56,674 bases of DNA from a virus. Lineage: Duplodnaviria; Caudoviricetes. The DNA lies in the IMG/VR virus record IMGVR_UViG_3300037826_000110, positions 1 to 56,674 of that record; one strand, given 5' to 3'. Within the stretch, counting starts at the first letter, position 1; each line of letters begins with the position of its first letter. Positions 1 to 56,674 of this stretch are shown one piece after another. The notes beneath the pieces were generated by a model. That model had not been told where the DNA came from. It was given only the letters and a program-made list of their open reading frames with translations, and did not search any database. A program made the position numbers and the translations under genes.

Positions 1-127
1 TAATACGCCCATGCCATGCTCTCGGACGGGCCACCGACTAAGTCAAATCGGTGCGGCGACAGCAACGTAGCGTTACCGCTGTCGTCCTTCACGTAAGCCT
101 CGCCGCTGACGCTGTAAAATAGCGAGT
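1..127. repeat. Terminal direct repeat (circular assembly overlap), copy 1
   Basis: 1-127 is identical to 56548-56674; 127 is a common assembler k-mer; an ORF reads through the junction. Confidence 0.97.
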
Positions 128-1451
128 GCCCGGCGACAGCGCTGGGCGAGTTAACATCCTGGAGGGCCAGCACGCCGTTAATGTCGCACTTAGCGTCCGG
201 ACTCGTCGTCCCGATGCCGACGTTGCCATGTTGATCTATTACCATTACTTGATTCAAGCTAGCCCCATCATTAGTCCAAAATTGTAATTCAGAAGGATAA
301 GCCTGTGATCCTGTACCCCAAGCCCCACTTGCCATTCCTGATATTTTTGCTCCTGTTCCATTTTCCGAACTGAAAATATCATCCCCTGTAAAGAATATTT
401 CTCCCAGAATATAGTCTGTTGTGGCGTTAATTCCAGTTGAGCTGTTTCTCAAGCTGAGAATTGGTCCGAAATCATTGGCTCCAGTGTCGGCAATTTCCGT
501 TAGGGCTGTTGGACTCGCCGTCCCAATGCCAACATATCCAGTCGAGTCCTGCACGAAAACACCTTTGCCGCTATCCTCGTATAGTTTCAGTCCGTCAGAG
601 TCGCGGGCGTACACCGCATCAGTCACCACGCGACCGCCATTGGGCATGTTCAAGTAACCGTCCTCGTCAAGTCGCACACCACGTGACGCCGCTAGTGTCG
701 CTGGAATATCCGCACGCAACGCGGCAGGGGTCACGGCCACCGTCGTCGATGCACCCGCCTGCGCCTCGGCATTGGTCGCCAGCTCCACCGCTCCTTGGGC
801 TGAGGTGGTGGCGGCAGGTAAATCCGCTGCGACCAACGATCTAAACGCGGGCACGGCATCCCCACCCGTCGACGGCCCGGCAAATACCGTATTAGCCGCC
901 TGCGCATCCAGCCCTAGCTCCTGCGTGCTTAGCGAAAGAAGATTGCCGTTCAAATCCGCCGATAGCGTCACCGGATCGTGATGCGCGCTCGCCTCCCCCG
1001 CGTGCGTTGCAATCGCCGCCGTTAGCTCCGTCTCGGTCACATAGTCCCCGCCCCCCCCACCGGGTGGGATCGCCGCGCCGGTGTCCGTAAGGACAAAGGT
1101 AATACTCACGTCCCGATACCCACCGCCCCAGCGATCTAACTGCTCCGGCGTGGGAAAAATGGCAAGCGCATCACTCTCAATATCGTTATCATCGTCGTCG
1201 CGGGTCTCGATATAGCACTCCCCACTATAATCGTTGGCATCCGGGGTGAAGAGCGTGCTGCGCGCGGTGTCCCACTGCGATACCGTCAGGAAGGCAAACG
1301 TCCAGGTCACGCGCACGTGCCCCACGTAATCCGTCTGGCCGTCCAGTTTCTCGCGCGTGATCCCCGGCGAGTAGGTCACCCGTGGCTCGTGGCCAAAGAG
1401 CGCCTCAGCGGTGTACATGGTTGAACTATTAGGTCCGACGCGGTTGGTCAT
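1..1451 (-). CDS. Distal-tail-like/tail fibre fusion protein, 5' part (about 524 aa in total, spans the circular junction)
   Basis: Missing from ORF track. ATG at 1451 overlaps the TMP stop (ATGA); open to position 1 and continues in frame to the stop at 56424. Contains a GAVELATNAEA fibre repeat and two VGIGTxSP repeats. Confidence 0.8.
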   Translation of the reverse strand, partial: MTNRVGPNSSTMYTAEALFGHEPRVTYSPGITREKLDGQTDYVGHVRVTWTFAFLTVSQWDTARSTLFTPDANDYSGECYIETRDDDDNDIESDALAIFPTPEQLDRWGGGYRDVSITFVLTDTGAAIPPGGGGGDYVTETELTAAIATHAGEASAHHDPVTLSADLNGNLLSLSTQELGLDAQAANTVFAGPSTGGDAVPAFRSLVAADLPAATTSAQGAVELATNAEAQAGASTTVAVTPAALRADIPATLAASRGVRLDEDGYLNMPNGGRVVTDAVYARDSDGLKLYEDSGKGVFVQDSTGYVGIGTASPTALTEIADTGANDFGPILSLRNSSTGINATTDYILGEIFFTGDDIFSSENGTGAKISGMASGAWGTGSQAYPSELQFWTNDGASLNQVMVIDQHGNVGIGTTSPDAKCDINGVLALQDVNSPSAVAGHSLFYSVSGEAYVKDDSGNATLLSPHRFDLVGGPSESMAWAY

Positions 1452-4400
1452 GCTCCCTCCATTTGCTCACTAAGATTCCGATATACACGCCGCTCCAGGC
1501 TGTGCAGCTCCCCGCGCACGGTCTCCATGTCCTGCGCGCGCATGCCGCTGAAACTGGCTTGAATCGGAATATTGATACTGATGCGCCGGCCGCCGTCGCT
1601 CTGCTGGGCCGTCATGGAGGCTAGCAGGCTATCTTGCGTCAGCGATCCTCCTGCAGCCGCCTCGGCCATGCGCGTGGTGGACGGCGTGAGTACGAATTCG
1701 CCCGCATGCACGTCGGCCAGTCCCGTGATAGGGATGTAGCCGCCGCGTTGATAGGAGCCGGAGTATTGCGTGTACTGGTCCCAGGCGCTCATGCCGTCGC
1801 CTGTGCTACCACCACCGTAGCCGCTGGACGGCGTGGGAAGATTGGCAATGTAATCTTGCCAGATGGAGCGATTGGCCTCCAGCCAGGCCTTGGTGTCCTC
1901 CAGCATCGCCGCGTGATACTGCTGCTGTTGCTCCTCGGAGCGTGAGTAATATTCCAACTCGGCGTTGATCTTGTCGAAATATTGCTGTTTCAGGCGCGCC
2001 ATATCCTCCTCGTGCTCGGCCTGCATCTCGGCCACTTGCTCCTGATGCTCTAGGATGCGTTGCTCGCGCTGCTCTTGGTATTGCGCTTCGGCGTCCAGCA
2101 TATCCTGCTCGTATTGCTGTTGGCGCTGGGCGCGCTGTTGTTCGTATTGTTGCTGGCGCTGGGCTTGCTGGTCAGCATAGTCCTCTTCGGCGCGTGATTT
2201 TTCCTTCTCGTGCTGCCGCCGCTCGCGGATCAGGCCGTAGGCGTCGCGGGAGGCAATGAGGTCCTGTTCGCGGTCCTTGAAATCCTCCTCCATGCGGCGC
2301 ATGCGTTTGGCGTGCTCGGCGGCGTCCTGCGCCTGGCGCTCCTGATGCTGACGCTCGGATTCAGCCTGGCTTTCGTGGAATTGTTGCGTGCGTTGCTCGC
2401 GGCTGGCATAGTAATCGCGCTCCATCTGCGCCAGATCGTCTTGGAGCTCACGGTTGACCTCGGCGAGTTCGGCGTTGAAGTCTGTGACGGCTTGCTCTTG
2501 CTCCTGGAGCATCTCCACGTACAGTTTGGCGGCGTTGACCTCGGCGTCGGTGAGTTGAATGGTATCTTGGGCGGTGCGGTTGTACTCATAGAGATTGTAG
2601 GTGTGGGTCGCGGTGACCTCGGCGGCCTCGGTCTCGGCACGGGCCAACTCAATCCACTTCTGGTCAAAGTCGTCGATGCCGTCGCCGCTGGCTAAGGCCG
2701 CCTCGATGCCCGCTTGTAATTCTTCCAGTTCAGCTAGCTTGTCCACCATGGCCGTCGCGGAGAAGGACTGCACCGGTCCCATCAAATCCTTGATGATCTG
2801 GCCCTGGTCCCCGGCGCCGAAGGCGCCTTCCCAGAAGTCGCGGTCCAGGAAGGTGAACATGCCGGTGTCTGGCCCCACGACCTCGTTCAGGGCCGCGATC
2901 TGCTCGGTGAGGGTGCCTAGCTCGGCACGCAGTTCCTCCTCGCTGAGGCCGGCGAATTCCCCGAGGCGTGCTTGTCCGGCGGCTACGCCTTCTTCGCGGG
3001 AGAACCAGCCGCCGATGCCCTGGCCGGTGAGGGCCTGGGAGCCGATACCAGCAATGGCCAGCGCGCCCATGGTGCGTCCTAGCAGGCTAGCGACGTTGAG
3101 GGCGGAGGATTTCTCGATCTGCGCTTCTTCCAGCGCGCCGCTCTTTTCGATCTGGGCTTCCTCGACGGCACCGGCTTTCTCAATTTCGCCTTCCTCGACA
3201 GCGGATTGCCGGACGATTTGGGCGAATTGCTCGGCGGCGGAGACGACGGTGGTCTGGAATTGTTGCTCGGCTGAGGGGCGGCCTTTCATGGCGGCTTCAA
3301 AGGCAGTGAGGATACCGCGAATAAGATTAGCTGTCTTGGTGGCTATAGTGAGAGCACCAAAAACAGCACCAAGACCTATGGCTCCGGCCCCTATAGCAGC
3401 ACCAGCCTCGACAATCCAGGGATAACGTTCCGTCATTTGCGTAATTTCATCCAGAAAATCAGCGCCTTGCTCCAAATATGGCAGGGCCATATCGAGTCCT
3501 TGCTGGCCGATCGTCAACCACAACGACTTCCAGCGCATCTTGGCCTGCTCTACGCGGTAGACGTCGGATTCCTCCCAGTCGCCGACCTTCTGCTCCCAGG
3601 TATCCAGCGCCGTCTGGCCCAGGTCCTCGGCACGCGCTTCTAAGGCGTTGACACCCTCCTCGCGGGCTTTGGTCTGTTCGCGGATGAGCTGGATCATGGC
3701 GTTGAGTGCGTCCGTCTCGAAGACTTCGCCCAATGTCGCGCGTCGTTGTTCGTCGGTCATGTCGGCGGTCGCGGCGGCCAGCATATCCACCGCTCGGGCC
3801 ATGCCGATCCAGTTACCTTCCTGATCGAAGAACGGCTGCTGTACGCCAAAGAGGCGTTCCAGTTCGTCCGCTGCGGCTGCGGTGGGGGTCGCCAGGTTCT
3901 TATACACCGAGCGCAGGGATGTACCGGCCTGCGAGCCCCGGATGGCGTTATCGGCCAGAACGGAGAGCTGCGCGCCCACGTCCTCAATGGATTCGCCCAA
4001 CGAGGCCGCATCGGTGCCCACGTATTTAAAGGCTTCGGCGACGTGGTCGATCTCGGCTAGAGTGTCGTCGGAGACTTTGTTGAATACGGAGACCACGCGC
4101 GTGGTATCCGCTAACGATAACTCGAACTGGTTGATTGAGGCCGTGGTGGCGTCGGTGACGGTGCCAATGTCGGCTTGTCCCAGCATGGCCAACTGTTGCA
4201 CGGGGGCCGTCTGGGAGAGCAGCGCGTTGAGATCCTCCTGGGTTTCGACGAGCTGCCCAGTGGCTGTGGCCCAGGCGGTGACACCCTGCGCGGTGGACTC
4301 TGGATCCAGGACGGCCAGATCCGCCGACAAGTTGACGATCCCCTCCGCCATACGGTCGCTCATCTCGCGATTGAGGCCCAGCGCACGGCTGGCCGCGTCA

Positions 4401-6562
4401 GCCTCTTTGCGCAGGTTGACGAAGTCGCGCGCGGCGACGGTCAACCCCCCGGTGATAGCTGTACCGCGCATAGCCAGGCCCTGGGAGATATCCTGCAAGT
4501 CATTGGCCAATAGCCCGATGCCCTGTGATCCTTCGCGGGCATCATTCAGAGCCCGGGCGAAGCGGGTGACGGCATTGCCGGCGTCCTCGTAATCGCCCTC
4601 CATGCGGCGTGCTTGGCGGTTGATGTCCGCCTGTTCGCGTTCGGTGCGTTTGAGGGAGCCGATGATGGTGTTGATGTCGGCGTCCGCTTCCCCCATCTCC
4701 TGCTGCACGCGGTCCCAGGAGATCCCTAGCGCCGCAGCGCGTTGCTTGGCCTCGCCTTCCAGTTGGGCCAGGCGTTGGGTTTCACGGGCGGCGCGTTCGC
4801 GGGCTTTGACCTGCTCACGGAGTTCCACTGTCTCGCGCTTGGCGATCTCTTTGCGCTCCTGAGCCTCGGCCTTGGCCAGTTCTACGCGCACCTTGGCGTC
4901 GGCTTCCTGATCCTCGCCAATGGTGTCCAGGTATTTATTGATCAGCTCCACCATGTCGGGGATCACGCTGTGCCCGACCAGTTGATCTTTGACCCATTCC
5001 CAGACCCCGATGATGCCTTTGCCTGTCTCCTCGGCGGAGTCCTCCACCTCGCGCGCGGCCATCGCTTCGATCATGGCCTCTTTGATTTCAGCGCCGATGC
5101 GTTCACTGGCTTGGATCACGGGATCGGCGAGGGCACGGTCGGCTAAGTCCGTGATCTGCGCCACCTGCTGCGTGAGCCGTCCCAGGACCTCAGTCTCGCC
5201 CCCGGCCAGCTCCTCCATCGAGGTGCCCTTCTTGGCACGGTACACGTCCAAAACCTCAGACTTAGCTTGCTTTTGCAGTTTCTCGACGGCGTAGCGTTCG
5301 GCCTCTCCCAAGCCGGCCATGGCTAACTTGGCCTCGTCCATACGCTTGATCACTTTGCGCAGTTCGAGGTATTGCTGATGCAGTGCGTCGGTGGTGGATT
5401 CGACGACGCTACCCAGAGCACGCTCGGCGGAGATAAAGTCCACCATGGTCCCCTCGGCCGCTTCGGGCATTTCCACCTCGCCGCCTTTCTGCAACCCTCC
5501 GAAGGCGCGCTTCATCTGCGCCTGCAGGCGAGTGCGCTCGGAGGAGATGGTCTCCATTTCCTCTAGCGCAGCAGCCGCTTGACTCTGGCCATAGGAGCGC
5601 AGGGAGTCCGCCGCTTGCTTGACGCTCTCCATGCTCCACTCTTTCCAGAAAGCCATCTCGTCCTGCATGGGGCCTTCCAGTTCGCGGCGCCGGAACATTA
5701 GGCGTGTCTTGAGCTCATCGGCGTCACCGGTGAGCATCTCGAACTGCGCGTTGGTGACGTCCTCGCTGGCCTCCATGTAGGCGCGCTTAAGGCGCTCCAC
5801 CTCTTCCTCCCACGCGCGTGCCTCCTCGGTCACTGCCCCCACGGAGGGGGAATAACCTTCAGGACGGCTAGCCAAGGCACGCTTCAGTTCCTCGTGGACT
5901 TGCTCCGCATACTCGCGCAGCGGCTCCAGTTGCGCCTCCGCCTGCGCGCGGGCGGCCTCCTCGGCCTCGGCGACCTCGGAGGCCAGTGGAGCCAGCTCCT
6001 CCTCGATAGCTTTGCGCGCCTTGCGCACCTTCCCACGTGTATAGCGCTCGTCGAAGCCCTTGAAAAGCTCGGAGAGTGGTCGCAGCTCGCCCCCGGCGAG
6101 GGGTTGCACCTTCAACGCAGACAGCTCCCCAAAACGCTCATTCAGGCCCTTGACGCGGGCTTGGAGCTCCTGGAGTTTGAGCGTCAGGTCTAGGGCCTTT
6201 TTATCCTGCTGAGTGAGCGCCTCTTCCAGTTCTGGTAGATTATCCAGCATATCGGCAGCGATGTCGGTTTTCTCGCCGGCGTGCACCAAACCCGTGACCT
6301 GGCCCTGCAGCTTGGAGAGTTGGCCTTCCAGGATGTCCCACTGCCCGCTGAGGGATGAGGCTATCGCGCGCCCCAGGCTGCCCGCGTCCTTGCGCAGGGA
6401 AGCCATGTGTTCGCTGGCTTCTTCTAGCCCGGCGATGTCGATCTTGCCCTCAACGGTGATGGCCGCGATCTGCGCTTCGATAGCCTCGCGGATGCGCTTG
6501 GCATCCTGCGTCGCGTCTTTGCCGTCTATGCGGATCGTGATTTCAAATTCATTGTTCGCCAT
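1448..6562 (-). CDS. Tail tape measure protein
   Basis: 1704 aa, Ala/Glu-rich helical; TMP core motif (AFKYVG...LADNAIRGSQAGTSLR); follows tail chaperone genes. Confidence 0.93.
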   Translation of the reverse strand: MANNEFEITIRIDGKDATQDAKRIREAIEAQIAAITVEGKIDIAGLEEASEHMASLRKDAGSLGRAIASSLSGQWDILEGQLSKLQGQVTGLVHAGEKTDIAADMLDNLPELEEALTQQDKKALDLTLKLQELQARVKGLNERFGELSALKVQPLAGGELRPLSELFKGFDERYTRGKVRKARKAIEEELAPLASEVAEAEEAARAQAEAQLEPLREYAEQVHEELKRALASRPEGYSPSVGAVTEEARAWEEEVERLKRAYMEASEDVTNAQFEMLTGDADELKTRLMFRRRELEGPMQDEMAFWKEWSMESVKQAADSLRSYGQSQAAAALEEMETISSERTRLQAQMKRAFGGLQKGGEVEMPEAAEGTMVDFISAERALGSVVESTTDALHQQYLELRKVIKRMDEAKLAMAGLGEAERYAVEKLQKQAKSEVLDVYRAKKGTSMEELAGGETEVLGRLTQQVAQITDLADRALADPVIQASERIGAEIKEAMIEAMAAREVEDSAEETGKGIIGVWEWVKDQLVGHSVIPDMVELINKYLDTIGEDQEADAKVRVELAKAEAQERKEIAKRETVELREQVKARERAARETQRLAQLEGEAKQRAAALGISWDRVQQEMGEADADINTIIGSLKRTEREQADINRQARRMEGDYEDAGNAVTRFARALNDAREGSQGIGLLANDLQDISQGLAMRGTAITGGLTVAARDFVNLRKEADAASRALGLNREMSDRMAEGIVNLSADLAVLDPESTAQGVTAWATATGQLVETQEDLNALLSQTAPVQQLAMLGQADIGTVTDATTASINQFELSLADTTRVVSVFNKVSDDTLAEIDHVAEAFKYVGTDAASLGESIEDVGAQLSVLADNAIRGSQAGTSLRSVYKNLATPTAAAADELERLFGVQQPFFDQEGNWIGMARAVDMLAAATADMTDEQRRATLGEVFETDALNAMIQLIREQTKAREEGVNALEARAEDLGQTALDTWEQKVGDWEESDVYRVEQAKMRWKSLWLTIGQQGLDMALPYLEQGADFLDEITQMTERYPWIVEAGAAIGAGAIGLGAVFGALTIATKTANLIRGILTAFEAAMKGRPSAEQQFQTTVVSAAEQFAQIVRQSAVEEGEIEKAGAVEEAQIEKSGALEEAQIEKSSALNVASLLGRTMGALAIAGIGSQALTGQGIGGWFSREEGVAAGQARLGEFAGLSEEELRAELGTLTEQIAALNEVVGPDTGMFTFLDRDFWEGAFGAGDQGQIIKDLMGPVQSFSATAMVDKLAELEELQAGIEAALASGDGIDDFDQKWIELARAETEAAEVTATHTYNLYEYNRTAQDTIQLTDAEVNAAKLYVEMLQEQEQAVTDFNAELAEVNRELQDDLAQMERDYYASREQRTQQFHESQAESERQHQERQAQDAAEHAKRMRRMEEDFKDREQDLIASRDAYGLIRERRQHEKEKSRAEEDYADQQAQRQQQYEQQRAQRQQQYEQDMLDAEAQYQEQREQRILEHQEQVAEMQAEHEEDMARLKQQYFDKINAELEYYSRSEEQQQQYHAAMLEDTKAWLEANRSIWQDYIANLPTPSSGYGGGSTGDGMSAWDQYTQYSGSYQRGGYIPITGLADVHAGEFVLTPSTTRMAEAAAGGSLTQDSLLASMTAQQSDGGRRISINIPIQASFSGMRAQDMETVRGELHSLERRVYRNLSEQMEGA

Positions 6563-6594
6563 TTTATGCTATACTCACTATAGGAGGTAATTGA

Positions 6595-6795
6595 ATGAAC
6601 AAGGGACCAAATCTTAGATTAGACCAAGTATTTCTTAGATTGGGTTGTATTTTTGCTATTCTTGGAATTGTTGTTTTGTGCATCGTCTTTGGGCTGTCGG
6701 CTCTAGCTAATCCTAAACCCGCTCCAATCTCCCTCGCAATACATTCTTTGCTTGCTTGTACAGTTGTTCTTCCATTCGCGTACTCAACCCAATAA
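6595..6795 (+). CDS. Small antisense membrane protein (moron-like)
   Basis: Strong SD (AGGAGGT) before ATG, extended -10 TGCTATACT about 6567-6575, AT-rich start, hydrophobic segments. Confidence 0.55.
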   Translation: MNKGPNLRLDQVFLRLGCIFAILGIVVLCIVFGLSALANPKPAPISLAIHSLLACTVVLPFAYSTQ

Positions 6796-7258
6796 ACGGA
6801 CGCGGGGGCACCGGATTCCCCGTCTCCGTCGTCCCCCCGCTGTGCAGCGTCTCGATACGGTTGGGGGTGGCCGGGTCGTCCTTGGCACTCAGAATCAGAC
6901 CCGTCCACCCCGGCCCGCGTTGCACCTGCGTGATGTTGCGAGGGTGCCGAGGATTGACGAAGCTGAGCTTCAAATCCCCAGTACGCTGTAAGATCGGGTG
7001 CTCGCCGCCCGTGCGAAACGGTACGCCACGGGCGTCAATCCCGCTGCGCCGCTCCGCGACCGTCATCGGACGCAGCGGAGCCCAGCGCGCGCCGTTGGGA
7101 GCGCGTTCGTGCCCGAAGTTGTCCGCGATGCCCCGGCGCGCAGTGTCCGCGACGATCTCAGCCTCGCGGTTGGAGAGCTCGCCCACCTGGGTCAAGCCGG
7201 TCCATAGTCTATCCCAGGTGCGCGGGTCCTTTAACGCGGTGCGGAAAGTGGCTTTCAT
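6713..7258 (-). CDS. Virion morphogenesis (Mu gpG-like neck/tail completion) protein
   Basis: F..E.AP.G.RWAPL, IL..TG.L and VPPRPFIG motifs. Confidence 0.8.
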   Translation of the reverse strand: MKATFRTALKDPRTWDRLWTGLTQVGELSNREAEIVADTARRGIADNFGHERAPNGARWAPLRPMTVAERRSGIDARGVPFRTGGEHPILQRTGDLKLSFVNPRHPRNITQVQRGPGWTGLILSAKDDPATPNRIETLHSGGTTETGNPVPPRPFIGLSTRMEEQLYKQAKNVLRGRLERV

Positions 7259-7301
7259 AGCAGGTCGTCGTTGACCAACAACAGATCAAACTCCACGGCG
7301 A

Positions 7302-7436
7302 TCACAGCACGTCCTCCCAGGTGTCCGCGCCCGCGATGGTCACGCTGCCATATTTGTGCACTGCGCAAATCCCTGTTGCATCGCCATTGGCGACGACGAT
7401 GCCGAACGGTAGCGTTCCGTATTCAAATAGCTTCAT
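7302..7436 (-). CDS. Hypothetical 44-aa protein
   Basis: ATG at 7436 with GGAGG SD; MKLFEYGTLPFG...; below the ORF-track cutoff. Confidence 0.4.
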   Translation of the reverse strand: MKLFEYGTLPFGIVVANGDATGICAVHKYGSVTIAGADTWEDVL

Positions 7437-7448
7437 GTCTTCCCTCCA

Positions 7449-7465
7449 TTATTTCCCAGGAAATA
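7449..7465. promoter_or_regulatory. NBS-like palindrome 1
   Basis: TTATTTCCCAGGAAATA. Confidence 0.8.
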
Positions 7466-7501
7466 CTCCTCTAGCCAAAAGGCGCGGATCGCTCCGCGCC
7501 T

Positions 7502-7775
7502 CTACATCTCCAATTTGATGCGCCGATCCAGCCAGTTCAACAAGCGCATATCGTGCAGCCACCAATCCGGCTGCTCCAACAGGCTCCCCGGAAATGGTAA
7601 AAACTTTTCGCCGAAAGACTTCCATAGCTTCCAGATCTCAAAGCTCAGCTCCGGCCTATGTAGCGCCCAATCATCGTCATCTTCCGCCGGTTGCTCCTGA
7701 GCCGCCTCCAGCGTCTCATTGTAGTCAATTAACCAGTTTCGGATTCGGACGCGGCATTCTCCGCGTCTTTTTTTT
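7502..7775 (-). CDS. -1 frameshift extension of the tail chaperone (gpGT-like)
   Basis: GAA AAA AAA at 7776-7768; the -1 frame is open to 7502 and ends with an LPFPGSLLEQP motif. Confidence 0.7.
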
Positions 7776-8139
7776 CGGCGGTATCCTCCTCCGAAGCATT
7801 GCTTTTTGGTCGCCATTCGGGATTAAGATCGAAGACCACCTTGCGCCAAGCCACAAATAATTCTCTGGGTATTTTCGCCAGATCCTCCGGTTGCATGTCG
7901 CGGACATCAATGCCCTCAGATTCTATAGTCGCAGCGACGAGACTGGGGTAATAGAGATATGACAAAATGCCGCGTGCCGTCGTAGCCACATCCGCGCTGT
8001 TGGTGTCGATAGCGCCATATTCTTTCTGAATGCGACTTAGCAACAGGTCACGAATGATACCAGTTTCTGCCGTTGCCTCCGCAACGACCAGGCGGACGTC
8101 GTGTTCCTCGTCCCTATATGTGACGGTTGCGGTCTTCAT
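7729..8139 (-). CDS. Tail assembly chaperone (gpG-like)
   Basis: Follows tail tube gene; A8 slippery run near the 3' end. Confidence 0.75.
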   Translation of the reverse strand: MKTATVTYRDEEHDVRLVVAEATAETGIIRDLLLSRIQKEYGAIDTNSADVATTARGILSYLYYPSLVAATIESEGIDVRDMQPEDLAKIPRELFVAWRKVVFDLNPEWRPKSNASEEDTAEKKDAENAASESETG

Positions 8140-9023
8140 TAAGCCTGCTCGATTAGGGCGATAATGACGTCGTCGGATTCCGGCTCGGAGCCGGCGCCAA
8201 AGTCCACGGACGTGGCGTCAATGGTCACCGAGCTGGTCACGTCGCTGACGGTGCCGGCCGTGGCGCTGTAATGCCAGACCTGCACGGCGTAATCGCCGTC
8301 GGCACGCTGTCGCGCGGTGACAGCGTCACCATTCTCATCGGCAAAGGTGAAATCGTGGAGCGTGTCGTTGCCAAGCGCCCAATTTAGAATTGGCTGGCCA
8401 CGCCCTACGCCGAGCACGACTTGCCCTTCCTCGGCCCCTTCGGTGGCGGTGGCGAAGTCTACGCCCCAGATGTGTTTCCCGACCTTATCGGGGTATACAC
8501 CATACGTATGTTCGTCGGCGGCCCCTTCCTCCATCGGTGCACCTTGATGTACAACGCGGGCGCTGGGTAAGATGTGCCAGATCCAGCGCGTTTGACCGCG
8601 CGTGGAGGAACCCTTGCGGGTGTCGGTGGCCTGGCGATAGGCTAAGATCCCCATCTCCGGCTCTTCACCCTGCTTATCGGTGACCATCAACTTAGCCGTC
8701 ATCTCGCCGAGGCTAAAGGTATTCACGCCCTCAATTGTCGCAGCGATCTCCAAATCCGTCATCCCCGTGCGCAGCTCGTAGGATGCCAACTCCGTGGCCG
8801 GGAGCACCGTCTGGCCGCCTACGCGGTCACTACCGGTGTGCTGAACGATCGTCGGTTCTGGAAATGTGGGCGTCATGGCCTTGGCGAGTTCAAACCGGTG
8901 ACCGGCCTCCATGGTCCCAGCGGCAGCAGCCACAAAAGGCAAATTATTATCATCGAGGGGAATCAATTGCACGTGGCGCAACCCTGCGCCACTCGCCTTC
9001 CCCGTAACTGGATCAGCAGCCAT
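8139..9023 (-). CDS. Major tail tube protein
   Basis: Position between terminator-like and chaperone genes, strong SD, beta-rich 294 aa. Confidence 0.7.
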   Translation of the reverse strand: MAADPVTGKASGAGLRHVQLIPLDDNNLPFVAAAAGTMEAGHRFELAKAMTPTFPEPTIVQHTGSDRVGGQTVLPATELASYELRTGMTDLEIAATIEGVNTFSLGEMTAKLMVTDKQGEEPEMGILAYRQATDTRKGSSTRGQTRWIWHILPSARVVHQGAPMEEGAADEHTYGVYPDKVGKHIWGVDFATATEGAEEGQVVLGVGRGQPILNWALGNDTLHDFTFADENGDAVTARQRADGDYAVQVWHYSATAGTVSDVTSSVTIDATSVDFGAGSEPESDDVIIALIEQA

Positions 9024-9050
9024 AGAAAAACCTCCTTATAATCGCTTGTA

Positions 9051-9062
9051 GAACAAGCGTTC
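9051..9062. promoter_or_regulatory. LexA (SOS) box, GAAC-N4-GTTC
   Basis: GAACAAGCGTTC, just upstream of the tail tube gene. Confidence 0.55.
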
Positions 9063-9568
9063 TAATCCTGATATACTCGCATGTAGAGCGTGGGCGTGTA
9101 GGTGCCGGCCGTGCTGTAAATCTTGATACGAGCACAGCGACCGGTAACATCAAAAGCCCTGGCGGCGTCACCATCACCGGAGATCGTAAAATCATGCACA
9201 TCTTCTAGCGTAATCAGCGTGTCGGTGGCCGCCTCACTCTCCATAATCTTGTACTCTGTGGATGTGTACCAGTTTGTGGCTGACGCGCAATTCACCCCCG
9301 ACTGTCCTGATTGCTGCAACACAACCGTGGTTGTGCCGGCTCCCCCACTAACCACAACGTGAGCGTGAATATTGACCTTGTCGTACAGTGCGACGTAGGT
9401 CGCATCCGCATAACCGGTCGTGGTATAAGTAGCCTGATACGTGGTCTCTTGTGCCGGCGCAGCCTCTACGGGCTCCGAATTGGGCAATAGCGACAAGCCC
9501 ACAAATAACGCCAAAACCCCCAGCGCCACGGCCAGGGCCAATCTTAGATTATTACGTGTATTGATCAT
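9062..9568 (-). CDS. Signal-peptide protein, paralog of 10554-11150
   Basis: Start reassigned to ATG 9568 (GGAGGG SD); N-terminal hydrophobic stretch; shared C.SAT.W and G.C.R.K...TYTPT motifs. Confidence 0.65.
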   Translation of the reverse strand: MINTRNNLRLALAVALGVLALFVGLSLLPNSEPVEAAPAQETTYQATYTTTGYADATYVALYDKVNIHAHVVVSGGAGTTTVVLQQSGQSGVNCASATNWYTSTEYKIMESEAATDTLITLEDVHDFTISGDGDAARAFDVTGRCARIKIYSTAGTYTPTLYMRVYQD

Positions 9569-10016
9569 ATTCTCCCTCCAGTGGAGCGCTAAAATTGATC
9601 TGTTCATAATGCGTTTCAAAGTCGTTAAAAACCTCGTGCCCGCTGCGATTGTCGAACTCCAGTTTAATCACGGTCATATCCCGCGTCAGCGGAATCGGTT
9701 TCCCGGCCAGCGCTTCGATCACGGCCTCGCGTGCGTTGCGGATGTTGTCGTAGCCGTAATTGGAACCTCGGTCGTAGACATAGACGGTACAAGAGGCGCG
9801 TTGCCCACCTTGCTCGCCGGTGTCCATCACCAAGATGGCCAGCGCCTTACTCTCACCGTTTTCCTGCCGCGTGCGCTGGGCGGCTTGTAGGTCTGCGGCT
9901 GATAGATTGCCGGATTGGACGATGCCGGCTATACCGCCGATCACCAAATCTGTGACGGCGACGGTGACCTTAAGAGTCTCAATCGCCCACTGGGCGATAT
10001 CGCTGTACTCTGTCAT
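9552..10016 (-). CDS. Putative tail terminator protein
   Basis: Position, size about 154 aa, V.VYD...IRNAR..V..AL pattern. Confidence 0.5.
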   Translation of the reverse strand: MTEYSDIAQWAIETLKVTVAVTDLVIGGIAGIVQSGNLSAADLQAAQRTRQENGESKALAILVMDTGEQGGQRASCTVYVYDRGSNYGYDNIRNAREAVIEALAGKPIPLTRDMTVIKLEFDNRSGHEVFNDFETHYEQINFSAPLEGEYDQYT

Positions 10017-10131
10017 AGAGGTCCAATGCAGCGCGCACGCCAAAGAAAAAACCAAACACGGCGCCGATGGCCATCCCGATCATCGAGAAAGCCAGTAGCA
10101 GCAGCGCGGTCGCAGCCTGGCTAATCGGCAT
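9979..10131 (-). CDS. Small single-TM peptide (50 aa)
   Basis: MPISQAATALLLLAFSMIGMAIGAVFGFFFG...; fills the gap between neighbours. Confidence 0.4.
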   Translation of the reverse strand: MPISQAATALLLLAFSMIGMAIGAVFGFFFGVRAALDLYDRVQRYRPVGD

Positions 10132-10564
10132 ACTGTGCGGCAATCACCTTGATCTCGGCCAAGGATTTGGGGCCAATGCCATGTACGTCTAGCAAGGCCT
10201 CATCTCCCTGCTGCTCCAGCAGATTCCGCACCGCCCCCAGTGTCGCGATACCGGCATCCTCCAGCGCCGAGACGATGTCCGCACGCAACTCCGTTTCACC
10301 TAGGAGGATCTGATCCTCTTCGGAAAGCAGCCCCACGCCCACGGGTGCATAGTGCACCTCCCAGCGCTGGAATTGCTCTGGGATGACGGCCGTCACGGTC
10401 CCCACGGCCTCGCCGTTACGGAATAGCTCGGCACCGATGGGGATGGGTGGGTATTGCGGATGACGCGGGGTAATGATAACGCTGTGCTGTTTGTCCAGTC
10501 GATGAGCCTCGAAGCGCCACTGCACGTGGCCATCGACCATTACCACCATATCGTTATTGGCCAT
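10121..10564 (-). CDS. Protein with C-terminal helix-hairpin-helix (RNAP alpha-CTD-like) domain
   Basis: ALEDAGIATLG...LLDVHGIGPKSLAEI. Confidence 0.65.
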   Translation of the reverse strand: MANNDMVVMVDGHVQWRFEAHRLDKQHSVIITPRHPQYPPIPIGAELFRNGEAVGTVTAVIPEQFQRWEVHYAPVGVGLLSEEDQILLGETELRADIVSALEDAGIATLGAVRNLLEQQGDEALLDVHGIGPKSLAEIKVIAAQYAD

Positions 10565-11150
10565 AGGTCAACCGCCCCCACACGGTCGGGGTATACGTGC
10601 TCGACCCCTCCATCTTCAGCCGCACACAGACCCCTGCGGCTTGCACCTGACGGCCCTCGGTCGTCCCTCCCGAAATCACCAGCGTGGGATTGATGCTTCC
10701 CTCGCTGAGTGTGGAGGTCGCTAGTGACGTCGAGGTGTCGGCAGTCAGGGTAGAGGTCACCGTTGTGGTGGAGCCCCCCGTGGAATTCACGGTCACCGTC
10801 TGGTTCGTGGTCGCGGCGACGGTTTGGGCGTTGTAGACGTGATATTCCTCGGCGTCGAACCACGAGGTTGCCGAGCGGCAAGCCACGGGCTGCATTGAGA
10901 ACTGCGGCGTGACGGTGATGTTACCGGTCCCACTCACCTCGCCTGTGCCGTGCAGTCGCAACAGATCGGCCTCATCCACCAGATAAGCGGTTGAGTACGT
11001 GGTGGTGGTATAGGCCGTGTTGCCGTCGGCGAAAGTGATCGCCGATCCCATCGACTGCGCGGGGACCATGGCCGTGGACAACAATACCAGCGCTACCCCA
11101 ATCAGCAGCGCGACAAATAGCCAAATGCCTTTTCCAATGTTGATCTTCAT
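10554..11150 (-). CDS. Signal-peptide protein, Thr-rich, paralog of 9062-9568
   Basis: N-terminal signal/TM segment and shared motifs. Confidence 0.7.
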   Translation of the reverse strand: MKINIGKGIWLFVALLIGVALVLLSTAMVPAQSMGSAITFADGNTAYTTTTYSTAYLVDEADLLRLHGTGEVSGTGNITVTPQFSMQPVACRSATSWFDAEEYHVYNAQTVAATTNQTVTVNSTGGSTTTVTSTLTADTSTSLATSTLSEGSINPTLVISGGTTEGRQVQAAGVCVRLKMEGSSTYTPTVWGRLTYGQ

Positions 11151-11160
11151 ATTACCTCCG

Positions 11161-11472
11161 TTATTGCAGGCTATTCAAAATCACCTGCGTATTATGTAAA
11201 AACTCCTGGACCGCTACCACGCGATAGCGCGCGTGGCGATCGGCCCACGCTTCGTCTCCGGCCTCGATGTCGGCACGCGGCGGTGCATCCATTACCTTGA
11301 GTTGATCGGCAACCACCCCCTGCGGTAGGATAGCATCTTTGTACTGCCGTCCGGTGTCCGCGATCCTGGCGTTGTACGTTCCAATGCGCTGCCCCTCGCG
11401 CCAGATCTCGATTAGGTGATAGCTGTCTTGGGTGATTGGCCCGGCCGGGTTAGGTTTGAATCGTCCATGCAT
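11161..11472 (-). CDS. Head closure/stopper-like protein
   Basis: About 100 aa after the adaptor; ADI..GD...RYRV..V pattern. Confidence 0.55.
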   Translation of the reverse strand: MHGRFKPNPAGPITQDSYHLIEIWREGQRIGTYNARIADTGRQYKDAILPQGVVADQLKVMDAPPRADIEAGDEAWADRHARYRVVAVQEFLHNTQVILNSLQ

Positions 11473-12043
11473 TATCCAGCTCCACCTCGTCGTCGATGAA
11501 CGGGGCCATCAAATCCTCGCGATCCTCGGTGTCCGCTTTGACCAATGCCACTAGGCCACTACCGACCTGTCGCTCCAGGCGAGTCAGTAGATCGTTAAGT
11601 CCCTCACGAACACTGCTGCGATCCACAGACTCCTGCCCGAAGGTGTACTTTATGAAGCGGTCCGTGTCGGCCAGCAACCACTCGATGGCACGAATCGCAG
11701 CGCGGGCTACACTGTCGTTTTGCTGGTCTAAAAGATCGTTGAGCTCGGTGTCGGTGAAGGTGGTGTGTTGGTACGAGGCGCGCACCTGCGTACTGTCTGC
11801 GGGCGCGGCGGTGAAAGTAACTAACCCCAGATCATTGTTGATGACGTAATCCACGTCGCGCGTCTGCGGAGTGGCCACACCCCCGGCGACGAGTTTCAGC
11901 GATTCGCTGCCGCTGACCACGGGGGCCAGGTGCATCTGAAACTCGGTTACCACACCATCGCCGATCCCCAACGTTTCGTCGAGGGTGACTTTGGCGCGGT
12001 CGGCGATGCGCAAACGCAGACGTTGCAAGGTGGTGAGGGCCAT
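11450..12043 (-). CDS. Head-tail adaptor with inserted beta domain
   Basis: LRLRIAD...FTDTEL..LL...AA..AIE pattern interrupted by GDG...F...GLVTFTAAP. Confidence 0.65.
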   Translation of the reverse strand: MALTTLQRLRLRIADRAKVTLDETLGIGDGVVTEFQMHLAPVVSGSESLKLVAGGVATPQTRDVDYVINNDLGLVTFTAAPADSTQVRASYQHTTFTDTELNDLLDQQNDSVARAAIRAIEWLLADTDRFIKYTFGQESVDRSSVREGLNDLLTRLERQVGSGLVALVKADTEDREDLMAPFIDDEVELDNAWTIQT

Positions 12044-12047
12044 GGCT

Positions 12048-12377
12048 TTAGCCTACGCCCCCCATTTGCACGACGCGGCGCTGAACGCGCAGACGATTAT
12101 CCCGTTCCACCTCGGCCACGCTCATCTCGTGCGAAGCCCCGCAGCGGTCGCGCTGCCATTCCTCGGCAAAGCGTCGGCCGCATTCCCCGCATTGCGGGAG
12201 TTTCTCAAAGGCTTTGCGGTCGGGCTGTGGGTCTAGCGAAATGACCAACTGGTGACGCAGAAGCGAGCCGTCGTTGATGTGGCCCTGGAGCTGGAACACC
12301 TGCCCCAGTTTTACTTTGCCGACGGCACCCTCGTCATAATGGAAATCTTTACTGGCTACTACGTACTGGCCTTCCAT
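12048..12377 (-). CDS. Hypothetical protein with CxxC Zn motif
   Basis: Directly after the capsid gene; CGECGRRF. Confidence 0.6.
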   Translation of the reverse strand: MEGQYVVASKDFHYDEGAVGKVKLGQVFQLQGHINDGSLLRHQLVISLDPQPDRKAFEKLPQCGECGRRFAEEWQRDRCGASHEMSVAEVERDNRLRVQRRVVQMGGVG

Positions 12378-13357
12378 TAAGCATCCACCGCGTCGCTCAT
12401 GAACAGGCCAGCGTCGCTGGCCACGGCTTTCTGGTCCCAGGCCTCGAAGACCTCGATCAAGTCACCGCGATCAGAGATAGGATCACGGCGCCGCTTGACG
12501 AAACGCGTACCGCCAAAGACGGTTTGCCACACGAACGTATACCCCGCAGAGGGGTTGAAAAGCGCTGGGCTAGGAGAGACGTATCCTAGCCACGCATCAT
12601 CGTCCCAGTTAGCGGTGTAAGTCACGCTGGCCTCGGCGGTCCCCTCCTCGTCGGCGGTATACATCGAGATGCCGACGAGGACACGGTCAAGCTCTAGGAG
12701 CTGAGCCATAAGTTGACGGTTGACCATCGCCGGGCTGTCGGAGTTAGATCCGTACTTAATACGGTCCAGAATATTGGGGTGATCGGCCAGCTTGTCATAG
12801 GTCAGGTCCCCCAGCACTAAAGTGTTAGGATTCCAGCCGCCCAATGCGCGCCGAATGTCGCGCTTGAAGCCGCGAATATCCTGGATGGGTGTCGAGGTGG
12901 CGTAGACGCTCCACTTGGTGAAGTCGCCCCCGCCCGTCTTATCCGTTCCCCACACGCCGGTTTTCCAAAAGTCGGAGACCCACATCCGTTCATTTTTGAG
13001 CTCCAACTTATCGGTAGCCCAGCGCGTGCCGTCGCGATCCGCGTCGAATGGGGCGTCGGTGTTGGCGCGGCGTTGGTCGCTGATGGCGTGGCCCTGACCG
13101 TAGGGCTGGCAGTAGTACGTATCCGTGACATCCACCCCGTACCCGGAAATCGGCGGAGCCTCCATCTCGCTCAGCGCCTTGGCCTCGTCCCTGAACCAAT
13201 CGCTTTTATCGTATTTCGGGACAATGTCAGACTGCTTCATCACCTGCACGACGGGAAAGATCTCGCGGGCGATGTATAGCGCGTTGGAGTAGCCAACGCT
13301 GATATTTGTAAGAAGTGCATCGACATGCACTTCGCTAGCACCTGGTTGATCAGGCAT
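12377..13357 (-). CDS. Major capsid protein (HK97 fold)
   Basis: HVDALLTNISVGYSN..YIA..IFP.V.V start, PNTLVLG, HP.ILDRIKY, PSAGYTF; strong SD. Confidence 0.9.
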   Translation of the reverse strand: MPDQPGASEVHVDALLTNISVGYSNALYIAREIFPVVQVMKQSDIVPKYDKSDWFRDEAKALSEMEAPPISGYGVDVTDTYYCQPYGQGHAISDQRRANTDAPFDADRDGTRWATDKLELKNERMWVSDFWKTGVWGTDKTGGGDFTKWSVYATSTPIQDIRGFKRDIRRALGGWNPNTLVLGDLTYDKLADHPNILDRIKYGSNSDSPAMVNRQLMAQLLELDRVLVGISMYTADEEGTAEASVTYTANWDDDAWLGYVSPSPALFNPSAGYTFVWQTVFGGTRFVKRRRDPISDRGDLIEVFEAWDQKAVASDAGLFMSDAVDA

Positions 13358-13371
13358 TATTTACCTCCTTG

Positions 13372-13391
13372 ATTATTTCCTGGGAAATAAT
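13372..13391. promoter_or_regulatory. NBS-like palindrome 2
   Basis: ATTATTTCCTGGGAAATAAT, beside the capsid SD. Confidence 0.85.
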
Positions 13392-13410
13392 TGAGCCGAA
13401 ATATTTCCCG

Positions 13411-13800
13411 CTATGCCGCGCGATGCGGTGCGGCGCAATTGACCCAGGCGCGCACGATATCACCCGCAGCGCCGGCAGCCTCGAATACGGTACCGGCCAC
13501 GTACTCTGTGGTATCGGTGCCTGGGATCTTGCGATCCGCTTGGCCATCGGCTGATGGACCAATCAGATATCCCACGCTCAACGCGGCATCAGCCTCGATT
13601 TTGGTGGGACCAATGACAACGATCTCCGCCTGTTGCCCGGATTCCGGCGTATTTTGCAGCACGCCGGCGGGCACATCGGTCGCGGCGCTACAGGCCACTA
13701 CGGTGCTTCCGGAAAATTTGACGAAGTAGAATTGCTTATCGGAGAGATCCTCTCCGGCTTGCACACTGGTGATGATTGCTCCTTGTGCGACTGCCGTCAT
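13411..13800 (-). CDS. Capsid cement/decoration protein (DUF2190-like)
   Basis: AGEDLS..QFYFVK...GVLQN.P..G...G.A...A.AAGDIV; between protease and capsid genes. Confidence 0.8.
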   Translation of the reverse strand: MTAVAQGAIITSVQAGEDLSDKQFYFVKFSGSTVVACSAATDVPAGVLQNTPESGQQAEIVVIGPTKIEADAALSVGYLIGPSADGQADRKIPGTDTTEYVAGTVFEAAGAAGDIVRAWVNCAAPHRAA

Positions 13801-13804
13801 CGTT

Positions 13805-14935
13805 CTAACCTCCCTTTTGCTCGCGCTGATACGCCTGATAGAGATCGGGGCGTTCGCGCATTACGGCACCGAGTGCGGTTTCGTAATCGGTGCCAGCGTG
13901 CTCCTGCATGTACTGGGCCACCGCAGCCTCGACCGTCTTGAGTGTATCCGTGCTACCACGCGCTACGCCCTGCTCGGCAAATGCCGCTGCAAACTGAGCG
14001 TCCGCCTTGCGCAACACCTCGGCGAAGAAGCTGGCGTGCGGTTGCTCATCCTCACGGTCGGCACTGTACAGCCAGCGCAGATGACCGGCCAGGTCGGGCA
14101 GCGCTACGGGTAGGTGGGCGTAGGTTTCGGCCATCACGTTGAAACGTTCGCTTTCGCGGGCGTCCTGCACCGAAGTCAAGCGCGTGGAGAGATTTTCCAC
14201 CTGCTGGCGATAGTCATCGCGCTCACCGGTGACCGTCTCCAGGCGCTCGTTGAGCTCCGCGAGGCGTTGGCCATACTCATCCATCTGCGCCTGCATCTCG
14301 CTGAAGCCTTCGGGTGGCGGCGCAGACATTGGCGGCGCGTCGGGATCTGAGGCGTTGGCCGCCTGCTTGGTCACCCAGGCCCAGAATTGCTGGAGCATGC
14401 CATCTCCAGCGGGTTGCAAATTTTCAGCCATGGTAATACCTCCTTGTTGGCGCACCCGCTCGCTATAAAGCGCTGTGGAGTCGCCAAAAAATGGATAGTT
14501 CGTCAGTGCGCCACCGCCGATCTGGTTGTAAACCCAGCGATTCGTCTTGCGGTCGCGCACCTCCCAATAAACAGTAGGGGAGAAATAAGCGTACTCTCCG
14601 CTCTCAAGTGCATCTCTGCCCTTGGATGTCCATGAAAACCTTGCCCCCAGACCATTCGGCAGGGCCACAATGTCCTCGTACCATCCCACAGCACCGCCAT
14701 TATGATCAAGGTCAACAGCAAGGCGGGATCTGCGTAAGCCAATCTCACTACGGTTTTGCCAATGGTCCACGAAATCAGAAATTACCTCATCGGTGACGTC
14801 AATGCGCTCTCCATAGCGATAAAAGGTTTCTTTAGGGAGTATAGTTATAACTTCTCCAGCCAACGCGCGCTTAGCAACAGCACCATCGTCGGCGTACAAG
14901 TCAAGCGGTTTTATTACGTATTTATCTCCACGCAA
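13805..14935 (-). CDS. Prohead protease (Mu I-like) with nested C-terminal scaffold
   Basis: VDLDH, AVGW, WT..G...L..GEY.YFSP, ALTN.P motifs; TTG start at 14935 after GGAGG; internal SD plus ATG at 14431 followed by coiled coil. Confidence 0.85.
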   Translation of the reverse strand: MRGDKYVIKPLDLYADDGAVAKRALAGEVITILPKETFYRYGERIDVTDEVISDFVDHWQNRSEIGLRRSRLAVDLDHNGGAVGWYEDIVALPNGLGARFSWTSKGRDALESGEYAYFSPTVYWEVRDRKTNRWVYNQIGGGALTNYPFFGDSTALYSERVRQQGGITMAENLQPAGDGMLQQFWAWVTKQAANASDPDAPPMSAPPPEGFSEMQAQMDEYGQRLAELNERLETVTGERDDYRQQVENLSTRLTSVQDARESERFNVMAETYAHLPVALPDLAGHLRWLYSADREDEQPHASFFAEVLRKADAQFAAAFAEQGVARGSTDTLKTVEAAVAQYMQEHAGTDYETALGAVMRERPDLYQAYQREQKGG

Positions 14936-14951
14936 CGCTATTCCTCCAAAC

Positions 14952-15010
14952 AAAAAACCGGGGCCGCCTGCATTGCTGCAGACAGCCCCGGTTTTTTCCT
15001 CACGTCGGGC
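14952..15010 (-). terminator. Late-leader conserved motif plus intrinsic terminator (copy 1)
   Basis: GCCCGACGTGAG...CCGGGGCTG/CGGCCCCGG-TTTTTT just before the protease SD. Confidence 0.75.
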
Positions 15011-15022
15011 TATATTATCTAC

Positions 15023-15051
15023 ACTATAGCACAAACGTTCTTTTTGTGCAA
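15023..15051 (-). promoter_or_regulatory. Sigma70-type promoter with LexA-like box in the spacer
   Basis: TTGCAC-17-TATAGT; GAACGTTTGTGC at 15029-15040. Confidence 0.6.
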
Positions 15052-15052
15052 A

Positions 15053-17161
15053 TCACAGCCAAACCCACCGCCCGTTCACTTCTTCCTCCAAGTGACAGCG
15101 GCAGCGTCCGTCGCACTCTGTGCCATACCCGGGCAAAGTTCCACCTGTCGTTGAAAGCATCGCACTCATAGAGGGGTAGGTACGATCTCCGAAGCGCAGG
15201 CAGGTAGGGCAATGCTCAGCCAGCGGGTCCCATTCCCAACGCACGGCGCCGTCCTCTTGGTCGTACTGCCGGCGCTGATAGATCCCGCTCCAAATCCCCC
15301 GCCACACGTGCCCCGCGTACAACTCCGCGCGGGAATAACTCTGTGTCGCCGCTTTCACCGCCTCGGTGACCTCAAAGATCACCTCTTCACGACGGTCCTG
15401 CTTGAGTAGAAGCATGATCGCCGCGATGCGCCCCTCCAGTGTGCCGGCAATATCTCCAAATAAGGACGGCCGCCCTTCGGGATTCTCACGGCGCAATTCC
15501 CCACCAGTCTCATAGCCGATCCACGAATCGGCCAACTGAATCTCTTGCTGTAGGGCCATCAGTTGCTCCGGTCCCCCGGAGGGCTTACCGAAGCCCATCC
15601 AGAAGGCGGCCGCGATGTCCAGCAGGGACTTTTCGCGGAAGAGCAGCAACCCGGCCAGGATCAAGTCATCCAGCGTCTCACGTACCTGGGTTGCCGTCGC
15701 GTCCTCGCCCAGATCGGCGACGGTCTCGGCGGTCTCGGCGGTCCAGGTCTCGATATTCTCACGTTGGGCACTGGCATTTTCCTCCGCCAGTGCCTCGTAC
15801 TCTTTTGGGCGCTGGGCGGGGGGCGGGTGCTGGCCGTCGGCAAAGTGGAGCAAATTATTTCCTGGGAAATAATGGGCCGCTTGCGGTTCCTCCTCCTCGG
15901 CGACCTCTTCTTCGTCTTGCACCGGCTCCGGGCGCTCCAAAGCCTCCTCCGGGGGCTCCGGCATTCCCGGAATTAGTGAGCGCAGGAAGGCTTCTGTGCG
16001 CATGTCGGACGTGAGCAAGCGCGCGCTTGTCAGCGTGCCAATGTATTGCGCAATCTGCGTCAGGTCCAAACTGCGCGGGGAGGAGTGGCGCAGCTCGGGT
16101 AGAGCCGTCAGACCGGGGAAGTCATTGTAGCGGAAAAGATACGGGATGGCGTGACGGTTGAACTGCCCGGCGATATTATCCAGATACGCCTCTACGGAGA
16201 GCACAAAGGCGTCCAACAGTGTCTCGGCCAGGGCCTGGGTCCCTACGGAACGCAAGCCCAGGAGGAGAAACTGCGCTAAGATAGCGCGTGCCATCTCGGA
16301 GTCCTTGCGCATGATAGTGTTGCTCATGGTGGTATCGACGTTACCCTCCGGGCCGCCGAGATCCAGATCCCAACCCGAGGGCATCACCGCGCCCATCAGC
16401 TTGTCATTGTAGATGTTCTCTACCAGGCCCTCAGCCTTGGCCTCGTCGGAGTCCTCGCCATCCTCCGTGCGGGTGGTCGCGGTTTCTGGCAACGTGACGC
16501 GGGGGAACCCGGCCCAGCGGCGATACAGGCCGATGCCCTCCACCTGCTCCAGGCGACGCTTGTATTGCCAGGGACGCACGGCCGGGCGGTAAATGCTCAC
16601 GCCTTCGGGATCGTCACCCTCTCGCGAGGTGCGGAAGAGCACGCTGCGCTCCAGCGGGATCAGCACCGGCGCGCCATCCAGGCGGTTTTGCCACATTCCC
16701 AGCAGGTCGCCGTCGGTATCGTATTGCCAGCGGTTGAGCGTCTGTTGCGGTCGCAGGGCGATTTTGCGATACCCAACGCGGCCGTCGTCGAACTTGGACT
16801 GTGACGGCCGGCGGCGCTTGAGTACCATCTCAAAGTACGCCCAACCAAACGGAAACATCAAGCACACATCCGAGATTAGATCTGAGAATGACAGGCTCAT
16901 ATCATTGAATGCCGACCAAGCAAACTCTGCCGCCTCGCGGTCCACGTCCTCCTCGCCCCCGGCCTCGCAGTGCCAAGAGACCTTCCGCACCATCAAAGAG
17001 AGCGTCAGGTACATCGCCGCCGCGGTCGGATCGGTGCGGCGCATTTCGTCATATTTGCGGATACCGTTTAGGCCCCGTAACGCAGGATCGGATTCGACGA
17101 GTAGTGAATCCCCCCACTGGGACCGTCCGGTCACGCCTAATTGCTTAAATGCACTGGGCAT
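15053..17161 (-). CDS. Portal protein (Mu gp29/DUF935-like) fused to a MuF-like minor head domain
   Basis: Follows TerL; G...FE.V, P.G.S.YR, I.RAILAQ motifs; acidic linker, then C-terminal HCPTC...C..RCRC. Confidence 0.85.
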   Translation of the reverse strand: MPSAFKQLGVTGRSQWGDSLLVESDPALRGLNGIRKYDEMRRTDPTAAAMYLTLSLMVRKVSWHCEAGGEEDVDREAAEFAWSAFNDMSLSFSDLISDVCLMFPFGWAYFEMVLKRRRPSQSKFDDGRVGYRKIALRPQQTLNRWQYDTDGDLLGMWQNRLDGAPVLIPLERSVLFRTSREGDDPEGVSIYRPAVRPWQYKRRLEQVEGIGLYRRWAGFPRVTLPETATTRTEDGEDSDEAKAEGLVENIYNDKLMGAVMPSGWDLDLGGPEGNVDTTMSNTIMRKDSEMARAILAQFLLLGLRSVGTQALAETLLDAFVLSVEAYLDNIAGQFNRHAIPYLFRYNDFPGLTALPELRHSSPRSLDLTQIAQYIGTLTSARLLTSDMRTEAFLRSLIPGMPEPPEEALERPEPVQDEEEVAEEEEPQAAHYFPGNNLLHFADGQHPPPAQRPKEYEALAEENASAQRENIETWTAETAETVADLGEDATATQVRETLDDLILAGLLLFREKSLLDIAAAFWMGFGKPSGGPEQLMALQQEIQLADSWIGYETGGELRRENPEGRPSLFGDIAGTLEGRIAAIMLLLKQDRREEVIFEVTEAVKAATQSYSRAELYAGHVWRGIWSGIYQRRQYDQEDGAVRWEWDPLAEHCPTCLRFGDRTYPSMSAMLSTTGGTLPGYGTECDGRCRCHLEEEVNGRWVWL
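15854..15873. promoter_or_regulatory. NBS-like palindrome 3
   Basis: ATTATTTCCTGGGAAATAAT, in the portal-MuF linker. Confidence 0.85.
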
Positions 17162-17204
17162 ATCATCCCCCTTATTGCCTGTAATCAATGTTATAGGTTA
17201 TTCA

Positions 17205-18674
17205 TCAGCCCCATGGGCTGTTTTTCTGCAATCGTTTATGTGATGACAGCGGATTAGCTGTCGGTTGTCCCCCGGCTGTAATGGCCAAGGCCCATGCCCA
17301 GAACTTATCCGCGTGGTGTTTCTCGTTGCGTTCCGTGTCGAAGCGCGAAAGCTTGCCGCTAGTAGTCGTGCGCTTGATACTGTGAATTTGATAGGCGATA
17401 TCCCGATCCAGGGGAAGCGGGGTATTACCGCGCTCGGCCTGTACCCGGGCCTCCACCGCCCACAACTCCTTATTGGCGTTGGTGAAGTCCACGCCCTCGG
17501 CCTTGCCAGTGCGCATCAGATTCTCTGCTAGCTGAGCGCCAATCCCGTTTTGGTCGATCAGGATCTTGGTCACCGGCAGGCGCTTGATGATCTCGCGCAC
17601 GCAACGCTCCTGATCGTCATACGGCACGCGATCCAGGCTCACCGAGAAACGCAGGGGGAGCCTTCCCGCTGTGGAGAGTCCCACTAATGCCAATTCCGAT
17701 AGGTCACGCTTGCGTCCGATGTCCATCCCCCCGGCGAAGGCCGTCTCGATTTCCTTGCGCTTGATAGCCAGTTGCACGTCGCGAATCAGATCCAGGGCCT
17801 CATCTACGTTACGCGCGTGCCAGAACTTTTCTACGGCTGGCGTCTGATTACGCTTGATCAGCTCCCACGAGATCCACGCGGTAAGCTCATCCACCCAGGC
17901 ACACTCATATTCCTGCTGGAAATCCTCCAGGAACATGTTTTCAAAGATATCAATAAGGGCTGGGGTGCCGAAGGCGTATACGCGCTCTTCGGTGGGCATG
18001 GACGGCGCGACGTTGGCGGCTAGTTTGACGTTGGTGCACAGGGCTCCGACTGTCCACCACGGCAGGATACGACGATGCTGATCGTAGCCCGGATACGCCC
18101 GCATCTGCTGCGTGACGATCTCCCAGAATAGCCCCCTGGCCCCTAGTGGCGAGGAACCGATGCGAATGTAGCCGTCACCTTTGGTGGTCGCAGGAAGCGC
18201 CGCGCGATATACCTCACGGTCCAGACCGTGGGGGTAATGCGCCATCTCGTCGAGGTAGATACGGGCACGTGGTTTCCCACGCGGGGGACGGCAGGGATGG
18301 GAGATCAGCCGTGAACCATTGTCAAGTTCTATCGCGGAGCGGCTGGCACGTTTGAGGCCCGGTCGAACGGGCGGATCCAGGGCCTCGATAGTGGCCTTGG
18401 CGTAGCGGATTTTCTCTTGGGCCTCCTCGCGGTTGATGGAGACGAAGATGTGTGGGGTGTCGGGGTTGAGGATGCCGTCCACTACGGCGTCCAGCGCAGC
18501 GGTGAAACTCCAGGCGATCTGACGTGCTTTGACGTCGATGCCAAAACGTTCGGTATTATTAAGGTACAGTAATTGAAACAGCTCCCAGTGTGCGTCCGGT
18601 ATCCCAGCCGCAGTAGGGAGATCGAGAAACTCTACGGCAAATTGCGCCTTGGCTGATAGGTCCGTAAGGCGCAC
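17205..18674 (-). CDS. terL: Terminase large subunit (Mu gp28-like)
   Basis: KARQIAWS Walker A, IYLDEMA Walker B, GMDIGRKRD, HADKFWA. Confidence 0.93.
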   Translation of the reverse strand: MRLTDLSAKAQFAVEFLDLPTAAGIPDAHWELFQLLYLNNTERFGIDVKARQIAWSFTAALDAVVDGILNPDTPHIFVSINREEAQEKIRYAKATIEALDPPVRPGLKRASRSAIELDNGSRLISHPCRPPRGKPRARIYLDEMAHYPHGLDREVYRAALPATTKGDGYIRIGSSPLGARGLFWEIVTQQMRAYPGYDQHRRILPWWTVGALCTNVKLAANVAPSMPTEERVYAFGTPALIDIFENMFLEDFQQEYECAWVDELTAWISWELIKRNQTPAVEKFWHARNVDEALDLIRDVQLAIKRKEIETAFAGGMDIGRKRDLSELALVGLSTAGRLPLRFSVSLDRVPYDDQERCVREIIKRLPVTKILIDQNGIGAQLAENLMRTGKAEGVDFTNANKELWAVEARVQAERGNTPLPLDRDIAYQIHSIKRTTTSGKLSRFDTERNEKHHADKFWAWALAITAGGQPTANPLSSHKRLQKNSPWG

Positions 18675-18676
18675 AT

Positions 18677-19189
18677 CTAGTCCTCCAGAGTGTCGGCGGC
18701 TTCTAGTAGCTCAGCAGCCTCATGCAAGCGCTGTTTGCGTTCGTCTTGCCACTGCTCGGCATCCCACAGTACGTGATCAATCGGGCTGTCGCCATTGGTC
18801 ATCTCGTACTCTTGTTTGATACCGCGTAACAGCGCCTGCAAATCCTTCTCGGCCCAGGCTGCGCGACGCACCTCCTGAATCTCGGCCAGCAGGCGCGCGT
18901 TGCGCTCGTGGATGTCGGCTACAGCATACTTGCGCCAAGCCTCCTCCACAGCTTGCAAATCATGGTTAATGGTACCCAGACTGTAAGGCTTGCCGGTGTC
19001 GGGGTTTTTGAAATCACGCAGCGCGGCCACAATCTCGCGTTGCGTCAATCCCCGCAATGACAACGCCGCCACCCTGCGGCGTCGTAAATCAATTAAAGCA
19101 GCACGGCTGTTCAGTTTCATGGCGTTCAGTGCTGCTTCACGGAATGCCTCGCCGTCGTCCAACGGCGTAATGTCGTCTGAATCGGGCAT
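18677..19189 (-). CDS. terS: Terminase small subunit
   Basis: HTH (RRRRV..L..RGLTQREI) immediately upstream of TerL. Confidence 0.7.
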   Translation of the reverse strand: MPDSDDITPLDDGEAFREAALNAMKLNSRAALIDLRRRRVAALSLRGLTQREIVAALRDFKNPDTGKPYSLGTINHDLQAVEEAWRKYAVADIHERNARLLAEIQEVRRAAWAEKDLQALLRGIKQEYEMTNGDSPIDHVLWDAEQWQDERKQRLHEAAELLEAADTLED

Positions 19190-19210
19190 GTTGCCCTCCT
19201 ACGATATTAT

Positions 19211-19948
19211 TCATGAGACGATCATAACCCTCTGCGTGCGCTTGACACGAATGAATAGATTCAGTCCCTTCTTGCTGCGGCGGATTTCTAGATGCTTACC
19301 CCATTTACTCTTGAGATAAGCTAGCTCGCGCTCGTTACGTTCACCGGAGCGCATGTGCGCGTTCCCTCCGGTGTTGTTAAAGCGCTGATGCATTATGGCG
19401 CAACGCTCGTCCACAAGCACGCAACGGTATTTTAGGAGTGCTTGGAGACAATAGTCGATATCCGCGCGCAGCTTCAACGAGGTGTCGTAGCGCAGCTCGC
19501 GTCCAATAATTCCAATCGCGCCCCCGACCCAGTTGTTAAGGGAAAATGGGTTCTGGGGGTGAAACTTGCGTACATCGCCACTGTGCTGTGAGAAACCAAA
19601 CACACAGGTCCCGAGGCCCCTGGCGATCCGGGCCGCGTTCTCAACCATTTGCAAAGCTACGTCAGGATCGACGACAGTCGCGGCGGCGGTGGTGCGTCCG
19701 GCGTTCATGCGCAGGTGGCTGACGTCGTCATCGACCATAAAGACGGTCTCCTCTGTGATATTATCCAGGATCCACTGTCGCAGGGGACCAATCCCCGCCA
19801 CGCTCGACGGGTGCGTGATAATTTCTGCATCCAGGACGGCATAGTCCTCCGCTTCGGCCTCATCTACGCACACGGCGGCCGAGGGGAACAGCTCAAGCGC
19901 CTTCCCACATAACGCTACTCTTCGTCGACTGGGGATGATGATGCGCAT
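19211..19948 (-). CDS. GT-A fold glycosyltransferase (TAGT/GREB1-like), putative DNA modification
   Basis: IIIPSRRR, RQWILD, VFMVDDD, DIDYCLQ motifs; ATG 19948 with GGAGG. Confidence 0.7.
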   Translation of the reverse strand: MRIIIPSRRRVALCGKALELFPSAAVCVDEAEAEDYAVLDAEIITHPSSVAGIGPLRQWILDNITEETVFMVDDDVSHLRMNAGRTTAAATVVDPDVALQMVENAARIARGLGTCVFGFSQHSGDVRKFHPQNPFSLNNWVGGAIGIIGRELRYDTSLKLRADIDYCLQALLKYRCVLVDERCAIMHQRFNNTGGNAHMRSGERNERELAYLKSKWGKHLEIRRSKKGLNLFIRVKRTQRVMIVS

Positions 19949-20670
19949 TGCTGTAAGACCTCCAAAAAGCGCGTGCCGTCCATCACGCGACATAACCCGA
20001 CTTTCCTCCGCAGATTGCCTTTGCTGGATTTATACGAAAAGGCACGCTCCCCGATGCCCAGTACCTCGATAGCCCGTGCCCAGTCCCAGGTGGTGCGAAA
20101 GACCAACATCACATAGTCGTAATGCTCGAAGGGTTGCAGTCCCATTTCGGGGATAGTAGCGTCGTCCGCTTCCTCAGCGATGGCCTGCTCCTCCGCGCTC
20201 AGCGCCTCGTACATCAGTTGATCAACCTCGCGCTGCTGGAAAAAGGCCACGATGTCCAGGCCCTCCTCGATATCAGCCGCGATCTGCCCGGCGTCCCAGG
20301 CTAGGTTGAGCTCGGAGGTGCGGTTATCGGCGTAGGCCAGGCTACGCGCTACCCCGCCGTCCTCCTCCAGATCCAGATCCTCACGCTGATGAACGACGAG
20401 GCCGTCGCCAGGCGTGCGCACGACGTAGATGGGCATGCCACCGAGGTCGCGTACCGTCTCCACGGTCTTGTTGCCAGAGACGACGCGCCCCTTGCGATCT
20501 GTCAGCACGGAACGCCCCGGGCCATAGCGGGCCAGGCTTTCACGCAAGGCCCACTGTCCACGACTGGTTCCCAGATTCGCATTGTGCTCATCGGAGTGCA
20601 AGTCGTCTAGCGAGGAGATCTCGGCGATCTCCTCTTCTAACGCTGTGACAAAGTCTTGTTCGTCGCTCAC
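19915..20670 (-). CDS. ParB-like N-terminal-domain protein (terminase-associated)
   Basis: NAN, SL.RYG.GRS, V.SGN.T, AYADNRTSEL..W. Confidence 0.75.
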   Translation of the reverse strand: MSDEQDFVTALEEEIAEISSLDDLHSDEHNANLGTSRGQWALRESLARYGPGRSVLTDRKGRVVSGNKTVETVRDLGGMPIYVVRTPGDGLVVHQREDLDLEEDGGVARSLAYADNRTSELNLAWDAGQIAADIEEGLDIVAFFQQREVDQLMYEALSAEEQAIAEEADDATIPEMGLQPFEHYDYVMLVFRTTWDWARAIEVLGIGERAFSYKSSKGNLRRKVGLCRVMDGTRFLEVLQQCASSSPVDEE

Positions 20671-20686
20671 AATTCAATCCTCCAAC

Positions 20687-20742
20687 AAAAAAGGGGCTGC
20701 CCCCATCGCTGGGAACAGCCCCGGAATCCTGTCTCGCTGGGC
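20687..20742 (-). terminator. Late-leader conserved motif plus intrinsic terminator (copy 2)
   Basis: GCCCAGCGAGA...TTCCGGGGCTGT/GCAGCCCC-TTTTTT. Confidence 0.75.
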
Positions 20743-20752
20743 TTACACCTTT

Positions 20753-20781
20753 AGTGTATCACAATTGATATAGTAAGGCAA
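20753..20781 (-). promoter_or_regulatory. Sigma70-type promoter of the packaging/head operon
   Basis: TTGCCT-17-TACACT with extended TG. Confidence 0.65.
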
Positions 20782-21354
20782 TTATTCCGCCAAGATCTTG
20801 CAGATAGCGACGGCGTCTTCCATGGAAATGCGATCCAGCTCGAGGTTGACCGTCACCTCCTCGGCGGACGTGCCGACTTCATGCGGATAGGCACGGATAC
20901 GATAGCGCCGCGCGTCACCGGGCAGGCTGTAAACACACGGATTATTGGTATCAGCGTGCAGGATTTGGGCGTTCAACATCTTGGCCAATCTATCCAAAGC
21001 CGCGCGCTTGAGCCTGTCACTGCGGCGCTGGCGATAGCGTTGCCGCAAAGCACCCTCCGAGATCTGGTAGTAATCGGGCAGGAAGCGGCGCATAATATCG
21101 CCGGCAATGCTCTCCGGCGCGCGGGTGGCGCTGCAGGTAATGCGCGGGCTTTCCTCCCAGCGATAAAATTCCTGGGGATAGATCCCGTGCACAGCGATGC
21201 GTTTCCGTTTTTCCTGTCTGATGAAAAATCCGACATCTGGATCGTCTAGGTCATCGCGACGCAGAGTGGCGTGATGCTCGTTAGCGTGTTCTGTGCACAC
21301 GCGCCAGCCATCCAGATGCCGCGCTATGGCGGTAGCTAGTTCTGTGATATTCAT
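20782..21354 (-). CDS. Hypothetical protein
   Basis: 190-aa ORF with SD, coupled to upstream ORF. Confidence 0.7.
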   Translation of the reverse strand: MNITELATAIARHLDGWRVCTEHANEHHATLRRDDLDDPDVGFFIRQEKRKRIAVHGIYPQEFYRWEESPRITCSATRAPESIAGDIMRRFLPDYYQISEGALRQRYRQRRSDRLKRAALDRLAKMLNAQILHADTNNPCVYSLPGDARRYRIRAYPHEVGTSAEEVTVNLELDRISMEDAVAICKILAE

Positions 21355-21593
21355 ACGTCACCTCTCCCTGGACGACGGAAACGAAAGACGTTACCGCCAA
21401 ACTTAACCTCCGCGATGCATTGCACGCTATGCGGATGACGATATTTGCAGTCTCGTAGCAAAACATCCGCGAAGCGCAGCATATAGCCCAGACACTCCAC
21501 GGCAAAGGGTTTGTCGCGCAGCCGTTGCCGGATGTCCTGTAAGTCCTCAAATGATACTTGCGCTTTATGATTAAGCGCGTATACTGTAGTCAT
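21351..21593 (-). CDS. Hypothetical protein
   Basis: CACGGAGGT SD before ATG 21593. Confidence 0.6.
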   Translation of the reverse strand: MTTVYALNHKAQVSFEDLQDIRQRLRDKPFAVECLGYMLRFADVLLRDCKYRHPHSVQCIAEVKFGGNVFRFRRPGRGDV

Positions 21594-21621
21594 CTCAATC
21601 ACCTCCGTGGTTGAGTAACAC

Positions 21622-21663
21622 GAGGGGGACGGGCCGCCTTACCCGTACCCCCTCATTTTTTAT
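21622..21663 (+). terminator. Hairpin plus T-tract on the + strand (antisense to local genes)
   Basis: GAGGGG.ACGGG...CCCGTACCCCCTC-ATTTTTT. Confidence 0.55.
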
Positions 21664-22085
21664 TAATGTGTATGCCGTTGATGGTGGCTCAGCGTTTGGC
21701 TATCCACCACCGTATCAATCCCCGCAATCTCAGACTGGTAGATTTTTCCGTAGTGATCCGAGTGCGGCAATCCCGACCGGATCAGGAATATGCAATGATA
21801 CCGCACGCCCCCCCCCGGAAATACCGGCGTCCCTCCACTGATAATGATGGCCTTCGGAAAGAAATTGCCGTCAATCCGATGCAGACCGCGCTTGATCCAC
21901 ACCACCACAAATCGATCCTCTGCCGGTTTCAGTTTATCCGGCGTCACCGCGCACGCCTCAAATTTCATTTGCCGTGCGGATGTCTGACGGTTGATGCGCA
22001 GCACACCGTCACAACCCCGCTGCGGCGTGTTGCTAAACAGCGGTAACCCCTCGCCTTGCTCAAACATATAACCCTGCTTCTTCAT
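21663..22085 (-). CDS. Hypothetical protein
   Basis: CACGGAGGT SD, 140 aa. Confidence 0.55.
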   Translation of the reverse strand: MKKQGYMFEQGEGLPLFSNTPQRGCDGVLRINRQTSARQMKFEACAVTPDKLKPAEDRFVVVWIKRGLHRIDGNFFPKAIIISGGTPVFPGGGVRYHCIFLIRSGLPHSDHYGKIYQSEIAGIDTVVDSQTLSHHQRHTH

Positions 22086-22107
22086 CTTCTCACCTCCGTG
22101 ATATCCA

Positions 22108-22719
22108 TTAAAACATCTGTAACTGTGTTTCCGCGTTGCCGGTTGGTTGCTCCTGCCGGCGTCGCTCCCACTCCGGGGCGTCGTCTTTGCCCTGTAACCA
22201 CAACTCTTGCGCTTCCTCTGCGTAGGGATCAGTGACGTTGCCTTGCGGATCCAGACGGCAGCCTTCGTCTAACCAATACTGCACATCGCGCCCCATCGCC
22301 CGACCGCGACCCGTGTGATTGTCCAGGGCGTGATCCGGGATGTCGTGGCGCTCGTCCATAAATTCCTGCGTGACCGCACGCTGAAAGTGATCGGCGACCC
22401 TCGACTTGGGTGCCCGACTCATTAGGAGCAGGGCGTTGCCCAAGATCAGACGGCAAGTGCCATCTTTGCCGTGCGATCGAAAAAAGAAGTACTGCGCACG
22501 CAGGGCCGGAATCGTGCTTAGCAACTCCGGACTGGCGATACCAATATCCTCGTTGACGATCACCAACAGACGCCGCCATAGGTATTGTTCGTAGCGTGGA
22601 ATCAGCTCCAGTGCCCAGTACATCGCCGAGCGTTCGTCTCCCCGACGAATCTCCTTCTGGATCGCCGAGATGACCTCCAATAGTGGATGGTTGTGCTGTG
22701 TATAGGCTCTAAATCCCAT
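22108..22719 (-). CDS. RarA/MgsA C-terminal-like protein lacking the AAA+ domain
   Basis: ISA.QK.IRRGD...A.YW...WRRL.VI..EDIG.A...KSR; no Walker A. Confidence 0.75.
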   Translation of the reverse strand: MGFRAYTQHNHPLLEVISAIQKEIRRGDERSAMYWALELIPRYEQYLWRRLLVIVNEDIGIASPELLSTIPALRAQYFFFRSHGKDGTCRLILGNALLLMSRAPKSRVADHFQRAVTQEFMDERHDIPDHALDNHTGRGRAMGRDVQYWLDEGCRLDPQGNVTDPYAEEAQELWLQGKDDAPEWERRRQEQPTGNAETQLQMF

Positions 22720-22760
22720 CGTTTCTTACCTCCTCTACCTCCGTAGTTTTTATATGACCT

Positions 22761-22825
22761 GCCTTATCAATGATCGGATGGTCAATCCCGATCAGACGCC
22801 CGGCCTAGAGGCCAGGCGTTTCGGC
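22761..22825 (-). ncRNA. Type II hammerhead ribozyme 1 (U3-A8 variant)
   Basis: GCC GAAA CGCC..GGCG UC^ UGAUCGGG-loop-UCCGAUCA UUGAUAA GGC; loop UGACC pairs with 3' GGUCA. Confidence 0.9.
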
Positions 22826-23538
22826 TATGTCTCGAACCCCTTTCCCTGCTCGCGCAGGCTAATGTAACGGTTGTGGCCGATGACCATGTGATCCAGGACA
22901 TCCAGCTCCATCAGTTTCCCGACCTCCACTAATCTGCGGGTTAGCATAATGTCCTCCGGCGAGGGGTTAGGATCGCCAGAGGGATGATTGTGCGCGACGA
23001 TGATCGAAGCGCAGTTACGGCGAATCGCCCCCCGAAAAACCTCCGCTGTGCGGACCAGGGAAGTGTTGAGGCTCCCCTTATAGAGGATTTCCTTGTCGAT
23101 TACGCGATTGCGCGTGTCCAGATATAGGACCGCGAAGTTCTCTTGCTCGGCATCCCCGATGTAGGGAGTGAGGATGTGCGAGGCATCCGAAGGAGACCGG
23201 ATCTGTTCACGATCCGGCCCGGATTCCAAGGTCATGCGCACGCCCAGTTCCAGGGCCGCCATAAGGCGCGCGGCTTGTGAGGGACCAATGCCGTCGATGG
23301 CCGTCAATTGACTCTCCTCCGCCCGGCGCAAACCGTGCAACGATCCAAACTTAGCGACTAACTGATTGGCAATACTCAGGGCCTCGCCCCCCTGTACAAT
23401 TGCCGCTAGTAATTCCACCAAGTTCACGTACCGCACGCCTACCTCACGCACGCGGTTTACCGGTTTCTCGGACTCCGGTAAGTCGTCCACGCGCAATCCA
23501 GGCGGGGTATGTTGCAACATGCTCATTTGTGCTACCAT
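22825..23538 (-). CDS. radC: RadC family protein (HhH plus JAB/MPN domain)
   Basis: GIGP..A..L.AALELG; EQENF.VL.LD.RN; AHNHPSGDP.PS.ED; VLDH. Confidence 0.92.
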   Translation of the reverse strand: MVAQMSMLQHTPPGLRVDDLPESEKPVNRVREVGVRYVNLVELLAAIVQGGEALSIANQLVAKFGSLHGLRRAEESQLTAIDGIGPSQAARLMAALELGVRMTLESGPDREQIRSPSDASHILTPYIGDAEQENFAVLYLDTRNRVIDKEILYKGSLNTSLVRTAEVFRGAIRRNCASIIVAHNHPSGDPNPSPEDIMLTRRLVEVGKLMELDVLDHMVIGHNRYISLREQGKGFET

Positions 23539-23569
23539 TCTCTTACACCTCCGTGGTTTTGTATGACCT

Positions 23570-23631
23570 GCCTTATCAATGACCGGGTGGTCAATCCCGG
23601 CCAGACGCCGAGGTTATCTCGGCGTTTCGGC
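23570..23631 (-). ncRNA. Type II hammerhead ribozyme 2
   Basis: GCC GAAA CGCCGAG/CUCGGCG UC^ UGGCCGGG/CCCGGUCA UUGAUAA GGC AGGUCA. Confidence 0.9.
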
Positions 23632-23805
23632 TAATCTCTCAATGGCCTCCCAGGGAGAATAGCGATTTCGGAAATACCATTCCAAATCACGCTCCAAAAC
23701 CTCCACCCCCCAGTGCTCGGCGATATTCAGCGCCTCGCGCATGTAATCCCAACGTTTTTCATAATATCCCGCCAGGCAGCGGTAATTAAACCAATCCCTA
23801 TACAT
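23614..23805 (-). CDS. Hypothetical 63-aa protein
   Basis: GGAGGG SD; stop codon lies in loop III of ribozyme 2. Confidence 0.6.
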   Translation of the reverse strand: MYRDWFNYRCLAGYYEKRWDYMREALNIAEHWGVEVLERDLEWYFRNRYSPWEAIERLAETPR

Positions 23806-23815
23806 TCACACCCTC

Positions 23816-24715
23816 CTACTGATAGGGGCACTCGCCCGGGATCAGGGGGCTAGGACCATTGGGGAAGGACACGATCTTGTGCTGCAATAGTCCGCGATAG
23901 ATCGTCCCCGCTATCCTTGCGGCCTCATCTTCGCCCGCGTCCACCAGATCCTTGATGTAGCGCTCCATCGCGCTGGCTACCGAGCGGGCCTTGCGCATCG
24001 AAGGAAGCTCGTCATCCACCGGAATCACCCGGTCCGGTCGCGCTTCCTCCTCCGCAGCGCGCACATCCTGGACCTTGGTCATAAAGGTGGCCATATCGAA
24101 CATCGCTTCCTGCGCCTGCTCTTCCAACAATCTCGCGCAGAGCTTGCGAAACTCTTTCAGGCGCGGGGTATCCACCTCCGCCAGATAACGCAGAGCAATG
24201 CGCTGCCGATTGGTATCCAGGTCGCGAAGCGCATACGCATATTTGATGCCCATCTGCCCGTCTTTGACTAATTTCTGAGCCTCGGGCACCGTATCCAAAA
24301 GCGCCAGTCGCAAGCGCACCCGCTGAGGACTCACGTTCGCAATCTTGGCGACCTGTTTGGCGTCCCAGCCAAATTTCTCCATCCGTTTTTGGTAGGCGCG
24401 CGCTTCCTCAATCGGATTCAGTTCGTTGCGTTGCACATTCTCCAAAAGCATGACGGAAGAGGCTTGCTGATCCGAAAGCGTGCGCACCAAGGCCGGAATG
24501 GTCTCGCGCTCCAGGAGGCCAAAGGCCCGCCAACGCCGTTCACCGGCTACCACCTGAAAGCGCTCCCCCACCGGTCGCAAGGTGATGGGCTGCGCGAGGC
24601 CGTGCTGCTTGATGCTGGCCGCCAGTTCCTGCAGGCTCTCTGTATCAAAGTCCTGGCGATCATTATCGCCGGGGTCAATTAGGACCATCCGTATATCCTG
24701 TATCTGCTCTTGCAT
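23816..24715 (-). CDS. ParB/RepB/Spo0J family protein
   Basis: ELAASIK.HG..QPI, VAGERRWRA, ENVQR.ELNPIEEA; start reassigned to ATG 24715 (GGAGGT SD). Confidence 0.9.
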   Translation of the reverse strand: MQEQIQDIRMVLIDPGDNDRQDFDTESLQELAASIKQHGLAQPITLRPVGERFQVVAGERRWRAFGLLERETIPALVRTLSDQQASSVMLLENVQRNELNPIEEARAYQKRMEKFGWDAKQVAKIANVSPQRVRLRLALLDTVPEAQKLVKDGQMGIKYAYALRDLDTNRQRIALRYLAEVDTPRLKEFRKLCARLLEEQAQEAMFDMATFMTKVQDVRAAEEEARPDRVIPVDDELPSMRKARSVASAMERYIKDLVDAGEDEAARIAGTIYRGLLQHKIVSFPNGPSPLIPGECPYQ

Positions 24716-24743
24716 TCTCTCACACCTCCGTGGTTTATGATCT

Positions 24744-24804
24744 GCCTTATCAATAATCGGGCGATCAATCCCGATTAGACGCCGGGGACTCCCGGCGTTT
24801 CGGC
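24744..24804 (-). ncRNA. Type II hammerhead ribozyme 3
   Basis: GCC GAAA CGCCGGG/CCCGGCG UC^ UAAUCGGG/CCCGAUUA UUGAUAA GGC; pseudoknot covaries to UGAUC/GAUCA. Confidence 0.92.
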
Positions 24805-24968
24805 TATAACTCATGGCGTTGCGCACGTCCAAAAGCGCGCAATTCGTAGTATCCGATCACACATCCGCCCACCTCGATAGTGAAACGCTGCGCATCGCAA
24901 TACCACGCATAATCCTCAGCATCACGCACATCCTCAAAATACACGCCTTCCACATTATACAATTCCAT
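24804..24968 (-). CDS. Hypothetical 54-aa acidic protein between two ribozymes
   Basis: MELYNVEGVYFEDVRDAEDYAWYC...; GGAGGT SD; not in ORF track. Confidence 0.65.
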   Translation of the reverse strand: MELYNVEGVYFEDVRDAEDYAWYCDAQRFTIEVGGCVIGYYELRAFGRAQRHEL

Positions 24969-24996
24969 TCTTACACCTCCGTGGTTTATGTGACCT

Positions 24997-25059
24997 GCCT
25001 TATCAATAGTCAGGTGGTCAATCCTGACTAGACACTGGAAATAACCCCAGTGTTTCGAC
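24997..25059 (-). ncRNA. Type II hammerhead ribozyme 4
   Basis: GUC GAAA CACUGG/CCAGUG UC^ UAGUCAGG/CCUGACUA UUGAUAA GGC AGGUCA. Confidence 0.88.
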
Positions 25060-25092
25060 TCTGTTAAGTTTCCTACATCGGAATCAGAAGTT

Positions 25093-25325
25093 AAAAAAAA
25101 TACTACGGTTTTGATATGGACGGGTATGGTCTTTCGCTATCGAATAGTATCGTAATCCTCGCCGGTACCACACTACCGTTGCTATTTCCCACAACTGCTC
25201 CCCCGCGTTGGGAATGGGATAATTCCTCCTCCGTTCCGTCAGTCACCCAGGTTCTCTGGGCGCTTGCGCGCGTGATCGTTCCTGAATCACTGACCGGGAT
25301 TCGGGTACCCCCCATCCCCCCGTTT
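25093..25325 (-). ncRNA. Candidate structured ncRNA of unknown family
   Basis: Nested helices seen by eye, a GCAA tetraloop hairpin and a terminal U8 tract. Confidence 0.5.
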
Positions 25326-25457
25326 TGAGTTTCCGTTATGTTAAGGTTCGTTTCATCTTTGTATATATAGTATAACGCATGCAAGCGGTTTTGTATATAG
25401 GAAATTAGTACTACGCATAAAATGTAATACATGACTAAACATGAAAACTTATCTTGC

Positions 25458-25490
25458 AAAGAAATAGGCCCATCCGTAAGGACGGGCCTA
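25458..25490 (-). terminator. Intrinsic terminator of the lysis operon
   Basis: TAGGCCCGTCC-TTAC-GGATGGGCCTA-TTTCTTT. Confidence 0.75.
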
Positions 25491-25511
25491 TAGAAGGAGG
25501 GGGTGGGGAAG

Positions 25512-25892
25512 TTAGGCGGACGCTTCCCGCACCTCCACCGCATGATCGCTGATTTTCTCGATGGTCACCCCGGCCACGGCGAAGGGACCGCGCGCTGCGG
25601 AGACCACGACGTCCAGAATATCCGGCCCCATCTCGGCCAAAACGTTGAGGTAATGCTGTAAACGCGAGGGACTCGGGCGCTCCTGATCAAGTTCCACCTG
25701 CAGCGCATCGACGGTATCGCGGGCTGCCAAGCGATCCACATCATCCAAGTCACTCTGATTGAGTGCGATAATTACCTCGTCACGCCAGGCCGCATTACTG
25801 CGCTGGGCTGGGTGGGTGATTTTATCGCGTCCCACCACGTCACCGCCGATATCGACCTCCCCACCAATATCGCCAAACGTTACACCGCTCAT
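25512..25892 (-). CDS. Hypothetical protein with N-terminal GGDVVGRDK motif and helical domain
   Basis: 126 aa, coupled start. Confidence 0.7.
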   Translation of the reverse strand: MSGVTFGDIGGEVDIGGDVVGRDKITHPAQRSNAAWRDEVIIALNQSDLDDVDRLAARDTVDALQVELDQERPSPSRLQHYLNVLAEMGPDILDVVVSAARGPFAVAGVTIEKISDHAVEVREASA

Positions 25893-26356
25893 AGCTCATC
25901 CTCCAAGTCTATGTCTATCTCGCGTAAAATCGCAAACACGCGCTTGAGCGTGCCGAACTCAAACGCCATATCATCTATGTTTTGCCGAATCCACTCCGTA
26001 GCATCCCACGAACCGGTATAGGCTCGTGAAGCCCCCAGCCAGTCGGCGATCATCTCGCGGATGTAGATTTCCGGCATAGGTAGCACTTCGTTTTCGCGAT
26101 TGCGCAGGACCCAATACTGATGATGGTGCTTATTGTGGTTCTGGTGGTGGAGCCAAGCGTTCAGGTAATCGAAATCTGGCTCCCCGCGTCGTTCGCCGCA
26201 GTACAGCCTAGCGTAGGGGGCAAACTCACAAGGTAAAAATTTGGAGAGATCGTGCGTAATCCGCAACCACAGCCCGATGCGCACCCTACGCCCGGCCAGA
26301 AACACAAACCACTTATGGCGCAGCACACGCCAAAAATATCGCCAATACACGCTCAC
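25889..26356 (-). CDS. HD-like (DUF5662-like) protein
   Basis: HK..V, HDLSKF..EF, HH..HNKHH..YW, MP..Y..EMIADW. Confidence 0.75.
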   Translation of the reverse strand: MSVYWRYFWRVLRHKWFVFLAGRRVRIGLWLRITHDLSKFLPCEFAPYARLYCGERRGEPDFDYLNAWLHHQNHNKHHHQYWVLRNRENEVLPMPEIYIREMIADWLGASRAYTGSWDATEWIRQNIDDMAFEFGTLKRVFAILREIDIDLEDEL

Positions 26357-26730
26357 GTCTTATCCCTCCCCACTACATCACCATCCACGTTTACATCCCG
26401 CCCAGAGTTCAAGCGGGTCCCCACCAATACGTCCGTGTTGACGCGCGGGCCGCCACCGATGACCCGTAACAAATCTGCCAACCGCTGCGCTTCCGCTTCC
26501 CCGCTGCTCATCACGCGGGGTATAATGATGCGTTGAATTTCCAGTAGCGCGTCGATCTTCCGCTCGATACCCTGCAAGCATAAAAACATCTCCTGCTCGG
26601 CCTCCAGGCGTTGACGCTCGATTTCGGCACGCATTGCCTCGGCGTGCGCTTTTTGCTCTGTGGCCAGGATGAGTCGATCTATTTGCCGTGAAGCAACTTG
26701 GGGGCCATCAGTACGCTCATCGTTGCTCAT
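26353..26730 (-). CDS. Coiled-coil protein with C-terminal GDVVGRDK motif
   Basis: 125 aa, coupled. Confidence 0.65.
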   Translation of the reverse strand: MSNDERTDGPQVASRQIDRLILATEQKAHAEAMRAEIERQRLEAEQEMFLCLQGIERKIDALLEIQRIIIPRVMSSGEAEAQRLADLLRVIGGGPRVNTDVLVGTRLNSGRDVNVDGDVVGRDKT

Positions 26731-27469
26731 GTCTCAGCGATTCCAGCGTGTGGTTTGCTGATTCCTGGAGGTCCAGCGCTACGATATGCAGCGCTTGCCG
26801 GTAAGCAACGTACACATCGCGATACTCCTGCACCGCCTCGTCGCGCTCCACCTGCAACCTCCGCACGTGCACGTTCAGGATAGCCAACCCGTGCAGAAGC
26901 CGCGCAAAAGCAGCCACGGTCCGCGACCACGCGCAGGTATACGGTAACCCCCACGCCCCATCCACGACGATCCAGGCGATCAGAGATAAAGCGTACACCA
27001 AACGCAGATTACGCGGAGTCCAGTAATCCGAAGTCCACAACATATGTGCTAGGTAGATGTACGCGACCATCCCCGGTAGTGAACCGACCACAAACAACGC
27101 AAAAGACTCGGCCACCAAACCGCTCAGCATCGCTACCCGCCCCAACGAAATCGCCCAGACCCAGTAGGGATTGAGCGGTATATTACGAAAGCTGTACGCA
27201 GCGGCAATAATCAACAGTGGCCCCAAGGTATCCCAAGTGCATAGGATAATTACGGGCGTCTTGTGGTTTGTAATACCCTTAACGGCCATCCCGATCATGG
27301 TAATCGCGGCCAACACGTCCGCGACCTCGAAGGTTCCTAGATAGGCTAGATATTTGTGGTTGCTGATGGAGTAATAATACAGCGACCACAGGATAATGGC
27401 GAAAACCAGCGAGATCCCGGCACTGATCAGCGCCGGATAAAACCACGCACCGGGGCACCAAACATCCAT
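26717..27469 (-). CDS. Multi-pass membrane protein (about 7 TM)
   Basis: Repeated hydrophobic segments and a C-terminal coiled coil. Confidence 0.7.
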   Translation of the reverse strand: MDVWCPGAWFYPALISAGISLVFAIILWSLYYYSISNHKYLAYLGTFEVADVLAAITMIGMAVKGITNHKTPVIILCTWDTLGPLLIIAAAYSFRNIPLNPYWVWAISLGRVAMLSGLVAESFALFVVGSLPGMVAYIYLAHMLWTSDYWTPRNLRLVYALSLIAWIVVDGAWGLPYTCAWSRTVAAFARLLHGLAILNVHVRRLQVERDEAVQEYRDVYVAYRQALHIVALDLQESANHTLESLRHEQR

Positions 27470-28131
27470 TATTCTCCGTCGAAGCGAGTTACGCGCGTCA
27501 ACAGATCGGCATCCACGCCGTGAACGGCGTAAAACCCAGACGGCTGGCGAAAGTCAAAACGCCGGTCCCCGCCAAAGGTCCACGGTGCCGGCACTTCCCC
27601 CACGCAGATCTGCTCATGCAGATGCGCAGCGTACATCCCGTGATTATTGCCAATGGTCCCCACCACGTCACCGGCCTGCACGATATCGCCAGGCTTGACA
27701 TAGATCTCGTCCAAGTGCGCGCCCATCCACGTGACCAGCTCTCCCTCCGGTGTGCGTCCCAGGATGCGCAGGATCAGCCCCCAATTGCCGCCATAGTCGG
27801 CGGCGTTGATGACAATACCCGCGAAAGGCGCAACCAAGGGTTCGCCCAGGTCGGAATCGCCTCCGCTCTCCAGGTTCCAGTCCTCGCAGCGGTCGGGGTG
27901 ATGATTGTAGGGGCCATAGCGACGACTAGCTTCGTACCACGCTTTGTCGAGATTGAGGAGCGGTAACACAAAACGCTCGGCGAAGGGGATGCCGTCGGCC
28001 CCCATGGTGATGGTTACCGGGCCGATGCATAAATGCGGCTCGCCGTCGCCGGGCAAAGGGACGACGACGCTATCGCCAGGTCCTACACGCACGGGCCTAG
28101 CCGTGGAATCATAGTCCCCCATCGTCGTCAC
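27469..28131 (-). CDS. Endolysin, M23 peptidase family
   Basis: H...D, P.VAP..G.V, WG..L.I, AHLD...V..GD.V..G..IG.IG, HLH. Confidence 0.85.
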   Translation of the reverse strand: MTTMGDYDSTARPVRVGPGDSVVVPLPGDGEPHLCIGPVTITMGADGIPFAERFVLPLLNLDKAWYEASRRYGPYNHHPDRCEDWNLESGGDSDLGEPLVAPFAGIVINAADYGGNWGLILRILGRTPEGELVTWMGAHLDEIYVKPGDIVQAGDVVGTIGNNHGMYAAHLHEQICVGEVPAPWTFGGDRRFDFRQPSGFYAVHGVDADLLTRVTRFDGE

Positions 28132-28552
28132 CTGCGTAAATCGAAGGGCCTTCTACTAGGAGATCTCCGATCTCGTCATATTCCCGCCGCGGCTTGATGC
28201 CAAACTGGTACACCGCCTGTGACCCGGCCCACAGGAGAAAGCCTTGGGCCAGGGCGGCCCAGTAGGGCTGAATGGCCGTCCATAGATCTGGGGGCGTCAA
28301 TTGCAAGGCCGTCTCAGCCAGAACCGGCAAGGCAATACTGAGAATAAGAATAGTCCAATACTTGGTCTGTGAATCCAAGTTCTTGAACCACGTCATTTTC
28401 TGAAATAAGAATGCGATCACGGCTCCAGCACCCAGGCCACTGGCTACCCAATTGAGCACCGAAACGGGATCGGTAGCATCAGGTGCGGCACCCTGCGCAC
28501 AAACCGGAATCGCGATCAACGACAAAACCAACGCCAACAGTAAAGAGCGCAT
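28109..28552 (-). CDS. Putative holin
   Basis: 3-4 hydrophobic segments, directly upstream of the endolysin. Confidence 0.65.
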   Translation of the reverse strand: MRSLLLALVLSLIAIPVCAQGAAPDATDPVSVLNWVASGLGAGAVIAFLFQKMTWFKNLDSQTKYWTILILSIALPVLAETALQLTPPDLWTAIQPYWAALAQGFLLWAGSQAVYQFGIKPRREYDEIGDLLVEGPSIYAGDDDGGL

Positions 28553-28569
28553 CTCAAACCTCCCATGAT

Positions 28570-28589
28570 ATTATTTCCCAGGAAATAAT
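28570..28589. promoter_or_regulatory. NBS-like palindrome 4
   Basis: ATTATTTCCCAGGAAATAAT, before the holin gene. Confidence 0.85.
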
Positions 28590-28607
28590 TTTCCTGAGTC
28601 TGACAAC

Positions 28608-28661
28608 AAAAACGGGGCAGGCGGCTATAAGCCACCCGCCCCGGAATATTTCTCGCTGGGC
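28608..28661 (-). terminator. Late-leader conserved motif plus intrinsic terminator (copy 3)
   Basis: GCCCAGCGAGA...TTCCGGGGCGGG/CCTGCCCCG-TTTTT. Confidence 0.75.
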
Positions 28662-28678
28662 GTGAAACGAAAGCTATG

Positions 28679-28900
28679 CTATGACTGATTTACAGTGAGA
28701 CCCATCGGTTCAACTAAGTTGCGCTCGAAGTCTATAGATTGCGTTGGTAGGATTTGCTTGATCTTACCGTTGTGGATCACAATCCGCAACTCGCCGTAGC
28801 CGGTCCCCTGCATTATGCTTTTGGTATACTCCCAAAGTGCTTTGAGGTATACCGAGCGCCAAGAACTGCCTTCGTCGTTGCATTGTTCATTTTCTTTCAT
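28679..28900 (-). CDS. DUF2292/YezD-like small protein, putative regulator
   Basis: GYGELRIVIHNGKI motif. Confidence 0.65.
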   Translation of the reverse strand: MKENEQCNDEGSSWRSVYLKALWEYTKSIMQGTGYGELRIVIHNGKIKQILPTQSIDFERNLVEPMGLTVNQS

Positions 28901-28906
28901 ACCTCC

Positions 28907-28935
28907 ATTATACAGAACATCTGTTCGATAGGCAA
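28907..28935 (-). promoter_or_regulatory. Sigma70 promoter with a perfect LexA box in the spacer
   Basis: TTGCCT-17-TATAAT; GAACATCTGTTC at 28915-28926. Confidence 0.8.
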
Positions 28936-28957
28936 ATTTTACCCATCAAACGCAGCT

Positions 28958-29257
28958 CTAACCCGCCCCCGCGCATTGTCTTAAGGCTATCCGCAAGCGT
29001 TGATTCTCGCGCCAAAGTTCATCAACGCGATCACGGAGCACATCCACTTCGCCCAACTCCTCAAACTGCTCGCGCATCTCCCAGTCCTGCCCTCGCCACA
29101 CCCAATAGTGATCGTCAGATATGGCTTCTATCCCCCAGGTCTTCCCGTGTTTTTCTGTACGTTTTGGTTTGCCAACACTAACCATTGAGAAAACTATACC
29201 CGTTTCACGATGTCTCAAGTAATCAGCGTTTTCTAAATCATATGGATATTCACCCAT
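28958..29257 (-). CDS. Hypothetical protein
   Basis: GGAGG SD, 99 aa. Confidence 0.65.
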   Translation of the reverse strand: MGEYPYDLENADYLRHRETGIVFSMVSVGKPKRTEKHGKTWGIEAISDDHYWVWRGQDWEMREQFEELGEVDVLRDRVDELWRENQRLRIALRQCAGAG

Positions 29258-29277
29258 TTTAAACCTCCTTGCGTAAT

Positions 29278-30036
29278 TTAAGTTGTTATCCCAATACTTC
29301 GCGCACTGCCCGCCATCAAATCCAGATACGTCGCGTAGATATCCAGGTCGTGCGACATCACCAAGCGATACACGTACTGCGCGGCATACGTAGCCACCGC
29401 CTGATTGATCATCAAGCTCTGCGCATCCCGTATAGTCAGCTCCGCGCAGGACTCGGCCTCCGTCGCTGGCTGATCGGGAACCAAGAGCTCCGGATGCTGC
29501 ACGGTGGGGAGGGGAAGATCCAGACAGTGCCCGGCCTCGATGCTGGGCAATTTGCTGTTGGTCGTGTTCCCCAGTAGGACCTGACCGCTGGCCTCGTGGT
29601 TACCGCAGTCCAACCACCAGACGAGCCGCGAGGAATCGACGATGGCCTCGTGAATGGCCTTCCGGGCGGCAGCGTTATCCACCGCGCCCACGACCAGCGT
29701 GAACTGGTGACGCTTGGCGGTGATAAAGTCTGACTGGAATTTCTGCGGACGACACTGAATCCGCAGGCCGAAAGCCGTGCTGTACCGGCGTGTCAATGCG
29801 ACGGCCTTGTTACGTCCTATCTCGGCGGGGGCGAAGTTCTGCCGTCCGATGTTCTTTTCCTCCACGACGTCGGGATCGCAGAAGGACAACCGAACGTCTT
29901 TGCCCTGCGCGTGATAGGCCAGGCGCGCTAGGTGCAAAGCCAGGAATGAGCCGGTCCCTCCGCAACCCACCAGGAGGATATTGTACGCGGCGGGATCCCC
30001 GACTAGGACAGGGTAGCGTCTCTCCGGCCTATCCAC
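29278..30036 (-). CDS. ThiF/E1-like activating enzyme (PRTRC type)
   Basis: VGCGGTGS, D.D.VE..N..RQ, NKA, GAVDN..AR, WLDCGN, SCAE catalytic Cys, QSL.IN. Confidence 0.9.
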   Translation of the reverse strand: MDRPERRYPVLVGDPAAYNILLVGCGGTGSFLALHLARLAYHAQGKDVRLSFCDPDVVEEKNIGRQNFAPAEIGRNKAVALTRRYSTAFGLRIQCRPQKFQSDFITAKRHQFTLVVGAVDNAAARKAIHEAIVDSSRLVWWLDCGNHEASGQVLLGNTTNSKLPSIEAGHCLDLPLPTVQHPELLVPDQPATEAESCAELTIRDAQSLMINQAVATYAAQYVYRLVMSHDLDIYATYLDLMAGSARSIGITT

Positions 30037-30256
30037 GCCGCGCCTCCCGCTCGGCCTGCAATCGGGCACGCTCCTGATCTACTACGCGCCATAGGTCGCG
30101 GACCTCTTTCTGCAATGCGCGCGCCTGCACGGCCAACTCGTCGAAACGCTGGCGTATCTCATCATCGCGACCGCCAAGGCGAACGACGGAGCGAATGTAA
30201 TAATCCAACGTACCCAAATCTATGTACGGATACGTGTTGTCATCTGGGTTTTGCAT
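30029..30256 (-). CDS. Hypothetical coiled-coil protein
   Basis: SD, 75 aa. Confidence 0.6.
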   Translation of the reverse strand: MQNPDDNTYPYIDLGTLDYYIRSVVRLGGRDDEIRQRFDELAVQARALQKEVRDLWRVVDQERARLQAEREARRG

Positions 30257-30264
30257 GGTTCCTC

Positions 30265-30882
30265 CTAAAACGGAATAGTGCGATTATGGACATCCTCAAA
30301 TGGCCATGCCCCGGTGAACAGTGTCTCAATAGCTACATTACCGTAGTCACCGTAGACACCCACCCGCAGACACATCTGCGGGCGCTCGTCGAAGATCCGC
30401 CCGATCACACCATAGAAACGCAAGCCTTGCTCGTCGCGGGTATCCTCGCTGGAAAAGAAAACGTTCATCTGGTGATGGCTGTGGATGTCGGCGATGATGT
30501 CCGCGTCATCGCCTCCCTCGTAGGTCAGGCGCGCACTGCCGGCCTGTTGCGACGGTCGCCACACGCTGACCAAGCCGTCACGCAGCACGAGGTGATACAG
30601 AACCTCACGCGGCCCCTCGCGGGCCACGCTGCGCGCGTTGACCAGGATCTGACGCAAGAGAATGTTTTGGATGGGGCTGAAGTCTAAGTCCACAAACGGC
30701 TCTAGCTTCGGCAGTCCAGCCACGCGACACGCCGCGACCTGAATGCAGGCGGTGAAGTGCCGCGCGCGGGCTAACTTGAAGATGCCATTGCCCGCGAGCA
30801 CGTAGGCGTAGGCTTTCCCCGACGACAAGCTCGGGGTATGGCCATTATGCATCAGATAATCTACGGGATTCGGTAACATCAT
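30265..30882 (-). CDS. JAB/MPN peptidase (PRTRC protein A-like)
   Basis: E...DIHSH...FFS..D..DE.G.R.Y.V.G, R.G.YG. Confidence 0.88.
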   Translation of the reverse strand: MMLPNPVDYLMHNGHTPSLSSGKAYAYVLAGNGIFKLARARHFTACIQVAACRVAGLPKLEPFVDLDFSPIQNILLRQILVNARSVAREGPREVLYHLVLRDGLVSVWRPSQQAGSARLTYEGGDDADIIADIHSHHQMNVFFSSEDTRDEQGLRFYGVIGRIFDERPQMCLRVGVYGDYGNVAIETLFTGAWPFEDVHNRTIPF

Positions 30883-31583
30883 GCCTCCCATAAGTGCCGA
30901 AGGGCCAGGTTACTATGTCTCAGGTCTTCAAGGGGATATTCATCCGCACCGACCACGACAGGATCGCGCCACATCGCGATGATGCTCTCCTCGTATTTCT
31001 TGGATTTGCCGTCTTCCAAGTCGTGATTGAACTGGCTAGCGAAGAACATTTCCGCAGCCTCACAAATCGTTTCCACCGTGCAAGCCGGGAACGGGACATC
31101 CCCCTGGCACACACGTCCGTCGCGCCAGATGTTTGGCGCGGGGAAATAGTACAGTGGTTCCCGTCCGGCTGCGGGGTAACGCCGGACCGCGAAGATCCTG
31201 TACGTGCGACCCTGCCCTACGAAAACGGCCGGTGGGAAGGGTACACGCATGTCCACCACTTCACCCTCATGGTACAGCTTCACCGTGCGCACCTGGGGAG
31301 GGCGATATATACCCAAACGCGGTTGTGCCCCCAGATCACAAAACAGGCAATTGCGGGGCAGCAACCCCGACACTATCGGCAGCCCGGCCATCGAGGCCGC
31401 CAGAGCATCCGGCGATACCTCGTAGCACTGCGCGACGTGCCCATGCTCAAAGCGCGTCATCACGATGGACTCGTCGTACAGGTCCAGGCGCATGCGCAGC
31501 GCCTGGCGTTGCTCTACGTCCACCCCGGTCCCTGCGAGACCCAAGGCAGATAGGTGTTCTATTTTTCCATTTTCTGGTTCCAT
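30879..31583 (-). CDS. Prokaryotic E2-like protein (PRTRC protein B-like)
   Basis: P.PP.VF, LY..P.PN....G.VC.G, FF.S.F.H. Confidence 0.85.
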   Translation of the reverse strand: MEPENGKIEHLSALGLAGTGVDVEQRQALRMRLDLYDESIVMTRFEHGHVAQCYEVSPDALAASMAGLPIVSGLLPRNCLFCDLGAQPRLGIYRPPQVRTVKLYHEGEVVDMRVPFPPAVFVGQGRTYRIFAVRRYPAAGREPLYYFPAPNIWRDGRVCQGDVPFPACTVETICEAAEMFFASQFNHDLEDGKSKKYEESIIAMWRDPVVVGADEYPLEDLRHSNLALRHLWEA

Positions 31584-31588
31584 TTTAT

Positions 31589-32473
31589 TTACTCCTCATA
31601 CGTTCGCTCTATCTGATACCGTCTGACGTCGTCAACCCACTCTTGCTCCACCAACGGCGGGGCGGGGGTACGATTGCGATAGTCCTCCTCCAGGCCGTCG
31701 AAGTAGCGCACCGCGTCCTCCACAGCGCGCCGAGGCTGTTCGTCGAAATACTCTTGCAGATCGCGACGTACAGGGACCCAGTGCTTGATCTCGCTGTAAG
31801 AGGTGGCCAAAAAGAGGATGTCGTGCAGATTGAATCTCGGCATCCCATAGTTCATACTGCCATACTCCTCAAAGTAGTAATCGCAGTAGTCAAACCACGG
31901 GTTGCCGGTTTCCTTGCGCACACACTGATACACCACGGCCAGGGCGCTGAAGGGCTGCGGCAGGGCCTCCAAATGCTCCACTGCCCATACCGCGTCGCTG
32001 GGCCAGGTGTACTGTCGCGGGGGGCGGATACCATGTGCCCCCCACCACTCTATGAGTCGCTCGCTGTACGAATCTACCCCCTCACAGACGTGGTTAATAA
32101 CGACGGCGATCATTAGGCAGGCCAGGGTGTCGAAGTTGCTGAAGTCCTCGACTTCCCACTCGATGCCCCACGCTGCGAAGGGAATCTCGTGCCAACCCTC
32201 CACCAGTGTCGGATGGTCGAACTCGCGCTCGTAGACCAGGTAATCGGCATACAAGCCGTTAAGCGGGAAGAACTCCTGATTGATACGAACCAGAAGCTCC
32301 TGCTCGGCAGCCTGCAAGCCCCCCAACACCGGGAGCTCATCGCCGAATAGCTCGCGCCACAGCTCGGCCATATTATGATACTCCTTATAGCCCCCCAGAC
32401 GGTCAGCGATCGCCCCGTAGGACGGCAGGCGATAGCGAGTCAAAGCCTGGACGACGGCTTGCAGAGAAATCAT
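31589..32473 (-). CDS. Helical acidic protein in PRTRC cassette (possible protein F equivalent)
   Basis: Position upstream of E2; FPL and TGNPW.D motifs. Confidence 0.6.
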   Translation of the reverse strand: MISLQAVVQALTRYRLPSYGAIADRLGGYKEYHNMAELWRELFGDELPVLGGLQAAEQELLVRINQEFFPLNGLYADYLVYEREFDHPTLVEGWHEIPFAAWGIEWEVEDFSNFDTLACLMIAVVINHVCEGVDSYSERLIEWWGAHGIRPPRQYTWPSDAVWAVEHLEALPQPFSALAVVYQCVRKETGNPWFDYCDYYFEEYGSMNYGMPRFNLHDILFLATSYSEIKHWVPVRRDLQEYFDEQPRRAVEDAVRYFDGLEEDYRNRTPAPPLVEQEWVDDVRRYQIERTYEE

Positions 32474-32682
32474 GCTTCGCTGTCCAGGTCGAATAGCTCT
32501 GGCTGGCCCTGCCGTCGCATGATCCAGGCTTTCGGTATCGGTTGCGTGTGCCGACACTGTGGGAAGTTAGGGCAGCCCAAAAACTGAGAGTGGTTGTGGC
32601 GGTTGGTTTTGATGAGCAAGGGGACGTTGCACTCTGGGCAACGGAGTGCGGTGGGCTGGTTGTTCTCAAATAGCGGTTCCAT
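32470..32682 (-). CDS. Topoisomerase-type C4 zinc-ribbon protein
   Basis: CPEC...L....N......FLGC.NFP.CR.T. Confidence 0.8.
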   Translation of the reverse strand: MEPLFENNQPTALRCPECNVPLLIKTNRHNHSQFLGCPNFPQCRHTQPIPKAWIMRRQGQPELFDLDSEA

Positions 32683-33145
32683 CGCCCTCTCCAAAATGCT
32701 CGGCGTGCAGGCGTGACACATCCTGCTCCAAATTGTAACGCAGATCCTCGATGCGCCGCTGACACTCATAGTCCGCATCATCGACCACGCCGGCGCGCTC
32801 CTCCAGGATTGCATACAGATTTAGGTTATAAAGCCGGCGCAAGTCCTCGTACTCTCTGAGATACAAGAGTACGTCCAACGCCTTCCCCAAAAGGGCTGAC
32901 GCATCGACCGCCAGATGCTCCACATTCGTACCGGTTCCTAGATTGGCCAAAGCCTGCATGTCCGTGATCACCTGGTTGATCACGGCCTCCGGTTCAGCCT
33001 CGGTGCTGGCGATCACCGGACCCAACGCTTCAATGGCGTGCCGTGCCATCTGCCCAATCTCTGGCGGTGGGTTGGTGGCCATAGTGATCACGGCCATTTT
33101 CTGGCTGGCCTGGCCCACAAGGTCTGAGAGCCTATGCCGATCCAT
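32666..33145 (-). CDS. Hypothetical protein
   Basis: Coupled ORF, 159 aa. Confidence 0.65.
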   Translation of the reverse strand: MDRHRLSDLVGQASQKMAVITMATNPPPEIGQMARHAIEALGPVIASTEAEPEAVINQVITDMQALANLGTGTNVEHLAVDASALLGKALDVLLYLREYEDLRRLYNLNLYAILEERAGVVDDADYECQRRIEDLRYNLEQDVSRLHAEHFGEGDGTAI

Positions 33146-33434
33146 TCAGCACCCCCAGAGCCTTCAGTAATAGCGCCTCGGCCTCGATCACGTTGGTCTC
33201 GATACACGTACCCTCGCCGTGAATCTCCATCGCCGCGAGGCCGTTCAACGCCTCGCGTACCGCAACGGTGATCTCGCCGTCGCTCATCGACGCCCGCCCG
33301 CCATTCAACAGTGGGGATAGTGACGCGGTTACGTCCGCCGCCATGCCCCACAGAATATAGCTGGGACTCACATGCAGCAGTGGCCCCACCCTTAAATTTG
33401 CTCTGATCAACAATGCCTCTACTTGTTGCTCCAT
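33132..33434 (-). CDS. Hypothetical protein
   Basis: SD, 100 aa. Confidence 0.6.
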   Translation of the reverse strand: MEQQVEALLIRANLRVGPLLHVSPSYILWGMAADVTASLSPLLNGGRASMSDGEITVAVREALNGLAAMEIHGEGTCIETNVIEAEALLLKALGVLNGSA

Positions 33435-33443
33435 AGTGTTCTC

Positions 33444-33677
33444 CTAAAATCCTTCTGGCACCCGCTTACCGGGCACCGGGTCCAAAGCTTCCAGACGCTC
33501 ACGAAACTTCTCCACGGCTTCAATATGTGCGTAGAGGTCCAGGAGCGCCCGTTCTATCTCCGCCTGGCGCTGGGCGACATCCGCCCCGGCCTCCAGGTCC
33601 AGCAGGAGCCGGACGGCGGCGAGCTCCAACGGGGGAACCTCCGCCATCCGCTCCGCAAGCTCACGCGCCGTCGTCAT
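33444..33677 (-). CDS. Hypothetical helical protein
   Basis: Start reassigned to ATG 33677, overlapping the upstream ORF end. Confidence 0.6.
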   Translation of the reverse strand: MTTARELAERMAEVPPLELAAVRLLLDLEAGADVAQRQAEIERALLDLYAHIEAVEKFRERLEALDPVPGKRVPEGF

Positions 33678-34113
33678 CCGGGATAACCGGGCCGTGCTGC
33701 TCGAGGGCCGCGACGCAGAGAGCGGCCATTTTGACAATGCGATACCGTGCTCTGCTAAGTTCTTCAGCGCCAATATCTTGTGAAGCATGCCCCCATTCCT
33801 CAGCGATATAATCCAGCCACACGCTGGGACCATGGCGTTTTCCGTCAATCTCACCGTTTAACGTCATGCGTTCTTGCACGTTGCAGATTGCCGCTAGCAC
33901 ATTGGCGCGGCTGACCAACGCACCCTTGGTCCCCGCACGCTTGACGAAGGTAACCACCTTGTTACCTTCGTCGTCCTCGCTCTCCTCGACGCTGGCGTTA
34001 GCCAGCTCCGGAAAGTATTGGCGCAGGTGATCCTGCATCTGCTGCGTTGTAAGCTCGTCTTCCTCGTCCCGATATTCATAGTCCCCGTGGGGATATTTGT
34101 AAATCGTTGCCAT
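33661..34113 (-). CDS. Ubiquitin-like protein (PRTRC protein C-like) fused to a MazG-like helical domain
   Basis: YFPELANA...V.F.KRAGTKG at residue 64, then in frame EEWG...IVKMAALCVA. Confidence 0.78.
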   Translation of the reverse strand: MATIYKYPHGDYEYRDEEDELTTQQMQDHLRQYFPELANASVEESEDDEGNKVVTFVKRAGTKGALVSRANVLAAICNVQERMTLNGEIDGKRHGPSVWLDYIAEEWGHASQDIGAEELSRARYRIVKMAALCVAALEQHGPVIPDDDGA

Positions 34114-34144
34114 CTCTCAATTCCTCCGTTGTGTGTTATGCGGA

Positions 34145-35614
34145 TCACGCCGGGGCGCGATCTTCCTCAGATTCCTGCTCAAATATATCAATGCCTATTT
34201 CCTCGCGGATCATTCTAGCCATCACCGAGGCCAGGTGCCCTAGGTCACTCTTGTCTATGGCCCCGGGCCGTCCGGGCTTTCCCACCGAGACGGTGACCGC
34301 CAGATCCTCCGGGCTTTCCCCATTCTGGGGTACGTCGATGCGGGCCGTGAGAATAATTTGCGGCTTGGGGGGAGGCGGAGGGGGCACCGCTGGCCTTGAT
34401 GATGCCGGCGGCGGCGATTGGGGCTCACTCAGCGTCCCCACCGCAACCCCACACCGCGCGTTATTCGCAATCCCCGCATCCTGCGCCGCGTCCACCGGCG
34501 CGCTGGCTATGTGCTCCGGAGCCGATAACTCATGCTCTTCCGGCTGCGGATTGCCGGCGCGTTCCCAGCAATCGGGGCAGATGTTGATGCCCGCGAAGCG
34601 GTACCAATCGCGCTCTTTGTCGTTGGCGACCTCGGTACCGCAGGCGCGGCAGCGGGTCCAGAACGTCGGGCGGTGCGTTTTCCACCCGGCGTGCTGCTCG
34701 TACATGCGCTTGGCCAACGCTGGTCCTTCGACCTGCTTCTCGAAGGTCGTGCTCTTGAGCTCAAAGCACGTCCGCCAAGAGCAGCGCAACTCCCGACCGA
34801 TCTTTGTCGCATACCGGCATCCCGCGCAGGCATGCATGATGCCGTTGCCGGGGACCTGGGGTTTCATCTCTGGCTCCCAGTCCATGGCCCACGGTGCACC
34901 ATCGAGGGAGGCCGTCTCCGTCTCGATGTGGCGCTTGACGGCCATCTCCACGTCGACCACGCTGCGCTCATGGCCCAGGAGACGCATGTACGTGGGCTTT
35001 TCCTCACCAAGGGCCACCAGGGGTAGCAGTGCCCGGGCGTGCCGTTCGCCCAGACCCCGCGCCACCTCATCCTGGATGAAGTCGGGGAGTTGCAGGAGGC
35101 GCAGTTTGTTGGCTACGGTGCTCTGACTGAGGCCCCAGCGGTTGCCGATCTCCGCCTGGGTCCAGCCAAATTTTTCCCCCGCCATCTGCATCATGCGCGC
35201 CTGCTCGATAGCGTTGTTGTCCTCGCGCTCTTGATTTTCCTGGAAGGCGATGTCGGCCATGGCCTCGTCGTCCAGTGCCTTGAGGTCGACGGGGAACGTG
35301 GCGTATGTGGTGTCGCTCTGCGCGCTGAAGGTCTCGTGAATCAGTCGGAAGGCGCGCAGACGCCGATGGCCGGCGGCCAGTTGGATCTCCAGCCCTTCAC
35401 GACGGCCGTCCTCGATCCGCGCCACGGCCTCGGCGGGATCCAGGACCTCGCCGTTCAATAGCGCCCGCGCCGGGGGGACGTGGATTAGGCCGCTGGTTTC
35501 GGGAAGCTCGTGGCGCATTTGTAAAATTGAGTTCTCCAGGTCGGCGGTGTAGTACTTCATCCGCGCCTGGAATGGATTGTCACTGATCATCTTATTTGCT
35601 ACTCTGGTAATCAT
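34145..35614 (-). CDS. ParB-family CTPase with Noc-type HTH and Cys-rich C-terminal domains (PRTRC ParB)
   Basis: NPFQAR, AGHRRLRA, EN..RED, GLSQSTVANKLRLLQLP...ERHARALLPL. Confidence 0.88.
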   Translation of the reverse strand: MITRVANKMISDNPFQARMKYYTADLENSILQMRHELPETSGLIHVPPARALLNGEVLDPAEAVARIEDGRREGLEIQLAAGHRRLRAFRLIHETFSAQSDTTYATFPVDLKALDDEAMADIAFQENQEREDNNAIEQARMMQMAGEKFGWTQAEIGNRWGLSQSTVANKLRLLQLPDFIQDEVARGLGERHARALLPLVALGEEKPTYMRLLGHERSVVDVEMAVKRHIETETASLDGAPWAMDWEPEMKPQVPGNGIMHACAGCRYATKIGRELRCSWRTCFELKSTTFEKQVEGPALAKRMYEQHAGWKTHRPTFWTRCRACGTEVANDKERDWYRFAGINICPDCWERAGNPQPEEHELSAPEHIASAPVDAAQDAGIANNARCGVAVGTLSEPQSPPPASSRPAVPPPPPPKPQIILTARIDVPQNGESPEDLAVTVSVGKPGRPGAIDKSDLGHLASVMARMIREEIGIDIFEQESEEDRAPA

Positions 35615-35633
35615 CGGTTTTGCCTCCTCTGGG

Positions 35634-35655
35634 AATTATTTCCCAGGAAATAATT
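35634..35655. promoter_or_regulatory. NBS-like palindrome 5
   Basis: AATTATTTCCCAGGAAATAATT, immediately upstream of the Noc-like parB. Confidence 0.85.
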
Positions 35656-35657
35656 GA

Positions 35658-35963
35658 CTATTGAGTTACGTCTTCGGCGAACAAATGCCGCAATAACAAG
35701 ACGGCGTTGCGACCGCTGGGTGTCTGCGGCCACACGCCGTCTTTAAGATAAGCCCGCCATTCCTCGATATGGGCGATGATAAGCTGGCGGTATACCTGGC
35801 GGGAGTAATCGGGTAACTCGGCCAGGATGCGGTCATAGCGTTCCAGGGCGGCTTGGGACTCAGCGTCCTGAGGTGCGAAGGGCTGGCGCGGGTCGTGGAG
35901 CACAGTGGGGTGGTTGCTCAGGGCGGTCATAAGGGGCTTTTGTTTGGATGTGCGTTGGGTCAT
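35658..35963 (-). CDS. Hypothetical protein
   Basis: Coupled ORF. Confidence 0.6.
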   Translation of the reverse strand: MTQRTSKQKPLMTALSNHPTVLHDPRQPFAPQDAESQAALERYDRILAELPDYSRQVYRQLIIAHIEEWRAYLKDGVWPQTPSGRNAVLLLRHLFAEDVTQ

Positions 35964-36421
35964 TCCTCAAAGCCCTCGAAGCGTTGCTTGTTCTGACACC
36001 ACCACTCATAGAAGTCCGTCTGCGCATACTCTCCGCTCGCGGGGAGAATGTTATAGCCCACGCCGTACCGCCCGTCGCGAATCACATACCCCCACTCCTC
36101 AAGTTCACGCTTGATATGCTGAAGCTCCTCGGAAACATACGCCTGTAACACCGGCGTTATTTCCCTGATCGGCGTATCAAACTCCAGCATCAACTCATTA
36201 AAGATAGATATGTCCGCCACGGTATAATGATGATTCCACCAGAAGATCGCTTCACGGCCATCCTCACGACTCACCGTCTGCACATCGATGTCGGCGTCGT
36301 AGTGGTCCCATCCGCGAAACCGCACAGCAACCCGCATCGTTACTGGGTTTTCCTGCGTGGACGGCGCCGCCTCGCGCAGTAACTGTCCCAAACTCTCAAC
36401 TAACACTACCAACATTGTCAC
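35960..36421 (-). CDS. Hypothetical protein
   Basis: SD, 153 aa. Confidence 0.65.
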   Translation of the reverse strand: MTMLVVLVESLGQLLREAAPSTQENPVTMRVAVRFRGWDHYDADIDVQTVSREDGREAIFWWNHHYTVADISIFNELMLEFDTPIREITPVLQAYVSEELQHIKRELEEWGYVIRDGRYGVGYNILPASGEYAQTDFYEWWCQNKQRFEGFEE

Positions 36422-36429
36422 TTCTCCTT

Positions 36430-37176
36430 CTAGGTCCGCACCTGCGCGCGGACAAACTTCAACAGTTTCCCGAATTCCTGCGTCTGCTTGGCTTGCGCCA
36501 ACAGCGCCTGAAACTCATCCATCTTCCGCACCGCCTGCTCGCTGATCTTGCCGTCGTCGCGCAGGCCGTAAAACTCCTTCCAAAAATCGCTGGGGCTTAC
36601 GGTGCCGTCGGCTGCCTCCGCGGCCCCTTCCTCCGGCGCCCCAAAATACTCCTCCAGGTCCTGCTCCGGCGAGGTCTCCTCAGCAGTCGTGGACATCGTA
36701 TCCATGACTGTTGACTCAGACGACTGACCACCGTTCACCGGCGTGGCCTCCACCACATCCCCCAGGCCCTCGGTGGTGACCGCATAACCCTCGGCGGGCT
36801 CCACCCACAGCACGTCACGATACGGGTTACCCTCTTTGTTCTTCTTCTCGGAGAACCCGTACACGCAGAAGAAGCGGGTCGGCAGCATCTCCTCTACGGG
36901 TAGTTGGTCAAAGTCCGCGATCCCGGCCTCGGCCAGGTCCGCGACGTCGAACAGCTTCGTGGACTCATACTGACAGCCACGGAAGAACAGCCGCACCCAG
37001 CCCTCTGGGGTAACTTGCATCTTGGTCACCAGGGCTCTGTGCTGCCCCTGGCCCAGCGGCCGCAGGGCACGCGGTCCCTGCGGCGCCGTCCGCGTCAACG
37101 CCTGCTGTTGGAGGCAGGCGGCGATAAGGCGGAGGTTTCGGTTCATCTCCTTCAATTGCTCTAAAATTGCTTCCAT
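36430..37176 (-). CDS. Hypothetical protein, possibly OB-fold/ssDNA-binding
   Basis: Beta-rich core ending KEGNPYRDV, followed by an acidic linker. Confidence 0.55.
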   Translation of the reverse strand: MEAILEQLKEMNRNLRLIAACLQQQALTRTAPQGPRALRPLGQGQHRALVTKMQVTPEGWVRLFFRGCQYESTKLFDVADLAEAGIADFDQLPVEEMLPTRFFCVYGFSEKKNKEGNPYRDVLWVEPAEGYAVTTEGLGDVVEATPVNGGQSSESTVMDTMSTTAEETSPEQDLEEYFGAPEEGAAEAADGTVSPSDFWKEFYGLRDDGKISEQAVRKMDEFQALLAQAKQTQEFGKLLKFVRAQVRT

Positions 37177-37185
37177 CGTTCACTC

Positions 37186-37839
37186 CTATAGTACATACGC
37201 CAGATCTAGCTCTGGCACCTGATCCGGGTCCATTACCTGAGGCAGCCACTCCGGCCGCCCCTGCGTGACCATCGGCTGCCCGTCATACATTGCCGCAACT
37301 TTGACAGCCTTGTGCCAGTCGTCGAAGGCGATGCGCATGCGCTTGATCTGCCCGGCGTTGCGCACGGGCATTTTCAGCCCATACCACGCCCGAATGAATC
37401 CGGGCACCTTGGTGAAGCGCCAAGCGTTCCAGTCGTCGTGGTCGCGCGGGCCATGCTCTTTAAGCCACTTCTCCACGTCCCACAACGCGATGTCGTCACG
37501 CACGTAATCGCGGTGTGGCTTGGTCGAGGCGTGCCAGCCGGCAAGCCATTTCTGGACAAGGATCCCCGTCGGCACGCGGCGGAAGTCCATGCGCGTGACG
37601 GGGAGATTGTCCCCCCGCCACGCTCGGATGAGGTAGCTGGGGCGCCATTTGGCGACGACCCAGCCACGCTCGGTTAGCCAGTCCAGCGCCTTGTCCAGAT
37701 CCCAGTCCACGGGCTTGGTCTCCTCAGAGAGGATTTCTAGTGTGCCGTGACGCTTGGTGACGGTCCACAGATGCGGGCTGCCGTCCTCTGGGGGGGCAAT
37801 CTGTCGGGTGAAGTCAATGCGCGTCACTATCGTTTCCAT
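37186..37839 (-). CDS. Hypothetical protein with internal duplication
   Basis: ATG 37839 with GGAGGGG SD; T/RIDF...WL...GW...IRAW unit occurs twice. Confidence 0.65.
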   Translation of the reverse strand: METIVTRIDFTRQIAPPEDGSPHLWTVTKRHGTLEILSEETKPVDWDLDKALDWLTERGWVVAKWRPSYLIRAWRGDNLPVTRMDFRRVPTGILVQKWLAGWHASTKPHRDYVRDDIALWDVEKWLKEHGPRDHDDWNAWRFTKVPGFIRAWYGLKMPVRNAGQIKRMRIAFDDWHKAVKVAAMYDGQPMVTQGRPEWLPQVMDPDQVPELDLAYVL

Positions 37840-38281
37840 GGTCCCCTCCGTTGGTGCGGAGAATGATTTTCCGTGCCAGGTCTCGGCGAACGTAATCCCA
37901 GCGTCCATCTGCCTCGAACGGGACGGCTTTGTCGATGCTGTCGATGACGGCCAGGATGTGGCCGGCCCACTCTTCGATGGGCGGGATGCGAAAAACCATG
38001 TGGCCGTCACAGCCACAGGAGATGAGTTGGAAGTTGGCTTGAGCCGCACACTTGAGGAGCTCAGAGCCGTGGGTGACGCTGAGCAGGGACATGGCTTCTT
38101 GCCCCTGGTCGCCCAGTTCATACGCGGCGTCCAGTTCGGCGCGCAGGCGGGCGATCTCTTCCTCGGCGGCGTCGAGGTCTGCGGCCTGGGCGTCGCATAT
38201 GCGTTCGGTTTCGCGGAGTTCGCGGGCCAGGACGCGGACGGCGACGCGGTCTTCGGTTTCGATGCGTGGGAGGCGGGTCAT
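37814..38281 (-). CDS. Hypothetical coiled-coil protein
   Basis: Coupled ORF. Confidence 0.6.
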   Translation of the reverse strand: MTRLPRIETEDRVAVRVLARELRETERICDAQAADLDAAEEEIARLRAELDAAYELGDQGQEAMSLLSVTHGSELLKCAAQANFQLISCGCDGHMVFRIPPIEEWAGHILAVIDSIDKAVPFEADGRWDYVRRDLARKIILRTNGGDHGNDSDAH

Positions 38282-38838
38282 CGCGCACCCCCCGCGGCCA
38301 TGGCATAGGGGCCGTAGCTAAGGATTTCCGTGCTGGGGATTGTGTTGCCGTCTACCGGTTCGGCCCAGATGGTCCAGTCTGGCGGGGCTGCGCAAGGATT
38401 GGGGATCATGCCGATGAGGGCCTGGACGTGTTTCTGCTGGGCGCGCCGGATGTTCCAGAACTCGCGGGGATTGAGGTCGTTCTCTGTGACGCAGTCCCCG
38501 CAAAGGTACAGAGGTGCGTACTGGGGGCGATCCTGATGTTTGCCATCGGCGAAGGGCTCGTAGTAAATGCGGAGTGCTGTAGTTTCCAGGACCACGGCTC
38601 CGCAGCGTTGACATACGCCGTTGGCCATGGGCCAGTAAAACGGGCCGCCGTTGGTGACGTAGTCGGCATGCCAGTCCTTCATGAATTTGTCATGGCGGAG
38701 GATCTGGCGTGCCTCGCCGTATGATACGACATAGTGGTAATTCTTGGTGCGACCGTTCAGGCTAATGGTAAGGTGCAGAACACCTTCGCTTGCCTGATGG
38801 TCTTTAGCGAAGCTTTGTGCGATCTCTCGCGGTTTCAT
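38278..38838 (-). CDS. Hypothetical Zn-finger protein, first gene of the leftward early operon
   Basis: CQRC...CGDC; AGGAGG SD. Confidence 0.65.
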   Translation of the reverse strand: MKPREIAQSFAKDHQASEGVLHLTISLNGRTKNYHYVVSYGEARQILRHDKFMKDWHADYVTNGGPFYWPMANGVCQRCGAVVLETTALRIYYEPFADGKHQDRPQYAPLYLCGDCVTENDLNPREFWNIRRAQQKHVQALIGMIPNPCAAPPDWTIWAEPVDGNTIPSTEILSYGPYAMAAGGAR

Positions 38839-39055
38839 TGTAACTACCTCCTATTGTGATAAGTTTCTTGTTGAGAAGCCCTCGCCGGTGCGGTTTGGCG
38901 GTTGCCTCTCTATTGTGGTACAATAGGAGGTAACCCTCGGTGCCGCTATTCCCGGTGCCTTGGGCTAGACCCTCGATTGGGAGCCGTTACTCCCGTCGAG
39001 GGTCGCTTGCTATAGAAAAGCCTCAGTCTGTCCTTTTCCCTTCGCAAGCACTTAT

Positions 39056-39084
39056 ATTGTACCATAGCTTGATTTTTTTGTCAA
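39056..39084 (-). promoter_or_regulatory. Leftward early promoter
   Basis: TTGACA-17-TACAAT with extended TG. Confidence 0.85.
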
Positions 39085-39112
39085 TACCCAAATTTTCCTC
39101 CGCTACAAGTAG

Positions 39113-39129
39113 TTATTTCCCAGGAAATA
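39113..39129. promoter_or_regulatory. NBS-like palindrome 6
   Basis: TTATTTCCCAGGAAATA, between the divergent promoters. Confidence 0.8.
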
Positions 39130-39146
39130 GCCATAGAAACTGCCTA

Positions 39147-39175
39147 TTGACATTTAAAAGCGGATATGATACAAT
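39147..39175 (+). promoter_or_regulatory. Rightward early promoter
   Basis: TTGACA-17-TACAAT with extended TG. Confidence 0.85.
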
Positions 39176-39275
39176 AATAGTGCTTACAACGTAGTAAGCA
39201 CCTATCAAGTGTGTAACGGCACACGCTAGGTAGTCGCCGGGATAGCGGCGGTCGATTCTGCTCATGCGATACGAC

Positions 39276-39299
39276 CCCCGCACCCTGCGGGGATTTTTT
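39276..39299 (+). terminator. Leader terminator/attenuator
   Basis: CCCCGCA-CCC-TGCGGGG-ATTTTTT. Confidence 0.7.
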
Positions 39300-39329
39300 A
39301 ATCACTAGATACCAACAAAAGGAGGTCGT

Positions 39330-39599
39330 ATGGGCATAGCTATCATCCGGGAGGATTTTCAGATGAAAGACACCAACCTAGTTACGGTTAGCGATGCCGC
39401 AGAGAAAACCGGTTACACAGGAGCATTCATTAGACTTATAGCAAATCAGGGCCGAATCAAGGCCAAGAAGTTTGGCTATATGTGGCAAATCGACCTTGAT
39501 GACCTTCTCTCTTACAAAGAGAAGATGGATCAATTAGGTAAGGAAAAACATGCGCTACGCTACGACGGCGACGACGAACCCGCAAACGAAACAGGATAA
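39330..39599 (+). CDS. HTH_17/excisionase-like DNA-binding protein
   Basis: VTV.DAAE.TGY....IR....QG.IKA.K.G..W.I. Confidence 0.8.
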   Translation: MGIAIIREDFQMKDTNLVTVSDAAEKTGYTGAFIRLIANQGRIKAKKFGYMWQIDLDDLLSYKEKMDQLGKEKHALRYDGDDEPANETG

Positions 39600-39694
39600 G
39601 AAGCAGGGCAACACAAGATAGGAATCGAGGAGACAACTAACCAATAGCAAAGGGAGGAGCATTAGCCCGCCTTGGCGACGGAAGTGAGGATATT

Positions 39695-41143
39695 ATGAAA
39701 ATCACAGAAGCAACACCGCAGCAAAGAAACAACGCTCCCTTTGTGACGCATATGACTGCCAGGAACATCGGCAAGGGGTACGCCGAGACCCTAATACTAA
39801 TCGCCTACTATCTCCCGGACGGCGACGTCCTAGAGGGAACTAGCGAAGAATTCGGTGCAGTCTTCGACATTCACGAACGCAGCTTCAGGAATCATGTCAA
39901 GGCCCTATCACGAGCCGGATGCCTACTTTACACGAAACCAGAATACGGGCTATACAAAATCATAAGAATTTCACAGACAGAAGAGGAACTAAACACCCTC
40001 GTCGATTGCTGGAATTTCATTCCAGATGAGATCAAAAAGCGCGATGCGTTGGATTTTGTCACGTCTGCTTTCCTGTCGAAATGGAAAGAATTTTCCGAAA
40101 GTGGGGGGGAATGGAAAGAATTTTCCACCTTAGAGGAAGAGGCACCGGAAGCAAAACGGAAAGAATTTTCCGAAACTCCGCAAAATGGAAGAAATTTTCC
40201 AAGTTCAGACGAAGAGGAGCAAGGCGAGGAATGGAAAGAATTTTCCGAAAGTGGGGGAGAATGGAAAGAATTTTCCAACTCGGATGGCGAAAGACGGAAA
40301 GAATTTTCCGTAACCCCCATTGAACGGAAAAAAATTTCCGAAAGTGGGGGGAAACGGAAAGAATTTTCCGAAAGCGATCCCCCTGTTGTTGTTATTAATC
40401 ATGATCATGTCTTTGAGAGACAATTTTCTAAAGATAAAAAACAACAACAGCAAGCATCTGAGCCACAAAACGGCGATTCAGCGCAGGGGTTTGCGTCGAA
40501 CGATTTTTCCGAACGTCAAAAGCTTGCCTTGAATGCTCTGCGTTCCGTGCGTGTGGGTCGCAATGCACAGCGTGAATTCATACGCGACCATGATCCGCAG
40601 CGCATCCTAGACGTCGTTGCGGCGGCGAAGGTTGACGCAACCGTCAAAAACAAAGCGGGGTATGTGTGCAAGGCCCTCCGCGAAGGGTGGGAGATCGCGG
40701 TGCCGAAATCCGAGCCCGAGAAACGTCAGGAAAAATGGGCCGGATGGGAACAACAAAACGCCCAAGCCACCGCGCGCCTGCATCAAGCGGTCGCCGCTGC
40801 CGCCGAGCAATCCGGTAACGGCAACGGGGGCGAATCTGCCAAGATCTGGCGCGGCGTCCTGGGTGAACTGGAGCTCCAGATGACCCGCGCGACCTTCGAC
40901 ACCTGGCTGCGGGATACAAACTGCCTGGGTCGGGAGGATAACGGCGACGGTGAGACGCTGATCATCGGCGTGAAGAACGGCTACGCCGTGGAATGGCTAG
41001 AACATCGGCTGTACACCGTCATCCAACGCACACTCCACCGCGTCGTGGGGCAGCACACAGAGGCGCGCTTCGTTGTCTGGGATGAGGAAGCGCAGGAAGT
41101 CACAGAGCCGGCCTTGGAGCCGGTCACAGGAGGAGTAGGGTGA
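39695..41143 (+). CDS. Replication initiator: N-terminal HTH, iteron-encoded linker, C-terminal DnaA domain I
   Basis: IW..VL..L..QM..ATFDTWL..T...L.IGV.N.YA.EWLE.RL. Confidence 0.85.
   Translation: MKITEATPQQRNNAPFVTHMTARNIGKGYAETLILIAYYLPDGDVLEGTSEEFGAVFDIHERSFRNHVKALSRAGCLLYTKPEYGLYKIIRISQTEEELNTLVDCWNFIPDEIKKRDALDFVTSAFLSKWKEFSESGGEWKEFSTLEEEAPEAKRKEFSETPQNGRNFPSSDEEEQGEEWKEFSESGGEWKEFSNSDGERRKEFSVTPIERKKISESGGKRKEFSESDPPVVVINHDHVFERQFSKDKKQQQQASEPQNGDSAQGFASNDFSERQKLALNALRSVRVGRNAQREFIRDHDPQRILDVVAAAKVDATVKNKAGYVCKALREGWEIAVPKSEPEKRQEKWAGWEQQNAQATARLHQAVAAAAEQSGNGNGGESAKIWRGVLGELELQMTRATFDTWLRDTNCLGREDNGDGETLIIGVKNGYAVEWLEHRLYTVIQRTLHRVVGQHTEARFVVWDEEAQEVTEPALEPVTGGVG
40081..40369 (+). 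repeat. Replication origin iterons (9 x 16 bp)
   Basis: A(T/C)GGAAAGAATTTTCC at 40081, 40111, 40156, 40185, 40231, 40261, 40294, 40324 and 40354 (two are variants), followed by an AT-rich tract. Confidence 0.85.
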
Positions 41144-41388
41144 CAGAAGAAAACGCAACATACAAGATCAAGGGCGAACAGATCATCGACTACACGGTGC
41201 TCCAGTTACCGCACTGCGCCACGTGCGACCAAAAGCTGATCCTGGAGCCCGTGAGTCACGCGCCGCACTTCGCATCCATCGAGGCGCGTTGCCCGGAATG
41301 CGGGAAGGCGTTTACCGTGATGGTCATCGCGGATACGCTGGCCACGGTGATGGGACGGCTCAAGGTGCTGACGGAATCGGAAGGCTAG
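41140..41388 (+). CDS. Zn-ribbon protein
   Basis: CATC...CPECG. Confidence 0.65.
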   Translation: MTEENATYKIKGEQIIDYTVLQLPHCATCDQKLILEPVSHAPHFASIEARCPECGKAFTVMVIADTLATVMGRLKVLTESEG

Positions 41389-41394
41389 CATGAC

Positions 41395-41754
41395 ATGCCC
41401 CAGACCCCGCAACGCCGCGCGCGCTATCCCGCCGACTGGCGCATCATCGCCACCAGCGTCAAGGACCAAGCCGCCTGGTGCTGCGAGCACTGCGGACGGC
41501 CCCACGATCCTCTCAACGGTCACCCGCTCACCGTCCACCACCTGGACAACACGCCAGAGAACAACCAGTGGTACAACCTGGTGGCGTTGTGCCTGCCGTG
41601 CCATGCCAAGATCGCGGCGCATTACACACCGGGGCAGCGGACGTTTGATTTCTACGAGCCCCCGGCATGGATGGCCGAGCGGGGTCTGGTACGCGGGGCG
41701 CGGCAGATGGCGTTTTGGTTTTATGGACCTGGGGAATTATTTCCCAGGAAATAA
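41395..41754 (+). CDS. HNH endonuclease
   Basis: YP.DW, CEHCG, LTVHHLD..P.NN...NL.ALC..CH. Confidence 0.85.
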   Translation: MPQTPQRRARYPADWRIIATSVKDQAAWCCEHCGRPHDPLNGHPLTVHHLDNTPENNQWYNLVALCLPCHAKIAAHYTPGQRTFDFYEPPAWMAERGLVRGARQMAFWFYGPGELFPRK

Positions 41755-41755
41755 T
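41736..41755. promoter_or_regulatory. NBS-like palindrome 7
   Basis: ATTATTTCCCAGGAAATAAT, before parM. Confidence 0.85.
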
Positions 41756-41777
41756 CACACAACACGGAGGAATTGAG

Positions 41778-42749
41778 ATGCAATTAGGCATAGACTTAGG
41801 TTACAACGAAGTAAAATCGGTATCGGACAAGGAACACCAGCGCTTCCCAGCGGTCATAGGCACGCCAGAGGAAGCCTCGTTCTCACTGAACGGCGATCAG
41901 AGCATGATCTTGCTCAAGCCGGCGCACGTCTCTCTGGGGATGGGGGCCGTGATGCACTCGCGTTTCAATAATCGCCGCGAGTCACGGAACTGGATTGAGA
42001 CGGCCGACTATCACCACCTGTTCTGTGGCGCGCTCACACAGCACACCACAGCCACACAGATCAGTGTGGACCTGGTGACCGGCTTACCCATCGCCTTCTA
42101 CGGCGATAAGGGACGTCTGGCCGGGATCTTGACCGGAGAGCACAGCGTCCAGGTCCAGGGGCGCACGGCGCAGCTCTTTAGGGTCAATCACGTGCGCGTG
42201 ATCCCGCAGCCGTTCGGAAGCTTGCTCAGCGTAGTTCTGGATGGCCGGGGGCAGATCGTGGACAATGACCTGGCCCTATCGCGGGTGGGCGTGATCGACG
42301 TCGGAGGCAAGACCACCAACCTCCTCAGCGTCCACAAGCTGACGGAGCTGGACCGTGAGTCCACCAGCGTCAGCGCTGGGGGGTGGCGCTTAGTGCGTGC
42401 AGTTCGGCAGTGGCTGGCGGCCAACAAGCCCGGCCTCGACGAAATGCGCGATCACGAACTGGCTGAGGCAATCAAGGTGCAGCGCATTAACTGCGCTGGC
42501 GAGCCGGTGAGCGAATTTCCGAGCATCGTCAGCGGCTACGCCGATAGCCTGGCTCAAGAAATCATCGCCACCGCCACACAACTGTGGAACGGTGGGGCGC
42601 TCCTGGACAAGATCCTGGTCACCGGGGGCGGAGCCCTATTACTGGGGGAGGCTATCCGCACCCGCTGGCCACGGGCGGAGATTGTTCCGTCGCCGGTATA
42701 CGCGAATGCCATCGGCTATCACCGCCTGGCTAAGCGGTTGTACGGGTAG
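41778..42749 (+). CDS. parM: ParM/StbA actin-like partition ATPase
   Basis: GIDLGYNEVK, VTGLP, PQP.G, IDVGGKTT, TGGGA, ANA.GY; start ATG 41778. Confidence 0.9.
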   Translation: MQLGIDLGYNEVKSVSDKEHQRFPAVIGTPEEASFSLNGDQSMILLKPAHVSLGMGAVMHSRFNNRRESRNWIETADYHHLFCGALTQHTTATQISVDLVTGLPIAFYGDKGRLAGILTGEHSVQVQGRTAQLFRVNHVRVIPQPFGSLLSVVLDGRGQIVDNDLALSRVGVIDVGGKTTNLLSVHKLTELDRESTSVSAGGWRLVRAVRQWLAANKPGLDEMRDHELAEAIKVQRINCAGEPVSEFPSIVSGYADSLAQEIIATATQLWNGGALLDKILVTGGGALLLGEAIRTRWPRAEIVPSPVYANAIGYHRLAKRLYG

Positions 42750-42758
42750 CATGGCTAC

Positions 42759-42815
42759 GCTATCCGTTATTAAAAATTAATAACGGATAGCCGCCAGTAT
42801 TAAAAATTAATAACG
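42759..42815. repeat. Putative parC centromere/operator
   Basis: Inverted repeat 42759-42791 and 18-bp direct repeat TATTAAAAATTAATAACG at 42768 and 42798. Confidence 0.7.
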
Positions 42816-43085
42816 ATGGTTACCAGAAAGAGCTTGGCCTTGGATAGCGCAGCGGATGCCGATATCCTGAAGTGGTTGGAGGCGCAGGATAATCAAAGTC
42901 GGGCAATCCGGGCCGCAATCCGGGCCTATATGAAAATGGAGAAAGACGTGACGCTCCAGGACGTGTACGAGGTCCTGGTGGAATTGCGGGAAAATGTGAG
43001 CCGTGGGGAATTTGTACCGCGCGACGGCGAGGCTACCGACGAAGATCCGGAGCTCGCCAACGCCCTGGATACCCTGGGGCTATAG
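42816..43085 (+). CDS. ParR-like ribbon-helix-helix adaptor
   Basis: RKSL.LD...D.DI..WL......S..IR.AIR.Y; acidic tail; follows parM. Confidence 0.75.
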   Translation: MVTRKSLALDSAADADILKWLEAQDNQSRAIRAAIRAYMKMEKDVTLQDVYEVLVELRENVSRGEFVPRDGEATDEDPELANALDTLGL

Positions 43086-43095
43086 GAGGAGAGTA

Positions 43096-43587
43096 ATGTT
43101 TAGGAAGGCGGGAACGTTTTTGCTGGCAATTATTTGCCTAGTCGCCGTGGTCATCTGGGGCGGCGTCGCCCTGATGGACAAGCAGACCGAGTATCTCTAT
43201 GCTCGGTCGCAACTGGAGACCGCGTCCCTGGCCCACACGGCCGTCAAGGGACAAGCGGGCGTCTCCATGATACTGGGCCTGGTCCTGATCGCCGTGTTGA
43301 CGGGCTTGGGCCTAGGCGTGTATTTCTACTGGCGCAATTGGCAGGAGAAGCGCAACCGCCAAGCGCGCCGGCGCGTTGCGCAATCACAACCGCAGTGGCT
43401 CCCTGGTCCCCATGCGTACTGGGGGCAGGAACGACAGCCGCCGCAGGTGGGAATTAGCGACCTGGTGCAGTTGGAGATCCTGCGGATGCTGCGCGATCGG
43501 CAGCCACAGCCACCACCACAGCAGGCTCTGATCCTGGAAGAGGATGAGGAACCAGAGCCGTTGACGCTGCCCCCAAACTGGCATTAG
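43096..43587 (+). CDS. Membrane protein (2 TM, Pro/Gln-rich tail)
   Basis: ATG 43096 with GGAGGAG SD. Confidence 0.7.
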   Translation: MFRKAGTFLLAIICLVAVVIWGGVALMDKQTEYLYARSQLETASLAHTAVKGQAGVSMILGLVLIAVLTGLGLGVYFYWRNWQEKRNRQARRRVAQSQPQWLPGPHAYWGQERQPPQVGISDLVQLEILRMLRDRQPQPPPQQALILEEDEEPEPLTLPPNWH

Positions 43588-43620
43588 GAATTTCACCCTC
43601 ACTACCAGAAGGAGGAGGGG

Positions 43621-44679
43621 ATGCTTAGAATATTATCGTATATTTTCGTAGTAGGCGGCATTATCGCCGGGCTAGTAGCTTGTGGCGCGGCCTCGTCACA
43701 ATGGCCCCAGGCTACCCGCAGCGATTTCGACATCCTGGCGGAGGCACAGCAGATCCGCGAGGATGAGCAGTTCAACATCCTCTCCCGGGCTAGGGAGATC
43801 GAAATGCAGTTCACGGCTACGGCCGAGGCTGCCCGCGCCACCACCACCGCCGAGGCCTACCGCGTGTGGGCCGAGCAGGCTAAGGCCGAGGCGACTGCAA
43901 CGGCTGTCGCTGCCCAGATCCGGGCCACGGCCACTGCCGAGGCCAACTACATCCGCGCGACCGCCACCACTGAGGCTGTGCGCGCCACGGCGACCGCGGA
44001 GGCCGTGCTATTTGCGCAACAGGCTACTGTCACCGCGCAACAGTGGATGGAACGCGCCACGGCGACGGCGGAGGCGCAACGCCTTAATGCGATAGCTACC
44101 ACCTCCGCCATTTACGCTCAATCCACGGCGACGGCGGTGGAGGTGCGCAAACGCGAGTTGCAACTAGAACGGGAGGAGAATATGAACCAGGTCCGGGCTA
44201 TGATCCCCTACGGTATCATCATTCTATCAGCAGGCGTAATCCTGTGGGGGGCGGTGCGTTTGATCATGGCCGTTGAGTTGCGGGTGCGTGCGATTCCCCG
44301 TGATGAGCGCGGGGATGCGCCGGTGATGATGCTCTCCTTCCGGGGCGCCACGTATGCCTACGACCCGGATCGGGGATTCGGGCCGGTGACCATGTTCACC
44401 GCCGAGGGAGCCGCGCAACCGGCGATGGCACGTGAGGAGATCCAAGAGCGTGTCACCGCCAGGGACCAAACCGTGGACCTGGTACATCGGGGATTCGAGG
44501 GGCAAGGGGGCCGACGTCGGCGGGTGACAGCACAGCAGGCGGGGGAGCTGATGGCGCAGCCGGCCTTGCCCGGCCCGGTGCACGTCGTGCCTCCGGAGCA
44601 GGTGGGGCGTTGGCTTAAGGATGTTGAGCCGCAGGCTATGGCTCAATTAGTGGAGGGGGAGGTATTGAATGATAAATAA
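43621..44679 (+). CDS. Membrane/lipoprotein with ATATAE repeats
   Basis: Signal with LVAC, repeated RATATAEA, second TM. Confidence 0.75.
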   Translation: MLRILSYIFVVGGIIAGLVACGAASSQWPQATRSDFDILAEAQQIREDEQFNILSRAREIEMQFTATAEAARATTTAEAYRVWAEQAKAEATATAVAAQIRATATAEANYIRATATTEAVRATATAEAVLFAQQATVTAQQWMERATATAEAQRLNAIATTSAIYAQSTATAVEVRKRELQLEREENMNQVRAMIPYGIIILSAGVILWGAVRLIMAVELRVRAIPRDERGDAPVMMLSFRGATYAYDPDRGFGPVTMFTAEGAAQPAMAREEIQERVTARDQTVDLVHRGFEGQGGRRRRVTAQQAGELMAQPALPGPVHVVPPEQVGRWLKDVEPQAMAQLVEGEVLNDK

Positions 44680-45946
44680 GCGAAGGATTATGGAAGCCAC
44701 CGCGGTGGCGCAGCGGGTACCGGAAGTTTTACGGGGTCGGGGATTGACCCCGGCGTTTCAGGACTGGCCACTCACCGAACACAACGGGCTCCTATGGCTG
44801 TTCGGGGTGCTGGATTTGCAGCACATCGAAAAGCTGGAGCGCTACACGGACGCCAGCCTGCTGCATCACATCAGCACCGTGCTGGGCGGTCTCCCCGTGT
44901 TTCTCTCCAATACCTCCGGCTTACGCTACGCTATTCTCCTCTCCCATCCTCCGCAGCTCCCCGACCGTATCGACTACCCCGGCCTCAAGCGGGGGCTGGC
45001 TCAACTGGGGCGCAAGTGCACCGGGGGCGGTGTCGCGGTACCGTGGGAGGAAATACGCCATCTTCTGGTAGCCGGGATGACGGGCGCGGGGAAGTCCAAC
45101 TTCCTGCGCCTGATCGCCTACCAGGGGCTTGCCGAGGGGCATCGGTTGCTCCTGGCGGACATGGACGGCGCCACCTTCCCTATGCTGGCCGGGCACGAGG
45201 CGCTGCTGGAGCCGTTGGCGCGTGATCCACAGGGGATGCTAGAGATCGTCGAGCGCGCCTTGGGGGAGTGCGATCATCGCGCTGAGTTGTACGCGCAGGT
45301 GCCCGGTTTCCCCGACAATCTACCGGAGTATAATGAACTGGTGGTCAAGGCCGGGGTCGCGCCCCTGCCGCGTTTGCTGGTGGTCTTGGATGAGTTCAAT
45401 TCCGCCGTGACCTCGGCGGGTGGTGCGCGGGGCACGCTGGCCAGTGCAGCCGCCGAGCTGGGATGGCGCGGGCGGAAATTCGGCATCAACCTGGTTTTTG
45501 CCGCGCAGGATTTCTCTAAGTCTGTGGTGGGCCGGGTGCGTGATCAGGTCGGGGCCGCGATCTGTTTCCGGGTGCGCAGCCGTGAGACGGCACGCGCCAT
45601 GCGCTGTGAGCAGGCGGCCAAGATTGCCCCGGGGCGGCCGGGTCTGGCGGTTACGGATCGCTGGGGACCGATGCAAGCGTATTTTCTGGATAAGTCACTC
45701 TTGATCCAGGCGGGGCGGTCCCGGGCGGAGAGTGGATTGAGCGAGGCGGAGCGCGTGATGGTCCGTTGGGCGATGGCGAATAACGAGGGTTATCTCCCTA
45801 CGCGCGTAATCCGTGAGCAATTGGGAGCCGGGTATCGGGAGGCGCGCAGTCTGGCGGAGGATTGGGAGCTGCGGGGGTGGCTGGCCAAGGACGCGGGGGC
45901 CAGGAACACGCGGCAGGTGACGGCGAAGTTGGAGGCGTTGGTGTGA
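44669..45946 (+). CDS. FtsK/SpoIIIE (TraB-like) DNA translocase ATPase
   Basis: HLLVAGMTGAGKS, VVLDEF, GRKFGI.L.FAAQ, C-terminal gamma-like wHTH (GY..AR.L..WE..G). Confidence 0.85.
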   Translation: MINKRRIMEATAVAQRVPEVLRGRGLTPAFQDWPLTEHNGLLWLFGVLDLQHIEKLERYTDASLLHHISTVLGGLPVFLSNTSGLRYAILLSHPPQLPDRIDYPGLKRGLAQLGRKCTGGGVAVPWEEIRHLLVAGMTGAGKSNFLRLIAYQGLAEGHRLLLADMDGATFPMLAGHEALLEPLARDPQGMLEIVERALGECDHRAELYAQVPGFPDNLPEYNELVVKAGVAPLPRLLVVLDEFNSAVTSAGGARGTLASAAAELGWRGRKFGINLVFAAQDFSKSVVGRVRDQVGAAICFRVRSRETARAMRCEQAAKIAPGRPGLAVTDRWGPMQAYFLDKSLLIQAGRSRAESGLSEAERVMVRWAMANNEGYLPTRVIREQLGAGYREARSLAEDWELRGWLAKDAGARNTRQVTAKLEALV

Positions 45947-45964
45947 TGGGTGTTGGACGTAGAG

Positions 45965-45994
45965 AGCCCCCCGCTGGATCACCAGCGGGGGGCT
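45965..45994. terminator. Bidirectional terminator hairpin between convergent operons
   Basis: 13-bp perfect stem AGCCCCCCGCTGG/CCAGCGGGGGGCT. Confidence 0.75.
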
Positions 45995-45995
45995 T

Positions 45996-46015
45996 ATTAT
46001 TTCCTGGGAAATAAT
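45996..46015. promoter_or_regulatory. NBS-like palindrome 8
   Basis: ATTATTTCCTGGGAAATAAT, at the convergent junction. Confidence 0.85.
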
Positions 46016-46575
46016 TACCAGGATACAGCGTCGTATTTCCACTCCAAGATATCGTTTACCGTCTCGGCATCCGCTGGAACCGGGCAACGTACCCGTGAGG
46101 GCCTGATAGACGCCAAAGTATATCCCAGCCGCTTATCAATCTCAACAATAGTCCCGATCATTAAAGGGCGATTGTTGGATGTGCGATCCACAGAATAGGA
46201 CCGCCCCACAATCAGATCGCCCTCCGCGAAGGGCTCTTTGGGATCAGTGCAAACTGGCGTCTCTGGCGCTGCGAGTCCCAGCGCCTCTTCAATCATATTG
46301 GCGCTGAGCGAGGAAACATTATGGAAACGGCGTGTATTGGGGTGGAAGCTTGATGCTGCAAGCTTCCCCTTTCCCCTGCTTCTATACCAATGCTCCAGAA
46401 TACCGACCACGCATCCATCAGGATCCAGCACCTGAACAGCATAGTGCCCACTGGTAGGCGGATCAACGCGCTCCCCCTCCATATAACCAGCCTGCGAGTT
46501 AACATCGCGGCAAGAATACGCACCGCGATATTGATCGGAGACCTTCTTCGTTGCATTCCAAATTTTGCTAATCAT
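46015..46575 (-). CDS. Hypothetical protein
   Basis: Coupled ATG at 46575 with SD. Confidence 0.65.
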   Translation of the reverse strand: MISKIWNATKKVSDQYRGAYSCRDVNSQAGYMEGERVDPPTSGHYAVQVLDPDGCVVGILEHWYRSRGKGKLAASSFHPNTRRFHNVSSLSANMIEEALGLAAPETPVCTDPKEPFAEGDLIVGRSYSVDRTSNNRPLMIGTIVEIDKRLGYTLASIRPSRVRCPVPADAETVNDILEWKYDAVSW

Positions 46576-46958
46576 CTCAAACTCCTTCCTCCATAATGAT
46601 ACACCTGCCAAAACTCCAACGTCGCCCCATCCGGAAGCTCCGTCGCCCCCGCCTCCAGTCGTGGCCCGCGATACTGGGCCACGATCAGCGAAGTCTCTCG
46701 ATCCAGCGTCACCGTGGGCCGCGTCGCCGCGACCTCAGCCCACTCCTCGGCCACGTCCTCGCTCTGGTCTAGAAGCCCGGCCACGACGCGGGCCGTGTCC
46801 GGGTGGCCAATCGCGCAAGAGAATTCGCCCTTGCGACGATGGCTTATCACCAACGCCCTGGCCGTAGCCTTGGCGACGGGTACAAACGCGATATTTTGCC
46901 CTCCTAACATCCGATCCATCATATTGATACTGAATGCATTGCATAATAAAAACTTCAT
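46572..46958 (-). CDS. DUF1874/STIV B116-like protein, AcrIII-1-type ring nuclease
   Basis: L.NAFS.NM, AIGH.DTA, R.TV.L, VAQY.GPRL..GAT.LP. Confidence 0.82.
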   Translation of the reverse strand: MKFLLCNAFSINMMDRMLGGQNIAFVPVAKATARALVISHRRKGEFSCAIGHPDTARVVAGLLDQSEDVAEEWAEVAATRPTVTLDRETSLIVAQYRGPRLEAGATELPDGATLEFWQVYHYGGRSLR

Positions 46959-47821
46959 TGGGTTTCCTCCCACTCCCAAGCCGCCAGATCAAACTCGGCG
47001 ACCTTCTCCAAATCCTTCCAAACGCTCAACCCCTCCACATCCTCCATAGTCTGCGCCCCCTCCAGTTTTTCGCGGATTGCCGGTGTGATCCGCGCCTGGA
47101 GGTGCACCCAGCCTTTTTCCTCGCCGGGCGTATGAACCACGTAGCGGTGCACGCCGGATTTAAACCCGGGCCACGGGGGGATAACGTCCTGCACCCGCAG
47201 GCGATCCAAGCGCGTGCGGTACCTGAGCCACCGCAGCACCCTGGCCCCTGCGGACCGGATGCGGTCCCTGCTGCACTCAAGCTCCTCTGCCAGCGCGGCG
47301 ACGTCATACTCACGCGCCTCGCCGGTTTCCAGATTCCACATCACCCGGAAAACCGGCAAGTCGATGTCACGGTACCTTTTCTCGGAGGGATATTCCTCCA
47401 AGACCCCCGGCAACCGATCCAGGTGCAGCGCCTGACGGCCGATGGCCCACTCGAGGTGACTGATTCCCATTTCCTCAGCCCCCTCGAGCATGGGATTGAG
47501 GATCCGCTCGGCCTGGCGTCGCCAGGCGGTGACGGAGGAGACGTGCTCTTTATCATACTCCTCCGCCAACCCCAGGGCCTTGCGCAGCCGGCCGGCCGTG
47601 CCCTGGCTAATCCCCAACGCCTCCTGGAGATCGGCGACGGTCTGCTCGGCGACCCAGTCGCGAAATTCCGCGCGGGCTTCCTCGCCGGCGAAGATGAGGA
47701 TGTTGGTGCCGTCCAGTTTCTCAACTGGGGGCAGTAAGCCGCGCTCGGCGACTACGGTGATGCCTCCCCCGGGCCGGGAGACGGTGAGTCTCCCGGCCGG
47801 ATCGAATGTTTTGTTAGTCAT
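46955..47821 (-). CDS. DNA-binding protein with HTH and sigma70 region 4-like domain
   Basis: LQEALGISQGTA.RLRK; LAEELECSRDRIR....R.L..LR. Confidence 0.6.
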   Translation of the reverse strand: MTNKTFDPAGRLTVSRPGGGITVVAERGLLPPVEKLDGTNILIFAGEEARAEFRDWVAEQTVADLQEALGISQGTAGRLRKALGLAEEYDKEHVSSVTAWRRQAERILNPMLEGAEEMGISHLEWAIGRQALHLDRLPGVLEEYPSEKRYRDIDLPVFRVMWNLETGEAREYDVAALAEELECSRDRIRSAGARVLRWLRYRTRLDRLRVQDVIPPWPGFKSGVHRYVVHTPGEEKGWVHLQARITPAIREKLEGAQTMEDVEGLSVWKDLEKVAEFDLAAWEWEETQ

Positions 47822-48452
47822 CGTACGCCTCAGTTTCTAGCGCGACCAACCTGGCCTCGTCTCTCTCTATGTCAATAGCCTCCCGTTGAGTCGAGACAAA
47901 ATGCATAGCTGCGTCCTCTGGCGTGCCCATTGCCCAATCGTCGTCATGGGCATCTGTTTCCACGCGCCATGCTATGGTTTCCTCGTCGAGCATAATCACA
48001 GATAGTATCATTGGTCCATATTCCACCCCGGTTTCGGTAATACCACCAGAGCTGACGGTCATATCCAGCACGGCGCCCTTCTCAGATCGACTGAGCCAAT
48101 CGCGAATCTCACCCTCGACGATCACAGGACTGCGTACCGCAAAGATGCTCAAAACACGATCCGCGATTTCACCCTCGGTAATAAAACCTGTGACGGCATC
48201 CCATACCTCGGCCATTGCGAGGTTTCGCAATTCGTCGAGTTCGCCGTCCTCAATCTCGTTGTCACGTTCCCCGATTACCTGACTCAGGCTCGGGTACCAC
48301 ACGACAGAGTGACCAGCCTCCCCAGCTAGTTCTCTAAATTTTTCTGTCACGAGTTCGGCGAGTTCGGCCTCGTGACCCTCGACGGCCCCCCAGCCATCAT
48401 GTAACTCGCTTTCACTCCATTCGCTTCCGCGTTCTACTACTACCGTTGTCAT
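47814..48452 (-). CDS. Hypothetical acidic protein
   Basis: CACGGAGGT SD, 212 aa. Confidence 0.7.
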   Translation of the reverse strand: MTTVVVERGSEWSESELHDGWGAVEGHEAELAELVTEKFRELAGEAGHSVVWYPSLSQVIGERDNEIEDGELDELRNLAMAEVWDAVTGFITEGEIADRVLSIFAVRSPVIVEGEIRDWLSRSEKGAVLDMTVSSGGITETGVEYGPMILSVIMLDEETIAWRVETDAHDDDWAMGTPEDAAMHFVSTQREAIDIERDEARLVALETEAYDD

Positions 48453-48484
48453 CTCAATACCTCCGTGTAATTTGGTTTATGTAA

Positions 48485-48835
48485 TTATTCTACTATATTG
48501 TTTTCGAAATAGGCACACAGTCGGTTACCCCCGTCTGTGTACCAGCCATTGACTGCGCCGAGTTCGCCGCGCCTGGCGGCGTCTATAAGTTGGCTGGCTC
48601 TCGCCTTGCTCATATTTTTCTCAATCTCGACGTTTAAAATTCGCAGGTAATTAATCTGAGCCTCAGTCGCTGGTACAAATTCACTCAACTGCATTTCGCT
48701 GTACCAAAGCTCGTGCCCACCATCGCTCACCGTGAATATCGTTCCGTGTTGCGTCTCCCTGATTTTCGTTATTGTGCCAACAATTGCGTCGCCACCCAAT
48801 CCATCATCTGCCCAAACTGTTTGCCCTAAATTCAT
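48485..48835 (-). CDS. Hypothetical protein with AT..Q..YL...SK..AS.LID motif
   Basis: First gene after a strong promoter; SD. Confidence 0.7.
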   Translation of the reverse strand: MNLGQTVWADDGLGGDAIVGTITKIRETQHGTIFTVSDGGHELWYSEMQLSEFVPATEAQINYLRILNVEIEKNMSKARASQLIDAARRGELGAVNGWYTDGGNRLCAYFENNIVE

Positions 48836-48883
48836 CTCAATGCCCTCCGTGCTATTAGTTAACTTTCCTTCATCGGTAACTTA

Positions 48884-48912
48884 ATTATACATCAACTCTC
48901 TGAGAACGTCAA
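48884..48912 (-). promoter_or_regulatory. Strong sigma70 promoter of the anti-defence operon
   Basis: TTGACG-17-TATAAT. Confidence 0.85.
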
Positions 48913-48997
48913 TAGTACTTTAGTACTATACGGAAGCTGTAACGCAGTGTTCTATTTTTATAGAACAAACGGAGGTGGGGGCGCGTGGGAGCCCCAT

Positions 48998-49030
48998 AAA
49001 AAATGGCCGGTGACTCGCAGGTCACCGGCC
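48998..49030 (-). terminator. Intrinsic terminator
   Basis: GGCCGGTGAC-loop-GTCACCGGCC-ATTTTTT. Confidence 0.8.
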
Positions 49031-49153
49031 TGAACAAGAGGCGGGGGTAGCAAAATCAACGCTCCCCCCAACTTGGGCATCTCTCAGTAGGGGGCCTTCT
49101 CGGAGAAGAGAGCGCTCGCCCCCTGGTCACGTGCGCTCCCTTCCCGCAGAGAA

Positions 49154-49195
49154 GAACAACTGTTCTAATTATACCCATCCTCCCCGGCTCGTCAA
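49154..49195 (-). promoter_or_regulatory. Promoter with a LexA box over the start site
   Basis: TTGACG-16-TATAAT (49195-49168); GAACAACTGTTC at 49154-49165. Confidence 0.75.
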
Positions 49196-49265
49196 GCGCG
49201 CGTCCGAGCGCTGCCCAATCCCCAAGCCGCTCGCCGCCATGCACATACCCCCTGACGCTCCCAAG

Positions 49266-49341
49266 TGCCAAACTGCCAAACGTGCCAAACCCCGCCAAAC
49301 CGGCGGAAAACCCTTGACAAACTGCCAAATCCGTGACAAAC
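49266..49341 (+). repeat. Array of 7 oriented octamers, consensus TG(C/A)CAAAC
   Basis: Copies at 49266, 49274, 49283, 49293, 49315, 49323 and 49334. Confidence 0.7.
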
Positions 49342-49352
49342 AGGGCCTCCCT

Positions 49353-49371
49353 ATTATTTCCTGGGAATAAT
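49353..49371. promoter_or_regulatory. NBS-like palindrome 9 (1-nt deletion)
   Basis: ATTATTTCCTGGGAATAAT. Confidence 0.65.
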
Positions 49372-49386
49372 GATACCAATTACCCC

Positions 49387-51588
49387 TCACGGCGTAGGCG
49401 ACGGCGTGACAATATCCCACAGCGTGTCCACGTCCGTGGGCGTGCTATCCCCCCATACCGACGCATGCCGCACCCACCACTGATCCGGCCACACCGTGAA
49501 CGTCAGCGGTACCGTGAACGTGTAGGCCCCGCTGCTCAGGCACGTGGTCGTGAAGTAGTTGGTTACCTGCCGCGTCATGGTCGTGGTTCCCGTGGGCGTG
49601 ATCCAGCGGTAGGCCCGTGCCTCCAGCGTCTCATCCGGGGCGCACTGACCGGTGAGGATTGTCGGCGAGACGCCCACCGCAGAGATCAGGCTCCCGGTCA
49701 GCGTGATCACGTCCAGCGTGCGCGTGAGCGTGGTCGTGTACGAGCTGAGATTCAGGATCGCATTATGGTCAATCGTTCGCGAGAATTGTAACGTCCCCGC
49801 CGTCGTCCACCACGGCACGCAGCAGGTCTCTGTGTACGTGGAGCCCACTTGCCTCAGCGTACCCGTCATTGGACTGTTGACGTTGCCGACGATCACGCGC
49901 CCCACGCGCTTGTCCACGCTGACGGGGCCGGGGGTGCCGGTGGCGCGGATACGGGTGGGGCATGGCGTGGGCGTGGGGGTAGGCGTGGGGGTGACGGTGG
50001 CGAAATGGAACGTGGCCGACCACTGCGTCTGTGTGGGCTCCTCGCCGTCCCATACGGCGTAGGCCTGATTGGATCCGTACAACCCGGTCCACACGCCGAT
50101 AGGGCCGCCTGGTGTGGGCGCGGGTATGATGTCCATTAGCACGAGGTCGGAGGTGACGTTGGTGTAGTTGATAGCGACACCCCGCGAGACCCATTCGCTC
50201 GGTGATGTGCCGGGGTACAGCGGCCCGGTGCAGGAGTAAACGCCCGTACAGCTAGCCCCCCAGGAGAGGTATTGAGGTATCCCGCCGGGCGTTTCGTACT
50301 TCCAGCGGCCGATGGAGGTTACGGGCTGCGGGGTGGCGGTGCCTTGGTATACGGTTACCTGGCCCCAGGGTGGCGTAGGTGTGGGCGTGGGGGTACCCAT
50401 CATGAAGGTGACACTGAGCTGGTTAGTGATTGTCGGGGGATACGACCACATCGCGGCATAGGTGTCCGCGTCGCCGTACAAAAAATCTTCATAGACTGTA
50501 TTGGACGGCACCGGCGTGACACCAATCACGCGTAATGCCGTGGCTCCGGTGGTGGTGAAGATAATCGCGCCCCCCTCCCAGATTCCCGGCGTAGAACGGA
50601 CTGCGAAATCCGACTCGCTCACGTCGTTGTCTTCGACTAGCCACTGCGGTGTGGCGGTGGCGTTGAGTCGCCAGGCCTCTCCGATGCCCGGCACGATCAC
50701 AGTTGGTAGCGGAAGCCCCGGCGTGATTGGGCTACGCACATATACGTAGATGCGCGGTAGGGGTGTAGGGGTGGCCAGGGGGGTGACATTCATAATAATG
50801 TTGTTTTCTACGTAAGGCGTGGGCGTTTTATTGGTCAACCTTCCATAGCCATACGAGCCCTTGGCGTCCGCCAGGACCTGACTAGATGACCACGACGAGC
50901 TATCACTAGCACTCACGCTCTTCTCCTGTCCCTCTGTACCGCTGTCGTCGTCTTGCGCTGTGGGCGTGCCGGACGTGTCGCCAAAAACACGCGCACGCAG
51001 ATAGAGGAACCGGCGCCGGCTTTGCATATCCTGATTCGCTGTGATGCTAGCCGTAAACGGTCCCGAGCTGCCCACCAGGCACAAAATGAGCTCCGTGCGA
51101 TGCGCTTTAAAATCCGCGTCTGGGAAGGTTCCTGCCCCCTCACAGCTATCCCCCGCGCACAGATAATATGCCTGATACTGTGTGCCGGTAGGCTGCAACT
51201 CGGTAATTGTCCCGTTGCTGGAAGAAACGTCACACTGCACGTCAAACGACGCATTACAACGGACGTTGTAGTTTGTGGTATCGCACTGGTAAATTTTCCC
51301 GATCGGCCCCGCCCAAGGCGTCGCGGTCGAGGCCGGGAATGCGACGCCGCCGCTATCTACCCACCATTGTATTAGGTCATCTGGCGTCGGAGACGGCGAT
51401 TGCGTGGGTGTCGCGGTCACGTGTTCCCAAGCGCGCGTAGCCGTCGCCGTGACCCACTCCGCCGTCGCCTCGAAGGGGGCCGCCGGATCGCCCCCACACG
51501 CCCCGATCAACGCCACCAACAGCGCAGCGCCTAGGAGCGCGAGTCCGACAAAGAGCAACCGGTTTCTTCTCATCATCGCGTCACCCAA
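49387..51588 (-). CDS. Large exported lipoprotein with Pro/Thr linkers
   Basis: Signal peptide with LIGAC lipobox-like end; TPTP repeats; paired Cys. Confidence 0.7.
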   Translation of the reverse strand: MGDAMMRRNRLLFVGLALLGAALLVALIGACGGDPAAPFEATAEWVTATATRAWEHVTATPTQSPSPTPDDLIQWWVDSGGVAFPASTATPWAGPIGKIYQCDTTNYNVRCNASFDVQCDVSSSNGTITELQPTGTQYQAYYLCAGDSCEGAGTFPDADFKAHRTELILCLVGSSGPFTASITANQDMQSRRRFLYLRARVFGDTSGTPTAQDDDSGTEGQEKSVSASDSSSWSSSQVLADAKGSYGYGRLTNKTPTPYVENNIIMNVTPLATPTPLPRIYVYVRSPITPGLPLPTVIVPGIGEAWRLNATATPQWLVEDNDVSESDFAVRSTPGIWEGGAIIFTTTGATALRVIGVTPVPSNTVYEDFLYGDADTYAAMWSYPPTITNQLSVTFMMGTPTPTPTPPWGQVTVYQGTATPQPVTSIGRWKYETPGGIPQYLSWGASCTGVYSCTGPLYPGTSPSEWVSRGVAINYTNVTSDLVLMDIIPAPTPGGPIGVWTGLYGSNQAYAVWDGEEPTQTQWSATFHFATVTPTPTPTPTPCPTRIRATGTPGPVSVDKRVGRVIVGNVNSPMTGTLRQVGSTYTETCCVPWWTTAGTLQFSRTIDHNAILNLSSYTTTLTRTLDVITLTGSLISAVGVSPTILTGQCAPDETLEARAYRWITPTGTTTMTRQVTNYFTTTCLSSGAYTFTVPLTFTVWPDQWWVRHASVWGDSTPTDVDTLWDIVTPSPTP

Positions 51589-52655
51589 TAATATACGTCG
51601 GCCTCAAGCACCCCGCTGGGCGCCTGGCCATAGACGTACAGCTCAAAGCTATCCGTAGCTTTACTGTCTTTATCCACGCCGAACCAGCACGCGGCGCCCT
51701 CCGCCGTGGCGAAGACGTGATAGTCGGTGTCCGCCTGCGCCGGACTGAGCGTCACGGTCTGGGAGTTGTACTGTGTGATCCCCGACAGCGTGGACGTCAG
51801 TTGAATGGTGAAGGTCCCCTCCTGCTCCAGGGATTTACTCAGCGCCGGCCCGAAGGTCAGGCCGTTCTCACCGGCTGAAACTTTCACAAATTCCCCGCCG
51901 TGATCGTCGTAACTGGATTCCGTATCTGAGAGGCCCAGGAACTCGCGCACGCCGGGCAAACTGACCAAGCGCAGATCGGCGATGTCGTTTTGTGTCAGCG
52001 CCTGGCCATAGGTCAACTGCACCGCAGCAATGGCGATGCCGCTGGGCGGATGAGCCAGCTCGCGTAGGAGCGTGGCGCTGTTGCTGTCATCGACTTGGAT
52101 TTGCCCCCACTTATCGCCGTAGATCAAAACGTATTTACTGCCAGAGCCAGGGAAGTAACTGCTCAGATCGAGGTCCTCGGCGTAGGTATACATGTAGCCC
52201 TCGTTATCCAGAGGTACCACGCCGGCCTGCACACGCACGGTCTGCGCGGCCTTGACCTGCACACGCGACGGCCAGTAGATCTGCAGCATGTGCAGCCACT
52301 GCAACTGATCGCGTCCCCCAAAGCCGTGGGTCGCGCTGTGCAGCGCTATACTCAGATCTGCGCCATCATAGTCGCTGGCCTCAATGGCCACCTGGTCCAA
52401 AGCCACAATCCAGCGTTCGCCGGTGAGCGGATCTTCCTCTAAGATCACGGGCGTGTTGGCCACGTCGGCCAGGGGAATCTTAGCGCGATATTTGCCCACC
52501 TCGTAGCTGACGCCGCGCTCTACGCGCACGTAGCGCCAGCCCGGACGACCGCTGACGGCGACCGTGCCGTCGTGGTCTCCCAGCAAGCCAAACCAACGCT
52601 GGCCCTTGGGCCGGCGACTGGCAAACGCGGCACGGATCCGACGAAGATCGTTCAT
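51573..52655 (-). CDS. Minor tail/fibre-like protein
   Basis: Coupled ATG at 52655; H..TH..GG.D and F.GLSDT..SY....G..VKV...E.GL.F fibre motifs. Confidence 0.65.
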   Translation of the reverse strand: MNDLRRIRAAFASRRPKGQRWFGLLGDHDGTVAVSGRPGWRYVRVERGVSYEVGKYRAKIPLADVANTPVILEEDPLTGERWIVALDQVAIEASDYDGADLSIALHSATHGFGGRDQLQWLHMLQIYWPSRVQVKAAQTVRVQAGVVPLDNEGYMYTYAEDLDLSSYFPGSGSKYVLIYGDKWGQIQVDDSNSATLLRELAHPPSGIAIAAVQLTYGQALTQNDIADLRLVSLPGVREFLGLSDTESSYDDHGGEFVKVSAGENGLTFGPALSKSLEQEGTFTIQLTSTLSGITQYNSQTVTLSPAQADTDYHVFATAEGAACWFGVDKDSKATDSFELYVYGQAPSGVLEADVYYWVTR

Positions 52656-55549
52656 CCGACCACCAGCACGCCATTGGGCGCTACGCCCCCACAATCGTAG
52701 GGGATGGAATCCACGCCGGTGATGGGACTGCTACCAGCGCGCCCGGTCAGACTCACGCCATTATCCGCACTGGCGTAGATGACGTGCGATTTGGCCAGAA
52801 TCAGGCTATCGCCATTCAACGGCAGGCCGAAGATGCGCCATCCCGGGCGCAGCGGATTCGGCGTGTAGAGCTGGCGCACGGGCACGTCGCTCATGCTATT
52901 GCCGCTGCCGATGGTCAGAGCGCTGGCATTGGTCCACGCATCCTCTGTATAACGCAGCGTCCCCTCGTCGACGAGGGCCTGATAGTCGGTGTCGCCGTCG
53001 AAAAACGACAGCACCGGGAACGAGTCGTCGAGGCTGAAGGCGCTGCCCTGGGGTAGCTCGCTGAGCACCGACCACTGCGAGCGGCCCAGATACTCATATA
53101 CGTAGGCGTCGTTTTTATTGTACGTGACGGTACCGGTCTCCATGGCTCCGACCAGCAACACCCCACTATATTCTGGATGCATGTACACGCTGGGGCTCCA
53201 GGACGAGGCGCCCAGCGGACGGCTGAGCACCCGCGTCCAACTCACGCCATAATTTTCACTATAAAACACATACCCGCGCGAGATAATGGGATTCACCGAA
53301 GCGCCTACGTATAGGATCGCCCCGTGTGCTTCCAGGTTACCGAATTCCAGCAGCGTTTTCCCTTCGATCAGCTTATAGGCATTCCAGTTGGCGCCGCGAT
53401 CCGAGGATGCCAGACAATACGGATCGGACACGCTCGGATCACCAAATAGACAATACATGCGCTGACCGTCACTTTTGTCGATGGCGATGCGATACAGCTC
53501 CCCGGAGGCCTCGCCGGTGAGCGTCCGAGCCTGCGCCGAGGTCAGGAGCGCTGACCAGTTCCCGCTCCCCAAACGGCGGTACAGGTCGTAGTCGGTGGCC
53601 GTGCCGGCGTTCTCCACCAGCACGTATTGATAGTCGGCGGGGGTCTCTGGGTCAATCGCTGCCCAGCGAATCGTAGTCGTGGGCAGGCCGCCGTTGACCG
53701 TGGCCCATGTGGGTTGGTCTCCGGTGGGCGCGCTGAAATTCTCGGTGTAAAACACGCCATCGTCCACCGTGGCCACGTACAGCGTGGTGGGCCAGGTGGG
53801 TTCTGGATCGGTGATCGGAGTGACGGGAGGACTATCGTCGGGCGGGTCAGGGTCAGGATCGGTGACCGTGGGAATTGGTTCCAGGTCACCCGGAGGCGAG
53901 TCACCATAGTTGCGGCCGCCAATCTGCAGGTCCCAGGCTAGATCGCGGCCCAGGCTCAACGTGACGTCCTCCACGGCGATGCGCTCGCCGTCCACCAGAT
54001 CCGCTACCAGATCCTCGGCGGGTTCCACATCGAGCTTGGATTGCACGGTGTAGCTGCCGGCGACGTTGGCCAAAGCATACTCCCGCTCGGCCCAGCGCAC
54101 GGCCTCCGCTTGCGAGATAGGGGCCATGTTGGTGACCTGGCGCGGATGGCCCAGCGCACCGGGATGCGCCGGGGCCTTGGCGATCACCGGATCAAAGCCC
54201 CCGCCGTCGTTTTGATACACGCCACTGACGCGCACTTCGCTGACCTCCTCGATGCCGCGTTCGATGTCAAACGACGGATAGACGTTGCTCTCAGAGGAGA
54301 GATCCACGGCCGTCAGGCCGTCGAAATACGACGCCTCACGATACAGGGGATCATCCACCAAAGTAGAGCCCCCGCCCCCACGTTGTTCGCGCAGCAGCTT
54401 ATGCGCAGCGTTGGCCACCTCCTGCATCTGCGCCCCGATGTTGCCCGTGGTGAACGGTTGCTCCTGAATCTCGCGGCTAGACGGCGTGCCTACGTCGCAG
54501 TTGACGATCTCCGGGATGTTGGAGTGCCAGTTTAAGAGGAAGGCCAAGGCCCGGGCTAGCGTGAGCGTTTTGACCTCGTTCCAGGCCGTGGGGCTGGCGT
54601 TAGTCTCCACGCCAAAGGGGTAGGCGTGCATGGCGCGGGCATAATCCAGGATCCCTCCGGCCTGCACATCGTGGCTGGCGGTGGGGAATTCATACCCGCT
54701 GCCCACGGTGCGCAGGAAGCCAAAAAACAGGGTCTCGTAGGTGTCCAGGTCCACCACGCACATTGGGGATGGGTAGAGCGGTAAAACGGTGTGCTGGAGC
54801 GAAAGTGACGCCTTCCAACCGCGCTCTGTGCCCCACGTCAGGCGGCAGGAGGTGATGGGCCAGGCGCTGCTGCCGATCCAGATGGGGATGTAGCGGTCGG
54901 CGCTGGTCCCTTGCGAGTCGGTGAGCGTGAGCTTGAGATAGCGGAAGCCTTCCGAGCTCCACTCCACGGTGATGGTGCCGGTCCCCGCGCCGGCGGTGAT
55001 GGTGCCGTCTGTGCCAGGTGTCCATGAATACGAGCTGATGCTGGCACTGGGGTACACGGCGATGGAGTCGGTGGCGTCGAACTGGATACCGGTATCGGTG
55101 GCCAGCCACACGCCCCCCGTGGGACTGTAGTCGCCGCTGCCCGGCGTGCGGCGGTGCTTGACGATGGCCAGCGGCGGTTGGCTAGCCGCATCGCCGGGGA
55201 AGGAAATGTCATAGTCTTTGTAGATGTTGCCGTCGTCGTCGATATACTGGAAGCGTGTCCACGGTACCCGCGCGGGATATACCAGGAGGATGTCCCCGGC
55301 CTCAAACTCGATGCCATTTTCACACAAGGTAATAGTGCGCGCGCCGGCGTTGACGCTGCGGATGCGCACCTTGGGGCCGTATTTGTGCGTTTTGTAGACG
55401 GCCAATCCCGCCGCGAGGTCGCTGAGGTTGCCGATGGCGCTGGTGACGGTGAGGGTGAAGGTGCTGTCATCGTAGGCCTGCACACTCCCCGACCACGTGA
55501 CGCGGTCGGGGAGGAACAAGGCACCAAGGCGAGATTTGGTGAGCTGCAT
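52652..55549 (-). CDS. Large tail tip/hub protein with PKD-like and Asp-box beta-propeller domains
   Basis: FDA..S...SYSW PKD-like motif; S.D.G..W repeats. Confidence 0.7.
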   Translation of the reverse strand: MQLTKSRLGALFLPDRVTWSGSVQAYDDSTFTLTVTSAIGNLSDLAAGLAVYKTHKYGPKVRIRSVNAGARTITLCENGIEFEAGDILLVYPARVPWTRFQYIDDDGNIYKDYDISFPGDAASQPPLAIVKHRRTPGSGDYSPTGGVWLATDTGIQFDATDSIAVYPSASISSYSWTPGTDGTITAGAGTGTITVEWSSEGFRYLKLTLTDSQGTSADRYIPIWIGSSAWPITSCRLTWGTERGWKASLSLQHTVLPLYPSPMCVVDLDTYETLFFGFLRTVGSGYEFPTASHDVQAGGILDYARAMHAYPFGVETNASPTAWNEVKTLTLARALAFLLNWHSNIPEIVNCDVGTPSSREIQEQPFTTGNIGAQMQEVANAAHKLLREQRGGGGSTLVDDPLYREASYFDGLTAVDLSSESNVYPSFDIERGIEEVSEVRVSGVYQNDGGGFDPVIAKAPAHPGALGHPRQVTNMAPISQAEAVRWAEREYALANVAGSYTVQSKLDVEPAEDLVADLVDGERIAVEDVTLSLGRDLAWDLQIGGRNYGDSPPGDLEPIPTVTDPDPDPPDDSPPVTPITDPEPTWPTTLYVATVDDGVFYTENFSAPTGDQPTWATVNGGLPTTTIRWAAIDPETPADYQYVLVENAGTATDYDLYRRLGSGNWSALLTSAQARTLTGEASGELYRIAIDKSDGQRMYCLFGDPSVSDPYCLASSDRGANWNAYKLIEGKTLLEFGNLEAHGAILYVGASVNPIISRGYVFYSENYGVSWTRVLSRPLGASSWSPSVYMHPEYSGVLLVGAMETGTVTYNKNDAYVYEYLGRSQWSVLSELPQGSAFSLDDSFPVLSFFDGDTDYQALVDEGTLRYTEDAWTNASALTIGSGNSMSDVPVRQLYTPNPLRPGWRIFGLPLNGDSLILAKSHVIYASADNGVSLTGRAGSSPITGVDSIPYDCGGVAPNGVLVVG

Positions 55550-55552
55550 AGG

Positions 55553-56008
55553 CTACGAGATTACCTCAGCCTCTTCGAGTGCATCTTCCAAGTCACAGAT
55601 CGCGGCCATCATTGCCGACGGAATTTCGGCAGGTTCGCCATCTGCATCCTCAACCCACACCTCGCGTTTGGATACCTCATCGAGAAGCCAGTCACGCTCA
55701 GGACCGCCGATTTGGAAGTCTTTTCCATATCCCTCATCGGAGAATCCTTCTTCACGCAACTCTTCCCAACCGATCCCGACCCCAAGCGTTTGCTTCGGAT
55801 CGAGACCCTCTTTATCTTGAAGTTCCTTGCGCTTCTCCGAACGCATTGCGTCCATCAAATCATTGAGATCGCGGATCTTGAACCGCTGCCTCAGATGCTT
55901 GACGTGTCGCCGGACGGTTCGCGAAGCCGTCTTTTGGGAATTTAGCATAAATTGCACCACATTCTGCTCCGCAGGGCCGATTCCCTTAACGCGTAACAAC
56001 GTCGCCAT
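55553..56008 (-). CDS. Hypothetical tail-region protein
   Basis: Coupled ORF, 151 aa. Confidence 0.6.
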   Translation of the reverse strand: MATLLRVKGIGPAEQNVVQFMLNSQKTASRTVRRHVKHLRQRFKIRDLNDLMDAMRSEKRKELQDKEGLDPKQTLGVGIGWEELREEGFSDEGYGKDFQIGGPERDWLLDEVSKREVWVEDADGEPAEIPSAMMAAICDLEDALEEAEVIS

Positions 56009-56415
56009 TATAGATCAGTCCTTAGCTTGTTAACTGCCGTCTCATGATCCACGACGGCCAATGATTCATCGGCAGGCTCGGTGAAACCACCAGGATACCA
56101 CGTCGCGAATTGCTCCGCGAGCGTGATAATAGCCCCGATCTCCGCAGCGGTGTTGCCGGTAGCCTCAACGTCACTGTCCACCATCTCGTTTGCGCCGCCG
56201 CTGTTGTAGCCCCGATCGAAATAGACAGCCTTGACCTCATCTAAATCACGCGCTAGTTGTGCCATGACTGTCGCTAAGTTTTTCGCCTTATTTGCCAAAT
56301 CTATCTTTGCCATAATTATCCCTACCTCTCTCCTAGTATCCAAAACTTTCTCATCGCTCGCCAGTCCAGTCGGCGAGTAAGCCCACTTTCCATCATCCCG
56401 CTGATACAAACTCAT
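56008..56415 (-). CDS. Hypothetical tail-region protein
   Basis: SD, follows the fibre gene. Confidence 0.6.
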   Translation of the reverse strand: MSLYQRDDGKWAYSPTGLASDEKVLDTRREVGIIMAKIDLANKAKNLATVMAQLARDLDEVKAVYFDRGYNSGGANEMVDSDVEATGNTAAEIGAIITLAEQFATWYPGGFTEPADESLAVVDHETAVNKLRTDL

Positions 56416-56423
56416 CGTCTCTC

Positions 56424-56547
56424 CTATGCCGCGAGCCTCGCGTCTGCTAAATCACGAATCACGACCAACTCCTCGCCACTCAGTTGTTCAAGTAATCGCA
56501 TAGCCTTCATCATATCCACATTCACTGCTCGACCGTCACGTTCGCTG
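56424..56547 (-). CDS. Tail fibre fusion protein, 3' part
   Basis: In-frame continuation of the ORF starting at 1451 across the junction. Confidence 0.8.
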
Positions 56548-56674
56548 TAATACGCCCATGCCATGCTCTCGGACGGGCCACCGACTAAGTCAAATCGGTG
56601 CGGCGACAGCAACGTAGCGTTACCGCTGTCGTCCTTCACGTAAGCCTCGCCGCTGACGCTGTAAAATAGCGAGT
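56548..56674. repeat. Terminal direct repeat (circular assembly overlap), copy 2
   Basis: Identical to 1-127. Confidence 0.97.

What the first reader, a model, noticed from the sequence alone, without database searches (positions are those of the whole stretch)
7449..49371. Nine genome-wide Noc-box-like palindromes matched by a phage ParB with Noc-type recognition residues
Seen: ATTATTTCC(CA/TG)GGAAATAAT recurs nine times (7449, 13372, 15854, 28570, 35634, 39113, 41736, 45996, 49353) in a GC-rich genome, mostly intergenic or next to SDs, including directly upstream of parB 34145-35614. Known (from memory): the B. subtilis Noc site is TATTTCCCGGGAAATA, one base different. Noc specificity uses Q/K/K/R where ParB has R/T/A/G. 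The phage HTH (QSTVANKLRLLQLP...ERHARALLPL) gives Q/K/Q/R and closely resembles Noc; the CTP motif G.RR.RA is intact. No Noc-like N-terminal amphipathic helix and no ParA are visible. Inference: a CTP clamp that loads on and marks the phage's own DNA, for self-recognition, regulation, or recruiting the downstream ubiquitin-like enzymes. Every copy contains CCWGG, so binding could be methylation-sensitive.
Basis: partly seen in the sequence, partly recalled or inferred. Interest (0 to 1): 0.92.

Follow-up and report, generated by a model that had tools for sequence, protein, structure and literature searches.

The report
Phage Noc-like ParB and its sites
A complete phage genome carries nine copies of a 16-base palindrome that is one base away from the binding site of the bacterial Noc protein, and it encodes its own ParB/Noc-type DNA-binding protein whose recognition residues change together with the palindrome across related phages, which points to a phage-owned system for marking or controlling its DNA.

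Summary
TATTTCC(CA/TG)GGAAATA occurs 8 times exactly, plus one copy with a 1-base deletion, in a complete 56.7-kb phage genome with terminal repeats (0.11 expected). Seven of the nine copies lie in the ~4% of non-coding DNA.

The 489-aa protein encoded at 34145-35614(-) has a ParB/Noc fold. Its best solved relatives are Noc, and its specificity residues are Q/K/Q/R.

The protein-site pairing is supported by comparison. Distant relatives (~40-60% protein identity) keep the exact 16-mer 5-11 times per genome, usually with one copy next to the parB gene. Across about 40 loci, Q at the first specificity position goes with A at site position 1, and R goes with G. I predicted a nested R-type subgroup would carry TGTTTCC..GGAAACA and then found exactly that. 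This matches the published ParB/Noc recognition code.

The protein is not a Noc orthologue. It forms a separate phage clade, has no membrane helix, no ParA partner and a different C-terminus, and the host is probably Chloroflexota.

The function is inferred. The most likely role is a KorB/BisD-like CTP clamp that regulates phage operons and its own gene. A conserved ubiquitin-like E1/E2/JAB module sits downstream. The methylation idea gained no support.

The parts
7450..7465 (.). Palindrome copy 1 (exact 16-mer). It lies after a terminator-like hairpin and 13 nt before the SD/ATG of a small (-) ORF that heads the tail-gene block.
13374..13389 (.). Palindrome copy 2 (exact), 16 nt upstream of the major capsid gene start at 13357 (-).
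15856..15871 (.). Palindrome copy 3 (exact), inside the Mu-type portal gene 15053-17188 (-), in an acidic linker where it is read as YFPGNN. In G001 and G002 the equivalent site sits just upstream of the portal gene.
28572..28587 (.). Palindrome copy 4 (exact). It lies after terminator 28643-28613 (-) and 19 nt before the start of gene 28109-28552, which is followed by an M23 peptidase gene. It lies about 700 nt downstream of the E1 (ThiF) gene.
35637..35652 (.). Palindrome copy 5 (exact), 22 nt upstream of the parB-1 start codon. It is a candidate autoregulatory or loading site.
39114..39129 (.). Palindrome copy 6 (exact core, divergent flanks), between two divergent near-consensus sigma70-type promoters.
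41738..41753 (.). Palindrome copy 7 (exact), 24 nt upstream of the actin-like (ALP_N) gene 41778-42749 (+). It overlaps the last codons of ORF 41390-41776.
45998..46013 (.). Palindrome copy 8 (exact), at the convergent gene junction directly after terminator hairpin 45964-45995. No gene start lies next to it.
49355..49370 (.). Palindrome copy 9, degenerate (one A missing in the right arm). It lies between the stop of ORF 49387-51588 and the SD of the next (-) gene.
34145..35614 (-). parB-1 (P0001, 489 aa). It has a divergent ParB N-domain (Box I NPFQAR, Box II GHRRLRAF, Box III ENQER), a Noc-type HTH (Q164/K170/Q175/R191), a Cys-rich zinc-ribbon region, a Pro-rich linker and a small C-terminal domain.
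33661..34113 (-). Prokaryotic ubiquitin-like protein gene directly downstream of parB-1.
   Evidence: PF14454, 26.9 bits; conserved linkage
30879..31583 (-). Prok-E2_D (E2-like) gene.
   Evidence: PF14460, 75.1 bits
30265..30891 (-). Prok-JAB peptidase gene.
   Evidence: PF14464, 25.6 bits
29278..30069 (-). ThiF/E1-like adenylating enzyme gene.
   Evidence: PF00899, 63.5 bits
39056..39084 (-). Leftward promoter-like site: TTGACA, 17 nt, TACAAT (11 of 12, with TG).
39147..39175 (+). Rightward promoter-like site: TTGACA, 17 nt, TACAAT (11 of 12, with TG).

Best explanation
The nine palindromes are the cognate DNA sites of the phage's own ParB-family protein, ParB-1 (34145-35614).

A ParB-1 dimer reads each 16-mer with a Noc-type recognition helix. 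Q164 reads the A at position 1 of each half-site and R191 reads the C at position 6. K170 acts as the permissive lysine.

By analogy with Noc, KorB and BisD, ParB-1 probably binds CTP through its intact Box I-III motifs. It would load as a clamp at the sites and slide onto flanking DNA. With one site roughly every 6 kb, this would cover much of the 56.7-kb genome.

The most likely use is control of phage transcription units, including its own operon. A site sits 22 nt before its start codon, another sits between the divergent early promoters, and others head the capsid, tail, lysis and actin-like gene blocks.

What is shown is the site set, the fold, the residues, and the covariation and co-conservation across phages. 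What is inferred is binding itself (my odds about 0.9), CTP-clamp behaviour (about 0.6) and transcriptional control as the main role (about 0.4).
For: 1. The site set is discrete and far above chance, and it is concentrated in the few non-coding gaps.

2. P0001 has HTH_ParB (71 bits). Its best solved relatives are Noc (7NG0, 7NFU, 7OL9, 6Y93). The family profile scores 119 bits against Noc and 100 bits against Spo0J. The AF2 model has pLDDT 85.6, and its top Foldseek hits are Noc, ParB-CDP and KorB.

3. The recognition code in PMC7383237 (passages read) is: Q173 reads A1, R201 reads C6, and one K at position 179 or 184 is enough. P0001 has Q/K/Q/R, and both half-sites have A1 and C6. Proteins named Noc in the databases also carry QKQR.

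4. Syntenic relatives G001 and G002 share only ~30-70% protein identity with the window yet keep the exact 16-mer. G001, G002, G004 and G010 carry 11, 9, 5 and 4 copies at up to 1 mismatch, against 0 for the reversed-pattern control. All four encode a ParB-1 homologue (E 1e-68 to 1e-77).

5. Covariation. All 14 Q-type loci with a detectable site have A at position 1. Thirteen of 16 R-type loci with a site have G at position 1, as GTTTGCGCGCAAAC or TGTTTCC..GGAAACA.

6. Prediction made before looking: the R-type subgroup nested among Q-types in the tree (P0028 group) should carry G1 on an otherwise unchanged core. Its contigs L231-L233 carry TGTTTCC(CA/TG/CG)GGAAACA. Q-type contigs from the same scan (L234, L236, L237) carry TATTTCCCGGGAAATA.

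7. Of 36 loci (34, plus the window and G002), 19 have a site within about 105 nt of the parB-1 gene boundary: 12 within about 50 nt upstream of the start, and 7 within the last ~105 nt of the gene or just past its stop.

8. The other ParB in the window, ParB-2, has a different recognition helix.
Against: - No binding, CTP or expression data exist. No RNA run holds the sequence.
- Pfam ParB_N did not detect the N-domain of this protein at E <= 0.1. Box II reads GHRR, not GERR.
- The canonical ParB C-terminal dimerisation domain is absent.
- Relatives G001, G002, G004 and G010 have L at position 179. G004 and G010 also lack any basic residue at 184 (QLTR, QLAR), yet they keep the same site. The published 'permissive lysine' rule therefore does not transfer cleanly.
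- Exceptions to the position-1 rule: L136 and L140 have R173 with GTTTTCC..GGAAAAC. L133 has R173 with TGTCCGCGGACA. L120 and L121 have P173 with G1.
- Two unrelated phages (G005, G009) carry the same 16-mer 3-5 times but have a different ParB lineage, which lacks R at position 201.
- About half of the sites in G001 and G002 are not next to a gene start. Apart from the divergent pair at 39.1 kb, no promoter was detected at the sites. A regulatory role is therefore not demonstrated.
Confidence: 0.6

Rival explanations
1. The sites are dispersed centromeres for stable inheritance of an extrachromosomal (plasmid-like) prophage. ParB-1 would be the centromere-binding protein, and the motor would be the actin-like protein or a host ParA. 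This resembles N15 SopB with its IR1-4 sites.
For: No tyrosine integrase was found. The genome has an initiator gene with internal iterons, an actin-like gene with a site 24 nt upstream and an FtsK-like gene. L109 also has the actin-like gene near parB-1. N15 uses four IR centromere sites (PMC7205306, passages read); that they are dispersed across the genome is recalled, not read.
Against: No ParA is encoded, and ParB-1 has no N-terminal ParA-interaction peptide. The actin-like gene has no counterpart in G001 or G002, which keep both sites and protein. Lysogeny is not shown for this phage. Serine recombinases and transposases were not specifically searched.
Confidence: 0.15
2. ParB-1 bound at the sites is mainly a DNA-bound platform for the adjacent ubiquitin-like conjugation module, or it marks phage DNA as 'self' for protection, compaction or packaging. 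Transcription control would not be its main role.
For: The order parB-1, Ubl, (unknown), E2, JAB, E1 is conserved in the window, G001, G002, L109, L111, L112, L113 and L114, and partly in the distant L125. A second site follows the E1 gene within 0-700 nt in the window, G001, G002, L111 and L113.
Against: The linkage is absent in L115, L116 and most distant family members, which still have cognate palindromes. Nothing ties the Ubl enzymes to DNA. PADLOC gave only generic E1 similarity.
Confidence: 0.15
3. A host protein (host Noc, ParB or another factor) binds the palindromes, and the resemblance to the phage HTH is coincidental.
For: The site is one base from the NBS. Unrelated phages G005 and G009 carry the same 16-mer, as they might if a shared host factor read it.
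Against: The palindrome changes with the phage protein's own recognition residues, including a predicted swap. All four database records with an organism name are Anaerolineae or Chloroflexi MAGs, whereas Noc is reported only from Firmicutes (PMC7383237). No canonical parS lies within 3 mismatches. G005 and G009 encode their own Q-type ParB.
Confidence: 0.04
4. The motif is an RNA- or transcription-level element (hairpin, terminator part or promoter core), or it is the site of another phage protein such as ParB-2. Either way it would be unrelated to ParB-1.
For: Six sites sit just upstream of an SD and would be transcribed. At 45998 the motif supplies the T-run of a terminator. ParB-2 orthologues co-occur with the sites in G001 and G002.
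Against: The RNA hairpin is weak, at -2.7 to -4.7 kcal/mol. Site orientation (CA versus TG) is mixed relative to the downstream gene. The motif is kept inside a coding region (15856). No -35 element accompanies it. ParB-2 has a non-parS, non-NBS recognition helix. This reading does not explain the covariation with ParB-1.
Confidence: 0.05

Closest known systems
Noc and its NBS sites (Bacillus subtilis and other Firmicutes)
   Same: A 16-bp palindrome identical at 15 of 16 positions. The same specificity residues: Q173, K179 and R201, with Q at 184 as in several database-named Nocs. Many sites scattered over the replicon, no ParA partner, and intact CTP-motif boxes. Noc is the best sequence and fold match among solved structures.
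   Different: ParB-1 is not an orthologue; it belongs to a separate phage clade on a long stem. It has no N-terminal membrane-targeting helix. Its C-terminus (zinc ribbons plus a small domain) differs from the ParB CTD. It is encoded by a phage whose host is probably Chloroflexota. Its sites sit at gene boundaries of a 57-kb genome. Nothing suggests a cell-division role.
KorB and its OB operators on plasmid RK2
   Same: A ParB-family protein with about a dozen palindromic sites spread over a mobile replicon, placed near or away from promoters and including its own operon. KorB is a CTP clamp that slides up to 1.5 kb to silence promoters (PMC11790492: abstract and passages read; the figure of '12 binding sites' comes from a reference title). 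KorB structures are among the Foldseek hits.
   Different: KorB also works with IncC (a ParA) and needs the clamp-locking partners KorA and TrbA. None of these was identified here. The KorB Pfam domain scores only E = 0.046, below its cut-off. The site sequences are unrelated.
BisD and bisS on ICEclc (Pseudomonas putida)
   Same: An orphan ParB-like CTP clamp of a mobile element that loads at parS-like sites, spreads over tens of kb and controls the element's promoters through an extra domain absent from ParB (PMC12409273, abstract read).
   Different: BisD has two loading sites rather than nine, acts as an activator with BisC, and has a different extra domain. No homology beyond the ParB core was tested here.
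N15 prophage SopB with IR1-4 centromere sites
   Same: A phage-encoded ParB-type protein with several palindromic sites on the phage genome (PMC7205306, passages read).
   Different: N15 has a SopA (ParA) partner and a proven plasmid-prophage lifestyle. Its protein is a type Ia ParB with a different fold context. That the N15 sites are dispersed and silence genes is recalled, not read.
Canonical chromosomal ParB and parS
   Same: The same fold, the same 16-bp site architecture (xNTTTCxx|xxGAAANx) and a site next to the parB gene. The R-type phage subgroup uses TGTTTCC..GGAAACA, a hybrid of parS (position 1) and NBS (position 6).
   Different: No parA is present, there is no ParA-binding peptide, the C-terminal domain differs, and there are many sites per small replicon.

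Membership tests
ParB-CTPase superfamily with ParB-type HTH | ParB-type helix-turn-helix DNA-binding domain | tested here: met
   PF17762 scores 71.3 bits against a cut-off of 22.6. The model aligns to the Noc DNA-binding domain 6Y93 with target TM 0.84 and rmsd 2.0 over 100 columns.
ParB-CTPase superfamily with ParB-type HTH | N-terminal ParB/Srx fold with Box I (QxR), Box II (GxRRxRA) and Box III (ENxxR) | tested here: met
   The profile alignment to Noc and Spo0J places NPFQAR, GHRRLRAF and ENQER on the three boxes. These residues are invariant in the family. Foldseek aligns about 230 columns to ParB-CDP and Noc structures. Caveat: Pfam PF02195 did not report this gene at E <= 0.1.
ParB-CTPase superfamily with ParB-type HTH | CTP binding and hydrolysis, and clamp closure | not testable with these tools
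   This needs biochemistry. CTP is not among the ligands offered by the complex predictor.
ParB-CTPase superfamily with ParB-type HTH | Canonical C-terminal dimerisation domain (ParB_C) | tested here: not met
   Pfam found no ParB_C hit. The model shows zinc-ribbon-like strands, a long helix, a disordered Pro-rich linker and a small beta-beta-beta-alpha domain instead.
ParB-CTPase superfamily with ParB-type HTH | N-terminal ParA-interaction peptide and a parA partner | tested here: not met
   The protein starts at Box I. PF13614 and PF01656 are absent from the genome.
Noc (nucleoid occlusion protein) | NBS-type specificity residues Q173/K179/K184/R201 | tested here: met
   The window protein has Q/K/Q/R. 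One lysine is sufficient according to PMC7383237. QKQR is also found in proteins that the databases name Noc.
Noc (nucleoid occlusion protein) | N-terminal amphipathic membrane-targeting helix | tested here: not met
   Family profile positions 3-32 align to Noc residues 31-62, so the roughly 28 N-terminal Noc residues that hold the helix have no counterpart (feature described in PMC8429893).
Noc (nucleoid occlusion protein) | Orthology: membership of the Firmicutes Noc clade | tested here: not met
   In a quick ML tree of 54 rows, the 23 family rows form one clade (SH-aLRT 99, stem length 1.38) outside all 30 cellular ParB/Noc rows. The Bacillales Noc clade is separate (support 100). I chose the rows, and the root is a long branch.
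Noc (nucleoid occlusion protein) | Cellular gene of Firmicutes | tested here: not met
   The gene is encoded on a complete phage genome. The only organism names attached to relatives are Anaerolineae or Chloroflexi MAGs, 4 of 4 named records. The genome-contig scan found no family member in 185,579 species genomes.
KorB-type global regulator | Many palindromic operators dispersed over the replicon, including one at its own operon | tested here: met
   The window has nine sites, one of them 22 nt upstream of parB-1. Relatives show the same arrangement.
KorB-type global regulator | KorB sequence family and the partners KorA/TrbA and IncC | tested here: not met
   PF08535 scores E = 0.046 at 14.1 bits, below its 22.3 cut-off. 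No ParA is present. No partner was identified among the neighbouring genes.
KorB-type global regulator | Repression of promoters from the sites | not testable with these tools
   No RNA data are available. Only one site lies beside detectable promoters.

The most novel reading that the evidence does not exclude
A phage-specific branch of the ParB/Noc family loads at NBS-like sites scattered over the phage's own genome. There it acts as a chromatin-like platform that couples phage DNA to a co-inherited ubiquitin-like conjugation machine (Ubl, E2, JAB, E1). The machine might modify ParB-1 itself or other DNA-bound host or phage proteins. This would be a phage-encoded 'mark the genome, then ubiquitinate what sits on it' system in phages that probably infect Chloroflexota.
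Probability: 0.12. Interest if true: 0.9.

Novelty: new variant of a known kind. Interest (0 to 1): 0.7.

Why it matters
1. It is a natural replicate of the laboratory-derived ParB/Noc recognition code. Within one phage protein family, Q-to-R at one helix position goes with A-to-G at one base of the site, at least twice independently. NBS-type specificity also exists outside Firmicutes Noc. That makes the evolution of ParB specificity testable on a new and diverse set of protein-site pairs that are probably orthogonal to host parS. Such pairs could also serve as DNA-labelling tools.

2. It adds a phage example to the small group of orphan ParB-CTPase proteins with many sites on a mobile element (KorB, BisD). 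In those systems the clamp is used for gene control rather than segregation.

3. The conserved linkage to a ubiquitin-like E1/E2/JAB module is unexplained. I did not find it in the papers I searched.

Tried and rejected
Searches and tools that gave nothing
- my pattern was one base short and gave 0 matches. I corrected it.
- megablast of 18 kb against 50,697 phage records found no match, so there is no cultured close relative.
- a single-protein scan of viral contigs confirmed no relative. The alignment-based scan found 36.
- the genome-contig scan returned only distant Firmicutes ParB/Noc (best E 7e-23, HTH region only), so the host could not be read from prophages.
- P0028 alone found nothing in viral contigs. 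The metagenome scan gave 7 loci.
- PADLOC gave only generic E1 hits and a weak BilD hit for the ThiF protein, and nothing for ParB-1, ParB-2, Ubl, E2 or JAB.
- no tRNA genes.
- and 12/13/72/92: most early genes have no family, and no repressor or KorA-like partner was identified.
- no RNA holder is listed. The five DNA holders are coded runs labelled tidal flat metagenome, and one of them may be the source. I did not lay reads.
- (complex prediction, two copies of residues 405-489): no answer. It counts neither for nor against dimerisation.
- the VIA-align search of the model had not finished when I wrote this, so the C-terminal half has no fold assignment.

Ideas tested and dropped
- CCWGG/methylation sensitivity: no PF00145 hit, no over- or under-representation of CCWGG, and relatives use centres without CCWGG.
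- Motif as an RNA hairpin: too weak.
- Motif as a promoter: no -35 element, and the palindrome would sit over the spacer.

An idea kept only as inference
- The asymmetric CA centre may avoid CCCGGG. That hexamer occurs once against 26.9 expected in G001 and not at all in G002, but 14 times against 21.9 expected in the window.

Literature
- Searches turned up no paper describing a phage ParB with NBS-like dispersed sites or a ParB-Ubl linkage. The datasets of PMC12704722 and PMC13229309 may list this family.

Full report
**What the window is.** The window is a complete IMG/VR virus record of 56,674 bp with a 127-bp direct terminal repeat. GC content is about 59%.

Genes run leftward from about 39 kb to 1, rightward from 39.3 to 45.9 kb, and leftward again from 46 to 56.6 kb. 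Pfam identifies:
- a T4-type large terminase, a Mu-type portal, a Mu-like protease/scaffold and a capsid protein;
- a tape-measure protein and an M23 peptidase;
- an initiator with a DnaA_N domain, whose gene contains 7-8 iterons;
- an actin-like protein and an FtsK-like ATPase;
- two ParB-type proteins.

No ParA (PF13614, PF01656), no tyrosine integrase and no C5-methyltransferase were found.

**The observation.** TATTTCC(CA/TG)GGAAATA occurs 8 times exactly. A ninth copy at 49355 lacks one A. The expectation from shuffles is 0.11, and 0 of 100 shuffles reach 9. Allowing 3 mismatches adds nothing.

CA and TG are the two orientations of one asymmetric centre. The orientations are mixed relative to the neighbouring genes.

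On my approximate gene map, 7 of 9 copies fall in the 4.4% of non-coding DNA. Six copies end 13-24 nt before a start codon with a strong SD: five, and 49355 by eye. The remaining placements are:
- one copy between two divergent near-consensus promoters (39084-39056 on the minus strand and 39147-39175 on the plus strand);
- one copy that abuts a terminator at a convergent junction;
- one copy inside the portal gene.

The NBS printed in PMC8429893 is TATTTCCCGGGAAATA and parS is TGTTTCACGTGAAACA (Methods passage). The phage site is therefore the NBS with one central change.

**The protein.** ParB-1 (P0001, 34145-35614, 489 aa) scores only HTH_ParB in Pfam. Its best matches among solved structures are the four Noc entries, ahead of ParB/Spo0J. 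With a family profile the scores are 119 bits for Noc against 100 bits for Spo0J.

The alignments place the three nucleotide boxes as follows:

| Box | ParB-1 | Noc |
|---|---|---|
| I | NPFQAR | N.FQPR |
| II | GHRRLRAF | GERRWRAV |
| III | ENQER | ENLQR |

The recognition region reads SQSTVANKLRLLQLP...GERHARALLPL, against Noc GQSTIANKLRLLKLP...TERHARALIPL.

PMC7383237 (passages) defines four specificity positions. ParB has R173/T179/A184/G201 and Noc has Q/K/K/R. Q173 reads A1, R201 reads C6, and a lysine at 179 or 184 is permissive. ParB-1 has Q/K/Q/R, as do several proteins that databases name Noc.

An AlphaFold2 model built on a 23-row family alignment has mean pLDDT 85.6. Foldseek aligns its first ~235 residues to Noc, ParB-CDP and KorB structures.

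Beyond residue 240 the model shows a Cys-rich region with conserved CxxC pairs, a disordered Pro-rich linker and a small beta-beta-beta-alpha domain. None of this is the canonical ParB C-terminal domain. The protein starts at Box I, so it has neither the Noc membrane helix nor a ParA-binding peptide.

ParB-2 (23816-24715) is a canonical ParB_N plus HTH protein with a different recognition helix, VSPQRVRLRLALL.

**Relatives keep both protein and site.** An exact-match scan of IMG/VR found the 16-mer in 91 stretches, 84 of them listed. Ten contigs hold two or more copies. Copy counts at up to 1 mismatch were as follows, with 0 for the reversed-pattern control in every case:

| Contig | Copies |
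|---|---|
| G001 | 11 |
| G002 | 9 |
| G003 | 6 |
| G004 | 5 |
| G005 | 5 |
| G006 | 4 |
| G007 | 2 |
| G008 | 4 |
| G009 | 3 |
| G010 | 4 |

- G001, G002, G004 and G010 encode ParB-1 homologues at 41-42% identity.
- G001 and G002 are syntenic with the window at only ~30-70% protein identity, yet their sites are letter-perfect.
- G003 duplicates part of G001 (same site spacing). G006 is a 30%-complete fragment of a relative. Absence of the gene in these two says nothing.
- G007 and G008 are unrelated fragments.
- G005 and G009 are unrelated phages (GC 0.52-0.53) that share only ParB-level similarity with the window. They encode a different ParB lineage: GERRYRA, with helices SQAHIANRIRLLKL and SQGRISNLLRLLNL, Q at position 173 but no R at 201.

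It is not met.

**The family and its covariation.** A search of 5.8 billion proteins gave about 40 family members of 433-743 aa, nearly all with HTH_ParB as the only Pfam domain. Below them came ordinary cellular ParB/Noc proteins.

I collected 36 viral loci and 7 metagenome loci. For each I read the residues aligned to positions 173/179/184/201/202 and the palindromes present.

- **Q-type loci.** The window, G001, G002, G004, G010, L109, L113-L116, L141, L234, L236 and L237 all carry xATTTCC(CA/CG/CC)GGAAATx. That is 14 of 14 Q-type loci with a detectable site. L141 rests on a single copy, and L135 has no site.
- **R-type loci with R-Q or R-V at 201/202.** L117-L119, L122-L125, L127 and L137/L138 carry GTTTGCGCGCAAAC or a one-base variant.
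- **Prediction test.** In the tree an R-type subgroup, the P0028 group with RKKR-H, is nested among Q-types. Before looking, I predicted it should have G at position 1 on an otherwise unchanged core. Its contigs L231, L232 and L233 carry TGTTTCC(CA/TG/CG)GGAAACA. The Q-type contigs from the same scan carry TATTTCCCGGGAAATA, the exact NBS. L237 has two CG-centred and two CA-centred copies.

In total, 13 of 16 R-type loci with a site have G at position 1. The exceptions are:
- L136 and L140 (R173 with GTTTTCC..GGAAAAC);
- L133 (R173 with TGTCCGCGGACA, a motif otherwise found with D or A at 173);
- L120 and L121 (P173 with G1).

R at position 201 and C at position 6 are constant throughout.

Site placement also tracks the gene. 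Of 36 loci (34, plus the window and G002), 12 have a site within about 50 nt upstream of the parB-1 start. Seven more have one in the last ~105 nt of the gene or just past its stop.

This pattern is what direct recognition by the phage protein predicts. A host binder would not easily explain it.

**Not a Noc.** In a quick maximum-likelihood tree of 54 rows, the 23 family rows form one clade (SH-aLRT 99) on a stem of 1.38 substitutions per site. All 30 cellular rows lie on the other side, and the Bacillales Noc clade is separate with support 100. The rows were 23 of the ~40 family members trimmed to 260 residues, 9 database-named Nocs, 21 other cellular hits and ParB-2 as outgroup. I chose the cellular rows from hits to P0001, and the root is a long branch, so the origin of the family remains open.

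The only organism names attached to relatives of ParB-1 or the capsid protein are Anaerolineae (3) and Chloroflexi (1) MAGs. That is 4 of 4 named records among 240 listed. One of them sits on a contig of G001's length. A scan of 185,579 species genomes found no family member. Noc is reported as confined to Firmicutes. The host is therefore probably Chloroflexota without a Noc, but this rests on MAG binning.

**How it most likely works.** A ParB-1 dimer binds each palindrome (inferred; my odds about 0.9). Because all three nucleotide boxes are conserved, it probably works as an NTP-gated clamp that loads at the sites and slides, as shown for Noc, KorB and BisD (about 0.6).

The placement of the sites fits a KorB/BisD-like controller of phage operons with autoregulation (about 0.4). 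Sites lie in front of its own gene, between the divergent early promoters, and at the heads of the capsid, tail, lysis and actin-like gene blocks.

Against this reading, about half of the sites in G001 and G002 are not at gene starts, and no partner protein or promoter was found at most sites.

Two other roles stay open. One is partition of an extrachromosomal prophage: there is no integrase, and the genome has an initiator with iterons and an actin-like gene with a site, but there is no ParA and the actin-like gene is missing in relatives. The other is a role tied to the downstream module.

**The ubiquitin-like module.** Directly downstream of parB-1 lie Prok_Ub, three genes without a family, Prok-E2_D, Prok-JAB and ThiF/E1. 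The order parB-1, Ubl, E2, JAB, E1 recurs in G001, G002, L109, L111, L112, L113 and L114, and E2-JAB-E1 also follows a GTTTGC-type ParB in L125. It is absent from L115, L116 and most distant loci. A second palindrome follows the E1 gene within 0-700 nt in five genomes. PADLOC places the module in no known defence system.

**The central asymmetry.** The CA centre is shared by most sites, but CG and CC centres occur in relatives. These phages avoid many 6-bp palindromes. CCCGGG occurs once against 26.9 expected in G001 and not at all in G002, though 14 times against 21.9 expected in the window. Avoidance of a CCCGGG-cutting enzyme is a plausible reason for the one-base departure from a perfect NBS. 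This is inference only.

**Novelty.** Six literature searches found surveys of orphan and phage ParB-fold proteins (PMC12704722, passages read) and ParB activators of phage thymine dioxygenases (PMC13229309: abstract and sections 8 and 12 read). None described a phage ParB with NBS-like sites dispersed over its genome or a link to ubiquitin-like enzymes. Supplements were closed. I rate this a new variant of a known kind: an orphan ParB-CTPase protein with multiple cognate sites on a mobile element.

Noticed in passing
window 22727-25038: A 76-nt element occurs four times (22727, 23536, 24710, 24963). Each copy lies just upstream of a leftward gene: MgsA_C-like, RadC-like, ParB-2 and a small ORF. 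Each contains an inverted repeat followed by a conserved SD. It may be a phage-specific promoter/operator set, possibly the ParB-2 site.
   Followed up: partly
window 19211-20670 and 23816-24715: A TET-associated glycosyltransferase (TAGT, 19211-19993) lies beside a 251-aa ORF (19915-20670). The nearest ESM-Atlas clusters of that ORF are viral, and one of them carries ParB_N in 14% of its members. ParB-2 lies 3 kb away. This resembles the ParB-dependent 5mYOX/glycosyltransferase DNA-hypermodification neighbourhoods of PMC13229309, but Tet_JBP (PF12851) gave no hit.
   Followed up: partly
window 40078-40400: There are seven to eight iterons (about 22-30 nt, core GGAAAGAATTTTCC) inside the DnaA_N-containing gene 39695-41143. 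This is probably the replication origin, embedded in its initiator gene.
   Followed up: no
window, G001 and G002 (whole genomes): Many 6-bp palindromes are strongly avoided. Examples are GGGCCC and CAGCTG (0 observed against 10-15 expected in the window) and CCGCGG, CTGCAG and CCCGGG (0-1 observed against 20-33 expected in G001). This suggests heavy restriction pressure.
   Followed up: partly
G005 (L238-L239) and G009 (L240-L241): Two phages unrelated to the window (GC 0.52-0.53; one flagged as a provirus, one with a 144-bp terminal repeat) carry the same 16-mer 3-5 times. They encode a different, longer ParB lineage (GERRYRA; Q at position 173, T at position 201). NBS-like sites may therefore have been adopted more than once by phage ParBs.
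   Followed up: partly
L117-L140 (viral contigs): Other subfamilies of the same protein family have their own multi-copy palindromes: GTTTGCGCGCAAAC, GTTTGCGTGCAAAC (4 copies in L125), GTTCGCGCGCAAAC, TGTCCGCGGACA and GTTTTCCCAGGAAAAC. His-to-Gln at position 202 goes with TTTCC-to-TTTGC in the core.
   Followed up: partly
window 41778-42749: An actin-like (ALP_N/ParM-type) gene has a palindrome 24 nt upstream. L109 has a homologue (43% identity) near its parB-1. G001 and G002 have none.
   Followed up: partly
window 28679-28900: A small gene (73 aa) has its own promoter-like site (28935-28907) and terminator (28643-28613). It lies between the Ubl module and the lysis genes and could be a regulator. 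Its only hit is a sub-threshold DUF2292 match.
   Followed up: no

Follow-up and report, generated by a model that had tools for sequence, protein, structure and literature searches.

How are the late genes of a phage expressed when each late block begins behind a transcription stop signal? The question is raised by an uncultured phage of 57 kb in which one small RNA hairpin and a stop signal stand before the lysis, DNA-packaging, and head-tail genes alike. We analyzed the whole stretch of DNA (IMGVR_UViG_3300037826_000110; 56,674 nucleotides), here called the window. An earlier note, made from the sequence alone, had proposed that a small SOS-induced protein binds the shared leader RNA and permits read-through into the late genes. 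The features discussed below are collected in Table 1.

Table 1. Coordinates of the leader, terminator, promoter, and gene features in the window
Feature	Coordinates	Strand	Details
Site 1 leader hairpin	14985..15010	-	GCCCGACGTGAGGAAAAAACCGGGGC, -3.8 kcal/mol
Site 2 leader hairpin	20718..20742	-	GCCCAGCGAGACAGGATTCCGGGGC, -6.3 kcal/mol
Site 3 leader hairpin (candidate antiterminator)	28638..28661	-	GCCCAGCGAGAAATATTCCGGGGC, -6.5 kcal/mol
Terminator 1	14948..14991	-	Stem 14991-14958, then TTTTTTGTTT
Terminator 2	20684..20722	-	13 pairs plus TTTTTTGTT
Terminator 3	28603..28643	-	14-pair stem plus TTTTTGTTGT; 5' arm formed by the leader hairpin's 3' strand
Promoter P1, extended -10	15023..15052	-	TGCTATAGT, 9/12 matches
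Candidate promoter P2	20753..20781	-	TTGCCT-17-TACACT with TGn, 8/12; not in scan list
Small-gene promoter, sigma-A type	28907..28935	-	TTGCCT-17-TATAAT, 10/12 matches
LexA-type (Cheo) box in promoter spacer	28914..28927	.	CGAACAGATGTTCT; exact GAACN4GTTC at 28915-28926
P0001, 73 aa, remote DUF2292/YezD-like, candidate trans-acting factor	28679..28900	-	Profile and model comparisons
Mu-like head protease/scaffold gene, first of head-tail operon behind site 1	13805..14935	-	Family matches
Packaging block behind site 2	15053..20670	-	ParB-like 251 aa, TAGT glycosyltransferase, 170-aa protein, large terminase, Mu-type portal
First genes behind site 3	27469..28552	-	147-aa membrane protein (holin-like by hydrophobic segments), M23 peptidase
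18-bp palindrome between terminator 3 and next gene's ribosome site	28571..28588	.	TTATTTCCTGGGAAATAA; 1 of 8 genome copies

Three leader-terminator sites before the late genes

All three leader elements were found where the earlier note had placed them, on the minus (coding) strand, together with three strong intrinsic terminators, each with a G+C-rich stem directly before a U-run. A simple terminator scan lists terminators 2 and 3 (13 and 14 pairs) and misses terminator 1 because its stem is longer than the scan counts. On the 5' side of every terminator lies GCCC-RR-CG-W-GA, followed by 6 to 8 nt and then CCGGGGC. Read on the minus strand, site 1 (15010-14948) consists of GCCCGACGTGA GGAAAAAA CCGGGGC, a hairpin, and GCCCCGG TTTTTTGTTT; site 2 (20742-20684) of GCCCAGCGAGA CAGGATT CCGGGGC, a hairpin, and GCCCC TTTTTTGTT; and site 3 (28661-28603) of GCCCAGCGAGA AATATT CCGGGGC, a hairpin, and GCCCCG TTTTTGTT. 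The exact sharing reported for two of the leaders was borne out, as GCCCAGCGAGA and TTCCGGGGC are identical at sites 2 and 3.

Within the window, the composite pattern GCCCRNCGWGA-N4-14-CCGGGGC occurs three times on the minus strand and never on the plus strand or in a reversed control. The 11-mer by itself has 4 exact matches versus 1.04 expected (sd 0.89), a count reached by 0/100 shuffles; its fourth match (15759-15769) lies within the portal gene and is followed by neither a hairpin nor a T-run. Eight of its 11 positions are invariant across the three sites, and all 11 are between sites 2 and 3. The only conserved parts are the 11-mer, CCGGGGC, GCCCC, and T5GTT; promoters, spacers, upper stems, and loops are all divergent.

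Directly behind the T-runs of sites 1 and 2 come GGAGGA and a start codon (TTG at 14935 and GTG at 20670, respectively), which leaves no space for a promoter between the stop signal and the gene. Because the ribosome site abuts the T-run, the downstream genes at these two sites are reachable by read-through only. Sequence inspection of site 3 revealed no convincing promoter of its own. The proposal that the late genes are gated by leader terminators, and would need read-through, is thus well supported by the anatomy of the sites.

A predicted hairpin overlapping each terminator

In the hairpin predicted for all three leaders, the outer helix (GCCC/GGGC) is separated by a 2-nt purine bulge from an inner helix that begins with CG/CG; a 1-nt bulge and an A-rich loop complete the fold. 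The motif varies at positions 5, 6, and 9, which coincide exactly with those left unpaired in this common fold. The hairpin's 3' strand (CCGGGGC) also forms the base of the terminator's 5' arm; hairpin and terminator folds are therefore mutually exclusive, an arrangement with antiterminator geometry. Predicted energies at sites 1, 2, and 3 are -39.2, -29.3, and -30.3 kcal/mol for the terminators versus -3.8, -6.3, and -6.5 kcal/mol for the hairpins, a weakness to be expected if a factor has to stabilize the hairpin. For the full leaders at sites 1 to 3, predicted folding energies are -41.7, -33.1, and -36.1 kcal/mol (z = -6.7, -3.4, and -6.0); truncated leaders are no more stable than shuffles (z = -1.67, -0.07, and -0.11). 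Because the paired positions are all invariant among the three copies, the phage hairpin has no covariation support.

The small gene before the lysis block

As the earlier note had it, the third leader lies right behind a small gene: the stop codon of P0001 (TAG at 28679-28681) is 17 nt before site 3. The description of its product as DUF2292-like held at the profile level over the core; the match is below the Pfam cutoff, and a near-invariant E and R are replaced. Against Pfam PF10055 (DUF2292/YezD), P0001 scored 19.7 bits (E = 6.5e-4) over residues 31-50 only, below the 22-bit curated cutoff. An hhalign comparison with 22 Bacillota DUF2292 proteins gave 94.5% (E = 7.4e-8) over 40 columns at about 18% identity, and the core aligned with DUF2292 proteins ungapped in MAFFT. 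The AF2 model has a helix at 13-32 and a hairpin at 36-54 (core pLDDT, 79-85). In the ESM Atlas, used as a lead only, the nearest cluster was DUF2292 (0.83) and the nearest structure belonged to the YezD family (TM, 0.57). From the family residues YG..Q..G..QI..TEK.R, P0001 keeps YG, G, and Q-I, with TQSIDF in place of TEKVRL, and the protein is slightly acidic (pI 5.7). By these sequence and model comparisons, P0001 is probably a remote DUF2292/YezD member. No close homologue was present among 5.8 billion proteins, and a search of 1.84 billion representatives returned P0001 itself and two long repeat proteins, which we took as spurious matches, with no true homologue. A fold search with P0001 returned no RNA-binding fold.

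The -10 element of the small-gene promoter is only 6 nt from the ATG, so a leaderless P0001 mRNA is predicted. The promoter spacer holds an exact GAACN4GTTC, which we take to be a LexA-type (Cheo) box from a consensus that may not be the host's. Such boxes are not enriched across the window (23 with at most one mismatch versus 19.6 expected; 3 exact), so the case for this one is its place inside the spacer. The P1 spacer carries GAACGTTTGTGC, one mismatch off the LexA-type box. For the SOS induction proposed for the small protein, the basis is this exact LexA-type box in the promoter spacer, and an SOS response of P0001 may be predicted from the promoter sequence. A second run contained a variant strain without the 99-aa gene adjoining P0001 (28964-29287 skipped), a gene that is therefore not the needed factor.

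DUF2292 genes and hairpin-terminators in Bacillota

PF10055 was present in 45 members of our own sample of Bacillota genomes (n = 301). We searched for a bacterial hairpin of the pattern YTGAC-CNG-loop-CNG-GAGGC within 1.5 kb of the DUF2292 gene in 30 fetched loci. It occurred at 18 of them, and a 19th (L117) was recognized by eye. The hairpin lay on the gene's strand and downstream in 16 loci, starting 1 to 31 nt past the stop codon in 10/16, and its 3' strand is the start of a terminator. The inner helix covaries: 98.3% of cells are paired, 7 cells changed on both sides, and 0/500 shuffles scored as high. Genomewide, the pattern was found in 24/45 genomes with DUF2292 versus 15/256 without (Fisher P = 1.5e-13). 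Some genomes have several hairpin-terminators per DUF2292 gene (e.g., 4 on one contig in G256), and 11/11 extra hairpin copies fetched continue into a hairpin and T-run. In this sample, DUF2292 genes and a covarying, terminator-overlapping hairpin are tightly linked.

The bacterial hairpin-terminators stand before sulfur genes. At one locus (L113), a SAM riboswitch is followed by the DUF2292 gene, the hairpin-terminator, and a PAPS reductase gene; by analogy, this order (signal, small protein, gate) would follow the same logic as the phage, where the small gene is under a LexA box instead. OscA is described in PMC2996968 only as a small protein of unassigned function in a sulfate-transport cluster. 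In the literature searched, we found no assignment of RNA binding to DUF2292, YezD, or OscA.

The phage locus has the architecture of these bacterial loci: a gene for a small alpha-plus-beta-hairpin protein and, 3' of it within tens of nucleotides, a hairpin of two helices that has a purine bulge on its 5' side and a 3' strand with which a terminator begins. In the bacterial loci, one protein can go with several gated operons, as is proposed for the phage. In contrast, the phage protein is only remotely related, its targets are late genes rather than sulfur genes, and its hairpin lies outside the bacterial covariance model. A covariance-model check went against the phage sites: with a model from 17 bacterial copies (R1), none of the three was among 21 matches at E ≤ 10 with filters off, and local covariance searches around the sites returned nothing at the motif. 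Rfam gave 0 matches at gathering score over the window and chance-level rows only at E ≤ 10 around the three sites; the YezD-associated bacterial RNA is itself absent from Rfam. No relatives carrying the phage motif were found in IMG/VR or in a metagenome scan.

Proposed mechanism

We give about an even chance to the reading that the three elements are protein-dependent transcription attenuators, with P0001 as the stabilizing factor. Each leader RNA would fold either as the weak two-helix hairpin or as the very stable terminator. Unaided, it would terminate, yielding short leader RNAs and leaving the lysis, packaging, and head-tail blocks off. P0001, as a diverged YezD/DUF2292-type protein, would bind and stabilize the hairpin, blocking the bottom of the terminator and letting RNA polymerase read on. 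The early leftward transcript, at its end, would encode the protein; after DNA damage, a leaderless mRNA started at the gene's LexA-boxed promoter would be a further source. The first gate to open would be site 3 behind its own gene, releasing the holin-like and M23 peptidase block; in trans, P0001 would then act at sites 2 and 1, which follow P2 (packaging) and P1 (head and tail), respectively.

RNA binding by P0001 and the direction of its effect, as the earlier note had proposed, are what we infer, with real though indirect support from its probable remote DUF2292 membership and from that family's link to hairpin-terminators; the bacterial RNA model's failure to find the phage hairpin and the two replaced near-invariant residues speak against this part.

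Alternative explanations

The gates might instead be opened by another factor, either an unrecognized Q- or N-like processive antiterminator of the early operon or a host protein, with P0001 acting, for example, as an SOS-induced antirepressor like Tum of coliphage 186. LexA-controlled small genes of phages are mostly antirepressors, P0001 is an acidic protein in which two family residues are missing, and the motif lies ∼4 to 8 nt past the predicted P1 and P2 starts, a place of Q-type action. In a related phage (L047; terminase 67% identical), promoter-leader-terminator units with different leaders occupy the two corresponding places, and a search of its MAG gave no match to PF10055; a detectable DUF2292 protein is therefore not a prerequisite for gates of this kind. 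However, the Q, N, NusG-like, ANTAR, and CAT families had no match among 71 ORFs scanned, and the sole arginine-rich small ORF (38118-38306) is an off-frame artifact overlapped by better ORFs. A Q-type mechanism would require a promoter at site 3, where none is convincing, and a processive system needs no overlap of motif and terminator, which is seen every time. The DUF2292 family context also agrees with P0001, and we consider another factor unlikely.

We regard as improbable a scheme in which no factor is involved and leaky terminators, alike through duplication of a cassette, act as attenuators or insulators that fix expression ratios. The trans factor is a candidate only, hairpin stability is no better than chance, and the purine tract and the U-run can pair with each other, a feature of ordinary symmetric terminators. 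Yet conservation is restricted to the motif and stem base, everything between having diverged. Very strong stems of -29 to -39 kcal/mol with U-runs of 5 to 6 should, moreover, leak little, yet the ∼30 kb of essential virion genes downstream of sites 1 and 2 have no promoter of their own.

The hairpin could also be a small riboswitch for a metabolite or signal nucleotide, with DUF2292 proteins merely coregulated; its embedding in a terminator, its absence from Rfam, and the sulfur genes behind the bacterial copies fit this idea. In most loci, however, the DUF2292 gene is upstream of the hairpin and therefore not under its control, and the hairpin pattern follows gene presence across genomes. 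A ligand pocket would find little room in a 24-nt hairpin with two bulges, and the hairpin sequence differs between phage and bacteria, as does the protein. We consider a riboswitch very improbable.

There is scant likelihood that the terminated leaders are small RNAs with the common 5' seed GCCCAGCGAGA, or that P0001 binding favors termination: a conserved single-stranded 5' stretch, terminator hairpin, and U-tail are the usual small-RNA layout, and sites 1 and 2 have their own promoters, but the exact complement of GCCCAGCGAGA is absent from the plus strand (sense for targets of minus-strand transcripts), near matches to it, among the matches listed, are all in coding DNA, downstream genes would still require read-through, and SOS induction of a termination-promoting factor would make no regulatory sense.

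Comparison with known regulatory systems

Protein-dependent attenuation as proposed for P0001 has parallels in HutP of the Bacillus subtilis hut operon and in LicT/SacY with their RAT hairpins, where a protein stabilizes an RNA structure overlapping the 5' arm of a terminator. The order of regulator gene, terminator, and regulated genes is shared, as would be the local, nonprocessive action. In contrast, HutP and LicT/SacY have unrelated folds and RNA sites and respond to histidine or sugars rather than DNA damage; neither family had a match among the phage ORFs scanned.

In lambda, late control involves Q, PR', tR', and the 6S RNA, and N acts with nut sites. BrrG of BaGTA is a Q-type example (10.1101/2024.11.20.624540). 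As in lambda, the late genes here lie behind promoter-proximal terminators, the candidate regulator gene closes the early operon just before the first gate, and short terminated leaders are expected. Unlike lambda, the phage has three separate gates with one RNA motif overlapping each terminator, and its mode is likely local rather than processive. It differs from the Q system in having no Q family match among the ORFs scanned and no convincing promoter at site 3, and from the N system in having no small basic early protein or arginine-rich motif (the off-frame ORF aside).

Tum of coliphage 186 is encoded by a LexA-controlled small phage gene, and Tum-like proteins inactivate the repressor. 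A small gene behind a LexA-boxed promoter would likewise be a direct SOS input; unlike tum, the small gene here is linked in cis to an attenuator whose copies recur ahead of late operons.

More broadly, we propose tentatively, at somewhat less than an even chance, that DUF2292/YezD/OscA proteins are widespread tiny RNA-binding antiterminators, one of which this phage has adopted as its sole late switch, acting at three gates after LexA removal. If so, DUF2292/YezD/OscA would be an antiterminator family so far unrecognized, and the phage would have drawn its master late-gene switch from it.

Leader motifs and terminators before the late operons

The earlier note had described a common leader motif and terminator before the protease, packaging, and lysis genes, and the sequence read at the three minus-strand sites bears this out. 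The composite pattern (the 11-mer GCCC-RR-CG-W-GA plus CCGGGGC) occurs three times on the minus strand of the window and is absent from the other strand and from the reversed control. The 11-mer alone occurs 4 times versus 1.04 expected in the window, the fourth copy lying inside the portal gene with nothing behind it. Full leaders 1, 2, and 3 fold far better than shuffled sequences (z = -6.7, -3.4, and -6.0, respectively), and a terminator scan put terminators 2 and 3 first and second in strength for the region. The scan fails to list terminator 1, whose stem is longer; P2, the promoter of site 2 (8 of 12), is also unlisted. Outside the motif, CCGGGGC, GCCCC, and T5GTT, the leaders are not alike, having unrelated promoters, spacers, and upper stems, a pattern that favors constraint over recent copying.

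Sites 1 and 2 each lie 10 to 12 nt behind an extended -10 promoter, so the motif would begin approximately 4 to 8 nt into the transcript. At both sites, GGAGGA and a start codon (TTG at 14,935 and GTG at 20,670) directly abut the T-run. A promoter between terminator and gene was rejected for these two sites, as there is no room; thus, judging from the sequence, the packaging block and the ∼25-kb head-tail operon could be transcribed only through terminators 2 and 1. Site 3 starts 17 nt past the stop codon of P0001, a 73-amino-acid (aa) protein, and 56 nt ahead of the holin-like gene. It has no convincing promoter of its own, and none is evident in those 56 nt. Leader-peptide attenuation was rejected because none of the three sites has room for a leader ORF. 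A resemblance of CCCAGCGAGA to a PyrR site consensus was likewise rejected, as Rfam models gave no PyrR match. No known RNA family was found by Rfam models in the window or at the three sites.

Features of the window, with positions where available
Feature	Position	Strand or side	Remarks
Site 1	15010-14948	-	Promoter P1, extended -10 TGCTATAGT
Site 2	20742-20684	-	Promoter P2, extended -10 TGATACACT, TTGCCT at -35
Site 3	28661-28603	-	
Consensus early promoter	39,084-39,056	-	Divergent pair
Consensus early promoter	39,147-39,175	+	Divergent pair
Leftward early block	38,838 to 28,958	-	ParB-like, ThiF/E2/JAB/ubiquitin-like, many unknown genes
P0001 gene	28,900-28,679	-	Next after leftward early block
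Holin-like membrane protein, M23 peptidase, then DNA-metabolism genes		-	After P0001
ParB-like protein, TAGT glycosyltransferase, large terminase, Mu-type portal		-	After DNA-metabolism genes
Mu-like protease, capsid, tail, tape-measure genes		-	End of minus-strand block
DnaA_N-domain protein gene	39695-41143	Rightward	Seven internal iterons
Iterons AACGGAAAGAATTTTCCGAAAGTGG (n = 7)	40078-40394		Inside DnaA_N-domain gene
ParM-like actin gene	∼41778-42749	Rightward	
Palindrome TTATTTCCYRGGAAATAA	7449-7466, 13373-13390, 15855-15872, 28571-28588, 35636-35653, 39113-39130, 41737-41754, 45997-46014		

A common alternative hairpin

All three leaders are predicted to be able to form one common hairpin, in which G1-C4 pair with GGGC, C7-G8 with CG, and G10 with C around an A-rich loop, and positions 5-6 (AG or GA) and 9 (A or U) are bulged. 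Variation between copies falls at three positions, precisely those that are unpaired; because the paired positions are invariant across copies, the phage hairpin gives no covariation signal. Its energy is weak (-3.8, -6.3, and -6.5 kcal/mol at sites 1, 2, and 3) and no better than that of shuffled sequences, and the terminators reach -29 to -39 kcal/mol. The terminator's 5' arm has the 3' strand of the hairpin as its base, a geometry found in protein-dependent antiterminators, such as RAT/LicT. Leader RNA free of a factor would then terminate, and a factor holding the hairpin would prevent the terminator from forming.

Genome layout and lifestyle

The window corresponds to an entire virus record of IMG/VR (56,674 bp; G+C of ∼58%; terminal repeat of 127 bp). 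The minus strand holds nearly all genes of the stretch that runs from ∼39,050 to 1 and continues from 56,674 to 46,015, and the divergent promoter pair marks the early control region. The iteron stretch inside the DnaA_N-domain gene is the likely origin. No integrase-family match was obtained among the 71 ORFs scanned; taken together with the iteron-containing DnaA_N gene and the ParM-like gene, this makes a phage-plasmid lifestyle likely.

Other features were recorded alongside. In the early operon, ThiF/E1-like, JAB, prokaryotic E2, and ubiquitin-like genes cluster at 29278-34113. The TAGT glycosyltransferase gene (19211-19993), together with DUF5662 and TCAD2 genes, hints at DNA base modification. 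The 18-bp palindrome TTATTTCCYRGGAAATAA is present in 8 copies versus 0 expected by chance: four are just 5' of ribosome sites (capsid, holin-like, ParB-like, and ParM-like genes), another separates the divergent early promoters, and another falls within the portal gene. A master repressor might use these palindromes as scattered operators; alternatively, they might serve one of the three ParB-like proteins as parS/KorB-like sites. A second type of repeated leader is a 76-nt element with a hairpin and a ribosome site in each of its four copies (22727-22802, 23536-23611, 24710-24785, and 24963-25038), one copy immediately preceding each of four consecutive minus-strand genes (MgsA_C-like, RadC, ParB_N, and a small ORF).

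The P0001 gene and its family

The spacer of the P0001 promoter (TTGCCT-17-TATAAT) contains a LexA-type box, CGAACAGATGTTCT. Only GGAGGT separates the -10 element from the ATG, so the SOS transcript of P0001 would be leaderless, starting at or beside the A of the ATG. The P1 spacer contains a box, GAACGTTTGTGC, that is one mismatch from the LexA type. Exact GAACN4GTTC also occurs at 9051-9062 and 49154-49165, a 107-aa ORF containing one copy and the gap between two tail genes the other. Four DNA sequencing runs were compared as contigs with the window. Among the differences listed for the second run, contigs skip 28,964-29,287 with four other letters between, which indicates a variant strain that lacks the 99-aa gene upstream of P0001; in this strain the T-run of site 1 is also longer by one T, after 14951. 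No RNA runs containing the phage were listed among the sequencing runs.

No search retrieved a close homologue of P0001. Against the DUF2292 profile it scores 19.7 bits, under the cutoff of 22; the ESM Atlas clusters closest to it are those of DUF2292/YezD. Comparison with 22 Bacillota DUF2292 proteins by hhalign gives 94.5% (E value of 7.4e-8), and P0001 can be aligned with them free of gaps. The near-invariant E and R of DUF2292 are missing in P0001. Of 74 stretches that the DUF2292 alignment matched in viral contigs, none was confirmed. The predicted structure of P0001 has a pLDDT of 52.9 alone and 68.0 with the family alignment, and Foldseek found no PDB match to the model at an E value of 0.001 or better. 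For protein P0002, neither a family nor a solved relative was found.

Phage relatives

The motif pattern, exact or relaxed, retrieved no relative from IMG/VR or the metagenome collection. The 25 IMG/VR stretches with the exact pattern were all G+C rich, apparently coding, and lacking a terminator; two IMG/VR stretches fit the relaxed pattern, one a chance match and one a generic terminator; and none of 40 stretches from the metagenome scan had the phage-type layout, a few being ordinary terminators. No close relative was found among GenBank phages and plasmids. Portal and terminase searches yielded 3 loci (33 to 39% identity) and 39 loci, respectively. These relatives are mosaic, having in common with the window only the terminase or the portal, protease, and capsid genes, and the motif is absent from them. 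The best terminase relative (L047; 67% identity) is a phage on a contig of a metagenome-assembled genome (MAG) titled Desulforudis. It carries promoter-leader-terminator units (15108-15215 and 6303-6450) before a protease-like gene and the packaging block. Their leader sequences differ from those of the window; the L047 promoter and P1, the promoter of site 1, have GAAC(R)TTTG(Y)GCTATA(R)T in common.

A hairpin-terminator beside bacterial DUF2292 genes

Among 301 genomes sampled from the same phylum as the L047 MAG, 45 carried PF10055 (DUF2292), and 30 DUF2292 loci were fetched with 1.5 kb on each side. A regular expression for a bacterial hairpin (YTGAC-CNG-loop-CNG-GAGGC) matched 18 of the 30 loci; a loop variant was recognized by eye in L117, and 11 loci had no such hairpin within reach. 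In 16 loci the hairpin lies downstream of the DUF2292 gene and on its strand, at a distance from the stop codon of 1 to 31 nt (n = 10), 72 to 119 nt (n = 5), or ∼1 kb (n = 1); two loci have it only on the other strand. GAGGC begins the 5' arm of the terminator. The inner helix covaries (CA:UG, CG:CG, UA:UA, and UG:CA), with 98.3% of cells paired and 7 changed on both sides, a level reached by 0 of 500 shuffles.

The pattern is present in 24 of the 45 genomes with PF10055 versus 15 of the 256 without (Fisher P = 1.5e-13), and the reversed control pattern matches 18 of the 301 genomes. A set of five genomes contains six occurrences, five of them beside a DUF2292 gene. Several genomes have two to four hairpin copies, and all 11 extra copies fetched are followed by a hairpin and T-run. 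The first ORF was scanned behind 15 hairpins, omitting L114 (a near-duplicate of L113), one 66-aa ORF, and a duplicate row. These ORFs encode ATP sulfurylase (n = 5), PAPS reductase (n = 2), PALP enzymes (n = 2), NMT1-like binding proteins (n = 2), and an ABC ATPase, a B12-binding protein, a radical SAM protein, and a SAM synthetase (n = 1 each); the hairpin-terminator precedes sulfur assimilation and methionine genes. At L113, a SAM riboswitch upstream of the DUF2292 gene forms a cascade with the hairpin-terminator. The bacterial hairpin is not in Rfam 15, and its covariance model did not find phage sites 1 to 3.

A candidate antiterminator and its alternatives

The phage and bacterial YezD modules are alike in order: a small, signal-controlled DUF2292-like gene, a bulged hairpin that overlaps a terminator, and gated genes. 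Further gate copies stand elsewhere in the phage, as in the bacterial modules. Because order and logic are the same, P0001 is the most likely factor to stabilize the hairpin and permit read-through, a proposal to which we give about an even chance. P0001 and its RNA would both have diverged from their bacterial counterparts. The protein would come late from the early transcript, and loss of LexA would induce it directly. We infer RNA binding by P0001, the direction of its effect, and the SOS response.

Gating at the protease and packaging positions is neither unique to the window phage nor always accompanied by a detectable DUF2292 gene, as L047 carries such units and PF10055 had no match in its MAG. 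The gates may instead be opened by another antiterminator, with P0001 an antirepressor; we consider this unlikely, while ranking it first among the alternatives. It is less probable still that the elements are passive attenuators. A riboswitch is improbable. That the terminated leaders are regulatory small RNAs, or that P0001 favors termination, seems very improbable.

Relation to known systems and significance

HutP and LicT with RAT act locally, setting a hairpin against a terminator. In lambda, Q acts with PR'-tR', where late genes stand behind promoter-proximal terminators and the regulator is encoded just upstream. The phage gates resemble the former in function and the latter in role; by sequence, the system belongs to none of them. 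BrrG of BaGTA is described as a Q-type example with several loci (10.1101/2024.11.20.624540), and the pLS20 zipper is described as another type of leader attenuator. In PMC2996968, OscA appears as a small protein whose function is unknown, belonging to a sulfate-transport cluster. The Bacillus literature found mentions YezD only once or twice per paper. As far as our literature searches reach, a DUF2292-type antiterminator is not in print, and they found nothing on oscA with sbp and a terminator and nothing of this kind on phage antitermination.

The 73-aa protein and the 24-nt RNA are small enough for direct in vitro testing and could provide an orthogonal terminator switch. On the bacterial side, the YezD hairpin would gate a sulfur regulon, which is testable in Bacillus subtilis. 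If the proposal for P0001 is true, the phage would have a very short SOS-to-lysis circuit and a third protein-based route, besides N and Q, for the timing of late genes, and DUF2292, a domain of unknown function that occurs in bacteria of many phyla and in phages, would gain a function, hairpin-specific antitermination.

Follow-up and report, generated by a model that had tools for sequence, protein, structure and literature searches.

Four predicted type II hammerhead ribozymes with a U3-A8 core lie between co-directional genes of a phage genome

The DNA analysed here (the window, 56,674 bases) represents a phage genome that is complete and has terminal repeats. Its minus strand carries a co-directional block of genes that, in the direction of transcription, comprises orf54 (24804..24968; 54 aa, no family match), parB (23816..24715), encoding a ParB-like protein with ParB_N and HTH_ParB domains (PF02195, 3.7e-25; PF17762, 3.3e-13; phrog_3264, 2.9e-41), orf63 (23614..23805; 63 aa, no family match), radC (22825..23538), encoding a RadC-like JAB protein (PF04002, 5.4e-42; phrog_10276, 4e-34), and a gene at 22108..22719 whose product matches the MgsA/RarA C-terminal domain only (PF12002, 2.7e-12; phrog_33349, 6.5e-18), referred to here as the MgsA_C-like gene. 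Between these genes, and likewise on the minus strand, lie four elements with the organisation of type II hammerhead ribozymes, spaced at 253, 1174 and 809 nt. As an earlier sequence-only reading had placed them, they part orf54 (the sole gene between copies 4 and 3), parB with orf63, radC, and the MgsA_C-like gene onward. The locus thus has at least two hammerheads on one strand flanking genes or short blocks, the arrangement that characterises multi-hammerhead prophage arrays.

The likely limits of the transcript come from simple consensus scans. A terminator-like hairpin (25464..25491, minus strand; 12 bp and a T run) directly follows a TCAD2-like ORF and probably ends the preceding unit. 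Beyond it, a weak promoter-like site in an A+T-rich stretch (25369..25397, minus strand; TATACA-17-TATACT), which is a consensus match only, is a candidate start for the ribozyme-bearing transcript and would put copy 4 about 300 nt into the leader. At the other end, a strong terminator-like hairpin (20693..20722, minus strand; 13 bp and TTTTTT) probably marks the end of the transcript, to which the last unit would run. Between the genes of the block, the scans of the window returned neither a promoter-like site nor a terminator-like site whose stem exceeds 5 pairs.

With their 3′ tails included, the elements span 24991-25059 (copy 4, first in the transcript), 24738-24804 (copy 3), 23564-23631 (copy 2) and 22755-22825 (copy 1). 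All four had been located by the sequence-only reading; its positions hold, except that the low ends it gave coincide with the final stem II base and leave out the pseudoknot tail. Each element runs from the 5′ strand of stem II through GAAA, stem III, C17, stem I and a heptamer to the 3′ strand of stem II, with stems I and III looped and stem II open, giving the three-helix junction of a type II hammerhead. Copy 4, for example, has a stem II of GUC/GGC (one G-U pair), GAAA, a stem III of 9 bp, a stem I of 8 bp with the loop AUUGACCA, the heptamer UUGAUAA and the 3′ tail AGGUCA; in copy 1, stem III has 10 bp. Cleavage is predicted after C17, between 25031 and 25030 in copy 4 and at 24778/24777, 23604/23603 and 22795/22794 in copies 3, 2 and 1, respectively. 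The new 5′ ends expected at 22794, 23603, 24777 and 25030 had been correctly read from the sequence.

Each element is followed by a linker, a GGAGG Shine–Dalgarno (SD) sequence and the ATG of the next gene, all on the minus strand. For orf54 (24966..24990), parB (24713..24737) and radC (23536..23563), this segment is conserved, and for the MgsA_C-like gene (22717..22754) GGAGG occurs twice. The segment is part of the repeated unit, a family of repeats (D1) of about 100 bp that extends from ribozyme through start codon and is found at every cassette border. The SD and ATG lie 19-32 nt after each model match in the window (the match ending 3 nt past the tail), and GGAGG begins 14-18 nt from the element ends as first drawn, not 15-20 nt as had been proposed. 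The upstream genes also reach into the ribozymes. An overlap of three copies with the preceding stop codon had been recorded, and it is present in three copies, although it differs among them: the UAG stops of orf54 (24806-24804) and radC (22827-22825) end on the first stem II base of copies 3 and 1, respectively, while the UAA of orf63 (23616-23614) falls within the stem III loop of copy 2, and the final six codons of orf63 are ribozyme sequence. For copy 4, the closest long open frame upstream stops 44 nt short of the element and is probably no gene.

The fold is well supported by comparison of the copies. Stems II, III and I and the pseudoknot comprise 24 pairs, and in an alignment of the four copies (A1) standard pairs occupy 96/96 cells, with both-sided changes in nine pairs; the 19 nested pairs of stems I-III are formed in every copy. 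The earlier observation that stems I and III pair throughout despite their sequence differences is therefore borne out. None of 500 shuffles equalled the alignment in pairing, number of pairs or covariation score, and when the 3′ partner was slid by 1 to 3 columns only 22.9-40.6% of cells remained paired. Minimum free energy folds reproduced the three-way junction in three of the four copies (z-scores −2.5 to −4.1). The pseudoknot formed by loop I with the 3′ tail has five pairs (20/20 cells paired) and reads UGACC/GGUCA in three copies and UGAUC/GAUCA, a compensatory variant, in copy 3, where one pair (columns 63/86) has changed on both sides from CG to UA. The four copies are paralogues, so these covariation counts rest on few independent events. 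Differences between strains (run X2) at 25039 and 25045 also keep stem III pairs of copy 4, with G-U replaced by G-C and A-U; these are the two that fall in ribozymes among 40 differences listed, 223 more existing.

The core UUGAUAA and GAAA is present in all four copies, and U4, G5, A6, N7, A9, G12, A13, A14, the A15.1-U16.1 pair and C17 are invariant. Positions 3 and 8 form a Watson–Crick pair in each copy, as U3-A8; the literal C3 and G8 are absent. The pattern GAAAC..GTC..TTGATAAGG occurs four times on the reverse strand of the window and not on the forward strand, and the same pattern read backwards occurs on neither (0 forward, 0 reverse). The four copies were also used to build a covariance model (R1), which, run without filters over the 56,674 bases, returned exactly these four elements, at scores that are high by construction (92.5-97.2 bits; copy 4, 93.1), and the next-best match in the window scored 15.5 bits.

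Searches with published models gave a divided result. The search with a type II model that had been suggested as a check aligned copies 3 (32.8 bits, E 0.00056) and 2 (27.7 bits) end to end to Rfam Hammerhead_II (RF02276), but all four copies fall below its gathering threshold of 37 bits, an operational cut-off that does not define the class biologically, and copies 1 and 4 were absent from the hits even with E values of up to 10 allowed. At gathering thresholds, Rfam returned no matches in the whole window, and a whole-window scan by E value listed only copy 2 (E 0.17) and no other ribozyme class. The RAGATH-1 hammerhead also aligned to copy 2 together with the last part of orf63 (23.5 bits, E 1); this alignment lacks a core base and was taken as chance. 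The low RF02276 scores are explained by the U3-A8 core together with a tail and pseudoknot that differ from the consensus. The elements share with that family the open and short stem II, GAAA, A15.1-U16.1, C17, UGA at positions 4-6, A9, a Watson–Crick pseudoknot between loop I and the tail and a setting between phage genes; they differ in having U3-A8 where the consensus has C3-G8, and UGACC/GGUCA where it has UGGC/GCCA.

Perreault et al. 2011 (PLoS Comput Biol 7:e1002031) describe natural type II hammerheads in which loop I pairs with the 3′ tail to form a pseudoknot. According to that text, several natural hammerheads have C3 and G8 replaced by U3 and A8 through covariation, such cores had earlier been shown to be active in vitro, fast cleavage needs the pseudoknot, and active examples include some with a stem II of 1-2 bp; stem II has just 3 bp in the window copies. 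The exchange in the window is the same compensatory one, here in all four members of an array. We weighed whether the elements could be decayed or very slow relics of hammerheads, now structured spacers in a transcript that stays polycistronic, with roles such as RNase-protective hairpins, RNase III sites or translation-coupling elements. The core is off consensus at two positions, every copy scores below the gathering threshold, and the title of reference 32 in Perreault et al. 2011 (Przybilski & Hammann 2007) ties tolerance of 3-8 exchanges to surrounding elements, so the rate of these U3-A8 ribozymes could be low. However, the other 11 conserved core positions are intact in 4/4 copies, both core changes together make a compensatory pair that, per Perreault et al. 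2011, is natural and previously proven active, and the pseudoknot, relevant to catalysis only, has been kept through a compensatory change. For these reasons we regard relics as unlikely.

Comparison with other loci points the same way. A descriptor scan in which any base was allowed at positions 3 and 8 identified 179 distinct elements of type II in the loci retrieved for comparison, in which the 3-8 pair was C-G in 150, U-A in 26 and A-U in 3; no other combination occurred. That 0/179 elements have an unpaired 3-8 combination argues for selection on the catalytic fold and against decay. In the same set of loci, 18 locus strands, the window included, bear 3 to 8 elements; among them, the window array is U3-A8 throughout (4/4), and other arrays of at least three elements are all C-G or mixed. 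The assignment made in the sequence-only reading, a type II hammerhead whose core is U3-A8 and whose pseudoknot covaries, thus agrees with the pairing, the covariation, the model matches and the 3-8 scan. In IMG/VR, the U3-A8 pattern matched 65 stretches; the exact loop, core and tail pattern of the window had no match in viral, genome or metagenome collections, so that these offered no near-identical relative for alignment. Applied to other phages, model R1 also detects type II hammerheads with the canonical CUGAUGA, including one in L050 (45.8 bits) and a four-member array in L274, a Dehalococcoidia MAG, both sharing the UGACC/GGUC pseudoknot. Resemblance to the L274 array is only a weak hint as to the host. 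When window frames of at least 70 aa were searched by tblastn against ten hammerhead-bearing loci, RadC alone was matched (L032 and L050), making gene content uninformative on this point.

A different organisation was found in the nearest relatives of the window, L005 and L006, which encode homologous ParB (67% identity), RadC (59-62%) and MgsA_C (60%) proteins. Neither contains a hammerhead by Rfam or by the four-copy model, and an Rfam search of 16 loci with RadC relatives returned, at gathering threshold, nothing except one tRNA. In L005 and L006, the parB, radC and MgsA_C homologues stand as units of their own, each preceded by a repeated TTGACA-containing element and an SD and followed by a terminator-like hairpin; the window has a hammerhead and an SD at the same junctions. 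Considered as an RNA structure, the repeated element was rejected (consensus energy −3.5 kcal/mol, 0/11 predicted pairs covarying), and we interpret it as promoter-like and acting in DNA. A simple promoter scan skips it on account of its second hexamer, GAGAGT. Sought in the window, it gave one match with three mismatches, no more than chance.

L005 and L006 also have other genes inserted among the homologous genes, and hammerheads of the same subtype stand beside unrelated genes in other contigs. Together with the presence of repeats of about 100 bp, ribozyme and ribosome-binding site (RBS) included, at each cassette border, this would suit repeats that act chiefly in DNA, as sites of recombination or cassette exchange or as a small mobile repeat, with the RNA fold incidental. 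Selection on DNA does not predict what is seen between the copies, in which substitutions are concentrated in stems and are compensatory, a pattern that points to RNA-level selection. Moreover, the copies are only about 80-85% alike (mean column identity 85%) and their identical runs are short. The sequence-only reading had offered the repeats as possible points of cassette recombination, yet the only joints seen, those between contigs in two other runs (X2 and X3), lie inside parB (24118/24582 and 24500/24582) and not at the repeats. A role chiefly in DNA thus appears very unlikely.

The sequence, structure, covariation and likeness to known hammerheads were all observed directly in the window, and on these grounds we consider it highly probable that the four elements are functional type II self-cleaving hammerheads of the pseudoknot subtype with a U-A pair at 3-8. 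A single minus-strand transcript would probably start after the terminator at 25464-25491 and end at that at 20693-20722. As it is transcribed, each element would fold into the stem III and stem I hairpins, the 3-bp stem II and the 5-bp pseudoknot, and would cut after C17 by internal transesterification, leaving a 2′,3′-cyclic phosphate on the upstream piece and a 5′-OH on the downstream piece. The predicted products are a discarded leader, RNAs of 253 nt (orf54), 1174 nt (ParB and orf63) and 809 nt (RadC), and a last RNA beginning with the MgsA_C-like gene. Every upstream RNA would close with the stem III hairpin and one nucleotide, and every downstream RNA would open exactly at the stem I hairpin and continue through a short linker common to all into GGAGG and the ATG. 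The ribozymes would in this way make 3′ and 5′ ends jointly, giving each cassette a standard hairpin-capped UTR independent of its neighbours. Any stabilising or insulating effect would follow from this predicted architecture.

Division of the transcript into separate units, as put forward in the sequence-only reading, is the standard published interpretation of such arrays (Perreault et al. 2011). Per that paper, prophage arrays were cut at every site when fragments of about 2 kb were transcribed in vitro, with arrays given for Clostridium scindens, Azorhizobium caulinodans and Agrobacterium tumefaciens (Figure 3, S1-S3), and PMC8782182 describes type II hammerheads near phage genes that cleave in vivo in Desulfovibrio vulgaris. 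The same cleavage chemistry leaves the 2′,3′-cyclic phosphate and 5′-OH that ligation requires, and Perreault et al. 2011 raise for such arrays the possibility that RNA excised by a pair of ribozymes is then ligated into circles or spliced RNAs; in the window, a 253-nt orf54 circle could be made in this manner by the hammerhead reverse reaction or an RtcB-type ligase. That outcome is hardly to be expected, given that the authors report being able to detect neither type of product and that no sequence feature brings the ends of the units together.

The window shares with the published prophage arrays, as Perreault et al. 2011 present them, hammerheads that flank single genes or short blocks within one co-directional phage transcript, and variable genes. 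It differs in that ParB, RadC and an MgsA_C-only protein are flanked, in that cleavage is predicted only, and in that it can be compared with sister phages in which these junctions are occupied by a promoter-like repeat and terminators. The novelty implied by the sequence-only reading does not stand, since U3-A8 covariation, the pseudoknot and multi-hammerhead prophage arrays were all published in 2011 (Perreault et al.), and the supplementary lists (Figures S1-S8) may already include arrays like this one. The window is a good example of a known arrangement and not a new kind of RNA, and its rare core variant has already been published.

The role of bacterial and phage hammerheads was still described as an open question in a 2017 review (PMC6155905). 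Across the 179 elements, the ribozyme and its neighbouring translation signals are packed with near base-level precision. An SD and start codon lie at most 50 nt from stem II in 139/179, the next start codon is 20-39 nt after stem II in 126/156 cases, and the upstream stop codon stands 5-9 nt before GAAA in 131 of 201 recorded stop events; of 59 stop triplets at −5, 46 close a frame of at least 50 codons (p = 2.7e-12). We tentatively suggest, as one possibility, that the phage type II hammerhead and RBS form an interchangeable punctuation module in place of a terminator and promoter. If so, a terminating ribosome would cover the 5′ strand of the ribozyme, and cleavage could be coupled to translation of neighbouring genes. 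The main text of Perreault et al. 2011 contains none of the terms 'stop codon', 'Shine-Dalgarno' and 'translation', and a search of full-text literature for 'type II hammerhead' with 'stop codon' returned just one unrelated preprint.

The locus offers a clean natural test case, with four paralogous U3-A8 ribozymes in one block of a complete genome and the same RBS after each. An engineered counterpart exists in RiboJ, an insulator derived from a satellite-RNA hammerhead. Inserted immediately before an RBS, it trims away the variable RNA that precedes the cut and caps the new 5′ end with a hairpin, making downstream expression independent of context; the window elements are natural and of type II, and any insulating effect would be by analogy. 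The four copies also provide natural variants for gauging how a U3-A8 core performs in a pseudoknotted type II scaffold. Finally, the sister phages, with their promoter-like repeat and terminators for homologous genes, represent a contrasting design, and comparison of the two could reveal what a phage gains from ribozyme punctuation, such as expression that is evened out or uncoupled, stability of the mRNA or a smaller number of promoters to regulate.

On the minus strand of the window lie four elements, of which copy 4 comes first in the transcript and copy 1 last: copy 4 at 24991–25059, copy 3 at 24738–24804, copy 2 at 23564–23631 and copy 1 at 22755–22825 (pseudoknot tails included). All four share one order, namely the 5′ strand of stem II, GAAA, the stem III hairpin, UC, the stem I hairpin, UUGAUAA, the 3′ strand of stem II and a tail A-GGUCA. 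The pattern GAAAC..GTC..TTGATAAGG returned four matches on the reverse strand of the window and none on the forward strand, while its backwards-read control returned 0 and 0. In the four-sequence alignment, the hammerhead structure including the pseudoknot comprises 24 pairs; all 96 cells (96/96) are standard pairs, and nine pairs have changed on both sides (stem III, four; stem I, four; pseudoknot, one). None of 500 shuffles matched the observed pairing values, and slid structures had only 22.9–40.6 % of cells paired. Single-copy MFE folding gave the three-way junction in three of the four copies (z = −2.5 to −4.1), and a covariance model built from the four copies (R1), applied unfiltered to the entire genome, scored nothing but these copies above 15.5 bits. 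Among the 40 strain differences listed (a further 223 lie beyond the listing), two fall within a ribozyme: 25039 A>G and 25045 C>T (plus strand), which turn G-U pairs in stem III of copy 4 into G-C and A-U.

Rfam returned no match in the window at gathering threshold. The search with a type II hammerhead model proposed in the sequence-only reading was borne out in part: an E-value scan of 22000–26000 with Rfam Hammerhead_II (RF02276) aligned two copies end to end, copy 3 at 32.8 bits (E 0.00056) and copy 2 at 27.7 bits (E 0.012), both below the threshold of 37 bits; copies 1 and 4 were not among its matches. The alignments show two core substitutions and a tail unlike the consensus. A RAGATH-1 hammerhead alignment at 23599–23647 (23.5 bits, E 1), covering the end of the 63-aa ORF (orf63) and stem III of copy 2, has a defective core and was attributed to chance. 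Beyond the window, R1 matched a RadC-encoding phage contig (L050, 45.8 bits), where the core is CUGAUGA and the pseudoknot is UGACC/GGUC as in the window, and an array of four at 5915–7651 in a contig of a Dehalococcoidia MAG (L274). The cores of this array are UUGAUAA (one) and CUGAAGA (three); stem II, the UGACC/GGUCA pseudoknot and the CAUA tail are those of the window, and a locally repeated ribosome-binding site (RBS) follows each element. L274 and the window have no proteins in common, and the likeness of the arrays hints only weakly at a Chloroflexota host. The structure, its covariation and the matches to RF02276 and R1 agree with the original claim of four type II hammerheads, an identification that is well supported. 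Cleavage by the four elements, and its consequences, would be expected by analogy with published relatives.

A descriptor scan of all fetched loci, with positions 3 and 8 left free and a pseudoknot of at least 4 bp, yielded 179 distinct type II elements. C3-G8 was found in 150, U3-A8 in 26 and A3-U8 in three, proportions that are biased as the loci were picked with C-G or U-A patterns. No unpaired 3-8 combination occurred among the 179, and the lack of mismatches among neighbouring, unselected elements is informative. In hammerhead cleavage, the C17 2′-OH attacks the adjacent phosphate, G12 serves as base and residue 8 contributes its ribose as acid, which accounts for an A being workable at position 8 if it is paired with position 3. 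The third form of the pair, A3-U8, gives the core AUGAUUA and occurs in arrays beside C-G and U-A members; hammerhead-like type II elements with this core were located at L103:2899–2969, L111:2128–2198, L132:661–731, L139:2166–2236, L145:1909–1979, L121:4972–5042 and L142:463–533.

Such elements are not rare. The pattern CGAAAC..GTC..TTGATAAGNCAG was present in 65 stretches in IMG/VR, which yielded 73 R1 matches with E no higher than 1, and the canonical pattern CTGATGAGNCAG had at least 120 matches. Arrays of three or more elements were found on 18 locus strands of the fetched loci (window included), with a maximum of eight in locus L186. Of these 18, only the window's array consists of U3-A8 members throughout; elsewhere the arrays are all C-G or mix C-G, U-A and A-U. 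This uniformity is the one unusual trait of the window's array. The simplest explanation is recent paralogy of the four copies; their mean column identity is 85 %, and the repeat continues through the RBS.

The 56,674-bp window corresponds to a complete virus record in IMG/VR and has terminal repeats in direct orientation, with a 127-bp repeat present at both ends; it encodes a large terminase (17205–18674) and carries most of its long ORFs on the minus strand. Between the ribozymes lie a 54-aa ORF without a family match (orf54), ParB (PF02195, 3.7e-25) together with orf63, and RadC (PF04002, 5.4e-42); a further protein possesses the MgsA C-terminal domain only (PF12002, 2.7e-12). Terminator-like hairpins were detected on the minus strand at 28613–28643, 25464–25491 and 20693–20722, and a consensus scan placed a weak promoter-like site at 25369–25397, in the A+T-rich stretch after 25464. 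Judging from these scans, the transcript probably runs from that stretch to about 20693, because the minus strand between the four ribozymes showed no terminator-like site whose stem exceeds five pairs. About 400 nt (25060–25463) separate the terminator-like hairpin from copy 4, consisting of the A+T-rich promoter-like stretch and then a G+C-rich leader of ~300 nt without a convincing gene; a 146-aa ORF (25103–25543) that spans the terminator at 25464–25491 has no family match.

Other features of the genome lie outside the array. The ORF at 19211–19993 matches phrog_842 (beta-glucosyl-HMC-alpha-glucosyltransferase, E 1.3e-14), from which the phage DNA may be sugar-modified. A 20-bp palindrome, ATTATTTCCCAGGAAATAAT, is repeated across the window (repeat family D3, nine members listed) at 7444–7467, 13368–13391, 15850–15873, 28566–28589, 35631–35654, 39108–39131, 41732–41755 and 45992–46015, with a degenerate ninth member (46006–46029) overlapping the eighth. 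One copy sits just past the terminator at 28613–28643, and the palindrome may be a phage operator or promoter motif. Seven iteron-like repeats, AACGGAAAGAATTTTCCGAAAGTGG, at 40078–40394 (families D2 and D4) lie inside the plus-strand ORF 39695–41143 and may mark an origin of replication embedded in the gene of an initiator.

The cuts are predicted after C17 at 25031 (copy 4), 24778 (copy 3), 23604 (copy 2) and 22795 (copy 1), so the 5′ ends forecast from the sequence were correctly positioned. Cleavage of copy 4 would free the transcript from some 300 nt of leader. Each downstream RNA would open at its first base with the 8-bp stem I hairpin, followed by the tail, a conserved linker, GGAGG and ATG, and each upstream RNA would terminate in the stem III hairpin plus C17. 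In the four copies, the ATG lies 19–32 nt past the end of the model match. The RBS consensus of the ribozyme repeats, AACCACGGAGGTG, recurs at 21593–21617 (family D8), ahead of the ORF that starts at 21602, where there is no hammerhead, and therefore this part of the repeat is also used alone. The repeats had also been proposed as recombination points for cassette exchange, an idea that found no backing, as two other runs detected no joints at any repeat.

The overlap with the upstream stop codon and the spacing to the SD, both pointed out previously, are present but are not special to this phage. Across the 179 elements (from loci L005–L285 and the window), 167 have an open frame of at least 50 codons that ends in the interval from 60 nt ahead of GAAA to C17. 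In 131 of the 201 events of this kind, the stop codon begins 5–9 nt before GAAA, most often at −5 (46) and −6 (37). A stop triplet at −5 closes such a frame in 46/59 cases, where one third would be expected (p = 2.7e-12), and an SD-preceded start follows stem II within 50 nt in 139/179 elements. Because these positions recur across the sample, stop-codon overlap and SD spacing are a rule of the class.

The closest phages found via RadC, L005 and L006, share ParB (67 %) and RadC (59–62 %) with the window in the same order, as well as MgsA_C (60 %) in L006. Searches with Rfam (at gathering threshold and at E up to 1) and with R1 (E up to 10) detected no hammerhead in either phage. Their homologous genes are instead preceded by a repeat consisting of two AAACTCGTG boxes, TTGACA, 18 nt, TG-A-GAGAGT/TGAGAGAGT, an SD and the start, with four copies in L006 (1840–1945, 3190–3290, 3905–4005 and 6365–6465) and two in L005 (2895–3005 and 3895–4005); no RNA structure or covariation was found in it. 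L006 also has terminator-like hairpins after ParB, RadC and MgsA_C. Thus, at the same junctions, the relatives place a terminator and a promoter-like repeat, whereas the window places a hammerhead and an SD. This difference, seen against two relatives whose repeat is promoter-like in sequence only, would fit ribozymes that make separate mRNAs, and we consider the contrast the most interesting comparative point.

Every component of the finding's title is already published. The first natural type II hammerheads were reported by Perreault et al. (2011; PMC3088659), who describe a pseudoknot linking stem I to stem II in about 40 % of hammerheads, its requirement for fast cleavage (by mutation and rescue), stems II as short as one or two pairs, natural cores in which C3-G8 has covaried to U3-A8, a form previously proven active in vitro, and arrays of hammerheads that flank genes in prophages. 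Three of these arrays cut themselves at every site while being transcribed in vitro, one of them also in E. coli; circular RNAs were not detected in that study. A 2017 review repeats the phage association and calls the role an open question (PMC6155905), and in vivo cleavage is shown in Desulfovibrio vulgaris for three type II hammerheads that lie close to phage-like genes (PMC8782182). The stop/start packing rule was not found in the main text of Perreault et al. (PMC3088659) or by a narrow full-text search. The window phage is of value mostly as a clean natural system in which to study what a phage gains from ribozyme punctuation.
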